Of a stretch of DNA of 64,000 nucleotides, positions 1-64,000 are shown piece by piece; position 1 is the stretch's first letter, and every line of letters begins with the position of its first letter. Under the pieces are notes generated by a model. It was not told the origin of the DNA. It saw only the letters and a program-made list of their open reading frames with translations, and searched no databases. The translations under genes and the position numbers were made by a program. The DNA is from Amoebophrya sp. A120 (taxonomy: Eukaryota; Protista; Dinoflagellata), in the NCBI GenBank assembly GCA_905178155.1, contig CAJINV010000003.1, forward strand, positions 10,237,979 to 10,301,978, given 5' to 3'.

Positions 1-140
1 AACAAAAAGAAAAAAAGAAAAAATCGAAAAAGGAGAAGAAAAAGGACAAAAAGAAAAGGAAAAAGGAAGCTGTGCGGAAAAAGGAAGACAAAAACAAAAA
101 AAAGTCAAAAAAAGAGAGGAAAAAGCCAAAAAAGAAAAAG
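1..140. repeat. Purine-rich (A/G) low-complexity tract
   Basis: Runs of A interrupted mostly by single G or C, almost no T. Confidence 0.8.
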
Positions 141-967
141 CGCCACTCCTCCAGTAGCGAAAGCGATTCTTCCGAAAGCGAATCCTTATCCTTGTCATAG
201 AGACGATTTGTATGCGTGGCTTTTTGCGCTGCCGTGTCGCCTGTTGTTGTCGATGGACGCTACCAAAAAGAAAGATTGCGATCACGTTCACGACCTCAAA
301 TGCAGCAGCTCCCGGGCATTGATATGATTACTCAAGCACAGTGCGAGTGTTCATCCCCATGGCACTTCCTCTGAGTAAATATTGTGCACGAATGACAGTG
401 TTCTCAGCAACTGCAACATCTTCTGAGACTGGAGAAGACGAGGCGGCCGCGACGACGAGTTGTTTTCAAACGACGAGATTTTTGTTCTGCATCGTTTTCT
501 ACTGCGTGCGCTTGAAGATGAAAGCTACTGCGTTTTCGCAAAAGCTACATGATGTAAGTTCGTGGTTCGTTGCGTGCTGGAGAACCATCGATACTGACAT
601 ATTTACTATATTGTAACTATATGATTTTCATTTTTGCACTTCGTCAAAAGCAAAATAATATGCGCGAGCAAATTCGAACTAAGCACACGCAGAGGTATAT
701 GTAGCCAGCTGCGTGTGGATGGCTTGCAACGCGCCGACACCGAGGCGCATATGCTACATGTCCTACATGTGCTCCGCGGCTGCGCGCGCGCCCCGAAAAA
801 TTTTGAGACCCTGACGCTGTGAGACCTAAAGGAAAGCAATTCGCGCTACGAAATCTTGTTGGCGATTCTGCTAAGGGAAAGCAAATCGCGTTGGCGATTC
901 TCTAGGATCGAGAAAAAAGCACACACATTGGCGATTCAGATCCGCAATGTTTTTGTAGATCTTCCCT

Positions 968-1213
968 TCTCCCGGGGGACCCGCCATCTCCGGGGGATCC
1001 ATGCTCCAGTCCCCCGGGGACGGGATCCGCTCGGGCCTCGGGGAATCCGCCCTTCCAGGGTGGGTCGGCCTTCCCCTGGGGGCCCCTCCGCCTGTTCCCC
1101 AGGGGGATCCTCCTCGAGCAGGATCCGCCCCTTCCCCGTGGGCTCCGCTTTTCCACAGATGAGGCCTCCGCTTTTCTATTCTTTGCCGGGATCTGCCTTC
1201 TCTCCAGGGGGAA
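968..1213. repeat. Degenerate GC-rich minisatellite of CCCGGGGGATCC-like units
   Basis: Recurring ccgggggac, ccgggggatcc, ccccggggacgggatcc, cggggaatcc, agggggatcc. Confidence 0.55.
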
Positions 1214-3978
1214 TACAAAAAGAGGCTGACCAGACAAGAATCAGGGCGATGCTCTTGGCGGGTGGATTAGCCAAGAGTGTTGCGCCAGTTCTGTAGCCTT
1301 TGACTGCGGCGCCACCCATCCCGCGGTGTTTCGTTGTGGTATGTGCTGACCCCGATGATTGGGCCGCAGCGTATTTTCACGCTTGTGGATATGGGCCCTG
1401 CGGCTTTTTTATTTTTTGTGTTCTTCCAACGGCGGGCCGGTTGGTCCGTCTGCTAGCTAGCTTTCTCCGGGTGCGGGATCGGGAGAAATGCGAAACATCG
1501 CGAAAATTAAAGAAACGCGCGAAGCGAAGGCAGGACGGGCGCCGCCCGCCTGCGGGCTCGTCCACGACCTAGCTCGAGGCCGCGGCGCGCGTCGGGAGCA
1601 GCATGGCCAGGAGGGAGAGCCTGGCCGCGCTACGTCTCTCTGCCCCCTACTTGTATTGCTGTGGGGCAATGTGCTCTCCCGCTCTGCAGTTTTTTTCTTG
1701 ACTCGTTGAAAGTGTTGTAAAGATGGAAGCTCAGGAGCAACAGGAGCCTGGTACGGTACCCGGGTCGCATAGGTGGTAAAGAAAGGCGGCCCCAGTGGAG
1801 AGAAGCAAGGGCGAGTGCGTGCGCGTAGCTTTGGCGCGTTTCGGTGTGTCGGGTATCAGGGACAGAAATCGCCAGGGGCCCGGATTTGGGGCAAACGAAG
1901 AAAAGCGGAAACGCGGAAAGAGGAAATACTTATATAAAGCACCGGGACAGCAGCTCGCCCCGGCGCCGGATTTCAAAACGGGAGCGGCTTCTGGGGGAGC
2001 CCCACCCCACCGCCCGCCCGCGCGCGCCCGCCCCCTGCTCGTGGCGAAGGCCTTCAGTCCCAGCCATGCAGTCGGCGTCCCCCCCTCGTGAACCCCGCGT
2101 CGCTTTTTGCCCATGTTTACAGGCACTCCCGGGGCGCGCATTGTCACGAAACACGGCGATCGAACCCTGCGGCCCTCGCTCGTGACCCCCGCCACCTTTG
2201 TAGCCGTAGCTACCCGTCGCGGCCATGGCGGTGGGTAGCCCGCGCACTCGCTCTCCCTCCCCCCCGCGTTGCCCCGAAGCCACTTGGCGCTTTCTGAGTA
2301 GAAAAGCAGCATGAGCCCCGGGACGTGCCTCGTGACCCTCGTGGTTCGTTTGAAAGACTTGAAACAAAGTAGCTCTGCGGCGTCCTCGGTGGGCTTCCAG
2401 CCACACTTGAGTGCCGTCAGTCTGCGAAGAGCAAGAATTGAGGCCCTATGTGTAGTTGGTGACGCGAGATCTTAGGACCCCGCCGGCATGAACGCTCTAG
2501 CCTGGCTGTCGATGTCCTTTCTTCTAGGTGAGGCACGCTCATTCAGGCCGTCCGGCAGCAGCAAAATCGCAGGACGCCTCAACGAACAACGGGCGCGCGC
2601 GCGATCACGTAAGAGGACTCCACGGCCTACGCGACTGCTTGAAGAAGTTCGAGAAAAGGGTCCACGGCGATTGGTAGCAGAGCTGCAGCAAGCGCCCAAA
2701 AAAATCTTGAGGCGCCCGCGTAGTCATGGTGTGTCCTCTTCTAGAGGTGCGAATTTGCCGCAACTCCTGCTGGGTGGCCGGCGCTATCCTGTGCAAAAGT
2801 ATCGCACCCGTTTATGCCTAGCCGTATTGCTGTTCATGAGCTCGCTTAGATTTAGAAGCTGGCGGGAGGTTGGCGAGATGAGTGTGGCGGTAAGAAATGG
2901 CGCTGAGTCGGGGAGAAGTGGCAGGGCGTTGGTGTTGGCGTCGCTACCGCCCCGGCCTAGTGGCGTGGCGCGTCACTTCGCCGCGGCGAGTGGTATGGAG
3001 TGAGGCCGCCCCCGAACGGCTCGAGCCCTGGAGCTTTCTCGGCATTTCCCGTCAATAAGGCCGGCCGGCAGTTTGAGCACCTATGGAGCTTTTTTTTGTA
3101 TGGAAGCAAATCAGGCACAGCAGCTTGCGCGGCCCCTGTGCCAACGTTTCGTGGCGGGGGACAATCGCCCACCGGCCTAAAAGGCGACAATAGCGGGCCA
3201 GCAACGTCGGCGCCCTTCTCAGGCGCCCGCCGCGTGAGATTCCGGCGCGCGCGCGATTCACTTGGACTGCCCAAATAAAGGGCTTCCAAGATGAAATTGC
3301 GCGCAAAATCACCACAGCGAAGCCGAACGGCACGGCCGCGATTTTGGGGTCTTGCTTTCATTGATTTTGGGCGACGGCGAAGCCGGCCGCCTTTTCGCCA
3401 GGTGGTGCGTGGTTGCCCTGGTGTTGGGAAGCTCCTGAACGAGCGTGGTCCCTTCGTGAAAAATGGGCCGCAGAAAAAAAAACGCGTCAGCGTTAACGCT
3501 AGGCCGCGCGCCGTGATATGGTTCCTTGAGTATTTTCGAAAGCATCCATTTTGGAAGAGCGCGCCCATTGAATTGTGGCGGAAAAGTCGGCAAGCGCCGC
3601 TACTTTTGCCAGCGCACTTCTTGGGGGGGTAAAAAAGAAAAGTTTGCGGGGAGTCGCCTAGGCCTAATTCTGAACGCGCAGCCCGTCGCCCCGTCGATCC
3701 CACAAGAGGCGCGGGAGGCCCGTTGTCAAAAGACGCCAAGAGTAAGGCCTGGAATGAAAGGTCGCAAAGACTTCAGGATGTATTTCGGCATGTAGACTCT
3801 CGAGCGCCCTTTTGTGAGCCCGCTGGCGCGCTGAAAAGTGGCCGGGTCGCCTCCGGGGCCGGGCCCCGACGAGGCCGCTCATTGCCAGGAAAAGGGGGCG
3901 CGGCCAGCGGGGTGGTCGGGGCGGGGGGGTGCATTTTTGCCCCTTTCGGACCCCCCCTTCCGGGCACCCCTTCGTGGT

Positions 3979-4071
3979 AGCTTCGACACAGCCTATGCCG
4001 ACCCCCTAATCCCCATTGGAGACTGCCGACTTTGCGTGCCCATAAATGGCAGCTTCGACACAGCCTATGCC
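3979..4071 (+). repeat. 21-bp perfect direct repeat, two copies 72 bp apart
   Basis: AGCTTCGACACAGCCTATGCC at 3979-3999 and 4051-4071. Confidence 0.85.
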
Positions 4072-4825
4072 AACCCCCCTCCCCCCCCCTCCGACACACC
4101 CCCCAGGAAGGACTTGACTGCTGGCGCCCCCGCGTTCGCAGTATCCGGGTGGAGAGGGAAGAGCAAAATATGCTTGGCCGCGTCCAGAATTAGATCCGGA
4201 AGAGGAGGCACGGTTGTCCCTGTCAGGAGGCCTCAGGAAGGCCTGTGCATCTTCAGCAAACCAAAGTGCTGCGGACTCATCGAAAAAAGGAAAGGGCCGG
4301 ACGGCGGACAGGGACGACGAAGAGGGGCGCCAGCATGCACGTGGCCAACAAAAAAGAGCGGGCGCTGTCCCCCCAAGAGTAAAACTGTTTTTGCCACCGT
4401 AAAAGTGATGGCATTTGCCGACGTTACCGCCCTAATTGAGGGAGTGAGAGAGTGAGGGAAGCGCTTGCCCGTTGTTTCTCGTGCCCGAATTGCGTTGCTT
4501 GTGAAATTGCAGGCGTCGCTACAACGTGGCCCCGCTGGTGTGTTCGTGTTGCCTTGCGCCGCAACATCACCCGGCCCCGCCTCGCCCTTCAGCCAGCCTC
4601 TGAAGGCCGTCCGGTTTGGTTTCCGGCGATCCCGAAACACTTGCCACGGGCTGCGGATATTCAACGAGAACGCCTCCGGGTGATTCGCCGGCTCGTGCAG
4701 CCGCTCAGCAGATCGATGAGTGTGGAGGAAAGCCGGCAATCTTTGAGGGCAGCCGCTTACGCTTGAAGGCGGTCAAGATAATTGGATGGTGGCCAAGATA
4801 TTCTGACGCCAATCAGGCAACTTGG

Positions 4826-4907
4826 GACGGCAGTCGAGCAATTTTTGACGGCAGTCATGCACTTTGCGACGGCAGTCCGGCGATTTTTGACGGCAGTCGC
4901 GCAATTT
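4826..4907 (+). repeat. 21-bp tandem repeat x4
   Basis: GACGGCAGTC core at 4826, 4847, 4868 and 4889. Confidence 0.85.
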
Positions 4908-5512
4908 CGAAGGAAGTCAAGTAATCTTGAAGAGGGTAACAAAGCAGCCAGCTTCCGCGCCCCCCCCTGTTGTAGTCGAACGCAAGCCAACTTGGCTTGC
5001 ATTCGATTGGTTTTTGACTTTCTTCAAAAATACCCTGACTATTTTCTGACCTGCCGGGCTTTCGCTTCACGTTCCAGCGCTCTCCAGACTCAACCTGCAG
5101 CCAATTGGCGCTGCCTCGCTCGTCTCTTTTCGGCTTCTGGCGACCACCTCGCGCAAAGGGCCCGGGGTGCGCGGCCCTTCGGACCGCCAAGAGTGTTTTT
5201 GTAGCTGCGCCCACAGGTGGACTGCCGGCCCTTCTCTTTTTGTGGGAAGCGCGGCTGTGGTCATTGTTTAGCAGTGGGGGCCGTTGTTTTTGTTAGCGGG
5301 CTGCACATCCACGGCGTATTTGCAAGCTACATCCTGCTTTTCGTTGGCAGTGGCGCCTGTCGCGTTTTTGTCGCGTGCAACCACCCTAACAAACCGCGAG
5401 CGACCCGGGAAGCAAAGAAATATCGCGCACGCAGGGACGCGGCGACTGTTTTGCGTGCCGTCGCGCCCCTGTTTTGGTTGTCGACCGAGGGGCAGGGGAA
5501 AAAAAGCTCCGG

Positions 5513-5696
5513 AGGCTGCTAAGTGGAGGGGGCCCATTTGCAAAATGCAAATGGCCCGTCTTCGCAAATTCGCCCAGTGCTCCACGAACTAAATCACACG
5601 ACGAGGCTGCTACGTGGAGGGGGCCCTTTTGCAAAATGCAACTGGCTCGTCTTCGCAAATTCGCCCAAAGTGCTCCACGAACTAAATCACACGACA
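5513..5696 (+). repeat. ~91-bp tandem duplication, each unit with an internal palindrome
   Basis: ggctgcta.gtggagggggccc.tttgcaaaatgcaa.tggc.cgtcttcgcaaattcgccca..gtgctccacgaactaaatcacacgac occurs twice. The gggcccatttgca/tgcaaatggccc segment is self-complementary. Confidence 0.8.
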
Positions 5697-6326
5697 ACGG
5701 CAGACGCAGGAAGCAAGCCCACACGCTAGGCGCCCGGCTGTTCTTCGTTTTATTTCTGGAGCCCCCCCCGCCCGCACCCGCGGTGCCCGCATCGGGCCCA
5801 TGGCGTCGGGGCTGGTCCCCAGAGGGAAATGCTGCAAATTTAAACGCGCAAAAATTCGCGGCGTTTTTCTTTTTGAAATGGGCACCATTCCGTTCGGCGT
5901 CACGTTACAGCGGGTCCGCAAAAGGAAAAGCGGGCCCGCGGCCGGGGCGAAGTCAAGAACGAGAGCGCGATCGACCTCACCTCCGCTGTGGCGTTTATAT
6001 TTCTTTTGCTTTTATTTTTATTGGCCAACGCCAAGCAGATCGGGCTCGGGCCTCATTACTCAGCAGAAGTTTTTAAAAGTTGGTGGTTGGATTTGAAGAA
6101 TACTCGTGAGCGAACTTTTTTGCAGCAGAGAAAAAGTCGAAAACGGGGCCGCTCTTTCTATTCTTTGCATTGCCTTCAGTCCCCCTTTTCGGTGTTTGGC
6201 TGTGTTTCTGCCCTGTTGTTTGCATGCCATTAGTGGACTTATATGAGTGCGATATTTTTGTATTTGCACAGAATAAGCGCTGGGACAGTTTTGCAGACGG
6301 GTACGCGGCGCCCTTCAATCCCTTTA

Positions 6327-8499
6327 TGCAAGAAAAGATGTATTATTTTCACGACCACGAACACTATCACGACTACGGTCTGCCTCCATGTTGTTGCAGA
6401 TGCATGACTGAGCACGCAGGGGGAGCACAAGGGTCTTGCTTGCGCGACACTGTCAAGATCGATGCGCACGACAAGAACGACAGTGAGCGCCTTGAATGGT
6501 CTCTGTGGCTCGTCGTGAAATTGTTCTGTAAGTGCAGTAGCTCTTTGCATGTGTTCGTCCTTAATATGGGACGGACAGAACGTTTATTCTCAACTAATTT
6601 TTTTTTTTCGATGGGGCGCGCCGATACCTAACTCCCATGCATGGATGTTTGTAGATGCTTTTAAATTAGGCGTCGTCTAGCTAGTGAAGTAAGTAAACTA
6701 AGATAAGTAGCTAAAGACACAAGGAGCCGGAGGTGTAGCAGATCGGGCTGGCTCGCTCTTCGTGGATGCATCCACAAAGAGACAGCCGATGCCGGAGGCT
6801 GTTCTGCTCCTTGTGTCTTTAGCTATCTTTTTTATCTACTTTACTAGCTAGTCGACGCCATTAGAGATGTTGATGCATGCAAATGACACCGCAGTTGCCG
6901 ATGCTTTTCCGCCCCTTTGAAAAAAAAAAATCAGTTGAGAGTAAGCGTTCTGTCCAGGCCATACTTAAAATTAGATGGCTATCCATTCATAGGCTTTTTC
7001 AGTGTTAATGAGACGCCCCCGCAGTCGTGACGCACTTTTTCCATCTGATCTCCTCGCGGCTCGAGATCGCAACTCAAACTCTTCCCGACCGCAACTCAGC
7101 TTCTACCAGCATCCAGGCATGGGCAGCAACCGCAACGCCAACGTCGACCCCTGGGACTGCGCGACTTGCCCGGTGGAAGCGGAGAATGCTTGGAAGAACG
7201 AGACGGCGACGATGGATGTTGCTTGGTAAAAGTACGACGGAGAGAATCTACGGCAGCCACTTTCGCGTGTCAACCCGGTATCGTGACATCATGGAGCTGC
7301 ATCAGGCCTTTCATGCCTTTCTTGCTTCGCCACTTTTTGCCAACGCCCTCGGCGGACAGGCTTGCCCATACTCCCTCGGGTTCGGCAGTCTTCTTAGTTA
7401 CGAGCGGCATCAGGGAGTTTCCCCGTACGCAAATGACGGCGATGTTTTCGTTCCCAGCGCATTTTTTCGTGTGGTCGAGCGAGCAGCGGTGCGCGATAAA
7501 GGCTTGGCATCTGCGTCTAAAAGAACGAGTCACGGGGGCACAAGCATGAGCGGAAAGAACGACGTCAAATTTGTTACCTTCTCACTTTCGCACGGAAGGC
7601 TCGAGAACCAGGCCCGTCTGCGAGAGTCACCAACTCAACGCGTTTCTCAACCGGCGAATCAAGGCAGCTTTCCAGATGCGAATCCCGCGCAGACGGTGGT
7701 CCAAGAACGCTTGTCTCCAATTGGGACAGACGAGAAGGTGGCTGTCACGTACACCTCTGTGCCTGTCGATTCGATAGACGACATTTTTGCTGCTTCCGGC
7801 GCGAAGTACGTTCTACATTTGAGCGACGAGAGCTGGACGTCTTACGCCCATCTTGCAATCAAAAAGCAACCCACGGGAGAGCAGGTGAAGAAAGCACACG
7901 GCACCTGGGCCATGCAGTGGGACCCGCCGACGGGGGGTCGCTTTGTGATGCAGCACGACAGCAAGAGAGATGTTGCCGAGATGAGAGACAGGGAAAAAAG
8001 TGCCCCGATAGAAATAACCCAGCGGAGCAATCCCGAACTGCTACCGGACGGCTCAGGTGGAAAGCGATACACCTACATCGATCTCTCTGTGTTGGACCCA
8101 ACGTATGGCGCGCCGACACACACATCCTGCAAGGCGGGCTACAAAACTAGTCCCGACAAAGCAGTCGGGTTCTTTCTTCAACAAAAAGAGCGGACTAACG
8201 TACCTCTGCGGTGGCGGACTGCGCTTACGGCGGAAGAAGCTGGTGGCGCTAACGCACAAGGAGAAGGTCTCTCATCTGCCATCAAGCATTTTCCACCCAC
8301 GCAGGAGGTCCTGCTGCACGATGCCAGGAAAGAGGACGCTGCATCTCCGAACGCGCGGCTGCTCACTTCAACACGGGTGCGCATTTTTTCAAATTCTACC
8401 TTGCGCGACAACATGCTGAAAGGGTGCTACGGCGAGAAGTATCTAATCCCCGACCACTTTTGGAATCAGGAAAAGCAGCTCTGGGTAGTGGTGAAATGA
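6327..8499 (+). CDS. LicD/fukutin-family nucleotidyltransferase-fold protein (spliced; 5' exon structure tentative)
   Basis: ORF 7027-8499 has YSLGFGSLLSYERHQGVSPYANDGDVFV (LicD GTLLGAvRhxgxIPWDdDxD), YIDLSVLD, and a C-terminal FPP...MLKGCYGEKYLIPD. Tentative upstream exon ends at 6527, followed by a GT-AG intron 6528-7002. A frame change near 7205-7240 is still needed. Confidence 0.75.
6561..6968. mobile_element. Foldback MITE flanked by TTAA, inside the LicD intron
   Basis: Left ttaa-tatgggacggacagaacgtttattctcaactaattttt matches the reverse complement of the right end (ttaagtatggcctggacagaacgcttactctcaactgattttt). Inner arms agctaaagacacaaggagc/gctccttgtgtctttagct surround a central gtggatgcatccac palindrome. 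Confidence 0.85.
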
Positions 8500-8959
8500 G
8501 GCGGTGCGCACGAGAGAGGGCGAGGACGGCAACAGCGTCGCAGCAGCCGAGCAAGATGATCGCGAAAAGGTGCACATTTATCCTTCGTTGTACGACTCGG
8601 GGAAAATCGCGGACGGCTCTATCGATCTTTTTCTGTCTTCTCACGTTTTGGAACATCTGGGGAACCTTCCACGTTTTCTGCGCAGCGAGCTCTATCCGAA
8701 GATGCGCCATGGTGGATTGGTCTTCTCGGAGGTGCCAGACCACGACCGGAACTACATTTTGAAAACGTTTGGGGGACAGTTTTATCTCACCTTCCCGACG
8801 CCGGAAGGAATCGAGAACCTTTTCCGCGACGCAGGTTTCGAGCCGGTGAAAAGCTGGGTTGGAGACGGTGGGTTGCACATCCGCACAATGCACCGAAAGC
8901 CGGATTTGGCTCATCAAAAGATTCGTGGCTCTGCAACTTCCTACCAGAAGGCGGGATAA
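8495..8959 (+). CDS. C-terminal half of a class I SAM-dependent methyltransferase (exon or fragment)
   Basis: IADGSIDLFLSSHVLEHL...KMRHGGLVFSEVPD...FPTPEGIENLFRDAGF match post-motif II, motif III and the C-terminal AGF pattern. No GxG motif I and no ATG upstream of these motifs in this frame. Confidence 0.6.
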   Translation, partial: NEAVRTREGEDGNSVAAAEQDDREKVHIYPSLYDSGKIADGSIDLFLSSHVLEHLGNLPRFLRSELYPKMRHGGLVFSEVPDHDRNYILKTFGGQFYLTFPTPEGIENLFRDAGFEPVKSWVGDGGLHIRTMHRKPDLAHQKIRGSATSYQKAG

Positions 8960-10190
8960 TGCAGGGACTGTGCTCGGCTCTGCGCTAGGTGCGGTTGGAT
9001 GGAGGCGGCGTAGTCCGGCACCTCAATACAATACAATGCAATACAATAGTACATCAAAAAATTGAATCAAATGCCACAATGGAAGCGGTGCTTGACTGTG
9101 AAGGAAATGCTGTCGATTGTTCGCAGGCATACTTGACGCATGGACAAATCGTCCTGAAAAACGTGAGCTGTACAAACCGATGACAAGGAAAAGGTAAGTA
9201 GCCAAATAATACTACTAGCGCGAGCACCTCATAACGTGAATTTTCATCCCCTGCTTGAGGCTGAGCCGCCGACTGTAGTCTACTACCTGATATTACTCAC
9301 TAATGTTTCTTGTTTCTGTCAGTCTGTTTCTTTTTCGAGATAACGAGCCGGACGATGCGCGTCATCTTATAACAAAGCTAGACTCTGCCGGTCATCTTCA
9401 TTAGGCACGTTGACGTTGTTGACGTTCATGTTTTATGGAAATGCGTGAAGTGGTGCGCTGCTCCTGCTTCTATGTTCTTTCTCCTACTGTGTCAGTAGGT
9501 ACCCGCATGCTGATGCTGTCCTCTTGCTGGTGATCGCGGTGAAAGTACGTAGCGGATTTGTGTCGTGTATGTAAGAACCAATCCACGCGGCGTGCGCCGC
9601 GTGGGAAAAAATAAAACAACTCTTCAGCGTCTGTGTCAAATTCTGTCTGCCCTGAAAAATTTTCGCGCTCGACTTTGTCGCCTCTAATAGAGTGGCCGCG
9701 TTTGGCTTCTCTCGAAGTGGCCAAATTCGGGAGAAGACAAAGACGGCCAGCTTTTGGCTTCGTCTCTGAGGCCCAGACTAGCAAACAAACAACGAGGTCG
9801 CTTCTTGCTGTACAAAAGTGGCCAGCTTTAGCGGCTTTTATTTCAGAATCCCGGTCAGATCAGGAAGAAACCAGGAAAGAGCTCGCCTGCTGTTCGCTCC
9901 CTAGCCCGGCCTCGCTTTTTGCTTTTACAAAAGCGGGCAGCTTTGGTCTCTTGTCAAAGTGCCAGGCGCTTGAGCGACCGGAATCGCGACAGCAGTGCGC
10001 GAAGCATCTCAACGCGAATGAGGCCCAGTCGGGCTCTTTCCACACGGCGAAAATCTCGCGAGCAAGCGAAACGGCGATAGCAGTGCGCGAAGCAGCTAAC
10101 GAGCAGCGACTCCCATCCGGGCTTGTTTCACACCGTGAAAAGGGCCTGGTTGGCAAATCGTCGGCGTTTTCGTATACACTTTTGTTCAAT

Positions 10191-10738
10191 CGGTAGAAAA
10201 CGCTCAGCAAACCTTCAGAAGAAACCTCCTGAAGAACTTCAGAAGAGTTGACATTTCTTCTGAAGAAAGCTTCAGAAGGTTTTTAGCTTTCAACCTTCAG
10301 AAGACCTTCTTGAAGGTTTTTCGACCTTCAGAAGGTCAAAAAAGGTTGGCCCTTTTTTTTTTTTTTATTTTTTGGCAAAAAGTGACGTTTTTCATTTTTA
10401 ACCTTCAGAAGGTTTTGAAAAATCAGCCTTCAGAAGGTCAAAACCTTCTTGAAGGTCCAAAGTCAACGCGTGCCAAACCTTCAGAAGATTTTTTTGCTCA
10501 AAAACCTTCTGAAGGTAATTACCTTCTGAAGGTTCACAGAAAAAAATAAACTTTCGCGGCGCAGGATCTGACGCCGTTTCAATTTTGCTCGTTTTTTGAA
10601 CTGCTATTTTTAGAACCTTCTGAAGGTTCGTCGACTCTTCTGAAGAATTTTCTTCTGAAGGTAGTTTTGATTTTTCAATATCTTCTGAAGAATTTTCTTC
10701 TTATTATTTTTTGCGAGAAGTCAAGAGCTGGGTATATA
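10191..10738. repeat. Foldback array of ~20 CTTC(A/T)GAAG palindromic units (MITE-like)
   Basis: The left half is dominated by ccttcagaag and the right half by cttctgaag. The ends tatac.../...gtatata are weakly inverted. Confidence 0.7.
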
Positions 10739-11687
10739 GTGCTCGTAAAAATTATGTAAAAAACTAAACAGTTAACAGCTTCCTTTATTGGGGTTTGTCA
10801 GTGGATTTGAGAACATTCGCACGCATTTGCACGCGTTTGCCCCGGCGCCGAGCTCGCTGGCAGCTGTTCGCTTCTCCCTTTTGCAAGCAAGTGACGCAAA
10901 GCGCTTGCTGCGTTGCATCCTGCGCGTAGCCTCAGCGCGTTCGCATTCGCCGCGATGCATTCTGTTTCCCGAACTGAAGCACCAACGTGGGCCACCTTGA
11001 CGCAGGCCATGGCTATCAGTGTTTCCATGTTGGAGGCCGTGAGGTCGTAAGTTGCTTGGCAAACACGTGCGGGGACGGGCGAGGGCCAAAAATGGCACAG
11101 AGACTTGCGAACCTGCTGGCATTCCGTCGCTTCTTGGCCTCATGAATTTCCTGGGCTCCGCCTATGGTTATGGCGAAGCGTCGGTCTTTTGGACCTTCGC
11201 CATTGCGGACCATTTCCTCGGTATTCCGCGACGCTATTGCCAACGCCTCCTCTGACCAGCGGCGGGCGCTCGCCATGGATACCGTCGAGCTCATGACGGC
11301 GGTCGTGGGTTCTGAGGATTGTTGGCACTGCCTTCGCGATTGGTCTTCTGAGTTGGTCTACGCTTTTGCGGTATGGCTATCGGGGAACAGAGCTGGCGGC
11401 CTAGCAGCTAGCTCGGGCCATTCTGGTCTATCGTCCTGTGTCGTTTCGGGATGGAGCAGGGGGCATCTGGGGCGATCGTGTTGCAGGTGAGTGGGATCGA
11501 TTTCCGTGGCCAACTATGGGGCCGCAGTCTCTGGCTTAAGCGCGCACCTTGTCGCCAAGCTTTTTCCTTTGCGGCGGGGCTCTTCTTTTAGAGGGGAGAG
11601 ACGAGCGGCCTGCGGGATAAATGTTAATATTCTCGCTCAGCCGAAGAGGAAGATGGCGTCGCCAATGACGCTGCCACGTAGTAGCTA

Positions 11688-12494
11688 TCTAGCACGGGCG
11701 GTCGCTCCGCGCCCGCCGGCCCGGCGACGAGGGGGTGCAAGGGGGGCGGGGGAGAAAAGTGCCAGGCAGCCAGTGGCCAACGCCACATGCCCAAACTATA
11801 TTAGCGCGATAAGCGAAATAAAAGAGAAACGGCCGCGGCGGAAAGGCAGGGGGGGCGCTGCGTGTGGCTCTTGCCAGAAGCGAGACAGACCACAAGAAAA
11901 GAGCAGGCAGGCCAAAGCGAAAGCCCACCCACGGCCGGGGACGAGGCAAAAAGCGTTGGAAGCGAAAGGAGAAGGAGGCGGGCCGCAAAGAAACCGGGGG
12001 CACGCTGCTCGACAGTCCAAAGCAAGGAAACAAAGCAAAATCAGGCAGCCCCGGCGTGGCCCAAGGGCCCCCGTGGTCGGCAGTGCGCACGCGGCCAAGC
12101 CTGGCCTGCAGAGCCACAGGCGGCGGAGAAAGGCGCAAACTGGTGCCACATCCCTCGCAACAGGGGTGGAAGGGGAAGGGGCGCCAGAATGCAGATCGGC
12201 TGCAGCCCGGGGCAGCCAAGCGCGGAACGCCAGGCATCTAAGCCAAGGCCAAGGGCCCAGACCAGGGCAGGCAGGTCCGAAGGCCACCCGGGGGTCGGGC
12301 AGCGGGCGCCGCGGTTCGTCCCAGCGAGTTTCCCAATTTGGCAGGTTTTCCTACTAGTGTTTCCGTTTTCCCCAAAATCGGGCTTTTTGTCACTAGTGGC
12401 TCTATTAGTGGGCGCCTTCACTAATGGCGCCTGTCACTAGTACCTCTCGCGCCTTTCTGTCACGCTAAAAACACTAGCAGGATTGCTACTAGTG
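11688..12494 (-). mobile_element. Non-autonomous Helitron-like family B, diverged or truncated copy
   Basis: Homologous to 36962-38110 and 44515-45657. On the minus strand it ends in a GC-rich segment then gCTAGAT. ACTAGT-rich 5' region. Confidence 0.65.
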
Positions 12495-13478
12495 CCCGTG
12501 GGGCCGCGTACATTCATCAACTCCAGCACAGCTGAGGCATGTTTTTTTCGCGCCGCGGCCAAGCGGTGCTGTGTTTAGGAACGCGACGGAGCAGTGGGAG
12601 CGGCCGAGATGCAGTGTTGTAGATGTAGCTGTGCTTTGGAGTGAGGTCATGTAGCGAGGTCATGAGCGTTCAGTTCTCATGTGGTAGTTGAAGTTGTAAC
12701 AGATATCGTCCTCACGCTCACCGATCGAAGATTTTTCGCAGCACATAGGAAACGACGTAGTCATGCACTATTAATATAAATTAAAAAACGTAAACCTAAA
12801 CGCTGTCAATGTTTAAGCTCACACAGCGACAACGTGTAGCATACGTAGCTGCCTCCTGCGTGTGCTATATGCTTTGCACCATACCCACACGCGGGCGCAT
12901 GTCCTAGCTACGTATATAATACTACACGCGACGCGCTGCGCACGCGCCGAAAGATGCTTAGTATAAATATGCATAAGCACAAACGTTGACCCGCGCGCGC
13001 GCGGCGCGCGCCACGACAGATCCTTGCCATATGCCTGCATATGTCGATGGATCCGCGCGCGCGCGGCGCACGTCACGGAAAAGCTTAAGCTTTGCTACGT
13101 GCCTACATATGTCGATCCGCGCGTATACAGTGCGCGTCCCTAAGAAAACCTTGCTCCTATCATGAGCATATGTCTATCCGCCCCGAAAATGTTTTTACGT
13201 ACATGCGGTTGCGCCTGCATGTGGCGCCGCTCGGTGCGCCAGGTGGCGCGGTCGGTTTCGACGTTCGGTGGGCCGCCTACATGTCCCAAAAACCTGGCAT
13301 GACTTGGCATACTTACATGACCTACATGCCCTGCAGGCTATATGTGCAAAATTTTGCTGAGAGTAATGTAAAAGTTGCAAACTTATTCGTTAAAGTTTGG
13401 ATTTGATGTAGCTGAGGTTGAGGCCGTAAGGTCATAGCGCACGCACTTTAATTTAAAGTCCAGCATCAGCAGCAAAGC

Positions 13479-16400
13479 ATGGCAGCCCAGGGAGGCGTGG
13501 AGCTGCGCGGCGTCGTGGAGGAAGAAGAGGAGGAGGGGCCCGCGGTCGAGGGCGAGATCGAGCCTGTGAAAGACGCCGACAATGCGGACCAGGGTTTCGA
13601 CTGGAATCGTTCGTGTGCCTACAAAACGATGAAAATAGTGCGCGTGCGTGATCGCTACCTGGGAATGCTTTATTGGGCCATCGTGGTGGGCGTCATACTG
13701 TACATTGTCATCGTGGCTGTAGGACTTGATGGAAAGCACCAAAGACAGGAGCCCGGGCTTGGAAGCACGATAGTGAAGTTCCGCGGTAAGGCCTTCAACG
13801 CCAGAAAAGAAGCCTTCGATCAGGCGGATTTGAGGTATGTGCACTGACATTGTGTTGCGGAACGCGAGCTATAGTCTCGGTGTTGCGGCAGCCCTTTTGT
13901 TTCTCTCCTTGTTTGCGCAATGAATTTGTGCCGCAAGAGCACTACAAAAAACCCAAATGCGTGTACCGACGTCACCAGTTTTGTTGATTGATGTAGGTAG
14001 GAATTATCTGCATTGGCGTTTATTTTTTAATACGTTCATGCTCATGGGGCAGGGGCTGATTATTTAAGAATAAGATTAAATATATGTTGTTGTTCTTTTC
14101 GCAGCAGTTTTTTCTTTCGGGAATCAATTGATGCGTCTTGCGTGATGTTGTATGGAATTGCAACTAACAGTGGCATGCTTTTGCAAATAATGATGAGATA
14201 CCCTGAAATCGAGCCGGGCGGTGCTTTTATTGTGACCCGTAGCGTGACCATGAAGGAACAGTCTCCCGGTGCGTGTGTTGATTATGATAAGCCGTGCAAA
14301 GCGGGCGACGACGACCCAAACGTGTGCACGGACTGCGATGCCGCGAGCAAGCATTGTAACTCTCCGCGTTCATGGTGCCCGAGCATCGGCGCTGGGAATG
14401 TAGCAAAATTGACCGACGACGGGAGCACCATCATGGTAGAGGAAATGGTTTCGGGCATGGAAGAAGGAGTCGTGGAGTTTTTCGCGGGCATCTCCTTCCC
14501 TGGAATGGCCAAGAAGTTTTACGTGGCCGGGCAAACAGAGGAAGATCCGCAAGGAGTCCACGAGCTCCGGAATGTCACGCTGGCCAATCTGCTCCAGAAT
14601 GCGGAAACGACCTACGCCGACGTGAAACAGACTGGGGCGGTGCTGGCTGTTGCCTTCTACTGGAACTGTGATGTGCGGTATTAGAGGAAAAAGTTGTCCC
14701 TCGCTATCATTCGATCAGCATTCGGATCATCATCATCATCAGCATTCGCTGCATCCATCGTTTTTTTGTTCTTCGTAGAGGAGTCTGTGGGGAGCCGGAA
14801 GATATTTATTTATAGCAAGCGAGCACCATTGTTTTAGTTTTAAGCGATCACCATTGTGAGGCTCCGGATCATGAGGGCCAAATGTTGGAAAAAAGACCAC
14901 AAAAATTTGCAAGCCTCTTTTTTTCCCATGGCGAGGAACGCCACGCGCCGTGGCGTGTTGTGCTCCCTGGCTTCAAGTCATGCGTGGGCTATTTTTCCAG
15001 TTTGCTTCGCGATTCACTTCATATTTTAAACGTTTTGCCGAAATTCGCGGGCTTCCTCTCATCCCGATTGTAGGTTGTGTGGTGGGCGCAGTTAGATTTC
15101 TATTCCGTTTGCCGGATCGATAACACCGTCGACCCTGTGACCATATGCAAGGCGCTTCCCGGTTTTTCCGGTTTGCCTTGTTGCTTCTTTTCAATTTACC
15201 AAAAAAAGTTCCCAACTTCATACCCTTTCAAAAAGTTTCCGATAACACGAGCGGAATCGGAAAGATTTCGCGAATGTGTCCGAGAGTTTTCGTTCTCTTT
15301 TTTTTCTCTTTTCGTGTTTTTTCGCGAAAGTCGATTTTTGTCATTTTTTGAATTTGCCACTTTTTTTCAAACAATGTCAATCCGTTACGGATTGACATTC
15401 GCAGCGAAATTTATAATCAATGCGAGTCGTATGAGACCTACACAGCAATCGCATTGCTCCCATTGCTCGCATTGGTCGCCTCGTAAAGACGTGGCGCCAG
15501 GATGCCCAAGATGGCCCTCCCAGCACCCTCCCCCGCTTAGTATCTGGTGACCGTGTCGCGATTCGCGGCGGCGTGGCCGCCTACCATTCTTTTTTTCGAA
15601 AGTGACGGCCCAGAAAAAAAAAGAAGTCGGGGCCGCGCCGGCAATAGTTAACAACGAGGCCCACTCGTGGCGCTTCTAAATGAGGCCACAAAGGTGGCCG
15701 CATTTTAGGCAGTGCGGGCACTAGTAGGCCGAGGCTACTTAGCAAGAATAGGCCTAGGCGCGAGATGTTTCGTTCTTAGGCTGCCACCCGCCGGGAGTAA
15801 GCTAGGGGGCCAGGCCGCGCACCGAGTGGCGCGCCCGCTCGTGTTGTGTTCTGGCGCAGGCAAAGCTCCACACTGGCCGCAGCGCTAGGTGCGGGGTGGC
15901 GTATTCTAAAACGGCGGCTCGGTCGGGTGGGAAGTACCGATGACGGAGGGGGCCGCGGGCCGTTCGGCGCGCTCGTATGGGGATCGTATTGGTCCGATTG
16001 CTCGCATTGGTCGCCTCGTGCTGACCCTGGATTCTTATAAATTTCGCTGACATTGTTTTAGTTACCGCCTCGGGCTGCTTTCCCAAGTATCAACAAGATC
16101 GAACCCCAGTAGAGGCAAAAGGAGCAAAATCATAACTCCCGGAAAAAATAAAGCGAAAAGATTTGCCCTTGTGTGTTTGCATTTCTCGCGACCGGCCCGG
16201 CCTTGCCTGTCCCCGCTCAGATGTTGGCAGCCTGGGCATGGTTTCGGGCCTTGGCCTCCAGATTGAGGCCGCGGAGTTTGCTGCAGCGCCTGTTCGGAAG
16301 TTTTGATCTGTCCAATGGTCGGCCAGGTTTGGTTTCCGTGCCTTTGGCGTTGTCTTTTTGGGTTTAGGGTTTTGTTTAGGGTTAGGGTTTAGGGGGTAGA

Positions 16401-19400
16401 GGGGCGCGATTTTTTTCGGACACGCGGCAATTTATGTGAGACGAGAAATCTGAAACAATTCAAAAACTTTTTTCTTGGAATTTTTTTCCGGGATTTCTGA
16501 TTTTATGCAGCAGCCGCAGGAGAATCATCCTATGGGATGGCCAATGCTCTATGGGAGCGATCTTCTGCGGAGAAGTGCTGGCGCCGGCATCGTGGAGCGC
16601 CTACCCCTCTATCATAAGAGAATCTGCCTGGGTCTCTGTCCGTCTATAGGCAAGAAGCCTCGCGATCCATCCGCGGTCGGAGCCGCAAACTGCAACAGCC
16701 TGCCAGCCGCAAAAGTCCCGAAGTAAAAACAGGGCGGGGGGGGCGGGGAAAATCAGCAGACCCAAGGGTCTACCGTCTGCACTAACGTGCTCAGGTTCTG
16801 GATACCGTGCAAAGGCTAGGGCGGGGAAAGTATAAGACACCGCCCGACCAGCCTCAGCCTTGACTCACAGGCTCGCAAGACTCCTGCTGTGCGGGCATAC
16901 GTTTTACGCAGTAGTCGCAGGAGGATCATCCTATGGGATGGCCAATGCTCTATGGGAGCGATCTTCTGCGAGGAAGTGTTGGCGCCCGCATCGTGGAGCA
17001 CCTACCCCAACGCCGGAGGAGCAACGCGCCGAAGCAGGACAAAGAACCCCGAGCCGCCCAGCGGCAGACAGATGAATTTGGGCAACGGACCGAGCCCCAT
17101 CGATGAGGACGCGACAGAAACGAAGGCGAAGAAAAGACAAGGGGCGCGCAGTCTCTCTCTCCGTGCCACGTCTCTCTGTGAACAAAAGGCAATAGACAGA
17201 GATAAAATCCAATGGGTGTGAGGCCCGCGAAGGTGCGTGGCAATCAATGGAGCAAACTATGCGGCGCCGAGGATCAAATAATGTATCCCAAAAAGAACAG
17301 ACTCCAGACAAGCCCCGGGCCGTCTCAAATAGCTTGCGCACTGGTTCAATATAGTAGACAAACGCGGAAGCTATTTTTTCGCCTTCGCCTTGGCCTCATG
17401 CACAGCCCCCGCCCGCTCCGGTTCGAAACCCCAGCGGCACTTCTCGGCAACGCGCTTGATCTCTTCGCAAGAGGTCGGCGGGGAATGGCGGTAGACACAG
17501 CTACGCCGCTCGCGCTTGCCCTTCTCCAGGAACGTCGCACAAGGGCCGCGACTACTGCCCGGGCCGTTCTCCGTACGCCGGCGCTTCGCGTCGTCGTCCT
17601 TATCCCCCGGGGGCTTAGTGTTGTTCTCGATTCGCACCAGGCACAGGCCCTGGAGCCAGTCCCACACCCGAAGGGCGTAGAGTTGGACGCTGTCCACCTG
17701 CGCCACCTTCTTGAAGCCCCCCGCCCGGCAGCACCAAAGTCGCCAAATCGGCGCGCCGCACTTTGTGGAGGATTTTCGTGAGCTTCTCCGGACCCAGCAA
17801 AAACCCGAAGCGCAGGATGACTGTGAGCGCCCAGCCGTTCACGAGGTGCACTGCCTCGCCCGCCATGAAAATGGCCGCCGTCACAATCTGGACCATGTGC
17901 GTGATGTCCTTCGCAGTGATCTGGTGAAGGGTTCGCTCTTCGACGTGTTTACACAAGGCGGACCAGGCGGGCGAGGAACAAAGGCAATCCGGGGCGACTC
18001 CAGCCTGCGCGGCCACGGCTTCGAGTCCCTTTTTCTCCGTCGTCATCTTGGTGGCGACTTCCCCCAAGACTTTGCCCAAAGCCCCGGAACGGGCCTGCTT
18101 CGCGGCAGCTTCCGCACCCCCATCCTGCTGCTCTTGCAGCTGCAGCTGCTCAGCAGGAAGCTCATCACGGCCGTCCATTTTTGCGCGACAGAGGAAAAAT
18201 AGATGGCGCTCACGACTGAAGTCTGAGGACACAATATCGAAAATCCACGGAGGACGTCTCAAGTTCCCTAGCTCCCTGGAAAGACAAAACAAAGCAGGAA
18301 GAAGCGCGCGCCAAATTTGCAGGAGACCGAAGTGATCAAAGTAAGATCCTGCCGGGGATTTAAGCGCGCAGGATGGGCCGAGCGCCGCAAAAGCAAGAAC
18401 AGAGCCCCATTTCTAGGCCACGAAGATTGTAACCCCGATCCAAATGGGCCACCGCCGAGAGTGTGAGGAGAGAGAGACCCGGGCCGCCACTTGCAGCGAG
18501 AGCTGAAATTTACAGGAACCAGGAAGGACGGCGAAGCTAACAGCCCCAGGAACATGAGCCGAGAGAATTTCTGGAATCTGCACGGAACCAAGTAGCCGCG
18601 TAGCGCGGTGCAATTTGCGGAAAAACAGAGAGCGGGCAGAACCTACAAAATCCCGAGGGAAGTGTCTCGCTTGGGCACTTCGTGCAGTCCTTTCGTGCGG
18701 CTATAATAGCACACCTTGGCGGGGGACGCCCAACGTGAAGGATTCGCAATGACTAAACTACTATGGCCGTGCTCCAATAGAGTTAGGAGAAGGCCAGTCC
18801 GCAGGCTATGGGAAGAAAGTAGTTTGTATCTCATACCTGCCTGCGCGACAATCGCTCAACATCGATCCCCCGAACCGCATAGAGGGCCCCCCGGTACGCG
18901 TGCAGGCACGACGCACGGCCTCCGGATTCGCGGGAACACTTCACCCGAATCGCCTGCGTGGCATTGCTCTTCAACACTACTCCCCGCAAGTCTAGGCCAG
19001 TGGAGTGCTGCCCCCACAGGATTTTTATCCCGGCGCCGACTTTCAGCGCCTCCGACTCCCGCAACCCAAAATCAACCAGATCGGGCCCCAGTCCCGGCAA
19101 ATTATAAAAATTCATGGCGCGACTTTGAAAAAATTCGCCGACGACTTCTCTTTCGAAAAAAAATCGGGCGCGGATGATGGGGGTTTCTACATTTTCCGTA
19201 TTGCCCCTCGTCCTTCGCGGCTTCCGTGTGTGCCTTTGGGTGTGTTGGGCCTTTGGGGTGGTTCGCGTTTTGCCGGAAGAGTGCCGAGCCCCCCGGTGTC
19301 TTTTGTTTTTTCCCAGGATTCTTCCGCGCCCGGGGGAGGGGCAGTTGTTTTTTGCCGACGGCCGGCCGGGTTTTTTTCCGGGATTTGGAACGCGGAGCCG

Positions 19401-22400
19401 GTAATTTATTACGACAAAAAAAATTTTTATTACGACAAAAAATTTAAAAAAATTCAAAAAAATTCAAAAAAAATTGTCGTGAACAAAACGGCTTAGAAAT
19501 CCCTATGGTTTGGGATTTGTCGCCTTTTTTCAATTTTTTTCCGTTTTTTTGACAGATGATTGACAGATGATTGGTCGTAAGAAATGCAGAAAAAAACTGC
19601 AAATGTCCCGTCTGGGTATGAAGTTCAATTTGGAGTATGTGGGTCGTGGCCCGCTGCTCGACAGCCCCTTGGCCTTTCTTAGGGGCCGGCGCCCCCGTTG
19701 TTGTGCTTCCCTCGGCCGGCCCTTTTTCTTTCTGGGGTTCCCCTTTTTCACCTTCGCCTGCGCCCTCCTTTTATCTTTGCCTTCCCTGGGCCCGTGGATT
19801 CGTCGCAGATCTCGGGCCACCACGTCCTTCGGGCGGGATTTTTTTCTTCTCCGAAAGTCTTTCGAAAGTCCCGGCATGAATTTTTATAATTCGAGCCCAC
19901 TGGCGGCCGATCTGGTTGACCAAAAAGAAAAACCAGCAGAAGCTGGGCCCGGTCTATTGTGTTCCCGATCTGCGTAATGCGCTCCCGAAAAAGTGGCGCT
20001 TTCTGGCTGTGGTTGAACACGTATACAAGTGCACAGCTCCCCCTCCCCCTCAAAATATTCCTCCTTCATAATATTTCGCAATTTATTTGGTTGCCAAGTG
20101 GTGCGCTTTTATGTCACCAAGTGCTGCACTTTTGTGCCATTAAATCGCGCACGTTTCGACTCCAATAAATGCGCAGCGATCGCGTTGCGTTTTGTGGCAG
20201 CAAACGCGTCGCAAAAGGTCGCGGGCCCGGGTCGTGTTCGTGCCTTTGATCGGTCGAGCCTGTGATCTCCGCACACCTGGCGCAGAAATGAATCGGGGCC
20301 AGATGACTGCGTCAGGAATGATAATGAACAAGGAGACGGCAGCAAGCAACCAGAAGAAAAGGGCGGGCCTTCTTCTGCGTGTAAGAAGTTGCAAGACTTC
20401 TGGCAAATGCTCGCCAAGTCGCCAGCTTTTGCGTCGTCAAGTCAGCGACTTTTTTGCGACCTCGGAAATCAGCTCAAAGAGTGTTGCTCTTTGATCGCTA
20501 ATCGCGATGCTATGGGCCCACTCACCCTCATGAGGGAAAGTGGACAACTTTGGCGAGGGGGAGTGAGCCCATAGCATCGCGATTAGCGAAACGCGCAGCG
20601 TTTTGGCCCCGGCAAATCGTCCCCATAGCGCGCAGGCTAGCTCCTAGAAAAAAACTAAAAAAGTGCGCGCTTTGTCATTCAAGTCATTCGCTTTTTGTCA
20701 CTCAAGTCAGCGACTTTCCGAGCTCGGATCTGCGAGCCGCAAAAAAGGAACAAAAAGTATCACACTTCGATGGCTAATCGCGATGCTATGGGCCCACTCC
20801 CCCTCATGAGGGGAAGGGAACAGCTTTGGTGAGGGGGGGTGAGGCTAAAGCATCGCGATTAGCTTTCACAGCATGGCGAGAGACTGCAAACGTTTGCGAC
20901 GCTTTTGGCCGCATAAAAAGCAACGCAAACGCTTCGCATTTGGGGCCGAATTGTGCGCGATTTGATGACATGAAAGCGCGTTATTTGGTGACATAGAAGC
21001 GCGCTACTTGGTAACCAAGTAAGTGCTTAAGTATTAATATTTTGAGGGCCGGGGAAGCTGTGCCGCAAACTACTGAGAAGGGACCAGATGGAACCCTCCT
21101 CGACCTCGGTGAGTGAGAGCTGCCCACTTCCCCGCCCCTGTTTCATCACTAGGCTGGCGTCGTCGTCAAAAGTCTTGTAGTCCGTGGCTAAAGAAATCGC
21201 CACAAAATTCTCCAGACCCCGGTAGGAAACATACAGGCCAGGGATCGACTCCCTGCGCCCTGGAGATTCTTTCGTGCTTCACTATGCGGGACTTCGTTGT
21301 CGAGGCGGAGGACAGCGAAGTCATTTGCCCGAGAAACTGAACGCACTGCGACAAAGCCACTGGATCGGCCGCGAGCCGGCGCGGCGTCTGCGTTTGCGCT
21401 GAGGTGCGAGGCTTGCGAGTCGTGTCACCCGCTGCAGGAGCAGCAAAATCCTTGGCCCCCGACGCCACACCTTCCAAAACCTGCGCTACCCTGTCGCCCC
21501 ACGGGAGCGGCGCGCGCGCATGTTCCTTTTGGCGAGTTTCTTGCTTCTCTTTCAGACTTTTGAGTACATGAAGCATGGCGAAAAGTGGTAGAAACAAAGC
21601 ACGCAGGCCGGTATTCCAAATCCCAGCGGTACTATTGTACGGAAAAAGCGAATAGCGGCGACAGGAGGAATCTATCCGGGAAAGCAGTGTGCTCAAAACC
21701 CTGAGAAAAGAGCAACGTAGCCAAAATAAGAGGGACTGGGACAGGGCCGAACTAAAATGCCCAAGGGGAATGATCTCCAACGCCGCAGCTTGCTTCACTC
21801 AGCAAAATACTCTGACCCAAGCAATTCACCACAGCGATCCCATTTCGGTCGGACAGTCTCGGTCTCGCAGAGCGATGAGAGAAGAGAGGTCAACAGCCAC
21901 AGGCTAGCGCTCCTGTCAGGGAGAAAGTTCGCAAGGGTAACGGGCCCGAACCGCCAGCGCCAGACGACCCCTCCTCCCATCGCAAAGCGAGGCCACAGAC
22001 TCAGACTGTTGCCCCTTCGGGCAAACAGTCCACAAGTACCGTCTCCCCACCGCGGGAAGGGCACAAAAGCCATCCCTGCCACAACTTCAGCTAGGGGAAG
22101 CAAAGGGCTCGCCTCCTCACATCGAGGAGGGCACCACGCTCCTCCCCCCACAGCAGGAAGAGGAGACTACGCACACCCTTGCTACATCAGCGTAAGGCTC
22201 TGACAAGCTCACTCTCTTCACATCAAAGAGAGGAGGACGGCGCTCCCCTTCCCACATCGAGAAGGGGGGCAGACTACTACCACGGCAGGGGCGTAACTCC
22301 TTGGAACCTGAGAAAATACAGCAGAGAAAAACCAGCAGAGCCAAGGGTCTACCGTCTGCGCTAACGTTCTCAGGTTCTGGATGCCGTGCAAAGGCTAGGG

Positions 22401-25033
22401 CGGGGACAGTATAAAATACCGCCCGACCAGCCTCAGCCTTGACGCACAGGCTCGCAAGACTCCTGCTGCCCGGGCATGCATTTTTTTACTCCCGAGCCCC
22501 CGGGGGGCCCATCTGGTTGACAAGTAGCGCGGTAGTTGGACTCTGGACGATAAAGGCAGAAGCGTTGGCCTGTGCCACAACCAAGGCGCGCCCCTCCTTC
22601 TCCTCGTCGCTCTTCGTTGTGTTTATTTCTTCGCTTGTGCCGTCAGATCGGTTTAAGACTAGAAAGAACGCAGCCAATTTATAGCGTGTTTTTCTTGGGA
22701 TCGTGCTTATTATATTTATTGCATTTTTAACATTAAGTGGGGCTGGGGTAACGCAAACACACCGCTGCAGTCTCACTTCACATCCACCCGGCCGGCTAAG
22801 TGAGAAGCTAGCCTAAGGTAGCCTCTCCGTACTCGTCCCTCCCGTCCATTTGCATTTCTGGGACGAGTTGCAGGGCTTTTTTTGGTGTTGCGCTGTAATT
22901 TTCCAAGCCGCAGAAGCGCTTCCTCTTCCAGTCTTTGCCTTTCCTCCAACTCAGAATCAGATGCGTCCGCTGGTTGTTGATGTGGCCGGATTAAGGTACC
23001 GCCCAAATATGAGAACCGCACCGCTCAACACCATGGGCGGGAATAGGCAAAACAGGAAGCGCGCAAATTAGCAGCAGAGGCGAACCGCCGTGCTGTTATG
23101 CTTTGATGCGAAACCGGAAAAGAAACACGACACCGCATGCGTATGCAAAAAGCCGAGCCCTCTCTCTTCAGTAGAAGACTCGTGGGGATTGCGCAATATA
23201 CCAGCCTTGACTTTTTTCCACAGACGTATACAAGAAAAAAGATAGCGAGGTAGATGGTTTTTTTCGTTTTCAATTGCGGGGTCGGGACTGCACATCAGAC
23301 ATAACCGCTCGCCGGGTGGACAACGCCGTGGGGTATTATCAGAAGAAGGCAACGTACTACAAAAAAAACGGGCAGGACGTCCGGGATGCCACGGTCATGT
23401 ACGGGATACGAATTTTGGTCGAGAGCAGTGGTATCGTACTTAGTATAGCTGCAACACGTGGCATTTTTGTATGCCGCAACTCGCGTAGCTGGTGGCGTTG
23501 TCGTCTTGGTTTTGGCTTTGTTGTCATTTTCAACATTTAAAAGCCATCATGAACAAACTGAGAGAGTTGGGACTGTGGCCATGAATCCGCCTCCTGTTTT
23601 CATTACAAACTACTGGTAGTGCCATACACTAGCGTTATAATCTCTCTTTCTGCTCTGTAGCCTGGATATCTCACTGCTTTCAAACCGTTGAGAGATAAAT
23701 CGCAGCTAGATCCGGGTACAGCTACTTCGAGTCCTCTTGTTTTTTGCATTGCACCCGCAAGAGGACAAACAAATATTAGTAGGAAAAATTTCCCTCGATG
23801 CCTCAACATCCCAGGGATCGGCAAGAAGTCCACACTTGTGCTGCTGGTTATCCAGCTCGGTAGTTGTCTCGCACTACTCCGAGTGGCGAGTATTATGGCG
23901 TCCTCAGATGTGGCAATCTCAAACTAGAACTCAATGCCACTCGTTGCAATCAATACAGCTGTGATTCGTCATCTTGCATATGCATGAGCAACGTGGTAAG
24001 CCCGGAGATGTAAAAACCTTTGCGCTTTTCGCAAAAATTGGAGCTAGTGCCACTTTTTAATCGTGCGCATTTTCGGTCGAGCTGCCAGAAAAAGAAAGTT
24101 AATGCACACACGTCGGCGGCAGCGGGAAGATCGTTGTGGACGTGTGTTTGGCACCACAAATAATTTCCGTCTTCAACATCGTTAGGATTCGCATTGAAAC
24201 ACCTGAGCAGACTATAACCGTGGTGGCGGACTTCTTGATGTTGAACTGTTACTCCGAGAAGAAAGTGAAAATGTACTACAAGTGCAAGGTGTATGAAAGT
24301 GCCGTGTAGGGAATTGTCAAAATGGAAGTAGTTTTCGATGCAATGCAGTTGCTGCACAAGATTATGGACCCTCTATGCATAACACAGATACATCACAGTT
24401 TGTTGCGAAGTCATTTTTCAGTGCAAGCGCAATCTACACGCGAGGGTGAAAGAAGTAGATGTTAATACTACGTATGATAAAATGCTAATGCAGTGATATG
24501 CACCGATGCAATATCAATACATGCCTGGACGGGCCGCGGGGATGAATGACGATGATGGCACAAAACAATATTCCAAATTAATCGATAATTTCCCACTTGA
24601 CGCATTCATATTGTCTTCGAGACGCAAGACTACAGCGACTTGCAAGATCGCATCAACATTATACAGGTGACGTCTATCATAGATGAGATTCTTAGCGGCG
24701 CTGATTTTTGAAGATCTCTAAATCATTGTGCAGTGCCTGCGACCTACTGAGTGTAAGTGAAATCAGTATTGCATCCTTCCTCTTAATAAGCTGCAGACTC
24801 TTGTTGGCAGTTCTGATTATATTTGATAATTTCCACCTGTTGTTGATGTTGTTGATGCCTAAAAAATTTGCTTGAAGTTATGATATGACTGCACTGACTT
24901 CTGAGGTCAAACAAAATCTTATCCCGTATTTCAGGATGCCGAGAAAGAAACTTCGGCGCTTCTGCGAAAAAGCAAAAACCTGGGTATGGGTTCGGGGGGC
25001 CGTGGCGGGCTGGCAGCCAGCATACTCAGATGA
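13479..25033 (+). CDS. P2X: P2X purinoceptor-family ion channel, 7 exons: 13479-13834, 14198-14677, 23279-23430, 23815-23899, 24228-24298, 24877-24905, 24935-25033
   Basis: YKTMK (YxTxK), TM1 LGMLYWAIVVGVILYIV, STIVKFRG, DQADLRYPEIEPGGAFIVT, SWCP, YWNCDVRGRDC, RRVDNAVGY, MYGIRILVESSGIG, TM2 LVIQLGSCLALLRVASIMADF, and C-terminal YYKCK (YxxxK). All joins are in frame. The last two exons are less certain. Confidence 0.9.
13835..14197 (+). other. P2X intron 1, GT-AG with TGAG direct repeat
   Basis: ttgag|gtatgt...atgag|ataccc joins as L-R-Y-P. Confidence 0.85.
15230..16480. mobile_element. Degenerate foldback element nested in P2X intron 2 (ends not defined)
   Basis: cagcgaaatttataa (~15402) is inverted with ttataaatttcgctg (~16035). 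tgtccgag pairs with ttcggaca. Internal direct repeat attgctcgcattggtcgcctcgt at ~15462 and ~15997. Confidence 0.45.
16360..16394 (+). repeat. Short interstitial telomere-like tract (TTTAGGG/TTAGGG)
   Basis: GGGTTTAGGGTTTTGTTTAGGGTTAGGGTTTAGGG. Confidence 0.65.
17371..18178 (-). pseudogene. Gag-like ORF with a degenerate CCCH zinc finger (frameshifted near 17720-17750)
   Basis: MDGRDELPAEQ... continues in a second frame to PCATFLEKGKRERRSCVYRH, a C-x8-C-x4-C-x3-H-like finger with the second Cys mutated to Arg. Confidence 0.55.
19072..19919. mobile_element. TIR/foldback element with 6-bp TSD CCAAAA, inserted in the YR Arg motif
   Basis: tcaaccagatcgg...aattataaaaattcatg is inverted with catgaatttttataatt...ccgatctggttga. 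CCAAAA lies at 19066-19071 and 19920-19925. Confidence 0.9.
20032..21062. mobile_element. TIR element with CAC...GTG ends and two internal ~90-bp hairpins
   Basis: cacagctcccc...ccctcaaaatatt is inverted with aatattttgaggg...ggggaagctgtg, and the arms pair for >150 bp. The hairpin gctaatcgcgatgct...agcatcgcgattagc occurs at 20497-20587 and 20774-20863. GTGC repeat overlaps both ends. Confidence 0.85.
23431..23814 (+). other. P2X intron 3, GT-AG
   Basis: agcagtg|gtatcg...cccag|ggatcggc joins as S-G-I-G. Confidence 0.8.
23900..24227 (+). other. P2X intron 4, non-canonical GT...GC with TGGCG direct repeat
   Basis: TGGCG at 23896-23900 and 24224-24228. Degenerate IR ctcagatgtggcaat / attgaaacacctgag. 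The join completes TM2 (SIMADFLMLN). Confidence 0.8.
24299..24876 (+). other. P2X intron 5, non-canonical GT...AA with AAGT direct repeat
   Basis: IR ggaattgtcaaa / tttgataatttcc and ctgcacaagatt / aatcattgtgcag. The join reads KVYESYDMTALTSE. Confidence 0.6.
24906..24934 (+). other. P2X intron 6, putative 29-nt GT-AG mini-intron
   Basis: gag|gtcaaa...tatttcag|gat gives the terminal DAEKETSALLRKSKNLGMGSGGRGGLAASILR*. Confidence 0.5.
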
Positions 25034-26348
25034 CCCAAGAGACATCATGCGTGGATGCAGCACACCCACACGCGACCATTGATCGCAAAAATGATCGCGA
25101 AGCTCCAGGACTTGTCATCACCTCCACACTGAGCACCCGCGGTACGTTGCAGGGAAATTTTATGGTCCGGCGCACTAGACCGAGGCTGAAATAATTACAA
25201 AAAACCCCTCGCCTTGCTTTTTAACAGTCGATTGCGACGAGTATACGGCAAGATAGAGAGGACTGTTATGACTCGGTGCAGGTGCAAGCTTTTGACGTTT
25301 GTCAGTCGCTGTCTCTATGTTGATACAAGGCATCTTGCCGGATCGCGCATCCGAGAGCGAGACAGAGCTGGAATATCTATACCTTTTCTATTTTCCCACT
25401 CCCAGACAGTTTTTCCCTAGAAAATGACGCTCGTTGAGACTTTGAGAACGAAGTTTCAAGTTTCGACAAAAGCGGTGAGTATGAATACTTAGCTGCACTT
25501 GCGGACGGACGTCTTTCTGCGGGAACACAAAACCAGCCGCGTGCTTTAGAAGCGTGGAGAGAATTCCCATACAATTCGTTGCGCAAGATCGCGAAGGAAA
25601 ATCACAAAACGCTAAAGAATAGCCGGGCGCCGGAGGTTTTACAAAAAACAAGGAAAAAACGTTCCGGGTCGCCTTCGCCACCTGGCGAAGAATGTCGTCC
25701 GGGCCCACCGTGACCTACCGGCCCTGGCGAAGTCCGTTTGGCTTGCCGGAGTTCCTTCATCGGCTTCGGCCCGACTTCTTCCGGCCTGAAGATTCATTGC
25801 TGGAGACAGCTGGCCGAACCTGCTAGGGGCCGCCTCGCTTGGCCTGTCCAAGCGCAAGCCTGTCGGGGCACTGTTCCGGAGCATGCCGGGCCTGCTAGGG
25901 TCCCTGTGCTAGGCAAGCCTTCCGAACCCGCCCGCCGGGCTGGAGCGGCTCGCGCATGCCTGCGAACCTGCAAAACCGGTGTGGCGCGCCGACGCCGACA
26001 GGCCTGCCCGGTAGGATGGACGGGCCGGCTGACGACGCGACCGAAAAGCAGATGCAGATGACGGCGCCGCCGAGGCTTGTTTGGCTTTTTGTTCCCGTGT
26101 TTAGGTTTACGCTTTGCGCTTGCGGACGACGAGTAGTCGAATGCAATTCACAGTCAGGCAGCACTTCGCAATCGCAAGCGGTAAATCGATGTGAGAGAGA
26201 GTGAACAGATGCAGATCACAGATGAAGGCTGCGCGATCGCGACGTATTAACAGAGAGGCCATGACTCCGTGATCGGTCTCTGCGTGTGATCGTTGCAAAA
26301 TCAAACACCTTTTCCTTTATCGACGACGCGACTTTCTTTTTGTACTTA

Positions 26349-27269
26349 CTAGCCAGGTATGCTTCGCCTGTGAAAGTGTGAAACAAAATTCAATATTATT
26401 CCGCTAGACCGAAAAACAAAAAAAAGAGCCAGAACAGGAACTCAAAAATAAAAAGCGAAAAGCCAGGGCCAGAAGCAGCCCCGCCCCCTTTGCGGTTGCG
26501 GTTGTAAGCAGATCGTGATTGCGGTTGCAGGCAGTTTTTGCGGTTGTAAGGCGTATGCGCGGCTGTGCTAACAGCTGTGAGCAGTTGTTGCGGCTGGAGT
26601 GGTTTTTGCGCCACTTTTCTGCATACCGCGGCTGTCATTCTTCGTGCCAAATTGTGCGTAGGTCTCCACAGGCGAGAAGAGCCCCTTGCTTTTCCACCCG
26701 ACGCAGGCACTGAGTGCCAAGAGGCTGGGGCGTTGTTCTTCCTTCCAGCGCCGCGCGCGCTTTTTCTGCCAGCTTTGACGACCTTGCATCCTATTTTTGT
26801 TGCTTGTCGAATTCAAAAGGTTTGCAAGTTCTGTCGTTGGCCCTCATCTTCAAGCTTTGCCTTTCCTTTTGCTTTCGACTTTCACTTTTTGACTTTAGCC
26901 TTTGCTGTTCGTCTTTGCCCTTGCTTTTAGTTTTTACCCGCAGCTTAGTTTTTGGCTTTTACTTTAGTTTTTATTTTTAGTTTTTTACTTTTAGTTTTTC
27001 CATTAGTTTTTTACTATTTCGTTTTTACTTTTAGTTTTTACTTTTAGTTTTTACTTTTAGTTTTTACTTTTAGTTTTTACTTTTAGTTTTTACTTTTAGT
27101 TTTTACTTTTAGTTTTTACTTTTAGTTTTTACTTTTGGTTTTTACTTTTGGTTTTTACTTCTAGTTTTTACTTTTAGTTTTTGCTTTTAGTTTTTACTTG
27201 TTGGCTTTTGCCTTGAAGTTGCGGAGTAGTTGTTTGGCCGTCACGAATTTAGTTTTAGCAAGGGATAGA
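26349..27269 (-). mobile_element. Non-autonomous Helitron family A, copy 1, with internal (TTTTAGTTTTTAC)n microsatellite
   Basis: The minus strand begins A|TCTATCCC and ends caggcgaagcatacctgg-CTAG|T (short hairpin + CTAG, A|T target, no TSD). Paralogous to 28210-29003. Confidence 0.8.
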
Positions 27270-28010
27270 TTCTTGCAATTGCTAGATTGGATCTCCATAG
27301 GCTGGCCACAACTGAACTGTCCTTGGTAGGTTGGCTACTTCTAAAATGCACGAGTCGCGCTAGCGGGTTTGAAGTTGAGCTGTAGTTTCGGTAAATCAAC
27401 ACGATGATCGGAGGCGAAGAGGGGGATCGTGAAATGAGTGAAATCCGCGGGAAATTCGAATGATCGATCGCAATACAAATGCGACGCCATTTGCTGAACA
27501 CAAAGACGTCCGCCTGTTTGCTCTTGTGAATAGGGTCAACCCTCCGGGGTTGGCTCAAGTTGACAACCCACGAAATCTAGCGCGCTGCCTTTTTTCTGTG
27601 TCACGATGACGCGCGTGCTCCTCCACCACCGGGCAGTGACTAGAAATACAATAAAAAGATCCGCCACTATACCGCGTTTTCGGTATTCTGCAATATCTGT
27701 TTTGAATTTGATTCTTGCCAGAACATGGGAGGACTTTTCCCGCCGGTCTCCTTGAGACTTGCACACGCAAGATGAAAAATTTGCGAGCGAGTGAGCAGCT
27801 GGCGCTAGTAGAAGGGATTGAGTTGCCTCCCTGAGCCAGGCGATGGATTTCCGAAAAGCAAGTTGATCTCCAATGTTCGCGACTGAAGACAATGTTTCTA
27901 GCATGCGGGTTTCCCTTCATCCCCTTTCAGCGTGCTTCTCTTTGATTTGAAGTCGAGCAAGACCCTGAACCTCATGCACGCCCACCCAGTGCAGGATAGA
28001 CATAGAGATA

Positions 28011-28035
28011 GATGATGATGATGATGATGATGATC
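28011..28035 (+). repeat. (GAT)8 microsatellite
   Basis: gatgatgatgatgatgatgatgat. Confidence 0.9.
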
Positions 28036-28209
28036 ATACTCGACAGATGACACAGATACTCGGAAGGAATACCTTCAACCTCATCACGAGTACGAGAGGA
28101 CTTGGACTTGCAATTGCCTTTGACTTTACCTACGATCTACCGGGCATTTATTTTTTGCTTTTTTTCGATTGCCGCGCGTCATTGCGGGTGCACATGAATA
28201 AAAGTAGTC

Positions 28210-29003
28210 CTAGCCACGTATGCTCCGCCTGTGGAAATGTGAAACAAAATTCAATTATTCCGCTAGACCGAAAAACAAAAAAAAGAGCCAGAACAGGAGC
28301 GCAAAAATAAAAAACGAAAAGCCATGGCCAGAGGCAGCTCGTTCCGCCCCGTTTGCGGTTGCGGTTGTAAGCAGATCTTGACTGCGGTCGCAAGCAGTTT
28401 TTGCGGTTGTAAGGCGTATGCGCGGCTGTGCTAACAGCTGTGCGCAGTTGTTGTGGCTGGGGTGGTTTTTGCGCCACTTTTCTGCATACCGCGGCTGTCA
28501 TTCGTCGTGCCAAATTATGGGTAGGTCTCCACAGGCGAGAAGAGCCCCGCGCTTTTCCACCCGATGCAGGCACTGAGTGCCGAGATCGTTTTGCTTAGGC
28601 TTGTTTGCTTCCCGCCAGCTCTTCAAGACTTTGAAAGCCTGGGGCGTCGTTCTTCCTACCTTCCAGCGCCGCGCGCGCTTTTTTCAGCCAGCTTTGACGA
28701 CCTTGCCTCCTATTTTTGTTGCTTGTCAAATTCAAAAGGTAAAGGTTTGCAAGTTCTGCTGTTGGCCCTCATCTTCAAGCTTTGCCTTTTCTTTTGCTTT
28801 CAACTTTCACTTTTTGACTTTAGCCTGTACTTTTAGTTTTTGCCTTTGCTTTTAGTTTTTACCCGTACCTTAGTTTTTCGCTTTTACTTTTAGTTTTTAC
28901 TTTTGGTCTTTTTTACTTTTAGTTATTTCTTTTAGTTTTCACTTTTTGTCTTTTGCGGAGTAATTGTTTGGCTGTCACGACTTTAGTCTTAGCAAGGGAT
29001 AGA
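28210..29003 (-). mobile_element. Non-autonomous Helitron family A, copy 2
   Basis: Shares both termini (A|TCTATCCC ... ggCTAG) and body with 26349-27269. The microsatellite is shorter. Confidence 0.75.
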
Positions 29004-29238
29004 TTAGTAAAGTGATTTAATTTACGCGGAAGTGCATCGTCGAGCTTCCTTCCCTTCCTGATGCTGATTGATACTCGTTCGTCGCGATTGATTTATTAAG
29101 TTATGGCCGTCTACCTCCACTCTATATATACACAGAAAAGTAGATGTAATATAAGAAAATGATAATGAAAAAGGTTAAGTGTAGTACATGTATTATTTGC
29201 TCTTCAATACAGAAGTAGATCGAATTGGAGCCACCAGT

Positions 29239-32200
29239 ATGGAGGGTGAATCCCTGGAAAGGCTGTTGGAGCGCAACTTTCCCCTGGACGAACTGGATTC
29301 AGTTTGGGTATATGGTAGTGCCGCATTTCCACAACTGTCCGAGGCTGAACAAGAAAGTGCAGCATTAGGAAATGCAGACAACCACGCAGCTGGGCCCATG
29401 ACAACTGGAAATTGCTATCATGATTCAACAGGGATTAGCCGCACTTCAGCCACTTGCACTTCAGGTGCAGGGACCAACAGCGGCTCTGAGGTCGAAAGCG
29501 CGAGCCGCAAGCAGTTGGACTTTTTGTTTATAACGAAACAAAACGCAGAGGCGTTTCACGCCCAAAACCTTGCGCAAAACTGGCACCACTACAACTGGCT
29601 CCGTCGTCTTCCCTTGCGCTTGCTCGGTTACGTGAATCGGCTCGGTCCGGGTCTTTACTTTAATGCGTACTGTGCCCTTCAGGTTCAGAATCGCATTTGC
29701 TCTTATGCTCCACCTCGGGAACCGGAACGAGCGGAACCGGAAGCTAACGACGACAGCTCCGTCGCGGACCTTATGACGAAAAGCTCTTCTCCAGATGCGG
29801 AGCAGCACGCGACAGAGCACACCACGGGACCGGACCCCTACCAGCACAGCGTGGCTGAAGTAGATGACAAAAAAAAACAAGAAGGATATGGAGAACAGAG
29901 CGCGACTGGCGGCTCCTCATCTTCGGATGTAGTTTCAAAGCAAATGAGCGTGAAACTCCAGATGCATGAGCGGAAGATGCAGATTCAGGCCTTGAGTTGG
30001 AAGGCGCGGCCAGAGCCCACGCGTTTGCTGCGTGACTTTCTTCAATACGCGAAGACAGCGGTACCAACCGCGTCCGCAGGTACGAAATGGAATATGGGAG
30101 ACCAGCGGAGCTCTGTTGCCTCGCAATTGGTGTCAGCAGCGCTGGGGGACGAGGAATGCTACCCGACCGGAACGAGCACAAAAAGCGGTCTGCGTAGCTT
30201 TCGACTCGAGGACGATACCCTGGGACTTTGCTTCGCGGATACCCTAGCTGCAAGTATGGGAATGTTCGGTTTGATGAAATCGACAAAGTTGCATGATAAC
30301 GATTTGCAATTGGTTTTGCAAAAAATCCCGGGCATGGCAGAGTCACAGTGAGTCTGTGAGAGCTCCTGTGTTATGGTGATGGCATGTGAGGCCGATTGTC
30401 AACGCCAGCCTGCTTAGGTTTATTAGAGATACTAGAGCTGCGAAAGAGAGCAGCACAAAAGCAGCCCTCTTGGTCTTGGCCCCAACAGCATGAGAAATTG
30501 GATGCAATTCTTTCTACCGCGATTTTCATTTTTCATTTGTTGCTTGAAAGTTCCAATGTGATTTGGAGGCAAAACTGGTATCACATTTGCACATCGCAAA
30601 TTCCTTCAACTCTGTCGATTTCGAGCCAGGTACTCCTATAGCAAGGAGCACTACGGACGCGGGAGAGGCAGAGACGCAAAAGAAGCACATGAGGGGCGGC
30701 CGTGACGCAATCGATCCGGATAAACTGCTTCTGCAGAAGAACATCAAGCACGCGGAGCCACGCGAGCGGGACTTGCGTTTGCCGCAGGAAAAAATTTTAA
30801 CTCTTCCGACTCTGACTCAAGAGGTCAAGTATGGCATTGTAGAGAGGTCTGCCCTTCTCGAAGATTTACGTACCTGGCAGCACCTTTACTGTGCCGGAAG
30901 AGCGCAAAAGCCGATGCTTCGGTTTTATTTTTGCGAAAAGCGACTGGAGGAGACGGACCGACAGTGGATTTTTTTCAAGCGCGTCCTCGAAGCGGAAAGC
31001 ATCCTGATGGAGACCCGGCTTGGCGCTCTGCAGTTTGCGCGCATGAAGCTTTTGTTTGATGCGCGTCAACAAGAAGAGAAAAAGGCAGACTTTTCCGCTG
31101 GGAAAACTCTCGCTCTGTCGTGGAGCACCCACCTCGTATCGGTACGAGATAAACTTCAAGACGTTGTGGCGAGCGTACAACATTTTCGAAGTCCTGGCTC
31201 TAGGAAAGAGATGAATACTAGTAAAGAAGCGCCGAACTCGTGCAAAGGTGGCAAAGGTGGAGGAACAGTCTGCGACCAGACTGAGTTCGAACGAAGTCGA
31301 TTGTTTCCGGAGGACATGTTGTGGCACCACGTGTGCGATCTGAGCTACCGCGGCGATGTGCGCCGCCTGCTTTTCGAGAACCCGCGCAAAACCGAAGAGA
31401 TCATTCGTGGACAGCGGAGCTTCTTAGAACGAATCTATCGCCCACTTTTTCCGCTGGGCCGCATAGAGAGCGTACCACGTGCTGAGCTTTACAAACGACG
31501 ACCCGCGTTACCGCCCGCGCACGATAACGAGACCAGGACGAAGCAAAAACGAAGACAACCGGACAGCTTTGAACACCACGACCAGCAGCCCGCCGCGAGC
31601 TATCGTGTGTGGTTTTGATCAAAGCACGCGCCGAACACCAAAACGAGCAGCCTCGGCGATCTATCTGGGCTCAATAACAATACATAGGCTTGCAGGGTGT
31701 AGCTGGACACTTTGGGCTCGGCTTTTTGTTCGTGTAAAAGTCAAAGTTCGGCAAGGCAGCCTTGCCGAGTGGCGGGCGACTGCGCGTAAGGTGGCGGCGC
31801 AAGAGATGAAAAAGACCATCCGCATCCCGCTTGGATACGCGCTGCCCCCCCCTGCAGCGAGTCTGTGGGGCGTTGGACGGACGACCGTAACCCGGCCCCC
31901 GCTCGCCTTTCTGCCTCCCGCCCTAAGGACCGCGTGTCAGTCATGGGGGGCAAAAGAGGGGCGACGAAGTGTGAGCGGCCTTTTTTGGGGATTAGATAGA
32001 TATAGGGGGCATTTGGTGGCTTGCCCTTCTTCGGTGAAGCTCATGTGGAATAAGTATCCAAGCCCGTGCCGGTCCAGATATTGAAATGGAAAGCCCGCGC
32101 AGGTCTAGATATTGGATATCTAGAGCGGCTATCCAATATCCACGCCGTGCCGCCGTGGATGTAAATAGGGGGGCGGAGAAATATTATATCCGATGGCTTC

Positions 32201-33046
32201 ATCTGCTAAGAAATTAGCTGCGGCACATGGCTGCCCGCGGCCGCCAACCAACACCAGCGCAATTATCAGCGAATGGGGATATTTGCTTGGCCGCCTGCGC
32301 GCGAATCTACAGGCCCGCGCTTTATGCCGCAACATGGGAGAAATTAAAGGCGGCGCGCTAGTGTCTCTGAAGCAGCTGCAGGGACCACGCGCGGGCGAAA
32401 TTGACTAGAGCCACACAGGCAGCCCCCAGCCGCAGCGCTCTCGGCGAATAGTAAAAAGCGACAGGAGCAGGAGGCCTGGCCTCGTTTTGGTTTTGTATGT
32501 CCTGGTCTCGTTTTCGGGTCTCGACGGTAACGGGCGCGCCGTTTGTAGGACCTAGCGCAGAAGATGGCGTCCGATGGTCTTCATGCGGAGACCATTGAAA
32601 AACTATTGCAGGGCCGGTTTTTTCGCACCCCCAGCGAGAGCTTGGGCGATCTGGCTACATTTGCGTTGGAAAGGGCATTGTCTGAGGGCGAGACCCGTCA
32701 TATCAGTGCGGATAAAGTGTTGCAGATGCGAGTGCAAAAGTCCTCGCTCGCGATGGCCGCAAAAGGTATCTTGACTAACAAATGGTCGCATTCTGTGCGT
32801 TACGCTTATCGCAAGTTCCTGAAACGGGTGCAAAAGAAAATATCTTCTTTCGACGTCCTGCACGAGGAGGCTAAGCATTTGCTCCTGCGGATCAGAGTAC
32901 TATACTGTCTGTTTACGTGGTCGAGGTGCAGCGTGTTCGAGAAGTGCTGTAGTTTTTTTCTTTCCTCGCTCCACCTATGCTGCGAGTGCAACGTGTCCTT
33001 TGGCCGCGCCGATCTCAGCTTGCACCATCGACACCTCTTTCAGTAG
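29239..33046 (+). CDS. TAM41: Mitochondrial phosphatidate cytidylyltransferase (Tam41/Mmp37); exons approx. 29239-30347, 30586-31483, 32549-33046
   Basis: VWVYGSAAFPQ, KQLDFLF, FHAQNLAQNWHHY, GLYFN, VKYGIV...LLEDLRTWQHLYCAGRAQKP, LSYRGDVR...ENPRK..EIIRGQ, SSLAMAAKGILT...SVRYAYRKFLK. The extreme 3' end is uncertain. Confidence 0.92.
30348..30585 (+). other. TAM41 intron, GT...CA with TCACA direct repeat
   Basis: gagTCACA|gtgagt ... gtaTCACA|tttg joins the two ORFs in frame (ESHLHIANSF). Confidence 0.6.
31484..32548 (+). other. TAM41 intron coinciding with a ~1.06-kb TIR element (GA...AG in one register)
   Basis: tacaaacg...cgttaccg...aacgagaccaggac (31490-31540) is inverted with gtcctggtctcgtt...cggtaacg...cgtttgta (32499-32547). 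Flanks GAGCT/GACCT. The join is in frame. Confidence 0.75.
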
Positions 33047-33387
33047 CCGTAGGATTTGCATTGGCATTCTTGTTCTCCTTTTTTTTGGGGTCTAGTTTGA
33101 TTCGTACCTCTCGTCCACGTGCATTTTTCGTCTTTCCCTTCGCAGAAGTCGTCCATCCCGTTGTGGTTGTCGTCGTTCCAAATGAACATCGTTGTAGATC
33201 GTCCACCGATAAGCCTCGAAGAGAACCACTTAGAGCACTGTAGTCACATACTTTACGTGGGATCATATATGAGCAAAAGCTGCAAATGCAAGCAATACGA
33301 ATAAGTTGTCTACAACTATTTGCCCAGGGTTATGTTGGTCTTTATTTTCTTACAAAGTCATCAAAGCGTGGTTTTCTTCTCCTGTAG

Positions 33388-36300
33388 GGCTCTAGTACCG
33401 GCTCGATTTCGACGGAAGAAACTACTCACGAAAATCCTCGAAGCAAGTGCTGCATACTTGTAGAGAATAAGAAATGTAAATGTTGGAATTCAATACAATT
33501 TATTTATTGAGCTTACACACAGGCACACCGAACTAACGTCCATTATGAGAATTGTTATTGTAATTATTCGATGGTGGACCCGGTTTGGGCTTGCGTTCGT
33601 CGGAGATTTATTCACCGTCGACGGCCTCTCGGCGGAGTGGCGGGACCACCAGGTCAAGGATGAAGAAGATTTATCGAAGCTCATCAACCCGGTCCCGGTC
33701 CCGAAAGAACAACATGAAGCCGTTGGGGGTCTGTTGGAAGATCAGGAACCGGGCGGCGAGATACGTACTCTTTCTTGTTTTTCTTTTTGTCGTGTAAGTA
33801 TTTCTGTTCAGCAAGACGGCCCCGCTGGCCAGCACGATATATGATAAATGAAACAGAAAGAACAGAAACAAAATTGAAATTCAATTTCAAACATAAACGC
33901 TAACGCACTCACAGCAGAAGTAGTGAGCTTTCCCTCATCGTGCAGCTTGGAAGCCTCCCGCGCATCAAAAAGCAACTTTGGAAAGTGGCCACCTGCGCCT
34001 GGAGCCGAGATGCTTTCTGCCGCACTCCAATTATCGGGCAGGCCAAATTAATAGAGACCGCGTCGAAATAAATCAACTGGCAAGTAGAGCCTCGTCTTCT
34101 TTGTATGATCGTGAACGTCGCGAAGGCCGAACATGCTGTGGTCACGCGATTGCTGAAAGTGAAAACCTTACACGTTGCGAAAGTTACGCTAAAGCTAAAG
34201 GTGCGAGAACCATGCCCCGGGAAAATACCGACCTTCTGCGCCCAGAAAGTGAAGCCTAGTGTAGGTTTTTTTGTATGTAGAAGTGAGGTTACGAACGTTC
34301 GGTCTATCCTGGTGTTTTTTTGACCTGCAATTTTCAGCATAAAAACATCTCACTTTTGAAAAGTGAGATGTTTTTATTGGCTTCGAAGCCCAGTCCGATT
34401 GAAAATTTCAATCGGACTGGGCTTTGAAGCCAAACAAGCCCGAGGCTATTCATTCTATTTCTTGCCGATTGAGCAAATAACGCAGGCGGGGAACCAGCAA
34501 AAGGAGCGCCCTTCTGGGGCGCCCAGCGCAGCGAGTTCCACCGATTTGGGGCGCCTCAAAAGGGGCGCCAATAAAAAGATGCAAAGTAAGAAGGCAAAGA
34601 CGTCGAATCCGCATGGTTCGGGCACCATTTCTGCCCACTTTTGGAGGTCGCGAAAGCGGTTGTCCATCTGGGCCGCTTCCAATGGGGCGGGTAGCACAAA
34701 AGCTGCGCTTTTTTGATTGACAAACCAAGAAAACGCAAGAGCCGCCAAAAGCCGAAAGCCGACTCCATTGGATACTAGGGACCCGATTTTGGGAGCCCAT
34801 AGGGGCGGCGCTGGCCAAGGCCCCGGTAGGGCCATAGCGTACGGGATAGGTTTGGCTTTGTGAAGTCGAAAAGGTGTGGAGCTTTGGCCGCGATTTTTAT
34901 ATTTTCCCCACGGCCATGCAGAATAACAATGCGCGCGAGCAGGGTATTGCGCGCAGAAAAAAACAAATTTTGGAGCCCGGCAGCCGCAACGCGTCAAGCG
35001 CGCTGACGAAAAAGCCGCTTTGATCTCACTACCCCCGCCGGGGCGGCTATTATTTATTTTTATTGGCTATTGGTATTGGATATATAATATTTTAGCTTCT
35101 TCAAAAGCCCACGCCTCTGGCTTGCCAAAAAGCCACCGGCTTCTCTGATCTCGAGGAGCCACGCACAGCTTGCGCGCCGCAAATCGATTCACCTCCGATA
35201 GTGGCCGGCGTGCTTCACAGCACGAACATCAAGAAAAAGACTCATGCGTAAAAAGCTTGATTTGAAGTTTTTGAAACAGAAGCATATAGTCCAGTGACAG
35301 TCAGTGTCAGATGCGGGATATTGGATTGACATTGATGGTGCGGCAATAGCGGCCGTTCGCGGCACACTACTATTCGAAAAATGTTCGTCCCCTACTTCTC
35401 GCAACAAGAATGAAAAACTCCAGGTCCACGGTCATCTTCATCTACACATGCGCCGTGGCTTCTCGGGAGCGCGTATGCTGAGGGGGTCTACGTTTTCGCA
35501 GAGATGCTAGCGCCTTTCGACGCTAATCAAGCTGATCGTGACGCCGAGCATGGAGCCAACAACTGCCTGCATCACGACGGGAAAGTCTGTAAGAGCCACG
35601 CCATAGCAAACCCGTGGCTGCAAATTCAATCGGCTCAAGAGTTGCCCGTCTTCCGTGTGAGTGTTCGCGCACCGCATGTTCCTCAAGAGGACGAGGGGGA
35701 GTTGCATTCGCGGGAGTTGCATGCGCTGGTGCCGCAGCTTCTAGGGCCTGACGGCGAGACTACTGAGTGCGGTGTGCGGGTCGGCGTGCATTCCTCCAAC
35801 GGAGAGAGCGAGACCACATTGGGCGGCGAGACCCGCATGAAGCCGCCGTGTCACGAGGAATTTCCCGGGTTGGCCTGTGAGGCAGCGTACATGTGTCACC
35901 CAGCAGGACGACCGGAAGCCGGGCTGGGCGTCAAGCAGTATCGTACAGAAAAGCACACCTTCTATACCCGAAAAAGCTTCTCAGCATGACTACCTCTTGC
36001 TCTTCAAGCCCTAGGCCGCGCCACGAACACAAAGACAAACTACATTCTGCATGACAGAAAGCGAAAGGTACGTCTCTTGTGCTCGGCGCATTGCAGAGTC
36101 TTCAGTGACGCCGATTTCGCAACGGCAGCATAAGCTTAGTTTTGTGTCATGCGGTGGCTGGCCGCTAATGGAAATGGGAACCACGGACGAGGCTCAGACA
36201 CAACTGCACCTCGTCGACTTCCTTTCCTACTACATTACCTGCGTGTGGGTTCCGAGGGAGACCCTGCCTGGTCTACGCGAACTACATCGCGTGAGGATTA

Positions 36301-39300
36301 GCCGACTCGCGATCCCCAGAAGTGCGCATCCTTGTCGACCACAAAAATTAAAATAGAAAAATAGGAGCCGCCGCGCCAGCGTCGGCGTGGTCGCTTCAGC
36401 AGCGCAAATTTCATGCAAAAGATTTATTTAATATATTTTTTTCCTTTAAAGCGGTTGGATGAGCTTTTCTGCAGAATAAGCAGGACCTCCACCAGGACGG
36501 GCTCGAGGAGGTGATGAACTTTGACTGTCCGGCTAACACCAAGGGGAACTATGTGTTTGTGCAGTTGCAGTCAGATATCACAGAGACAAAAAGCTAGCGC
36601 GTGTCAATTGTAAAATGCAAACACAATTATTCCCCTTCTTTTTTACCTTCCCATTCTCGTTTTCTTTTTCATTTTTGGCTGCGAAACGAAAACAAAACAA
36701 CAGTCTTTGCTGCACTGTGCGGCTACACCAGACGCGCACCATCAGAAGCGCGGAACCGGTGGCAGTGCTTGTGCTGCACCATCAGAAGTGCGAAACTTGC
36801 GCGGCCGGGCGTAACTTGCGCGGCCGGGAGTAAGAGGCTCCGCCAATCACCACTATACTCCTGTCCTGGCCTACCATCTTCATCAGAAGTGCGAGCTGCG
36901 AAGGGTGGGCGCACCATCTTCAAAGTCAAAAAGTCTCCTCGCCCCATGAATGAATGAATGATCCGAAATAAAAGAATCAGGCTGGACGAGGGGGTGAGCG
37001 CTACTCGTAGAAATCCTGCTAGTGCCGGAAAGCTGCTAGTGGAAAAGGGCCCACTAGTAGATTTCCTACTAGTTGTGCTGGAGGTTTTATGATCGCCAAA
37101 ACGGGCTTCCGGGTACTTCTATTGACGCTCCCCACTAGTGGCGCCCTTCACTAGTGGAAGCACTATCGAAAACTGGCGCAGGCAGCGCCGCGGTGGGGCC
37201 GCTTCCAGGCAGTAAAGCGCTGCCGGGACCCCGGGTGGCCCTCCGGCCTGCCGGCCATGGTCTCCGCCCTTGGCCTTGTCTTAGGTGCCTTGCGGTTCGC
37301 GATTGGCTGCCCCGGGCCGGAGTCGTGCTGCATTCTGGCGCCCCTTGCCCTTCGCCCTCTGTTGCGAGGTGTTTGGCGCCAGTTTCCGCCTTTCCCTTCC
37401 GCCTGTGACTCTGCAGGCTTGCTTCTCTCGCGTGCTCGCCGCCGCGGGGCCCCTTCGGCCCCAGTGGGGTTGCGTGCTTTGGCCCCGTTTCCTTTGGGTC
37501 GCCGGGCGTTTTGGTTTGCGCCTCGCCTCCGTGCCCTGCTTCGGCGTATTGGTTTCGTTTTCAAAGCATTCGTCTGTTTAAAGCGAGTCTTGGCCCACTT
37601 GCTCCTCTTGTCGGCTTTCTGGCTTTTGGAGCATATCGCCCGCAGTGCCCCGCCTGCCTTTCCGCCGCCTTCCTGTGCTCTTTGTCTTGCCTTGCGCCAG
37701 CCCCGTTCCTGGTCTTATTTTGGCCTTTCGTGCCCCCTTTTCGCCCTGTTTACTGTGGCCCGCCTTTGACTTGTTTCCTGTGGTTAGCCTTCCGGCCCTT
37801 CGCAAAGGTTCTGCAAACGCCTTCTGGCCGCCCTGTTTGTGGAGGCCGAGGCAGTGGCAGCGCTTTGTGCCCCCTGCCACCCTCCGCGCCTTGCGGCCTT
37901 AATGTCTGTGCGTGCCCTTCGCTCACGATCAGGGAGTGCGGCGTCTGTGTGTGTGTTGTCATCGTTTTCCGCCTGTGGTGTCAGCATAGTTTGGGCATGA
38001 CCAGTGGGGTTTGGGCCGTAGGTTTTCCCCTAGAAGTTCTTTCTCCCTCGCTCCCCCTTGCCCCCCCTCGTCGCCGGGCCGGCGGGCGCGGAGCGCGCGC
38101 CCGTTCTAGATAAACACTAATGTGATGGGCAACCGGACCACAGGCACAGACCACAGAAAAACAAAAATCTGTCATGAGCATATTTATATGTGCTTCCTGC
38201 GGGCGCATAGACACTTTCTACAAATCTGATTTACATTTGTGTTGTCTTCGTTTCTCTTATCAGTGCCTACGTTTATTGGGACGGCCGGCCCTTGTTATAC
38301 GTCCAATCTCAACATCCATGGGCAAAATAAATCGATGAAAATACTGATCAGTACGAAAAGGTCGCGGCCTGCCGGACGTTCTGCCGGTAGATGTCATGTT
38401 GGGTGACTTACAACATCTGTTCTGATTCAAAAAATGCTGATTTTTTCTGTTTGTTTCATCTGCATTTGGCGCGCTTTCTCTGGCATATTCGAGGGGTGTG
38501 GGATGACGGAGATGCTGGATGTGCCGGACCCTAAGAGTCCCGACAACAATATCCCAGCGAAAAAAGCTAGCCTATTGTTTTGCATGACGATGCATGACGT
38601 TGAGGATCATGATGATTCTGTTTCTAGAACTGCATTACACAGAGTTGAAAAAGAAAACCTGCTTTGTATAGCCTAGACACCATTTTTCTACGGGGGATCC
38701 GCCCCGAAGAGATTTTGGGTTGCTATTTGCTTAAGTTCAAGTTTTGCACTTGTGTTTTCGTTTAGGTTTACTTTTTTCAGCAAGACAAATGACGTGCTAG
38801 TTTTTTTCTATGGGATGAACAAGATGATTCAAACACACGGTGTGCGGCGGCGTCTGGAACTTCTTCGCGTAGACGTGTTCCGGCCCGCTCCGGCCCCGGA
38901 AGCAACTTGTTCTCTCGAACTAGCGCTCTGCGTCGACGCAGAGGCGATTCCCGTGGACGGGGTGTCCTGCATGACTGCGAAAAAATTCTTACCCACGCAG
39001 GGCCAAGCCGGAGACGAAATGACCGGAGAGGTTTACGCCTGCTGGCAGAGCACTAGCGAGTGTAATGAGTTTGCGAACGCGCACCACGAGCACAACGCTC
39101 CTAAGCCGGGGGAGGAAGCACGACGGGGTGCACCTGCTGGACACACACTGGAGATCTCTCATTGCGCTGTGCACAAGCAGCCGAAGTGCGCAGCAGCCAC
39201 GGAGGAGGACGCACATGAAAAGTACGCGTGTCCTTTCGAGGACGGGGAGTGCTACATGGTCACCGGGGGCGCTCCCGGACACTCCACCAAAGACGATCGG

Positions 39301-39555
39301 TTTTGTTTTAAGTCGGAGCCTCGGATCGGCTCGGGCGACATGGTGCGTGCCCCATGTGATGCCTATTCGTCCTACTTCTATGCACACGGTCACGGGGGGG
39401 CTGACAAGGAGCCACTGGAATGCCGAAAGCTAGAGAGAGCTGCCACGCTGGACGACGGTGGCGCATTCATGGAAACTACGAAAACAGAGGGCAATAAGAA
39501 ACTCGAGCCGCTTTTGAGTCGCAGTCGCCGAGGGCAACCTCTAATTATGGTATGA
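33388..39555 (+). CDS. Multi-exon hypothetical protein with fucolectin/F5-8C-like segment and Cys-rich C-terminus; exons approx. 33388-33441, 33572-33764, 36475-36569, 38493-38549, 38823-39555 (5' end unresolved)
   Basis: Joined exons give NFDCPANTKGNYVFVQLQG...RRRLELLRVDVF (fucolectin-like C..GrYV.v..pG...L.l.eV.V) and an upstream NPRWW. The last exon is a 240-codon Cys-rich ORF. One unresolved frameshift near 33700. Confidence 0.5.
34339..34432. repeat. Two abutting near-perfect palindromes (19-bp and 27-bp arms, 1-nt centres)
   Basis: ataaaaacatctcactttt-g-aaaagtgagatgtttttat, then tggcttcgaagcccagtccgattgaaa-a-tttcaatcggactgggctttgaagcca (1 mismatch). Confidence 0.9.
36570..38492 (+). 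other. Non-canonical intron (GT...GA) with degenerate IR, containing a Helitron copy
   Basis: atatcacagaga..aagctagcgc is inverted with gcgcgctttctctggcatat. The join reads VQLQ|GCGM. Confidence 0.5.
36962..38110 (+). mobile_element. Non-autonomous Helitron-like family B, full-length copy
   Basis: Starts A|TCcgaaataaaagaatcagg. Ends with a perfect 8-bp stem cgggcgcg-gagcg-cgcgcccg, then ttCTAGA|T. No TSD. Paralogous to 44515-45657. Confidence 0.75.
38550..38822 (+). other. Fully non-canonical 273-bp intron (no GT or AG in any register)
   Basis: AACAA direct repeat at 38545-38549 and 38818-38822. ~21-bp IR atcccagcgaaaaaagctagc / gctagtttttttctatgggat. It contains an in-frame stop, and excision gives PDNKMIQTHG. 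Confidence 0.7.
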
Positions 39556-40564
39556 ACATCAACAGCATACGTGCATGCTTCATGTTCTTGTCCCGGTCTA
39601 GCAGTACGTAAATCATGCGTTGTGAAATGGTTTTTTTCGAATAGTAATTTTTCACTTTTATATTTATTCCATGTAGTATTCATTTTCATTGCAGCATCAA
39701 CATGCGAAATAATCGCTCACGTACGAGACCATTTCGTTTTACTTGCGCTGAATTTTATGTTTATAATCTAGAGTGTACAGGAGCCACGGATCCCGCGACC
39801 CCGCTTCCCAGCACCGCCATAGGATCTTGCAACCTTCCGCTCTTGTGCGTTCGTTTTTGTCACCTCGGCACCACACTATAGATGTTCATCAGGTTAAAGT
39901 TTTTGTGACTTTTGCACTGTGTGATGCCACACTCGTCTGAATGAATAAACGAATTCTGTCAACAACGTTTTTTGTGGCGTTTTTGTCGAGGCGGATACGA
40001 GAGATGATTGAAAAATAACAATTCTCTCATGCGAGACAAGAGCAATAAAATGGCAACTCAGACGAGCAGTCTGATGTGGAAATCTCAATCAATAAACCAG
40101 CCGAAGAAATAAATGAATGCGCAGCACCTGTGTTCGAGATTCAAATTCATTCGGTCAACACACTGGTTGCCCACTTCCAGCCAAAAGAAGTCAGTCTCAG
40201 TTTCTTTGTCTCGCTCCCCTGTCTTCATGCACCTCTGCCAGCATTCAAAATTAGATTTCAAGCGGATTCGCTTCGCGGTGAAGATCAGCGCCTGATTGAT
40301 ATTTTTACCCTATGTATATCACACAAGATCAATCAATCTGAAATTGAATTGCAAAACGCCGATCTTTGGCTCGTGCGAAGTAGAGGTGGATTTTTTGTTT
40401 GCACGTTTGTTTCGCGGATTACTTCTGTCAGTTGTAGAAGATCTTTATTTCGTTTTATTTATTGTAAAGGTATTAAACATTAAACAATTGTCGCATATGG
40501 AGATCATATGGTCGTGGTCAGTTTCATCCATCCGCTTCGGCGTGTTGTATTAGCATGAGTGAGG

Positions 40565-41278
40565 TTGAAAACCGTAACTCGCTGTGGCAACAAGGTGGAT
40601 GTGGATCACCAAAATCGTCGGCCGGGGGCAGTGCATGTGTGGCTGCGTTTGGGCAAGAGCAGTTGCGTCTTCCTTTTTTTTCTTAATTGCCCAATGCGTC
40701 CCGCTCTCGCGCGTGCTCACCAGCGCTTATCGCGGGGCCAAACCCGGAGAAGACTTCGAAGCGTTCCGAGCCTGAGTTCCGTCGGAATCCAAGCAACATC
40801 TGGCGAAATTCCTGCCACTTTGTCAATTCCCGGGATACCTCCCGGATTCTTCCCGCATTGATTTGGCCTCTGCCGGTGACAAATCAGGCCAGAGTCTGGC
40901 CAGCGGCCTACTCTTGACGCCCTTCTGGTAAAAATCCAACCAATTTCGGCGAAGCTCTGGCTGGAATCTTCCGGCAAGAGTTTTTGGCTGCGCGACATTT
41001 TCGGATTTGGCCGAACTCATGTGAAATCCCCGAAGGGGTCCGAACCTTTGAACAGGCCTGCGGTCTCGGGGCTTTCGCCTAGCGGTCCCGTGGGCACGGT
41101 AATGGCTGTCGGCGCGATGGGCCGGCCGGCCGAGGGCAGTTTTGCGCACGCTTTTGGGTTCGCAGCAGTTGGACGGAGCTGCCCTTCACTTGGTTCTGTC
41201 CAAACACAGCCATAGTTTTAATTTGTGCGCCCCCCGAAAATATTTCAAGGATGCACCTTTCCGTGGCCGGCTTTCCTA
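40565..41278. mobile_element. Degenerate TIR element upstream of ZFYVE26
   Basis: tggctgcgtttgggca (~40640) is inverted with tgtccaaacacagcca (~41197). Further partial pairing outward (cgggggc/gcccccg). Confidence 0.4.
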
Positions 41279-41552
41279 CATATTAAACAAAACAAAATTG
41301 CTGTTCGGCGTACAACTCGAATATTCCAGGCATCGTTCGAACGACGTGGTGAAGAGTGTCGCAGAAAGCAGGTGTCACTGTCAAGCTCAGGGCGTTTGCC
41401 GTGTTCCGCCGAGTGGACGAAGAAGTGGTAGAAAGGCATGATGCGCTCCTGCATGTAACTAGGGTAGTCCTACCGGTGTGTGGGCGTGATAATTTTTTTC
41501 TCCGCAATCCGCTGATGGTTTGAGAAACAAACCGGCATAAAGAGTGGGCGAT

Positions 41553-44500
41553 ATGCTGCGTGCCCGGACCGACCTCCTGGATGAGCACGACTTATCCAAA
41601 TTGATCGTCAGTGTGTGCAACTACTTTTCCTTGGGGCAGACCGAGTTAGCGCGGGCGCTTTGGCGCATCGTGGCGCAGCGGGATCTGCCACAGGCACTGC
41701 GGGTTTTGAAGATAATTTTGTGGCATGGGCCGCCACGGCATTGGGTTCCGAGCACTAGCACCCCTTCTTCGGCGCACCTGTGCTGGTTCTGCTTGCACCT
41801 GAGTTTGGCCCGCGGACAGCAGCTGCGCATTCCCCGATGGCTGAAGCAGCGCCTAGAGCTGGACGTGTTGATCGCCTGCGCTTTGCTCGACGGCGCGGCG
41901 CTGCGCGCAGGACGCGGGCGGCTAACCGCAGAGGTCGCGAATGAGCTCCGCGCTTATCACGCGGGGTTGCTCGATTTGGATGGCAAGCAGCAGGTGGTGC
42001 TCCCGGCGCTCACGTTGCTGCCAATCCTTCCCCAACTGTCCTCCTACGCGTCCTACTTGCCGGCACAGGTTATCGAACAAAAGTCTTTCGCACGACAGAA
42101 CCCGCGGCTGAGCCGGCAGGCAGTCTTGCAGCTCTACGAAATGACGAAGGTGCAGCCAGTGCTGGGGCACACACTCTGCGACCAATTTTTGCGGATTCGC
42201 AACCTCGCAGACCAGATGTCCATCGGGCTTGCGGCAGACGCTCTTCTATTCCGAAACTTCGATCTGGCCTGCCGTCACTTGCGCTTCGTGGAGCCGGATA
42301 GTGGACGGTTGCTACCTCCGGGGGCGGCCTTGTACGAGTTGTTCACCTTTCTCATCTTGCACGTTTTCCACACCGCCGACCCAAATTATGTGGCTGATGT
42401 AGCAGAGGGGCTGCGTGGAGGTTCTGGCGCAGCGGTAGTGGGAGCCCCCGCGGTAAATTTTTCCAGACACGACCCAGCAACCGCGGCCGGTGGTACGACT
42501 AGCCGGAGTCAGCAGTACAGCCAACGGGGCGGCAGATCTAGCGCGAATCAAGCAAACGGCAGAACAAGCACGACGTCCACCTTTGCGAGCAGCCTTTACG
42601 CCGACCAGACATTGAGGAATGCGAATGGCTTCCCGGGTGGGGCACCGTCCTCGAGCAGTGCGGCGGCAAACAAAATCCTGCGAAACTTGATCACTTCTGC
42701 CGGCGGCAACGGCGCTAACCAGTTGAACGGCGGGGGAGGGATACCCCTCTCAGAATGGAAGAGCGCTGCCGTGCGTTATCTGACGGACCAGTTTCAGGTA
42801 TTCGGGGGAACGTCGTCCACTGGTGGCTTCCGTATGCAGCACGTGAGGCGAAAGCCGCGCATTTACGAGGCGTTACTATCAAACCGATGCACGGAAGCCC
42901 TGAAGCTGTTCCAGGTGATCGAAGATGAGTTTCACCGTTTGCAAATTCAGGCATCCCCCCTCCCACCGGCCTTCGACCGTCGCATGAGATTGTATTCATC
43001 TTCTGCTGCATCTTCTGCCACACAACCACAAGGCGCAGGTCCGGTTTTTCCTGTAAGAGCTGGGGCGTGTCAAAAAGCTGCTGCACCGGCGTTGATGGCG
43101 CATGGAGAGCGGACGACCAGCAGGACGAGTTACAACTTTCCGATAGCAGCAGCCTCGTCTAGTAACCCACAAGATCAACAGTCGTGGAGTGCTGCCCACC
43201 ACAGTAGCGTTAGCTGCACGTCTGCGCTTGGCACTTCTGGAGCACCGGATCATGCAGAGCCCGGTCTGCTGCTCGGAACGCTTGTTCTGGATGAAGGTGC
43301 GTGCTGGTGGGACGACTACTTCGAGTTTGCCCGCGTGGCGCACGTTCACTGTTTGGAGTACGTGGTTAGCACAGCATGTCGCTTCGTCCGAGAGCGGCAA
43401 CTGGGACTGCTGACGCGGTTGCTAAAGCCCTTTGCCCAGCTGAAGCCCTTGGTGATTTTGCTCACCTGGCAGGACCTCACGCTGGAGCGGCGGAAGGAGC
43501 TACTGGACACCGTTTGGCAGTCCTACGTGGCGGAAACGGCGACCTGTGGAGTCCACGGCAAGTATTTTGGATGCCACCGGGTGGGAGACTTGTGGATTGA
43601 CTTCTGGGTGGAAGTGCTAGACTACGCTGTAAAGCTCTCGCTCTGGGTGGCGAATCTAATCACATCCAACTTTCCGGACCAGGACCAGGGAGGCGCTGGG
43701 AGCACCAACGGCAATCCGGCTGGTCCGCAATTTTGGAAAGTCGCAACGGAGGTTTTGGATCGCCTTCTGATTGACGACCTGGCCGCGGATGACGAATGCC
43801 CGGTACGAGAGGGACTGCTGCCTCCAGGAGAATCACGGGCAGTTGACCTCCCACAAGGAGAAGTCTGGCACAAGAAGCACGTGCCGTCGGACGAGGTTCA
43901 TAAACGTCGATACACTTCTTCCACTGGAACTGATATTCAACTGGGACCACCAAAAGGTGCGCGCAACGGTGGCAATTTCCTGGTGCAGAATCCGACGTTT
44001 CATCGCGCGGTTACCAGCTGTTCGTTGCTTTTGGTGATGCGTACCCACTTACCGAACGTAGAAAGCGGCGTCATGCTACGCGCGTTGGAGCAGCTTCCTC
44101 TGTTGCGTCTTCGCAGTGCTGCTAGCCAGCACTCCTACGACCTGGACCTGTGTCGCTGCTACTACGCCTTGCGTTGCGTTCTGACGTTAGTGGAGCAATT
44201 GCACACGGCAGCAGCTCGGAGTAAGAACAGCTCGGCAGAGCATCCCCGCAGTGCCTTCAAAATTCTGATCCAAAGCAGCATTGTGGAGCTGGACCGTCTT
44301 GTATCAGACTAAAAAGTGCGCCTACCCCAGAACACGGAACTTTCTGTGATGCAAAGTTCGTCAATCTTCAATTTCATTGGGACAATCAAATTGAAATCCA
44401 AATTGTACATTACTGCGTATGTTGCATTCAATGCAAATTAGGTTTGCCCTAACGCTCCTGCAGATGAGAAATAAATTTCCGGCGCGCGGACGCGCAGCGC

Positions 44501-47500
44501 AGCGTGCGTATGTATCTAGAATGGGCGTGCGCTCCGCGCCCGCCGGCCCGGCGACGGGGGGGGCAAGGGGGGGCGAGGGAGAAAGAACCTTTAGGGGAAA
44601 ACCCATGGCCCAAACCTCACTGGTCATGCCCAAACTATGCTGACACCACAGGCGGAAAGCAATGACAACACACACAGGGGAGCAGACGCCGCACTCCCTG
44701 ATCGTGAGCGAAGCAAGGGCACGCACAGACATCAAGGCCGCAAGGCGCGAAGTGCCGCAGCCACTGCCTGGGCCTCCACAAACAAAGCGGCCGGAAGGCG
44801 TTCGCAGAACCTTTGCGAAGGCCCGGAAGGCTCACCACAGGAAACAGAGGCGGGCCACAGGAAACAGGGCCAAAACGGGGCACGAAAGGCCAAAAGACCA
44901 GAAACGGGGCTGGCGCAAGGCAAGACAAATAAGAGCACAGGAAGGCGGCGGAAAGGCAGGCGGGGCACTGCGGGCGATATGCTCTAAAAGTAAAAGCCAG
45001 AAAGCTGATGCTGACAAGAAGAGCAAGTGGGCCAAGACTCGCTTCAACCAGACGAAAGCCCTGAAAACGAAACCACTGCGCCGAAGCAGGGCACGGAGGC
45101 GAGGCGCAAACCAAAAAGCCCGGCGACCCAAAGGAAACGGGGCATCGCACGCAGCCCCATTGGGGCCGAAGGGGCCCCGCGGCGACGAGCACGCGAGAGA
45201 GGCAAGCCTGCAGAGTCACAGGCGGAAGGGAAAGGCGAAAACTGGCGCCAAATACCTCGCAACAGGGGGCGAAGGGCAAGGGGCGCCAGAATGCAGCACG
45301 ACTCCGGCCCGGGGCAGCCAATCGCGAACCGCAACAAGGCACCTAAGCCAAGGCCAAGGGCACAGACCAGGACCGGCAGGCCCGAAGGCCACCCGGGGGC
45401 CCGGCAGCGCTTTACTGACTGGAAGTGGCCCCGCCGCGGAGGCGGAGCTGCCTGCGCCAGTTTTCTACTAGTGCTTCCACTAGTGAAGGGCGCCACTAGC
45501 GGGGAGCGTCACTAGTAGCCGCAAACCCGTTGTGGCGATCATAAAACCACTACCAGGATTTCTCCTTGTGGCCCCTTTTCCACTAGCAGCTTTCCACTAG
45601 CAGGATCTCTACTAGTAGCGCTCACCCCCTCGTCCGCCCTGATTCTTTTATTTAGTATATCTATATAGGTAAAGGTAATTGTGAGATGACAAACTTCCTA
45701 TAACTAGCGCTTTTTTTGACACGGCCAAGCATTTAATATATAAGAAAGTTGCCAACTCCTGCTCGTCGAGGGGGAGGGCACTCGGCAATTTGATACTTCG
45801 TTTCGTGCATCCAGCGACCTCATCTGAAAATTATGGAAGGGGAGGGAGTGATGTTACAGAATGGCGCCAGCCCTCAACAACGATTCTGTTGCGATTCGCC
45901 ACACGGACGATTTGCAATTGCATAAACTTTTAACTTTTATATGTCTTTTTGTCATGTTCATAATACTCGGCGAAAAAGAGAAACGTAAAGCGAGATTTTT
46001 CATGGGGCTCGCGGCAGCTCGTACAGCCAATCGCTTTCCCTCTACAAAGATTAATGTTTTCGTGCAGATCTGTAGTCTGTGTTTTGTCCGAAGCAGTTTC
46101 CTCAAGAGCAACAAATCCGTCGCCTCCGCTGGTCCGGCTGCTGCAGGGACCATTTCTATCGACTCTTTCGCTGCTCTTCCAGCAGCCGACGATCATTTTT
46201 TGGTCCCACCTGCCGCCGTACTGTCGTTGCTGTCGCTCCTCCGCCACCACCTGGGCCGAACGACCGCGGAGGTGGATCTTAGGATGAACAAGTGCACGAG
46301 CACGACCAAGAGCAACAACTCTTGCACGATGGTGACGCGCGTAAAGGAACACTTGTCCCAGTTTACGCGCGAGGTGCTGTGGCGGCTGTTTCTGACGTTA
46401 AAGGAGTACTTTTTGTTTCTCAGGTTCCGGGAAAAGATGTCGTTGGCGGCGGACCCACGCCAGTAACAAATGCACATATGTCTGGATCTAGATGTGAAAG
46501 AGTGCAACTTGTGACGGGAAACGCTGCCTTTGAACTCTATGTTGAAAATCTGCAAGTATTGCAAGAGCAGCGAGAGATGTCAAGTTCAAGTTTTTGCTAC
46601 ACGGAGGAGGCATTCCCCATGTGGTTTAGGCAGCAGGGTCAGGAAGTCCACACAAAATCTGTGATCCCAGGGCACGCACTACAGATCTTGTTATGGCTCG
46701 TGTAAAATGTGCTGCGTTCCGGCTACTCTGGATCGCGATCGATGGAGACAGGGCGGGACCTGCACCGGCGACAGGCACTAGCCAACCTCCAGCCAACCAA
46801 TCAATGAGCCAAGATTTGCATTTTTTCGGACATCACCCAGACATGTTTGCATGTGGTAGCCATTGGGCGGACGCCATTGGCGCGACGATGGTGGGACGGG
46901 AGAGCTTTCTCCCCAATCACCACCTTAATTTGGACAGTCCCTTTCGCCAGTTCACCACCCCGGCGGAATCTGCCTTGTCTCTTCAGCCGGAATCCTTTCT
47001 GCCCCGAATGCTGTCCAATCCGAAACTGCTGTTGCACCGCGCGCTACGCATGAATGACTACAAATTAGCCGAAAAAATTCACACCGATTACTACCACAGC
47101 GATCAACACTTGGACGACTTGCTCTACCCCGTCGTGATGGGGCATGCGACAATTTCTTGCAATTCGCGATACGAGCAGGAGGAAAACTATTTTAGGACGA
47201 GCAAGAAGAACTTATTGTCGAGCACCCACGGAGCCGAAGGCGGTGGTGGAACGCGACTACCCCTACGACCACGAAAAACTGCCGGCACGACAACATCCTC
47301 GATGGCGCGGAAAGGTGATCGGGGAGTTGTTGTGGTGGCCAAGAAATTTGCGAATTTCCGTCGGCGCATGATGCGGCAGAAGTCTCCGCCCGAGACCGTC
47401 GAAGCCGAGGTGATGCGGCTGTGCGCACAGTATTTTCTCGGGGAAGAGGCGCTGCGTGCGTCGTTCTATATCTTAGTAGATCTGGCGGTTTCGGCTGCAC

Positions 47501-50500
47501 CCCATACCGGGGTTTCGACGCGCCTGCTGAAAAAGGCGTTACAAATTTTGGAGAGCCTCGTCTTCGAGGAACTGGAACAGGAGCAAGGGCAGAAAGACCT
47601 GAAGAATAGGACCCCTAACACCGCTATCAACGTGACGAGAGCTGCAACTCAATATTCCGGAAATTCCTCGCGCTCTCCCGCTTCCTCCGCACAGGCTGCG
47701 AACCCGAACGCCGGTTCCGGAGAACAGCTGCAAAATTGGGTGGCGCGATTGAACGTGCTCGTGGAAGCGCGAACCCAGTACAAGACCCTGGCGAACATTT
47801 TGCTGGGGATCGAAACTTTACCTTCCGAGCCGGCGTTGCTGAAAAGTCACTTGAACCGCTTGCATTCGCAAAGGCACGCCATCATGAGTTTGGTGGAATC
47901 GGTCGAATTGGTAAAGCTTGGAGAGGAAGTGCTGCATTCTTTGTCGGCCAGCAAGTATCTGCTACGGTTTCTGGAATACCTGGCCAAGGTGACGGATCTC
48001 ATGCGGTCAACCGAAAATTATCAGGGCGAATTGAAGGTCTTTGATGTTTTAGCGGAATCGCCCGAGGGCATCGTGGCACGGCTCCTCTTCGACCTCGGCG
48101 GCGCGGAACAGGCCCAGGCGTTGGCCAAAGTTATGGGAGTCGATCTTGTGGAGGTCATCCTGCACTACGCCTATAGTACAGAAAGTTTGGCACCGGCCGC
48201 TGCTTTCAAGGCGAACGTCCTCGCGACAATGCGGAGTGGTGTCATCGATGCAGTAGGTGCTGGCTCTTTGTCTGCGCCGCGCGCTGCGGGTCACGCCGAT
48301 GCTAGTAGTCGTCCTCCTGTTACTGTACCGGGAAGAGTAGAACGAGTCGGACTCGGAGTGAAAATAACAACCACGGGAACTAAAAATGGAAATGCTGTGA
48401 CAAGTAAGACAGGAGCTACAGTAGATCATACCGGGTCCCAAGAACAGCAAGCCGAGGATACGGACTCCTTTCGAGAAAACGGCAGTGTGATGTTGAAGCA
48501 CCAAGGACAAGGAACCGGGAGCGTGGAGCCGGGGTGTGCGAGCAATCGCGAGGCCTATCAATAGAAAAAAGCTACGACGCATGATCATATTTCTGAAGGC
48601 AAGATAAGGAATTGCACAGATGACAGATGAAGAAAGATCTGTCGTCGGCGGGCCCCTAGCACACTGTGTCGAATAGCACTACAGACTTTCCTCTCGCTAT
48701 GTGAGTGATTTTATTCTTGCATCACCATTAGTACCTGAAGTGAGAGCCCTCATGCTCATGCAATGAATAAAAAAGAATAGTAGATGTAGAAGTACATCTA
48801 CTACATCGCGACCGCATGGAAAGAGTAGTTGAAGTATTTGTATCTCGCGCCGCCGTCGAGTGGGCTTAAGCTTCACGCCGCGAAATTTTCTACATACCTA
48901 CGGAACAACCGGACACAAGGAAGGTGGCCATGACTGTAAGACGGAAGAGCGCACTTGGCCCTCAACCCCAGCAATAGCGCGCGCGCGTGGATGTGTATTA
49001 AGTAGGAAATGGACAAACTAGTACCAGACAACGGCCCGCAGCGTTTTTCAAAGCGGAGCGCTGCGGCTTGTCACGAGAAGGATGAAACTGAATCTAGATG
49101 GCTCCGCGCGGGCAGGAAGCTGACCGCTTACATCAATAGGCGAGGCCAACTTTGAGGCAGTCCGTTTTTCGTGTGTAAGGCCGACGCGCATGAAGCCGGC
49201 CAGTATCTGTGCCACCATGCACGACAGGCCGGCACACCAGGACCAAGCTGCCTCGCGATGCATTGACGCTGCCAACGCGGGAAAAAAAGCGCCGCTCGAG
49301 CTTGGTATAGTAGTAGATTGTTTGAAGGATCTAGCACGGACGGTCGCGGGTAGTGCATGACTACCGCGCCAGCTTTTTGCTGTTTGATAAGCCCTACGCC
49401 ATGTCTATGAACGTGGTGCGTGTGGTGGAGAAAGCAGCTGGCCCGCTTCTGGCTTGCCTTGCATGTCTCGAGCGCCGACCGGAACAGTGGCCGTCGACCG
49501 CATTTTTGAGCTACGCACGCGGCGCGTGCAGCGAGTTTCCAGCGATGCAACGATGGGTGTACGAACGCTGTGAGGTCTGGGACGCACTGTACTGGGCCGC
49601 TTCGCGCGAACGAGTACCGTTTTCTGCCGTGGCGCAGCAGCGGATACAGGTCACTGATGCCAACCACGGATGTACTAAGGAGTTGAGCGATTTTTCCCCG
49701 CTTTCAGGCGACAAAGATTTTTCATACTCGGCATCGTCCGCGAAAACGTTCACGACATCGCCTGTGAGACCCGTCGACGGAGCGGCGCGCGAATGGGCAG
49801 TGCACCACTACAAGGCACGAAGCGAAAAAAATACCGAGAACGAAACCGATGAGAGCAGCGAGCAGGTGTGCTGTACAAGTCTCACATTCGACGGTATTGT
49901 GGACGGGTATACGCGGAAAGGACTAGAGCGTCTGCCTGTGGCGGAGCAGCAGGCTCTGCTAGCGGTTGGCGACGACCGCGAGGATTTGCTCCGTGCCGCG
50001 TATACGCGCCTTGCTTGCTCATTAGTCGCACAGCAGCGGTATGAGGAAGCACTGCAAATCTGTGATCTGGTCGATGGTGTTCATGTGGTAGACCAGATAT
50101 TTATGCGATTACTACGGAATTTCGAATTGCCATCTTCCCCTTGGATACCATGCGCGGCGCAGCCACACGCCCACGCGGCCTTTTTGCAACAGGGAAAAGG
50201 GTCCGCGCACGAGTACCTTTATCGGCTACAAGATCCTGAGCTTGCGGCGAAGTTGGTGCTTCGGCTCTATCGGTATTGGGACAACCCTGACATCATCTTG
50301 CAGGCGCTTACGATGTGCCTGCGAAAGCTGGAGATCAGCAGCGAGCGCCGCCGCAGCGGGGTCTGGAGGAGCCAGCATGCGCCAGCTGAAGGAACCCCGA
50401 GGACTGGCGCTGTGCACCACCCGCAGCCACGGCGAGCACCAGTGGGAAGGTTTGCGAATAATACTACTACTAGTTATAGTGCTAAAGTAGGTGGCACCAC

Positions 50501-53500
50501 AATTACCAACACTGGGACTGGCGGAGATCTGCCGGACGCGGAGACGAGCACTATATCTGCTGCAGTGCACGGAAATAGTTCGGCAGCGAATGCAACCACA
50601 AGCAGAAAGGTAAAGAGCCCCCACATCCCCGACGAGAATATTGCTGCGCAGATGGTGGATGGAGATCGAGACACTCCGCAGTTGAAGGGGGGCGAACAGT
50701 TTCACGACACGGCTGTTGTGGAGGGAACCCTAATGGAGGAGCTGCAATTGGTGTTGGGAAACATGACCATTTTGAAGAAAGTTCTGGAGTGTTGCGGCGG
50801 GAAGTGGGCAAGCTGGCATGAGATCGACGATTTGTACAAGATGAAGTACGACCACGGAGATAAAGACCATCTAGCACCGGAGCCGCAGCAGCCGCATCAG
50901 CACTCGCACGCGGAAGTGCCGAAAATGGCAGAGTCATATTCCGTATTGATGCGGCCGCGGAGCACAAGTAGCCCGAGTCGTAGTTGTTCTCCCGTTGGCC
51001 ATGGGCCGCACACCTTCAAAAACAAGAGCCGAGAAATACTCGGCGCCGCGCTGGCCGCCGATCATGTGCTAGACAAGAGCACTACGATAGAGCTGCTCTC
51101 CCGGCGGGCGGGCGCAAACGAGAAGCAGGTTTTTGAAGACACGGTGCTTTCCCATCTATTGTCGCTGAACTTGCATGACCTGGCACGGCAAGTGCAGCAC
51201 ATGTACGAAATTGCGGCTCCCAACGTTTGCATGATCGAGGTAGAGCGGCTGGAGTACCTCTTCACTGAGGCCGAAGACAAGACGGAGGCGGTGACGCGCC
51301 TTCTTCATTTCCAGCCGCCGCAGGCCGTGCGGTTCGCCTTCGCGCTGCTGGACCGCTTCACACTGATCCGCCACCGCCTATTGTTTTGTCGGATGCTCCT
51401 TCAGCACCTTCGTTCCTGGCTTTCGGACGCCCAAATTGTGCGGCTGGAGATCCTCTGTGCGAGTTTGGAGCTGCTCAGCGTCGTAGAGCAGCCGGTATCC
51501 TCGACGACAAGCAGTCGAAGTCGCCAGCTTTCCAGTGCTGCAGCTAAAAGCACGGACTCTCATTCCCTCGGCGCCCCCGTCGAGTTCGAGAGTCTGGAGT
51601 TGCTGAAAATGCAGCCGCACTACTTGCGGCTGCTGGATCGTCCGGTACTCATTGTGGAGTCGTTGCTTATGAATTCGCGCACTGATCTCCTTCGCGAGTT
51701 CCTAGATAGTTTTCCGCAGTACCGAGTCGACTCCCTCATTCTCGGCTACGCGCGGAAGGCACTCAGCCTCAGCGCGTCGACTAGTAGTTGTCATTCCAGG
51801 ATGAACGCAGCACCAGAACAGCAAGGTTCGAAGAGAAAAGAAGCAGCGCAAGGACTAGATGATCATCGCGACAACCGCCCATTTGCGATGGAAACACGGG
51901 ATGAAAACAAGCGAAGCGAGAACCTCCGAGATTATCAGCAGTTTGAAGGAGTGCGGAAGCAATGGACAGCGGAAACGGGCTTGGGTGGACCTTGGTGTCT
52001 GACGGGCGACCCCGGTCTTGACGACGCGTTGCGTGCGTCTCACGTTTACGAACGAGCTCCGAGCATTGAGCTCGCGGAGAGCTTGCTTGATCTTCTGTCA
52101 GATGAAAGTCTAGAAAACGCTGGACTCTGCTTCCAGCTTTGCGACGAGCTGTCGCTACGGTGGCAGGCACTCATGCCGCATTACTGCCGCATGAGGGTAC
52201 AATGTTCATCTTCTCCATCGAAGAAAGGGAATGGCTACGAAATAATGCATTGGACTACAGCTGCTGACGAGAATTCTAATTCTTCTACTGTCTGTGGGGG
52301 TAGTGAACTCGACCCAGAAGAGGACTCGTGGTCCGAAGCGTCGGAGTTTCCGCCACCGGAGGAGTTGTCCGGAACGAGCTGTGAGGGAGAGCAGGACCAT
52401 CTTCTTCGAACCTCGGTCAATTCGCCGCCGACGGAAGTACTAGATGATGTGAGCAGTCGTGGTCCACGCAACGTCGGCCTGGTTTCGAAGGGGAGCAGAA
52501 GGCCGGTGGTTGATGGACATGGAGGAACTTTGATGACATTGCAGCCGCCCCGCCATCCGGGGACAGGCGGTGCCGAAACGGACGAGAGACGCACGGCCAA
52601 TGACCGACCACAGCCTGGAGTGAACAGTACTAGATCTGCAGCGCATAATCTGTCCTGTAGTACGTAGTGAGGTCACTGCACGGCTCTAACCTGGTAGCTT
52701 TCTTCCCATGAACCGCCAAAAACTGCCGGCATTTTCAGGCCCTAAAAATAAAGCGCATTTCAATTTGAATTTGAGCGGGGTAACAAATTCTGACGAGTTG
52801 TGGCCGTCCCACTATTCACCCGCCCGGCCGGGTGGGTGACTAGTGGGACGGAACCAGGAGCCTGACCAGCTGGCCGGATCTTGCTTGTCGCCGTATTCGT
52901 GGTCAGGATCCTGGTTCCGTCCCACGAAAAAGATAAAAATATCAGGAGCGCCATCTTGTTTCTTTGGCTTTGCCGTCAACGAGAAGTCGCGGCGTGAGAC
53001 TATGCTATCGCGCACCAACCGAAAGAAGGACGATGGCGAGCCAGCAAAGGCGGCATCCTTCTGACGCGCCCGCCATGTGAGATTCTAGCGATTTGGGGCG
53101 CCCAAAAGGGCACCCCCCCCCCCAGAAAAAGGGCCCAAAACCAGAACAGCCAAATCGCATGGCGCAGGCGGCGGCGATTTCGGAGCATTTGGGCGATCGT
53201 GAAAGCGGCCGCCGTTTCGCCAGTTTCTTCCTCTGGGAAGCTCTTGATCTTGAACTAGTGCAGCCGCGAAAAATGAATAAGTAAAACGCAAAAAAGAAAA
53301 AGCGCGCCAGACGCGCGAAGCCAGTCCGCATGTCTTGGGGCCGATTTTCCCACTTCTATACTCTTCGCTTTTTGGGTGCCCCCTGCGGCTCCCGGATCGG
53401 CCTCATAGCACGGAGGCTGGATTCGGAATCCATAGGACGGAGGCTGGATTGGATCGATTTTTCGAAAATTGGCAAAGCTTCTTTCTGGAATTTCCACAAA

Positions 53501-56500
53501 GAACAAGCTTTGCCAATTTTCTAAAAATCTGCGACGCTTTTGAAGTTACCGCGGTGTCGTGTAGCGTAACGCTGCCCACGAAGGCACACAAGCCTGCACA
53601 CCAGAGCAGGCGTGCGGCTGGCCCGCGGCCGCCAGGGCGGAGGGAGGCAAGAAAGCGCCACCGACCTCACTACCTCCGCCACGGCGGCTATGTTTGGCAC
53701 TAGTACAACTACGGAGGCCGCTCTGGCTTCAGTCTCGATCGTCAGCCTGCTACTGAGGCGGCTGCTGGACTACTTGGGAAAGAAATTTCGGGCGCACGCC
53801 AAATTCGTGTCGATGGTGACGCGTTGCCGTCACAGTTTATTATCCTTTTTACCAAAGTTCTGGCAGAGGCAGAGCTGCAGTTCGATCCAGACCACCATTG
53901 GGCTAAAGGCCTTGTGTGAGAAGCCGGATCAAATCCGGGACCAGCTGATTCGGGACGACCAGCTGGACCTGGCTCTTGAGCTCTGTGAGCGCTGCAATTT
54001 CGCAGCGACGTCCATCGTTACCGAACAACAACGTGAAGGGGAACAAGTGGCGTCTTTGGGGGAACTAAAGCTTGATCAGCATTCACCGGGGACGATTGTC
54101 CGCTACGGCGCCCTGCAGGCAACGACCGCAGCCGGCGAGGGAGCGGCAGATGTGCCGGGGGCGGAACAGCAGCAGCTTAGTGCTTCGGCAATATCCGAGG
54201 CCGCGGCATGTGGTAAGGTTTTGACGCGTTCACGTTCACCAGCTGGCGGTGGCGCTACCTTGTTACATGCTGGACCCCGAGAGTATGGCGTTCTCAAATG
54301 TTATACATTCTCAACTGTTACATGATTTGTCATGCAAAATTGACTGTTGATTTGTCATACATTCTCAACTTTCCAAAAGAGCGGGGGTTGAGTTGACTGC
54401 AGGGGCACAACTGCAGCCGCAGTGCTTTTATAGAGTAATCTTCTCGGAGAACTGCTTGGCGTTGCTTGATCCGTTCAGCATGAGCACTAAGCTGCTACGG
54501 AGTGCGTGCCAGTCCAGTATCTTGACAGATATGGCCTTCCTTGGCTTCTCCCCGGGGCAGTCTACCCGGTTAAGGTTTTGGGATCCGGCGAGCAAGGGGG
54601 GAGGCACGGCGACAGGGAAGACCTGAAGGAGCAAGCTCGGGCTGGCGTTGCTCTTGTGCAGGCCCTAGCCGACGGGGCGGCTAAAAGAATATCGCATCGA
54701 AGCGATCTTAGAGCTGTGGGCTTTGTCAGGGGTCGCACTTTGGGGCGGGGCAGGATGCCAGTGGGATTGCCCGTCTATGAGGTCCGGGCGTCCTCGGATT
54801 TATTATAGGCGACGTTTTGCGTTGAGAGAAACACGGGGAAAGTGTTCGCACAATGCAAAACGAAGATGGAACGCCTGAGGGTAGAAGTTCGCCGACAAGA
54901 GCGGAGATTTCTGGCTTATGTTAGAAGCGCGCTCACGCTGCTGCAACTTGTCACGCAACACAGCCACGGGGTTCGGAGAGTAGATGCCGAGCTCTCTGAC
55001 TTCAAGAGGCTACAGGCGAATGCCCGTGGTCCACTCAGGCAGGGTCGCGGCATAGTGCTAAGCCTGGTAGAAGCACTAGAAGGGGCGCAGGCCCTGGGAT
55101 ACGAAGTTCGCAGAGAAGTACTTCCGAACCACCAGCAGGATTCATTTCCTGCCAGTTGATTTATCACTCCCGACGCACACGGTTCCGCTGCGGATAGTCA
55201 ATGTAGCACAGCGTGACAGCCGCTACACAGCGTGGCCCTCAGGCGTCCGGGCCCGGGCCATCTCAGCCAGTAAAATTTTGGCAATATTCCGGCAATTTTT
55301 TAAAGCGTGCAGGGGTATCGCCAGTCGTCCGGCCATACGTAGGCCGGGTCCTTCGGCCGTGCCGGTTTTGCCTCCCGGCCGGTGTCTTTCGTAGTTTCTG
55401 CCCGTGCTGGTGGGCGCCTTGGCCTTGGCCAGTTGTTTTCGGGTTGTTCGATGTTGGGCTTCATATCCTTCGGGATTTGGTGGCGTGAGATGTGATGTGC
55501 CGGCTGTTAGGGTTTTGCGCTTTGTGATTGAGGATTCTCTCAAGCCCAGACGCGCAAGCTCTGCATTGGTGTCGTCTCGTCGTGTTATTCTGTCGGACCT
55601 TTCCTGAGAGGCCCGACAGAAAGAATTGCATGGCGAGATGATTCGTCGTCATATTCGTTTTACTCAACACAGCTCATGATTGGCGTGAATTGCAGTAGGA
55701 GTTGCAACGCATGCTGCAATTCATGCTGCAATTTATGCTGCAATTAGTGTCCCGACCATTTTTGAAAAGCTGCAATTGACGCTGCAATTGGCCGTGCAAT
55801 TTTCGTGCAATTTCAGGTCCGGGTTCGAAAACAAAGCAAATGGCTTGGTTTTCGTACCCCCCCTGAAATTGCAGCTTTTTTGCACACCCAATTGCAGCAT
55901 CAATTGCAGCTTTTCGAAAGTGGTTCGGGACGGTAATTGCGCACTTTTTGCACACTGAATTGCACACTTTTTGCACACTTTTTGCACACTCTCGGGGAAT
56001 ATTCTCAAAAGCTGGGGGGCGAAATGCATGGCGCATGTGGCGCGCCCACACCTGCTTCCTGAGCTTTCAAAGTGTGCAGCCCATAGGTGGGTGGGGAAGT
56101 GCGCACAGGGTGGTGATGTCGCGCAGCCCCCGACCACCCCCCGCCGGTCTTGCTTCCGGGGTTGTCTGCAAAGAAGCCTCCACCCGAGGCGCAAGGTAGG
56201 CCCGGGCGCAAGGCGGTGCGACGAGGACCGGGCCTACAGTTTCCTGGTTGTTTCACCGAGGGGGGGCGACCCAGCTTTGCGTCGGGGTTTCGTCACGGGC
56301 GGCCCGGAGGCCGATTTTCATTTCTCCTTGCCTCATTGCCATCTTCTGCTTTTTACGCCTTCCACCCTCACTTTCATTTTTCAAAATTGCCGAAAAATTG
56401 CCGGGGAATTAGCGCGTTAGGTGGCCCGGGTCCGGACGCCTGATGGCCCGCCCATGAGTTCGGCGCGGACACTTATAAGCTCCCCCCGGTCCGTGATTGG

Positions 56501-59500
56501 CCGAAGATGAACCGCACGAGGCGCGCGCTGTATCTGGATGAGTGCCTAGGGTTGTCGAAAGGGCAGGAAGCAAAGCAGGACGAAGGAAGTGCTGAAGTAC
56601 TGGGCGCCCCCTCGCGAGATGAGGGCAAAGGGGGGGAAGTCGCGGACCATGCAGGTTCGGACAGGCAAGGCGCGGGCTCGGGTGTGGACAGCCAGACAGA
56701 CCCGAAGGTGGGTCGCGGGTCCGCAGTTGCCGACCCATTGCGCAAGTTCCACATGGGGGCCGACTGCCTCGCGTTATCCCGAGTCATCGGTAAGGATTTG
56801 GTGAAATTAAACAGACACGACGCTGCAGCCCAAGCGTCGTTTGGGCGGACCTGTAGAGGGGGTGATGCTGCGGGCGCTCCCCAGATAGAGCATGTGGCTT
56901 CCTCGTCCTCGTCTATAGCGCACAAGAGGCGCGACCAACTTACGAGAAGGAAGCGCGCAAGATTTCAGGTGAGGGGCCCAACGGGCACAAGGGACAGCTC
57001 GAACGAGTTGGCATGGGGGGGCTTTAGCGCAAGTGCCGACGGAGACCAGGAGAGGGGGGGAAGCACTAGCAGCGAAGCTCAGGCGTTGTCTCCGGATCAA
57101 ATTGCCCAGCACCCAAGCCGAAAGAAGCGTCTGGAGGGGTGTCACCCGCCTCGGCGGCCCCCTGATGGTCAGGGGCGGAGGGCTGATGCATCAGTGAGCG
57201 GGGGCGTCACTGCATTAGGGGGCGAAGGGCAGGCAGTTAGCGCCCAGCACGTTGATCCCTGCAGCGAGCAGGGAAGCCATGAGCGGGACACCCAGCGGGG
57301 AGTCGCTAAAGCGGCGCCTCCTCTCGCAAAGGAGTCCGGCACGGGGCAGCTGCCAGCGCAACCGAAAGGGCAAAAGAACATGGGGGAGGTGGCTATGGTC
57401 GAGCAGAAGCGCGACTGACTCTGTAGAATCGGCAAACAAGCAGGCTAAACCTTTTGGCGAGCTCTCCGGGGTAGAGATGGGAAAGTTCCAGAGACTACTG
57501 GATGTTGTCCATCTGATGGGGCCAGCCCGCGGCGGGGATCATCAAGAAACGAGGGGGGATAGGCTGGAGTGCGAACAGCTTCCACCCAGGAGCCGGGGCG
57601 AGATGTTGCGAAGAGTTACAGGCAGGAAGAGGGAGGGTTTCGAGTAGAGTACATATTCGGCGTCTAGCTGCGTCAGTGCCTGCGCTAGGCAGGAGCAACA
57701 TTTTGAACCACTGAAATCCTACACACTCAGACAGCAAGCCACGTCGAAACGCTCGGACTTTTCTTTTCTTCGTGAGCAGTCACGTCAAAACGCTCAGACT
57801 TTTCGTCTCGTCATGAACAGACCGGAACGGAAGAACGAAAAACAAAAGCAGAAGGGTAACACTAGCGGGCACTCCAGCCCCAGCTCGTTGCTACCTAAGT
57901 AGTCGGGTTTGGCAGGCTCAGTCGCGAGACCTTGCGTGCCTTCGGCGGATGATTCAGTGCCAGCTGGTCTTCGCGTGTTCTGCAACAAAAGCAAAGTGGT
58001 CGGTACGAGATGGAGCAACGAATCGCGCGGGGTCAGTGGGTATGAAGGGGATTGCCGGCCACCCTTAATGTAGGCCCTAAAAAATCCATCTCTACGCCCA
58101 TCTTTTCAAAATTTGCCCTATCGGTTTGCCGCCATTTTGTTGCATTCCAATACAGAAAGCCTCTCGAGCAGCTCGACCGCCGATCCTGGCTGGCCATATT
58201 GCCTGACAGATTTTCCGGGTCTTGTTTTTCTTTTTGCAGCTTGGTGGAGGATTGTGGTAGGAGTTGCGAGGCCAACTAGTCATGCACATCTCCGCGACAT
58301 GCAGAAACAAGAACAAAACCGGGAGAATGCATTCACTCGGCCGAGAAAGAAGCTGAAAAGATTCAGCCACGCAGAGTGCTCATCTTTTCAACTTTGCAAG
58401 CTATCAAATTTTGAAAAGATGCTCTTTCTGCATCTTTTCAAATTTTGATAAGTGGCTGCTCACTTTCCAAATTTTGAAAAGATGCTGAAGGAAACATCTT
58501 TTCAAAATTTGACAACCCGAACAACGGAAATATCAAATTTTGAAAAGATGCTCTTTCTGCATCTTTTCAAATTTTGATAAGTGGCTGCTCACTTTCCGAA
58601 TTTTGAAAAGATGCTGAAGGAAACATCTTTTCAAATTTTGATAAGTGGCTGCTCACTTTCCGAATTTTGAAAAGATGCTGAAGGAAACATCTTTTCAAAA
58701 TTCGACAACCCGAAAAACGCAAATATCAAATTTTGAAAAGATGCTCTTTCTGCATCTTTTCAAATTTTGATACGTGGCTGCTCACTTTCCAAATTTTGAC
58801 AAGATGCTGAAGGAGACATCTTTTCAAAATTTGACAACCCGAACAACGCTAATATCAAATTTTGAAAAGATGCTGCTTCTGCATCTTTTCAAATTTTGAT
58901 AGGTGGCTGCTCACTCTCCAAATTTTGAAAAGATGCTGAAGGAGACATCTTTTCAAAATTCGACAACCCGAACAACGCAAATATCAAATTTTGAAAGGAT
59001 GCTCTTTCTGCATCTTTTCAAATTTTGATACGTGGCTGCTCACTTTCCAAATTTTGAAAAGATGCTGAAGGAGACATCTTTTCAAAATTTGACAACTCGA
59101 ACAACGCAAATATCAAATTTTGAAAAGATGCTTTTTCTGCATCTTTTCAAATTTTGATGAGTGGCTTCTCACTTTCCAAATTTTGAAAAGATGCTGAAGG
59201 AAACATCTTTTCAAAATTTGACAACCCGAACAACGCAAATATCAAATTTTGAAAAGATGCTCTTTCTGCATCTTTTCAAATTTTGATAGGTGGCTGCTCA
59301 CTCTCCAAATTTTGAAAAGATGTTGAAGGAGACATCTTTTCAAAATTTGACAACCCGAACAACGCAAGTATCAAATTTTGAAAAGATGCTCTTTCGGCAT
59401 CTTTTCAAATTTTGATAGGTGGCTGCACACTTTCCAAATTTTGAAAAGATGTTGAAGGAGACATCTTTTCAAAATTTGACAACCCGAACGGCGCAAATAT

Positions 59501-62500
59501 CAAATTTTGAAAAGATGCTCTTTCTGCATCTTTTCAAATTTTGATAGGTGGCTGCTCACTCTCCAAATTTTGAAAAGATGCTGAAGGAGACATCTTTTCA
59601 AAATTTGACAACCTCAACAACGCAAGCACTTGCTTTGTTGAGGTTGTCAAAATTTGAAAAGATGTTTCCTTCAGCATCTTTTCAAAATTTGACAACCTTT
59701 TTGACAACCCCTTCGATGAGGTTAAAAAAGAGCTCATTAACTTGAGCTATTCCCCACGGTATGGCGGATTTTGATAAACCTTTTTGGCAACCCCTTTGAT
59801 GAACCTAGACAGAGAATTGCTGACGAGAGTTCAAGGCTTTAACTTGCGCTCCAGCTGGCGGGTCGCCAGATGGTAAGCAAAGCCGTGCCTCTGGCGACAC
59901 CTGTTTGCTTGCCTCTTTTGTGGCTCCGAAGATTGCGAAGATGCCCCCTCAGCAAGTTTGCGAATTTTGAAAGGCACGCAGAAGGGCAGGCTGCTCACCC
60001 TTTCCGCGGCTGTCGAAATTTGAAAAGATGCGCTGGTAGCATCTTTTCAAATTTTGGAAGCCACAGAAGACTGAGCTGGCCTCCCTTTGCGTGGTTTCCC
60101 AAATTTGAAAGGATGCTCCCTCGGCATCTTTTCAAATCCTGAAAACCAGCCAGCTGCCCTCCTCAACTGCGGCATGTCAAATTTGAAAAGATGCCCCTTC
60201 AGCATCTTTTCGAATCTTGGCAACCTCAGGACAGAAAACGGATCGGCTCTTCTGCGGCTTCGAAGATTGAAAAGATGCTTCTTGAGCATCTTTTCAAATT
60301 TTGAAAACCACAGACGAGTAAGCCGACCCCGTCTTCTGCGGCTTCAAAAATTGAAAAGATGCTCCTTCAGCATCTTTTCAAATTTTGAAAAGCACAGAAG
60401 AGCAGGCGACCCTCCTCTTTAGCGCCTTTTGAAATTCGAAGAGATGTTCCTTCAGCATCTTTTCAAATCCTGGAAACCACAGAAGAGTAAACTGCTCGGG
60501 TCTCTTGTGGCTTCGTTATGGAAAAGATGCTCCATACAGCCCCGGGCCTCGGGGCAGAAATAGAACAGCCCGGCTTGGCGCGTTTGCAAAGGCGGACGCG
60601 CAGCCGCCATCGAAGAGGCGCTGCGCGATAATCGGCGAGGGCGCCGAGCAATGAACTGGCCAAAATTTGAAAAGATGGGCGAAAAGGTGGAAATTTTAGG
60701 GCCTTCACTTAAGTGGTAAGCTCCGAGACGATTCCGGTTTACGATCCCAGTCCCCCCGCCCACCCTTTGCTTCTGTTGCAGAATAAGTCAAGCTGAGTCA
60801 CTACGGCCGCCACGCACAAACTAAGCCTTTAAGTTGTCGCTGTGCCCCAGGTGGGTTGCCAGTCAGCAGTGCCAAACAACTGGTCTATGGTTTGACAACT
60901 GTGGCCCGCTCGCTTGCCTTTTTCGTCCGTGCCGCAGGTAAGGCGCAAACGGTCCAGCCTCCCCTGTCCGGGCGGGGTTGCGGCTTAGGGGAGAGTGTCG
61001 CCCCTTAACCCAAAGGGGTGCGTCGTCTCTTCCGTGATAGCAAAAACGTATGGCGTAAAATGGGGCGGGTCCTGGATCATTCTGTATGTTGGGCTGTCGC
61101 GCCCGGCTTGCTGGCCGGGCTGTACTGATCAGGTGTGGTGGGTAGCTCCCGACTGGTTGGCACTTTTCTTGGGGCGACTTGCCGTGGTAGCGCTCGGCTT
61201 TTGTATGATGAGGTCGCCGAAAGTGCTTCCTCGCCCACCCCCCGGGGAGGGGATCCTTGACCTGTGGCGCTGGGAGCGGGTGTCCACTACATGATGATGA
61301 TGATTCTCAACTGTTGACGATGACGACAAGCCTGGATCAACTCCATTTCCGATCTGAAGTTGTCATTAGAAGTTGCGGTTTTATTTTTGTACCTATGTAT
61401 ATAAAAAAAAAAAAATTGTCAATGTCATGCAAAATTCCAACCAAAATCGACACGACGATCAAGCTGCTCCGCATGACAAATCCTCGAAAGGCCAAACAGG
61501 CTGAGAATCTGTGCCAAGTCTGTCATGCAAGACGCGCAAAGCCAAAGTCAGCCCAGCCCTTCACTTTTGCCATTCGTGCACCACAGATTCATGCGCGTGC
61601 ATCACAGATTCACGACCTGGTGGCCGAATCATGTGCGGTAAGGTGTCCTTACGGGTTGTGTAGCGGTTTCGGTCGGCTTAGCATCACAGATTCATGTAAC
61701 AGTTGAGAATGCAACAGCTGAGAGCGCCATAGAGAAGTGGCGCAGGAGAGCAATTCAGGCGTCGCAAATAACGTGACGCTAGAGAAGCAGCAGGTGTTGG
61801 ATAAGCGGTCCCTCGCAACCTTGGCAGACGCGCGCACGCAGAGCATGCTGCGCTCGCGTGCCACCCTGTCCGAAAGCAGCTTTGGCAGCCGGAGAAGCAG
61901 CTTTTCCACGTTGACGGCAATTGATTACATGCACGTCCACGTTTCGGCGGACCCCGTTCGTGAGGCGAAAGTAGTCACGCTGCTCCTCCTGTATGAATTT
62001 GGAAAAGCGCACCAGTGCTTTCAGGAGGTTTTTGCAGGAGGGCCGAGCTACAAGAGTGCAGCCAGCAGACATGGAAAGATGAACAAAGACGCGCAAGGCC
62101 GCGGTATTGATACCAGGGGGAACAAGGATCATCGGCTGTTCACTGCCGGCAGCGTGCCGCTGTTTTCCACCAATCAGAAGGGACTCTTTTTACGAAAAGT
62201 GGAATGCGCCGTTCGCTTCCCACCATTGTTCCACCTCATGGGCCTACAGCAAGCGCTGTCTAACTTTACGGTGAACCACCTTCAGCGAAAGCTTTACCAC
62301 TCAACCAGTCCTCTCGCGCCCTTTCCGCTCTTTGTGTTTCCGGAGGTCGCACGCGTGGCGCAATCCCGCAATACGACGCTTCTCCGGAAGCACCGGGTGG
62401 CGCAACTCTTCGGCGAGTACCTCCCCCAGCATAGCTTCTTCCAGAACACCAAGGCCGACCAGAAAACCCGCATTGTCTCCACCATTATTCCCTGTGGCGG

Positions 62501-64000
62501 CGGCCCACCGGACCCCCGAGTGCGCCCCACACTGCGCAGCGAGCCGATGCAACCCACGGACGCCTTAGCCTTCTCAGCAGTTGTGCTCTCTTCAGCCTCC
62601 GCCGCCTCACGGCGTTTCGGTCTTCTATCGAACAGACTTCCAGCCTCCTACGAGCAGAGGCCGTTCTTCGCGGGTGTTGGAACCCCGCCCGAGCCGGGAG
62701 GTGGACCGCCACCGAGGTCCTCCTCTTTTCTCGTCCAAGATCGTTCGACGTTTTCAATACTGACCAGTAGCAGCAATTTGTACGGTTCCTACGTCTCCTC
62801 CGTTTCGGAGTGCATGTCTCCACATTCTGAAGAAGCAGCTGGAGCTGGACTGCAAATGAGCGGGACTGATGCAGTCAGGGCGATTTCGTCAGAGGATCCG
62901 CGTTTTTTCAATGCGATTTGCTGTCTTTACCCCGCGATCCACCGCACAACGCTGACAGCCTGGTGCGCCACGAGCGTGTTGTTGAAGGCAACATTGGCAG
63001 AGGAGTATGCGCAGCGGCGGCAAAGACGCGAGCAGCGGCAACAGCGGCGGCAATCCCGGCTACTGGCACGGCGTCAGCGTGCAGAACAGATGGCGCGAGC
63101 GGAGCAGCTTCGCCACTTCGAGGCTGTTGGAGAATGTCAGCTAGCACCTCGGGCGGATATCCTCTACAAAAGTATCGCTCTCGTTCCCATTGCATTTGCA
63201 ATGCTGCGCGAGTACAGTTGTTGCTTCTTCGTTTTCATCGCTAAATAGCATCAGATTGCATACTTTTTTTTATTTTTTCTGGAAAAAATTAAAATTGAAT
63301 TTCAAATTCAAATAGATAATGCACCAGAAATTTGATTTTGTACTGGGGATGCGATACTCATACTTTTGCAATGCATACCGGACTACGTCGCTGATGGTGC
63401 ACCCCCATCGCAATTCCTGAATGGCGCTCTCCTTCCAGAGGCGGGAGTATCGAATGGAAATGGTGCATCTTCATCTTCCTGCGAAAAGCATCAGGGTCAT
63501 GGACAAACGCTACAACAGCAACACCATAGGCCTGTCGCCGGCGGTGTCATCAAGATCAAGTCCGCCGTGAGTATAACATCAAGAGGAAATGAGGTCGGTG
63601 AAGATTGCGGAAAGGAGCGCACAGAGAATAGGGATCTTGTCGGGCGCAGAGAAGGAGACTTGTTGGATTTTGCGTCCTCCGCTCATGCGCAGAAAGGAAA
63701 TCAAAATTCAGATTCTCTCCCTTTGGCTTTGGCGAAAGTCGTGCTTCAAAACAAAGAAAAAGTGTGCACTAGAAGTGCTAATGAGCGCGAGCCGCATTGC
63801 AATATTAAACAGGATGCCTTTATTACTTCGCCAAGAACCTGCCAGGGTCTTGGTCATGCACCAGCTGGGTCGGACTCGGACGTGGACGGGTTCAGTCAAG
63901 CGGCAAGAGGCATTCCAAATGGTCTGGTCCAAACATTGGAGACGGCACCAAGATACAGTGAACACCGTTCGACAGACGCGCTTGATGTAGTTCCGACGCG
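41553..64000 (+). CDS. ZFYVE26: Spastizin/ZFYVE26 (SPG15) homologue, >3,600 aa, 3' end beyond window; exons approx. 41553-44307, 46027-46460, 46678-48552, 49392-52641, 53610-54282, 61736-63157, 63383->64000
   Basis: N-terminal VCNYFSLGQTELARA (cf. spastizin LRRGEWELAQA), GPLLACLACL, YLRLLDRPVLIVESLLMN...LILGYARKALSL, WCLTGD...LRASHVYERAPSIELAESLL, IRDQLIRDDQLDLALELC. All proposed joins keep frame. Confidence 0.85.
44308..46026 (+). other. ZFYVE26 intron 1, non-canonical with CAG direct repeat, contains a Helitron copy
   Basis: gtatCAG|ac...gtaCAG|cc joins as LVSANRFPSTKINVFVQICSLCF. Degenerate IRs tgcaaagttcgtc/gacgatttgca and atcaaattg/caatttgat. Confidence 0.6.
44515..45657 (-). mobile_element. 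Non-autonomous Helitron-like family B, full-length copy
   Basis: Reverse-complement paralogue of 36962-38110 over its whole length, with the same hairpin + CTAGAT end. Confidence 0.75.
46461..46677 (+). other. ZFYVE26 intron 2 (tentative), CACGC direct repeat
   Basis: CACGC at 46456-46460 and 46673-46677 gives in-frame ADPRTTDLVMARVK. Other joins are possible. Confidence 0.4.
48553..49391 (+). other. ZFYVE26 intron 3, GC-AG register, bounded by TIRs
   Basis: tatcaatagaaaaaagct is inverted with agctttttgctgtttgata. Flanks AGGCCTA/AGCCCTA. The join is in frame to YAMSMNVV. Confidence 0.75.
52642..53609 (+). other. ZFYVE26 intron 4, GCAG direct repeat, degenerate IR
   Basis: GCAG at 52638-52641 and 53606-53609 is the repeat found that joins the two ORFs in frame (RSAGVRLAR). 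Confidence 0.5.
55234..56448. mobile_element. TIR element (~70-bp TIRs, GGCC ends) with internal TGCAATT foldback array
   Basis: ggccctcaggcgtccgggcccgggcca...ggcaatattccggcaatttt is inverted with aaaattgccgaaaaattgcc...tggcccgggtccggacgcctgatggcc. gctgcaatt/aattgcagc repeats at 55688-55990. Confidence 0.85.
58402..59692. repeat. 129-bp tandem satellite (~9.5 units), each unit two TTTGAAAAGATG-N9/10-CATCTTTTCAAA hairpins
   Basis: Unit starts at 58402, 58531, 58724 (after an extra half unit), 58853, 58982, 59111, 59240, 59369 and 59498. The array flips orientation at a hairpin near 59628. Confidence 0.95.
59925..60535. repeat. Diverged ~80-90-bp array of the same palindrome with variable linkers
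   Basis: tttgaaaagatgc..cttcagcatcttttcaaat recurs about 7 times. The linkers share gaaaccacaga...ctgcggcttc. Confidence 0.8.
63158..63382 (+). other. ZFYVE26 intron 6, non-canonical with CGGA direct repeat and IR
   Basis: CGGA at 63154-63157 and 63379-63382. IR caaaagtatcgc / gcgatactcatacttttg. It contains the in-frame stop at 63246, and the downstream frame is open to the window end. Confidence 0.65.

Follow-up and report, generated by a model that had tools for sequence, protein, structure and literature searches.

Introns without canonical splice signals

How is an intron removed from RNA when no placement of its borders gives the usual terminal dinucleotides? A 64,000-nucleotide stretch of the dinoflagellate Amoebophrya sp. 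A120 (hereafter the window) raises this question: 18 introns were rebuilt in four plus-strand genes, encoding a P2X receptor, Tam41, a protein to which a Pfam search assigned no family (gene 3) and a ZFYVE26-like protein (gene 4), and 15 of the 18 admit neither a GT-AG nor a GC-AG register, whichever register is tried (Table 1). The source genes are those of A120, with 100% identity to two A120 proteins, and the non-GT-AG introns of the window belong to the non-canonical introner introns known from this organism (Farhat et al., 2021; PMC7789003). That paper describes, for A25 and A120, non-GT-AG introns with 8-20-nt inverted repeats starting with TAT and direct repeats of 3-5 nt (given as 5 bp in the legend of Fig. 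S19), proposes a MITE-like origin for introner elements, and treats the splice sites as variable relative to the hairpin, with an unknown border; the intron set analyzed there spans 40-1000 nt. It also reports U2, U4, U5, U6 and most spliceosomal proteins from A120, U1 being not found. Non-canonical introns exceed 60% of the introns of A25 and A120, and their removal has so far gone without explanation. We lean towards an account in which target-site-duplication (TSD)-flanked TAT…ATA transposons are removed from RNA at what is likely a fixed register, likely by a relaxed spliceosome.

Genes and junctions of the window

Joints in RNA were taken from contigs of runs X1, X2 and X3, whose RNA-type label is a guess; X5 is a DNA run. 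These belong to the five runs used out of nine listed, none of which is recorded as RNA; the fifth, X7, gave 0 reads. Eight of the 15 non-canonical introns are supported by RNA-type contigs and seven by protein comparison, an intron-free copy or reading frame. None of the eight RNA joints, which fall in Tam41 and gene 4, is GT-AG (0/8), contrary to the possibility that nearby GT-AG sites are used instead. Those of gene 4 have a depth of 3-9, and four come from a single run each.

Table 1. Genes and introns rebuilt in the window, with terminal dinucleotides at the register proposed here.
Feature	Position	Strand	Length (nt)	TSD (left/right)	Ends	Remarks
P2X-receptor gene	13479..25032 (end approximate)	+				7 exons, 428 aa rebuilt
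GT-AG intron	13835..14197	+		TGAGG/TGAGA (repeat)	GT-AG	TAT at +2
Non-canonical intron	14678..23278	+	8601	TGCGG/TGCGG	GT-CG	TAT..AAT ends
GT-AG intron	23431..23814	+			GT-AG	also fits -1/+4 geometry (GTAT ... ATC CCAG); A25 protein only
Non-canonical intron	23893..24220	+	328	AGTAT/ACCGT	TT-CG	
Non-canonical intron	24291..24614	+	324	AGGTG/TTGTC	GT-GT	
Ordinary GT-AG intron	24666..24933	+			GT-AG	no TAT start
Tam41/Mmp37 gene	29239..33046	+				783 aa open after splicing
Non-canonical intron 1	30254..30644	+	391	GCAAG/GCAAG	GT-AA	
Non-canonical intron 2	31488..32552	+	1065	GAGCT/GACCT	TT-CC	TTA..TAG ends
Gene 3	35414..39555	+				open over 468 codons once joined like the intron-free copy
Element 1	35938..36482	+	545	AGCAG/AGCAG	GT-CA	
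Element 2	36575..38491	+	1917	TCAGA/TTCGA	AT-CG	
Element 3	38549..38821	+	273	AACAA/AACAA	AT-CA	
Gene 4, ZFYVE26/spastizin-like	41553..64000	+				3591 codons without stop, extends past window end
Intron 1	44301..45799	+	1499	TCTTG/CTTCG	GT-TC	X2 joint
Intron 2	45831..46050	+	220	AAAAT/AAGAT	TT-GA	X2 joint
Intron 3	46463..46862	+	400	GCCAG/GCCAT	GT-CA	X2 joint
Intron 4	48555..49393	+	839	AGGCC/AGCCC	CT-CC	X1 joint, X2 loose end
Intron 5	52660..53696	+	1037	TGTAG/TTTGG	GT-TG	X1, X2
Intron 6	54283..61735	+	7453	GAGAG/GAGAA	GT-GA	loose ends in X1, X2
Intron 7	63157..63381	+	225	GCGGA/CCGGA	AT-GG	

The P2X introns rest on protein comparison (the A120 annotation and an A25 protein). The first 330 residues are 100% identical to A120 protein P0001, and the rebuilt protein is colinear with A25 protein P0002; the interruptions that a preliminary description placed at 13835 (GT-AG, TGAG) and 14678 (TGCGG, 8.6 kb) agree with both. 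The latter, which holds nested repeats, draws on the A120 annotation as well as the A25 protein. Of the nine junctions listed there, four need mending, and two of these, both in P2X, were real introns with misplaced junctions. At 23900, the claimed cut yields SIMADF, and only cuts at 23893/23894, equivalent to cuts -1 and 0, yield the A25 residues SMVADF; the repeat TGGCG was rejected as the TSD, as it neighbors the true TSD, with which it shares a diagonal. At 24299, AAGT occurs five times in the 700 nt that follow, but no copy brings back ETQDY; the A25 protein gives a true diagonal of 324 nt, and its register comes from the geometry of the terminal inverted repeats (TIRs).

In Tam41, the joints of both introns are present in X1, X2 and X3, alongside contigs that retain intron 2. 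That of intron 1 agrees with A120 protein P0005 and runs from 30249 to 30641, which refutes a GT-CA intron starting at 30348, a position inside the spliced segment. The gene 4 family name comes from homologue P0003, the family itself not being seen on the part within the window; the exon before intron 45831 is 31 nt long. X1 and X2 contigs bear out the intron described at 54283 (GAGA, 7.45 kb), and the one at 63158 (CGGA) is backed by frame continuity and geometry.

The gene 3 junctions rest on an intron-free copy in DNA, geometry and frame. In X5, the joined forms of the three elements have single-copy depth (39, 44 and 49) and their own SNPs, that of element 1 lying on a SNP-bearing contig, and the interrupted copy retains a depth of 37-46. 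Because of these depths and SNPs, the joined forms represent a second gene copy, and excision was rejected as their origin. The intron-free copy vindicates the junction given at 38550 (AACAA) and corrects the GT-GA junction given at 36570 by 4-6 nt: its joint, between 36573 and 38491, offers no GT register. Element 2 contains a 1.15-kb nested repeat. A candidate coding intron at 6565-6963 was rejected, as the frame closes 16 codons past the join. An Rfam search returned 0 matches.

The elements are transposon insertions

The pattern of non-GT-AG introns with a junction repeat and paired ends is real and far above chance. The TIR begins with TAT in 12/15 introns, and the 5-nt direct repeats at the borders are identical at 56/75 positions, with an exact junction repeat of at least 4 nt in nine introns (chance 1.6% each). 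On the diagonal, 10-12/15 introns are identical at each of positions -5 to -1, none of these TSD positions being invariant, against 0-2 at positions -10 to -6. Cognate termini pair with -21.7 kcal/mol versus -10.9 for non-cognate ones (0/100000 permutations) and are each other's best partners in 10/15 introns, the pairing being weak for 14678 and 52660. Watson-Crick pairs form at 81/120 positions when the total offset is 5 and at 23-44 for any other offset, a tally in which the TIR anchor was picked by eye and the anchoring of Tam41 intron 2 on TTA, not TAC, favors offset 5. Six of the 15 introns exceed 1 kb, the longest reaching 8.6 kb. A blind scan for TAT…ATA plus a repeat gave 21 matches versus 24-40 in shuffled sequence, which is chance level, and the motif alone is thus not diagnostic.

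The ends of intron 54283 belong to a MITE family of about 235 nt, and its interior contains further repeats along with a 129-bp tandem array. The element queries covered 72 loci; in these, the 54283 ends returned 62 complete family copies, with very high DNA depth, 46463 gave 13 matches, and the other 15 queries gave none. Sixty of the 62 copies are 231-258 nt long, and a 5-bp TSD is exact in 52/62, with 0/62 at 3, 4, 6 or 7 bp. Taking out a copy plus 5 nt leaves 150 nt open on each side in 27/62 cases, compared with 18 for 4 nt and 20 for 6 nt, a test too noisy to stand by itself. Pfam matched nine of 74 flanking frames, and with the weak matches at L016 and L066 excluded from the count, copies lie within matched frames in both orientations (three and three). 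Among 52 frames of two long introns, Pfam found no transposase or integrase and gave one weak unrelated match; no autonomous partner of the elements was found in these two introns. The elements are TAT…ATA TIR transposon insertions flanked by a 5-nt TSD. This supports the earlier identification of the repeats as TSDs and the observation that removing the elements restores the reading frame, in a class of introns that was already described in Amoebophrya.

A likely fixed splice register

The preliminary description held that stem closure selects the 3' junction, together with a match to the last bases of the 5' exon. Five of the eight RNA-spliced introns have mismatched copies, differing at 1-3 of the four bases N1-N4, and the identity of the two copies is therefore dispensable. 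Mismatches also limit where each junction can lie, and they indicate a fixed register: the intron likely begins 1 nt upstream of TAT and ends 4 nt downstream of ATA. This placement (cut -1) is compatible with 8/8 RNA introns, a small sample, and cuts 0 and -2 with 6/8 each; intron 44301 permits only cuts -1 to +1, 52660 only -1 to 0, and 46463 and 54283 rule out cut 0. The A25 protein adds a ninth constraint at 23893 (cuts -1 to 0). When cuts were simulated as independent, 3.8% of runs gave one common register by chance. Among sites with a differing fifth TSD base, G stands on the intron side in 3/3 window cases and 2/3 family cases (5/6, p 0.018), the family cases being read by hand in sequence-only loci with weakly called orientation.

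Under cut -1 every intron begins with NT, T occupying +2 in 15/15 introns and G occupying +1 in 8/15 (p 0.03), which states more exactly the earlier remark that GT is often kept. The GT-AG introns at 13835 and 23431 likewise begin with GTAT, the former being a hybrid with ATA 8 nt, not 4 nt, from its 3' end. A at -7, in 13/15 introns, is a candidate branch point only. In Farhat et al. (2021; PMC7789003), Table S4 gives T at +2 in 9/9 of the commonest non-canonical pairs of A120, and 9/9 of those of A25 begin with TT. The +2 T in that table could reflect aligner bias.

We infer an intron of the form N5-TAT…ATA-N1N2N3N4, which would leave the left N1-N4 and the right N5 in the mRNA. One net duplication would then depart with the element, and the sequence before insertion would be recovered whatever the target site or orientation. 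The paired ends may bring together sites up to 7-8 kb apart and so replace AG recognition, and TAT may be read as donor positions +2 to +4. Stem closure is supported only in part, and the G.U counts and intron 52660, given below, weigh against this side of our account too. Our best guess for the machinery is a relaxed spliceosome that would have kept U at +2 and would no longer require G at +1 or AG.

Alternative explanations

The same elements and the same register could instead be served by a dedicated non-spliceosomal system, an endonuclease and ligase measuring from the terminal stem, which by analogy we consider a possible but distinctly less probable machinery. The unconstrained last two bases and +1, the use of both orientations and the failure to find U1 in A120 (PMC7789003) would suit it, as would the Euglena code, which is positional and for which its authors suggest distinct, non-spliceosomal factors (Nomura et al., 2025; PMC12501133). 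It sits poorly with the T at +2, the G bias at +1 and the GTAT-starting GT-AG introns, which resemble a spliceosomal donor, and with the evidence on the stem: the ends pair in register, as stem closure would have it, but G.U pairs are not above A.C (18 vs 15), tests for selection on pairing were negative at 8, 12, 16 and 20 bp, and intron 52660 is spliced despite poor in-register pairing. The version in which the cut may lie anywhere in the direct repeat and identity to the 5' exon end picks the 3' site is improbable; the exact repeats of at least 4 nt, the young copies with perfect TSDs and the variable sites in the Fig. 3 legend of Farhat et al. (2021; PMC7789003) are what it would predict, but it does not accommodate the mismatched introns, two of which differ at the last base, nor the sharing of one register by all constraints while no TSD position is invariant.

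Two readings would dispense with RNA splicing, and we give both very little weight. In ciliates, IESs leave the DNA and a single repeat stays behind at their locus; excision of this kind with pointer repeats might have explained the joined gene 3 forms had these not been a second copy by depth and SNPs. None of the eight RNA joints occurs in X5, a single DNA run of unknown life stage whose contigs drop rare variants, and DNA-level excision, put forward earlier, is therefore very unlikely; intron-retaining contigs in X1-X3 also speak against it. Least probable of all is a set of dead genes whose interruptions are unspliced transposon damage. Gene 3 junctions lack both RNA cover and an RNA joint and P2X rests on protein comparison, as this would allow, but precise joints in X1-X3 rule out unexpressed pseudogenes for Tam41 and gene 4, and frames of 428, 783 and 3591 codons are open and colinear with homologues.

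Relation to known systems

Our introns share with the introners of Farhat et al. (2021; PMC7789003) the strain, the non-GT-AG ends, the TAT-starting inverted repeats and the direct repeats. Unlike the variable sites and 3-5-nt repeats of that account, they show a strict 5-bp TSD and one register that fits all RNA joints, and they extend it in that repeat identity is dispensable and introns longer than the 40-1000-nt set are included. No description of the fixed-register rule was found in the literature searched.

The rule resembles that of the nonconventional introns of Euglena, where non-slidable junctions served to resolve the code N3CDG … CH'G N5-6|R (Nomura et al., 2025; PMC12501133). A proposed MITE-like origin and paired ends are common to both, and the likely fixed register would give A120 a positional code as well, but the lineages are unrelated, and the A120 ends do not carry that signature: they read N-TAT…ATA-N4, with spacers of 1 and 4 nt, T always at +2 and no purine rule at the exon start (9/15). 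Fritillaria borealis likewise has transposon-linked non-GT-AG introns, there handled by a modified U2 spliceosome with U1 retained and U2AF duplicated (Soo et al., 2026; PMC13326754), whereas A120 has yielded no U1. Introners with TSDs and TIRs are regarded as DNA transposons turned introns and may draw splice-site bases from the TSD, with diverse introners listed for A120 (Gozashti et al., 2022, PMC9860276; 2025, PMC12130899; review, PMC11282704); the examples in the portions available recruit or carry GY and AG, and the A120 elements need neither. From ciliate IESs they differ in that the eight RNA joints are absent from DNA run X5.

On balance, we slightly favor the view that most A120 introns obey a second splicing code, a positional one (N-TAT…ATA-NNNN), with no need of G at +1 or AG. 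If true, such a code would rid transcripts of every TAT…ATA transposon along with one net 5-bp duplication, whichever way the element is inserted and even across many kilobases, and the signature would seem to be missing only because junctions are slidable. The code would parallel that of Euglena independently, would explain how a genome in which no U1 was found can bear insertions by the tens of thousands, and would show a host neutralizing a whole transposon class at the RNA level. A fixed register reduces the question of removal to one computation on existing data and directs lariat or end-mapping experiments to defined sites. It would also mend gene models: the public A120 P2X protein is missing two exons and has a wrong C-terminus.

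Non-Canonical Introns in Four Genes

The four interrupted + strand genes encode a P2X receptor (one exon sharing 100% identity with a protein of Amoebophrya sp. A120 and 58% with one of A25), Tam41 (matching A120 GSA120T00015412001), an unnamed product (gene 3), and a ZFYVE26-like protein (gene 4). According to Farhat et al. (2021; PMC7789003), over 60% of A120 introns are non-canonical, with inverted repeats beginning TAT and direct repeats of 3–5 nt. Because such repeat-flanked introns were already reported from this genome, the phenomenon is known, and the elements here are members of the described introner class, as the preliminary description held, rather than a new one. The present analysis offers a testable refinement of how these introns may be cut.

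Five of nine listed sequencing runs (X1, X2, X3, X5, and X7) were compared with the window, X7 yielding zero reads. Coverage in X1–X3 is mainly exonic, and we guess these runs to be RNA; X5 is even over introns and exons (depth about 43), behaves as DNA, and is a run from which the assembly may derive. None of the 8/8 RNA-joined introns has a GT-AG or GC-AG register. The rebuilt 428-aa P2X protein, with introns placed by the A120 and A25 proteins, is colinear with A25 over every junction, and the joined gene 4 frame runs for 3591 codons without a stop. The phenomenon first described is real, with junctions partly mis-mapped: those at 13835 and 14678 (P2X, protein-placed), 38550 (gene 3), and 54283 (RNA-type contigs) hold, 63158 is plausible, 23900, 24299, and 36570 need corrected coordinates, and 30348 is refuted by RNA-type contigs that join 30249>30641 instead.

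Element Anatomy and Removal

The elements have transposon anatomy and a 5-bp target-site duplication (TSD), and are removed precisely in RNA-type contigs. Among the 15 non-canonical introns, the element starts with TAT in 12 (otherwise TAA, TAC, or TTA) and ends with ATA in 10 (otherwise a variant), and five bases are directly repeated just outside it in all 15. Across the first eight positions, pairing is highest at a total offset of 5 (81/120, vs 23–44 at other offsets), cognate ends form far better pairs than non-cognate ones, and diagonal identity is 10–12/15 at -5..-1 and 0–2/15 at -10..-6, figures somewhat inflated by the choice of terminal inverted repeat (TIR) anchors by eye. Independently, the repeat core of intron 54283 was used as a query, giving 72 metagenome loci; a single assembly, which may not be the same strain, supplied 67 of these. 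Removal of 8 of 88 core matches (no start or second end) and merging of duplicates left 62 complete copies of a MITE family, mostly 231–258 nt, with an exact 5-bp TSD in 52/62 and none at 3, 4, 6, or 7 bp. Intron 54283 carries this family's ends and is 7.45 kb long; neither it nor the 8.6-kb P2X intron showed a transposase. Judged by Pfam matches to the surrounding frames, copies appear to lie in ATP-sulfurylase, calpain, and RING protein genes in one orientation, and in ABC1 kinase, scramblase, and Sec23/24 genes in the other.

DNA-level excision had been offered as an alternative, but 0/8 RNA joints are present in X5, a test of contigs from one DNA run that rare or stage-specific excision could escape, and contigs retaining Tam41 introns occur in X1–X3. 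The elements are not IESs. Joined forms of three gene 3 elements do occur in X5, but excision at this locus was rejected as their source: their contig depths (39.1, 44.3, and 49) equal those of neighboring SNP-bearing contigs while the interrupted form stays at single-copy depth, indicating a second, intron-free gene 3 copy. This copy is an empty site or a retrocopy, the latter favored because all three elements are absent; it fixes the element borders, with one repeat left behind.

Cutting Register and Mechanism

Where the two TSD copies (bases N1–N5) differ, the mRNA reveals which copy stayed. Relative to the TIR start, the eight RNA introns allow 5' cuts at -5..0, -2..0, -1..+1, -2..+2, -5..-1, -2..+2, -1..0, and -5..-1. 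Only cut -1 fits 8/8; cuts 0 and -2 fail in two introns each, each exclusion including one intron seen in two runs, and independent cuts within -5..0 shared a register in 3.8% of simulated trials. At 23893, A25 residues permit -1..0. With cut -1 the ends of the 15 introns become GT-CG, TT-CG, GT-GT, GT-AA, TT-CC, GT-CA, AT-CG, AT-CA, GT-TC, TT-GA, GT-CA, CT-CC, GT-TG, GT-GA, and AT-GG, with T at +2 in 15/15 and all other end positions free. In Table S4 of Farhat et al. (PMC7789003), the nine top A120 non-canonical pairs all start NT and the nine top pairs of A25 all start TT, a pattern an aligner could bias. Cutting probably falls 1 nt before TAT and 4 nt after ATA. This -1/+4 rule was not found in the literature searched or in passages of PMC12130899, PMC9860276, PMC11282704, PMC11453091, PMC12005148, and PMC12787238; Fig. 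3 and S19–S25 of Farhat et al., the Gozashti et al. datasets, and Roy et al. (2023) may bear on it.

The 3' junction had been proposed to be selected by identity to the 5' exon end together with stem closure. Since N1–N4 are mismatched in 5/8 RNA-spliced introns, identity is not the signal. For the stem, the results point both ways: cognate ends do pair, but G.U is not in excess of A.C, and intron 52660, with the 3' motif and little pairing, is spliced. Tam41 intron 2, with pairing and no 3' motif, has many intron-retaining contigs. The TAT…ATA motif alone has no predictive power for introns, so further information must be used.

We lean, by a modest margin of confidence, toward a complete account in which a relaxed spliceosome would cut these introns by the -1/+4 rule. 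TAT would supply +2..+4 of a GTAT donor, G stands at +1 in 8/15 introns and on the intron side in 5/6 cases of a mismatched fifth TSD base, two GT-AG introns begin GTAT, and U2, U4, U5, and U6 are reported in A120; Fritillaria offers a precedent. However, U1 was not found in A120 (PMC7789003), and the 3' dinucleotide is unconstrained. The elements differ from U2 introns in their ends and from Euglena nonconventional introns in motif, yet the latter are closest in working, with a positional code too, and are suggested to use other factors; by analogy, non-spliceosomal factors might cut the A120 introns.

Other Features

The split repeats and minus-strand frame in the P2X intron are possibly a retroelement remnant. 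The uninterrupted metagenomic homologue of gene 4 suggests that introns 3–6 were gained in the A120 line.

Coordinates of joints and additional features (window positions unless a metagenome locus is named)
Position	Location	Observation
6565-6963	Outside the four genes' introns	Further TAT…ATA element; perfect CTTAA duplication, 70% palindromic body
11686-12304	Between genes	Partial copy of 1.15-kb repeat
36966-38112, 44513-45653	Nested in two introns	1.15-kb repeat, two inverted copies 87% alike; one end TATCTAG
16360-16400	P2X intron	Few telomere-like TTTAGGG units
16501-17008, 16749-16905, 22328-22484	8.6-kb P2X intron	Split direct repeats
17618-18412	P2X intron, minus strand	265-codon frame amid the split repeats; no Pfam match
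23431-25032	P2X	Public A120 protein (P0001) omits two exons, wrong frame at end; rebuilt C-terminus matches A25 almost exactly
26349-27010 / 28210-28939	Between P2X and Tam41	730-bp duplication (84%), then 13-bp tandem arrays
30249>30641, 31486>32552	Tam41	RNA-type contig joints
31488-32552	Tam41 intron 2	TT start, atypical ends; retention would truncate enzyme at stop near 31616 (contigs X1-X3)
35452-39481	Gene 3	Span of intron-free, SNP-marked second copy (X5)
44300>45800, 45829>46050, 46458>46859, 48553>49393, 52659>53697, and 54282 (contigs continuing at 61736)	Gene 4	RNA-type contig joints
45800-45830	Gene 4	Micro-exon of ~30 nt between two non-canonical introns, spliced in (X2)
46047-62546	Gene 4	Metagenomic homologue (P0004), one 2728-aa protein spanning positions of introns 3-6
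56444-57415	7.45-kb intron	324-codon frame; no Pfam match
58402-60490	7.45-kb intron	129-bp and 84-bp tandem arrays
L064:3746-4498, L053:3531-4330, L006:2778-5421	Metagenome loci	Young MITE copies splitting ATP-sulfurylase domain, calpain domain, and ~1300-codon frame
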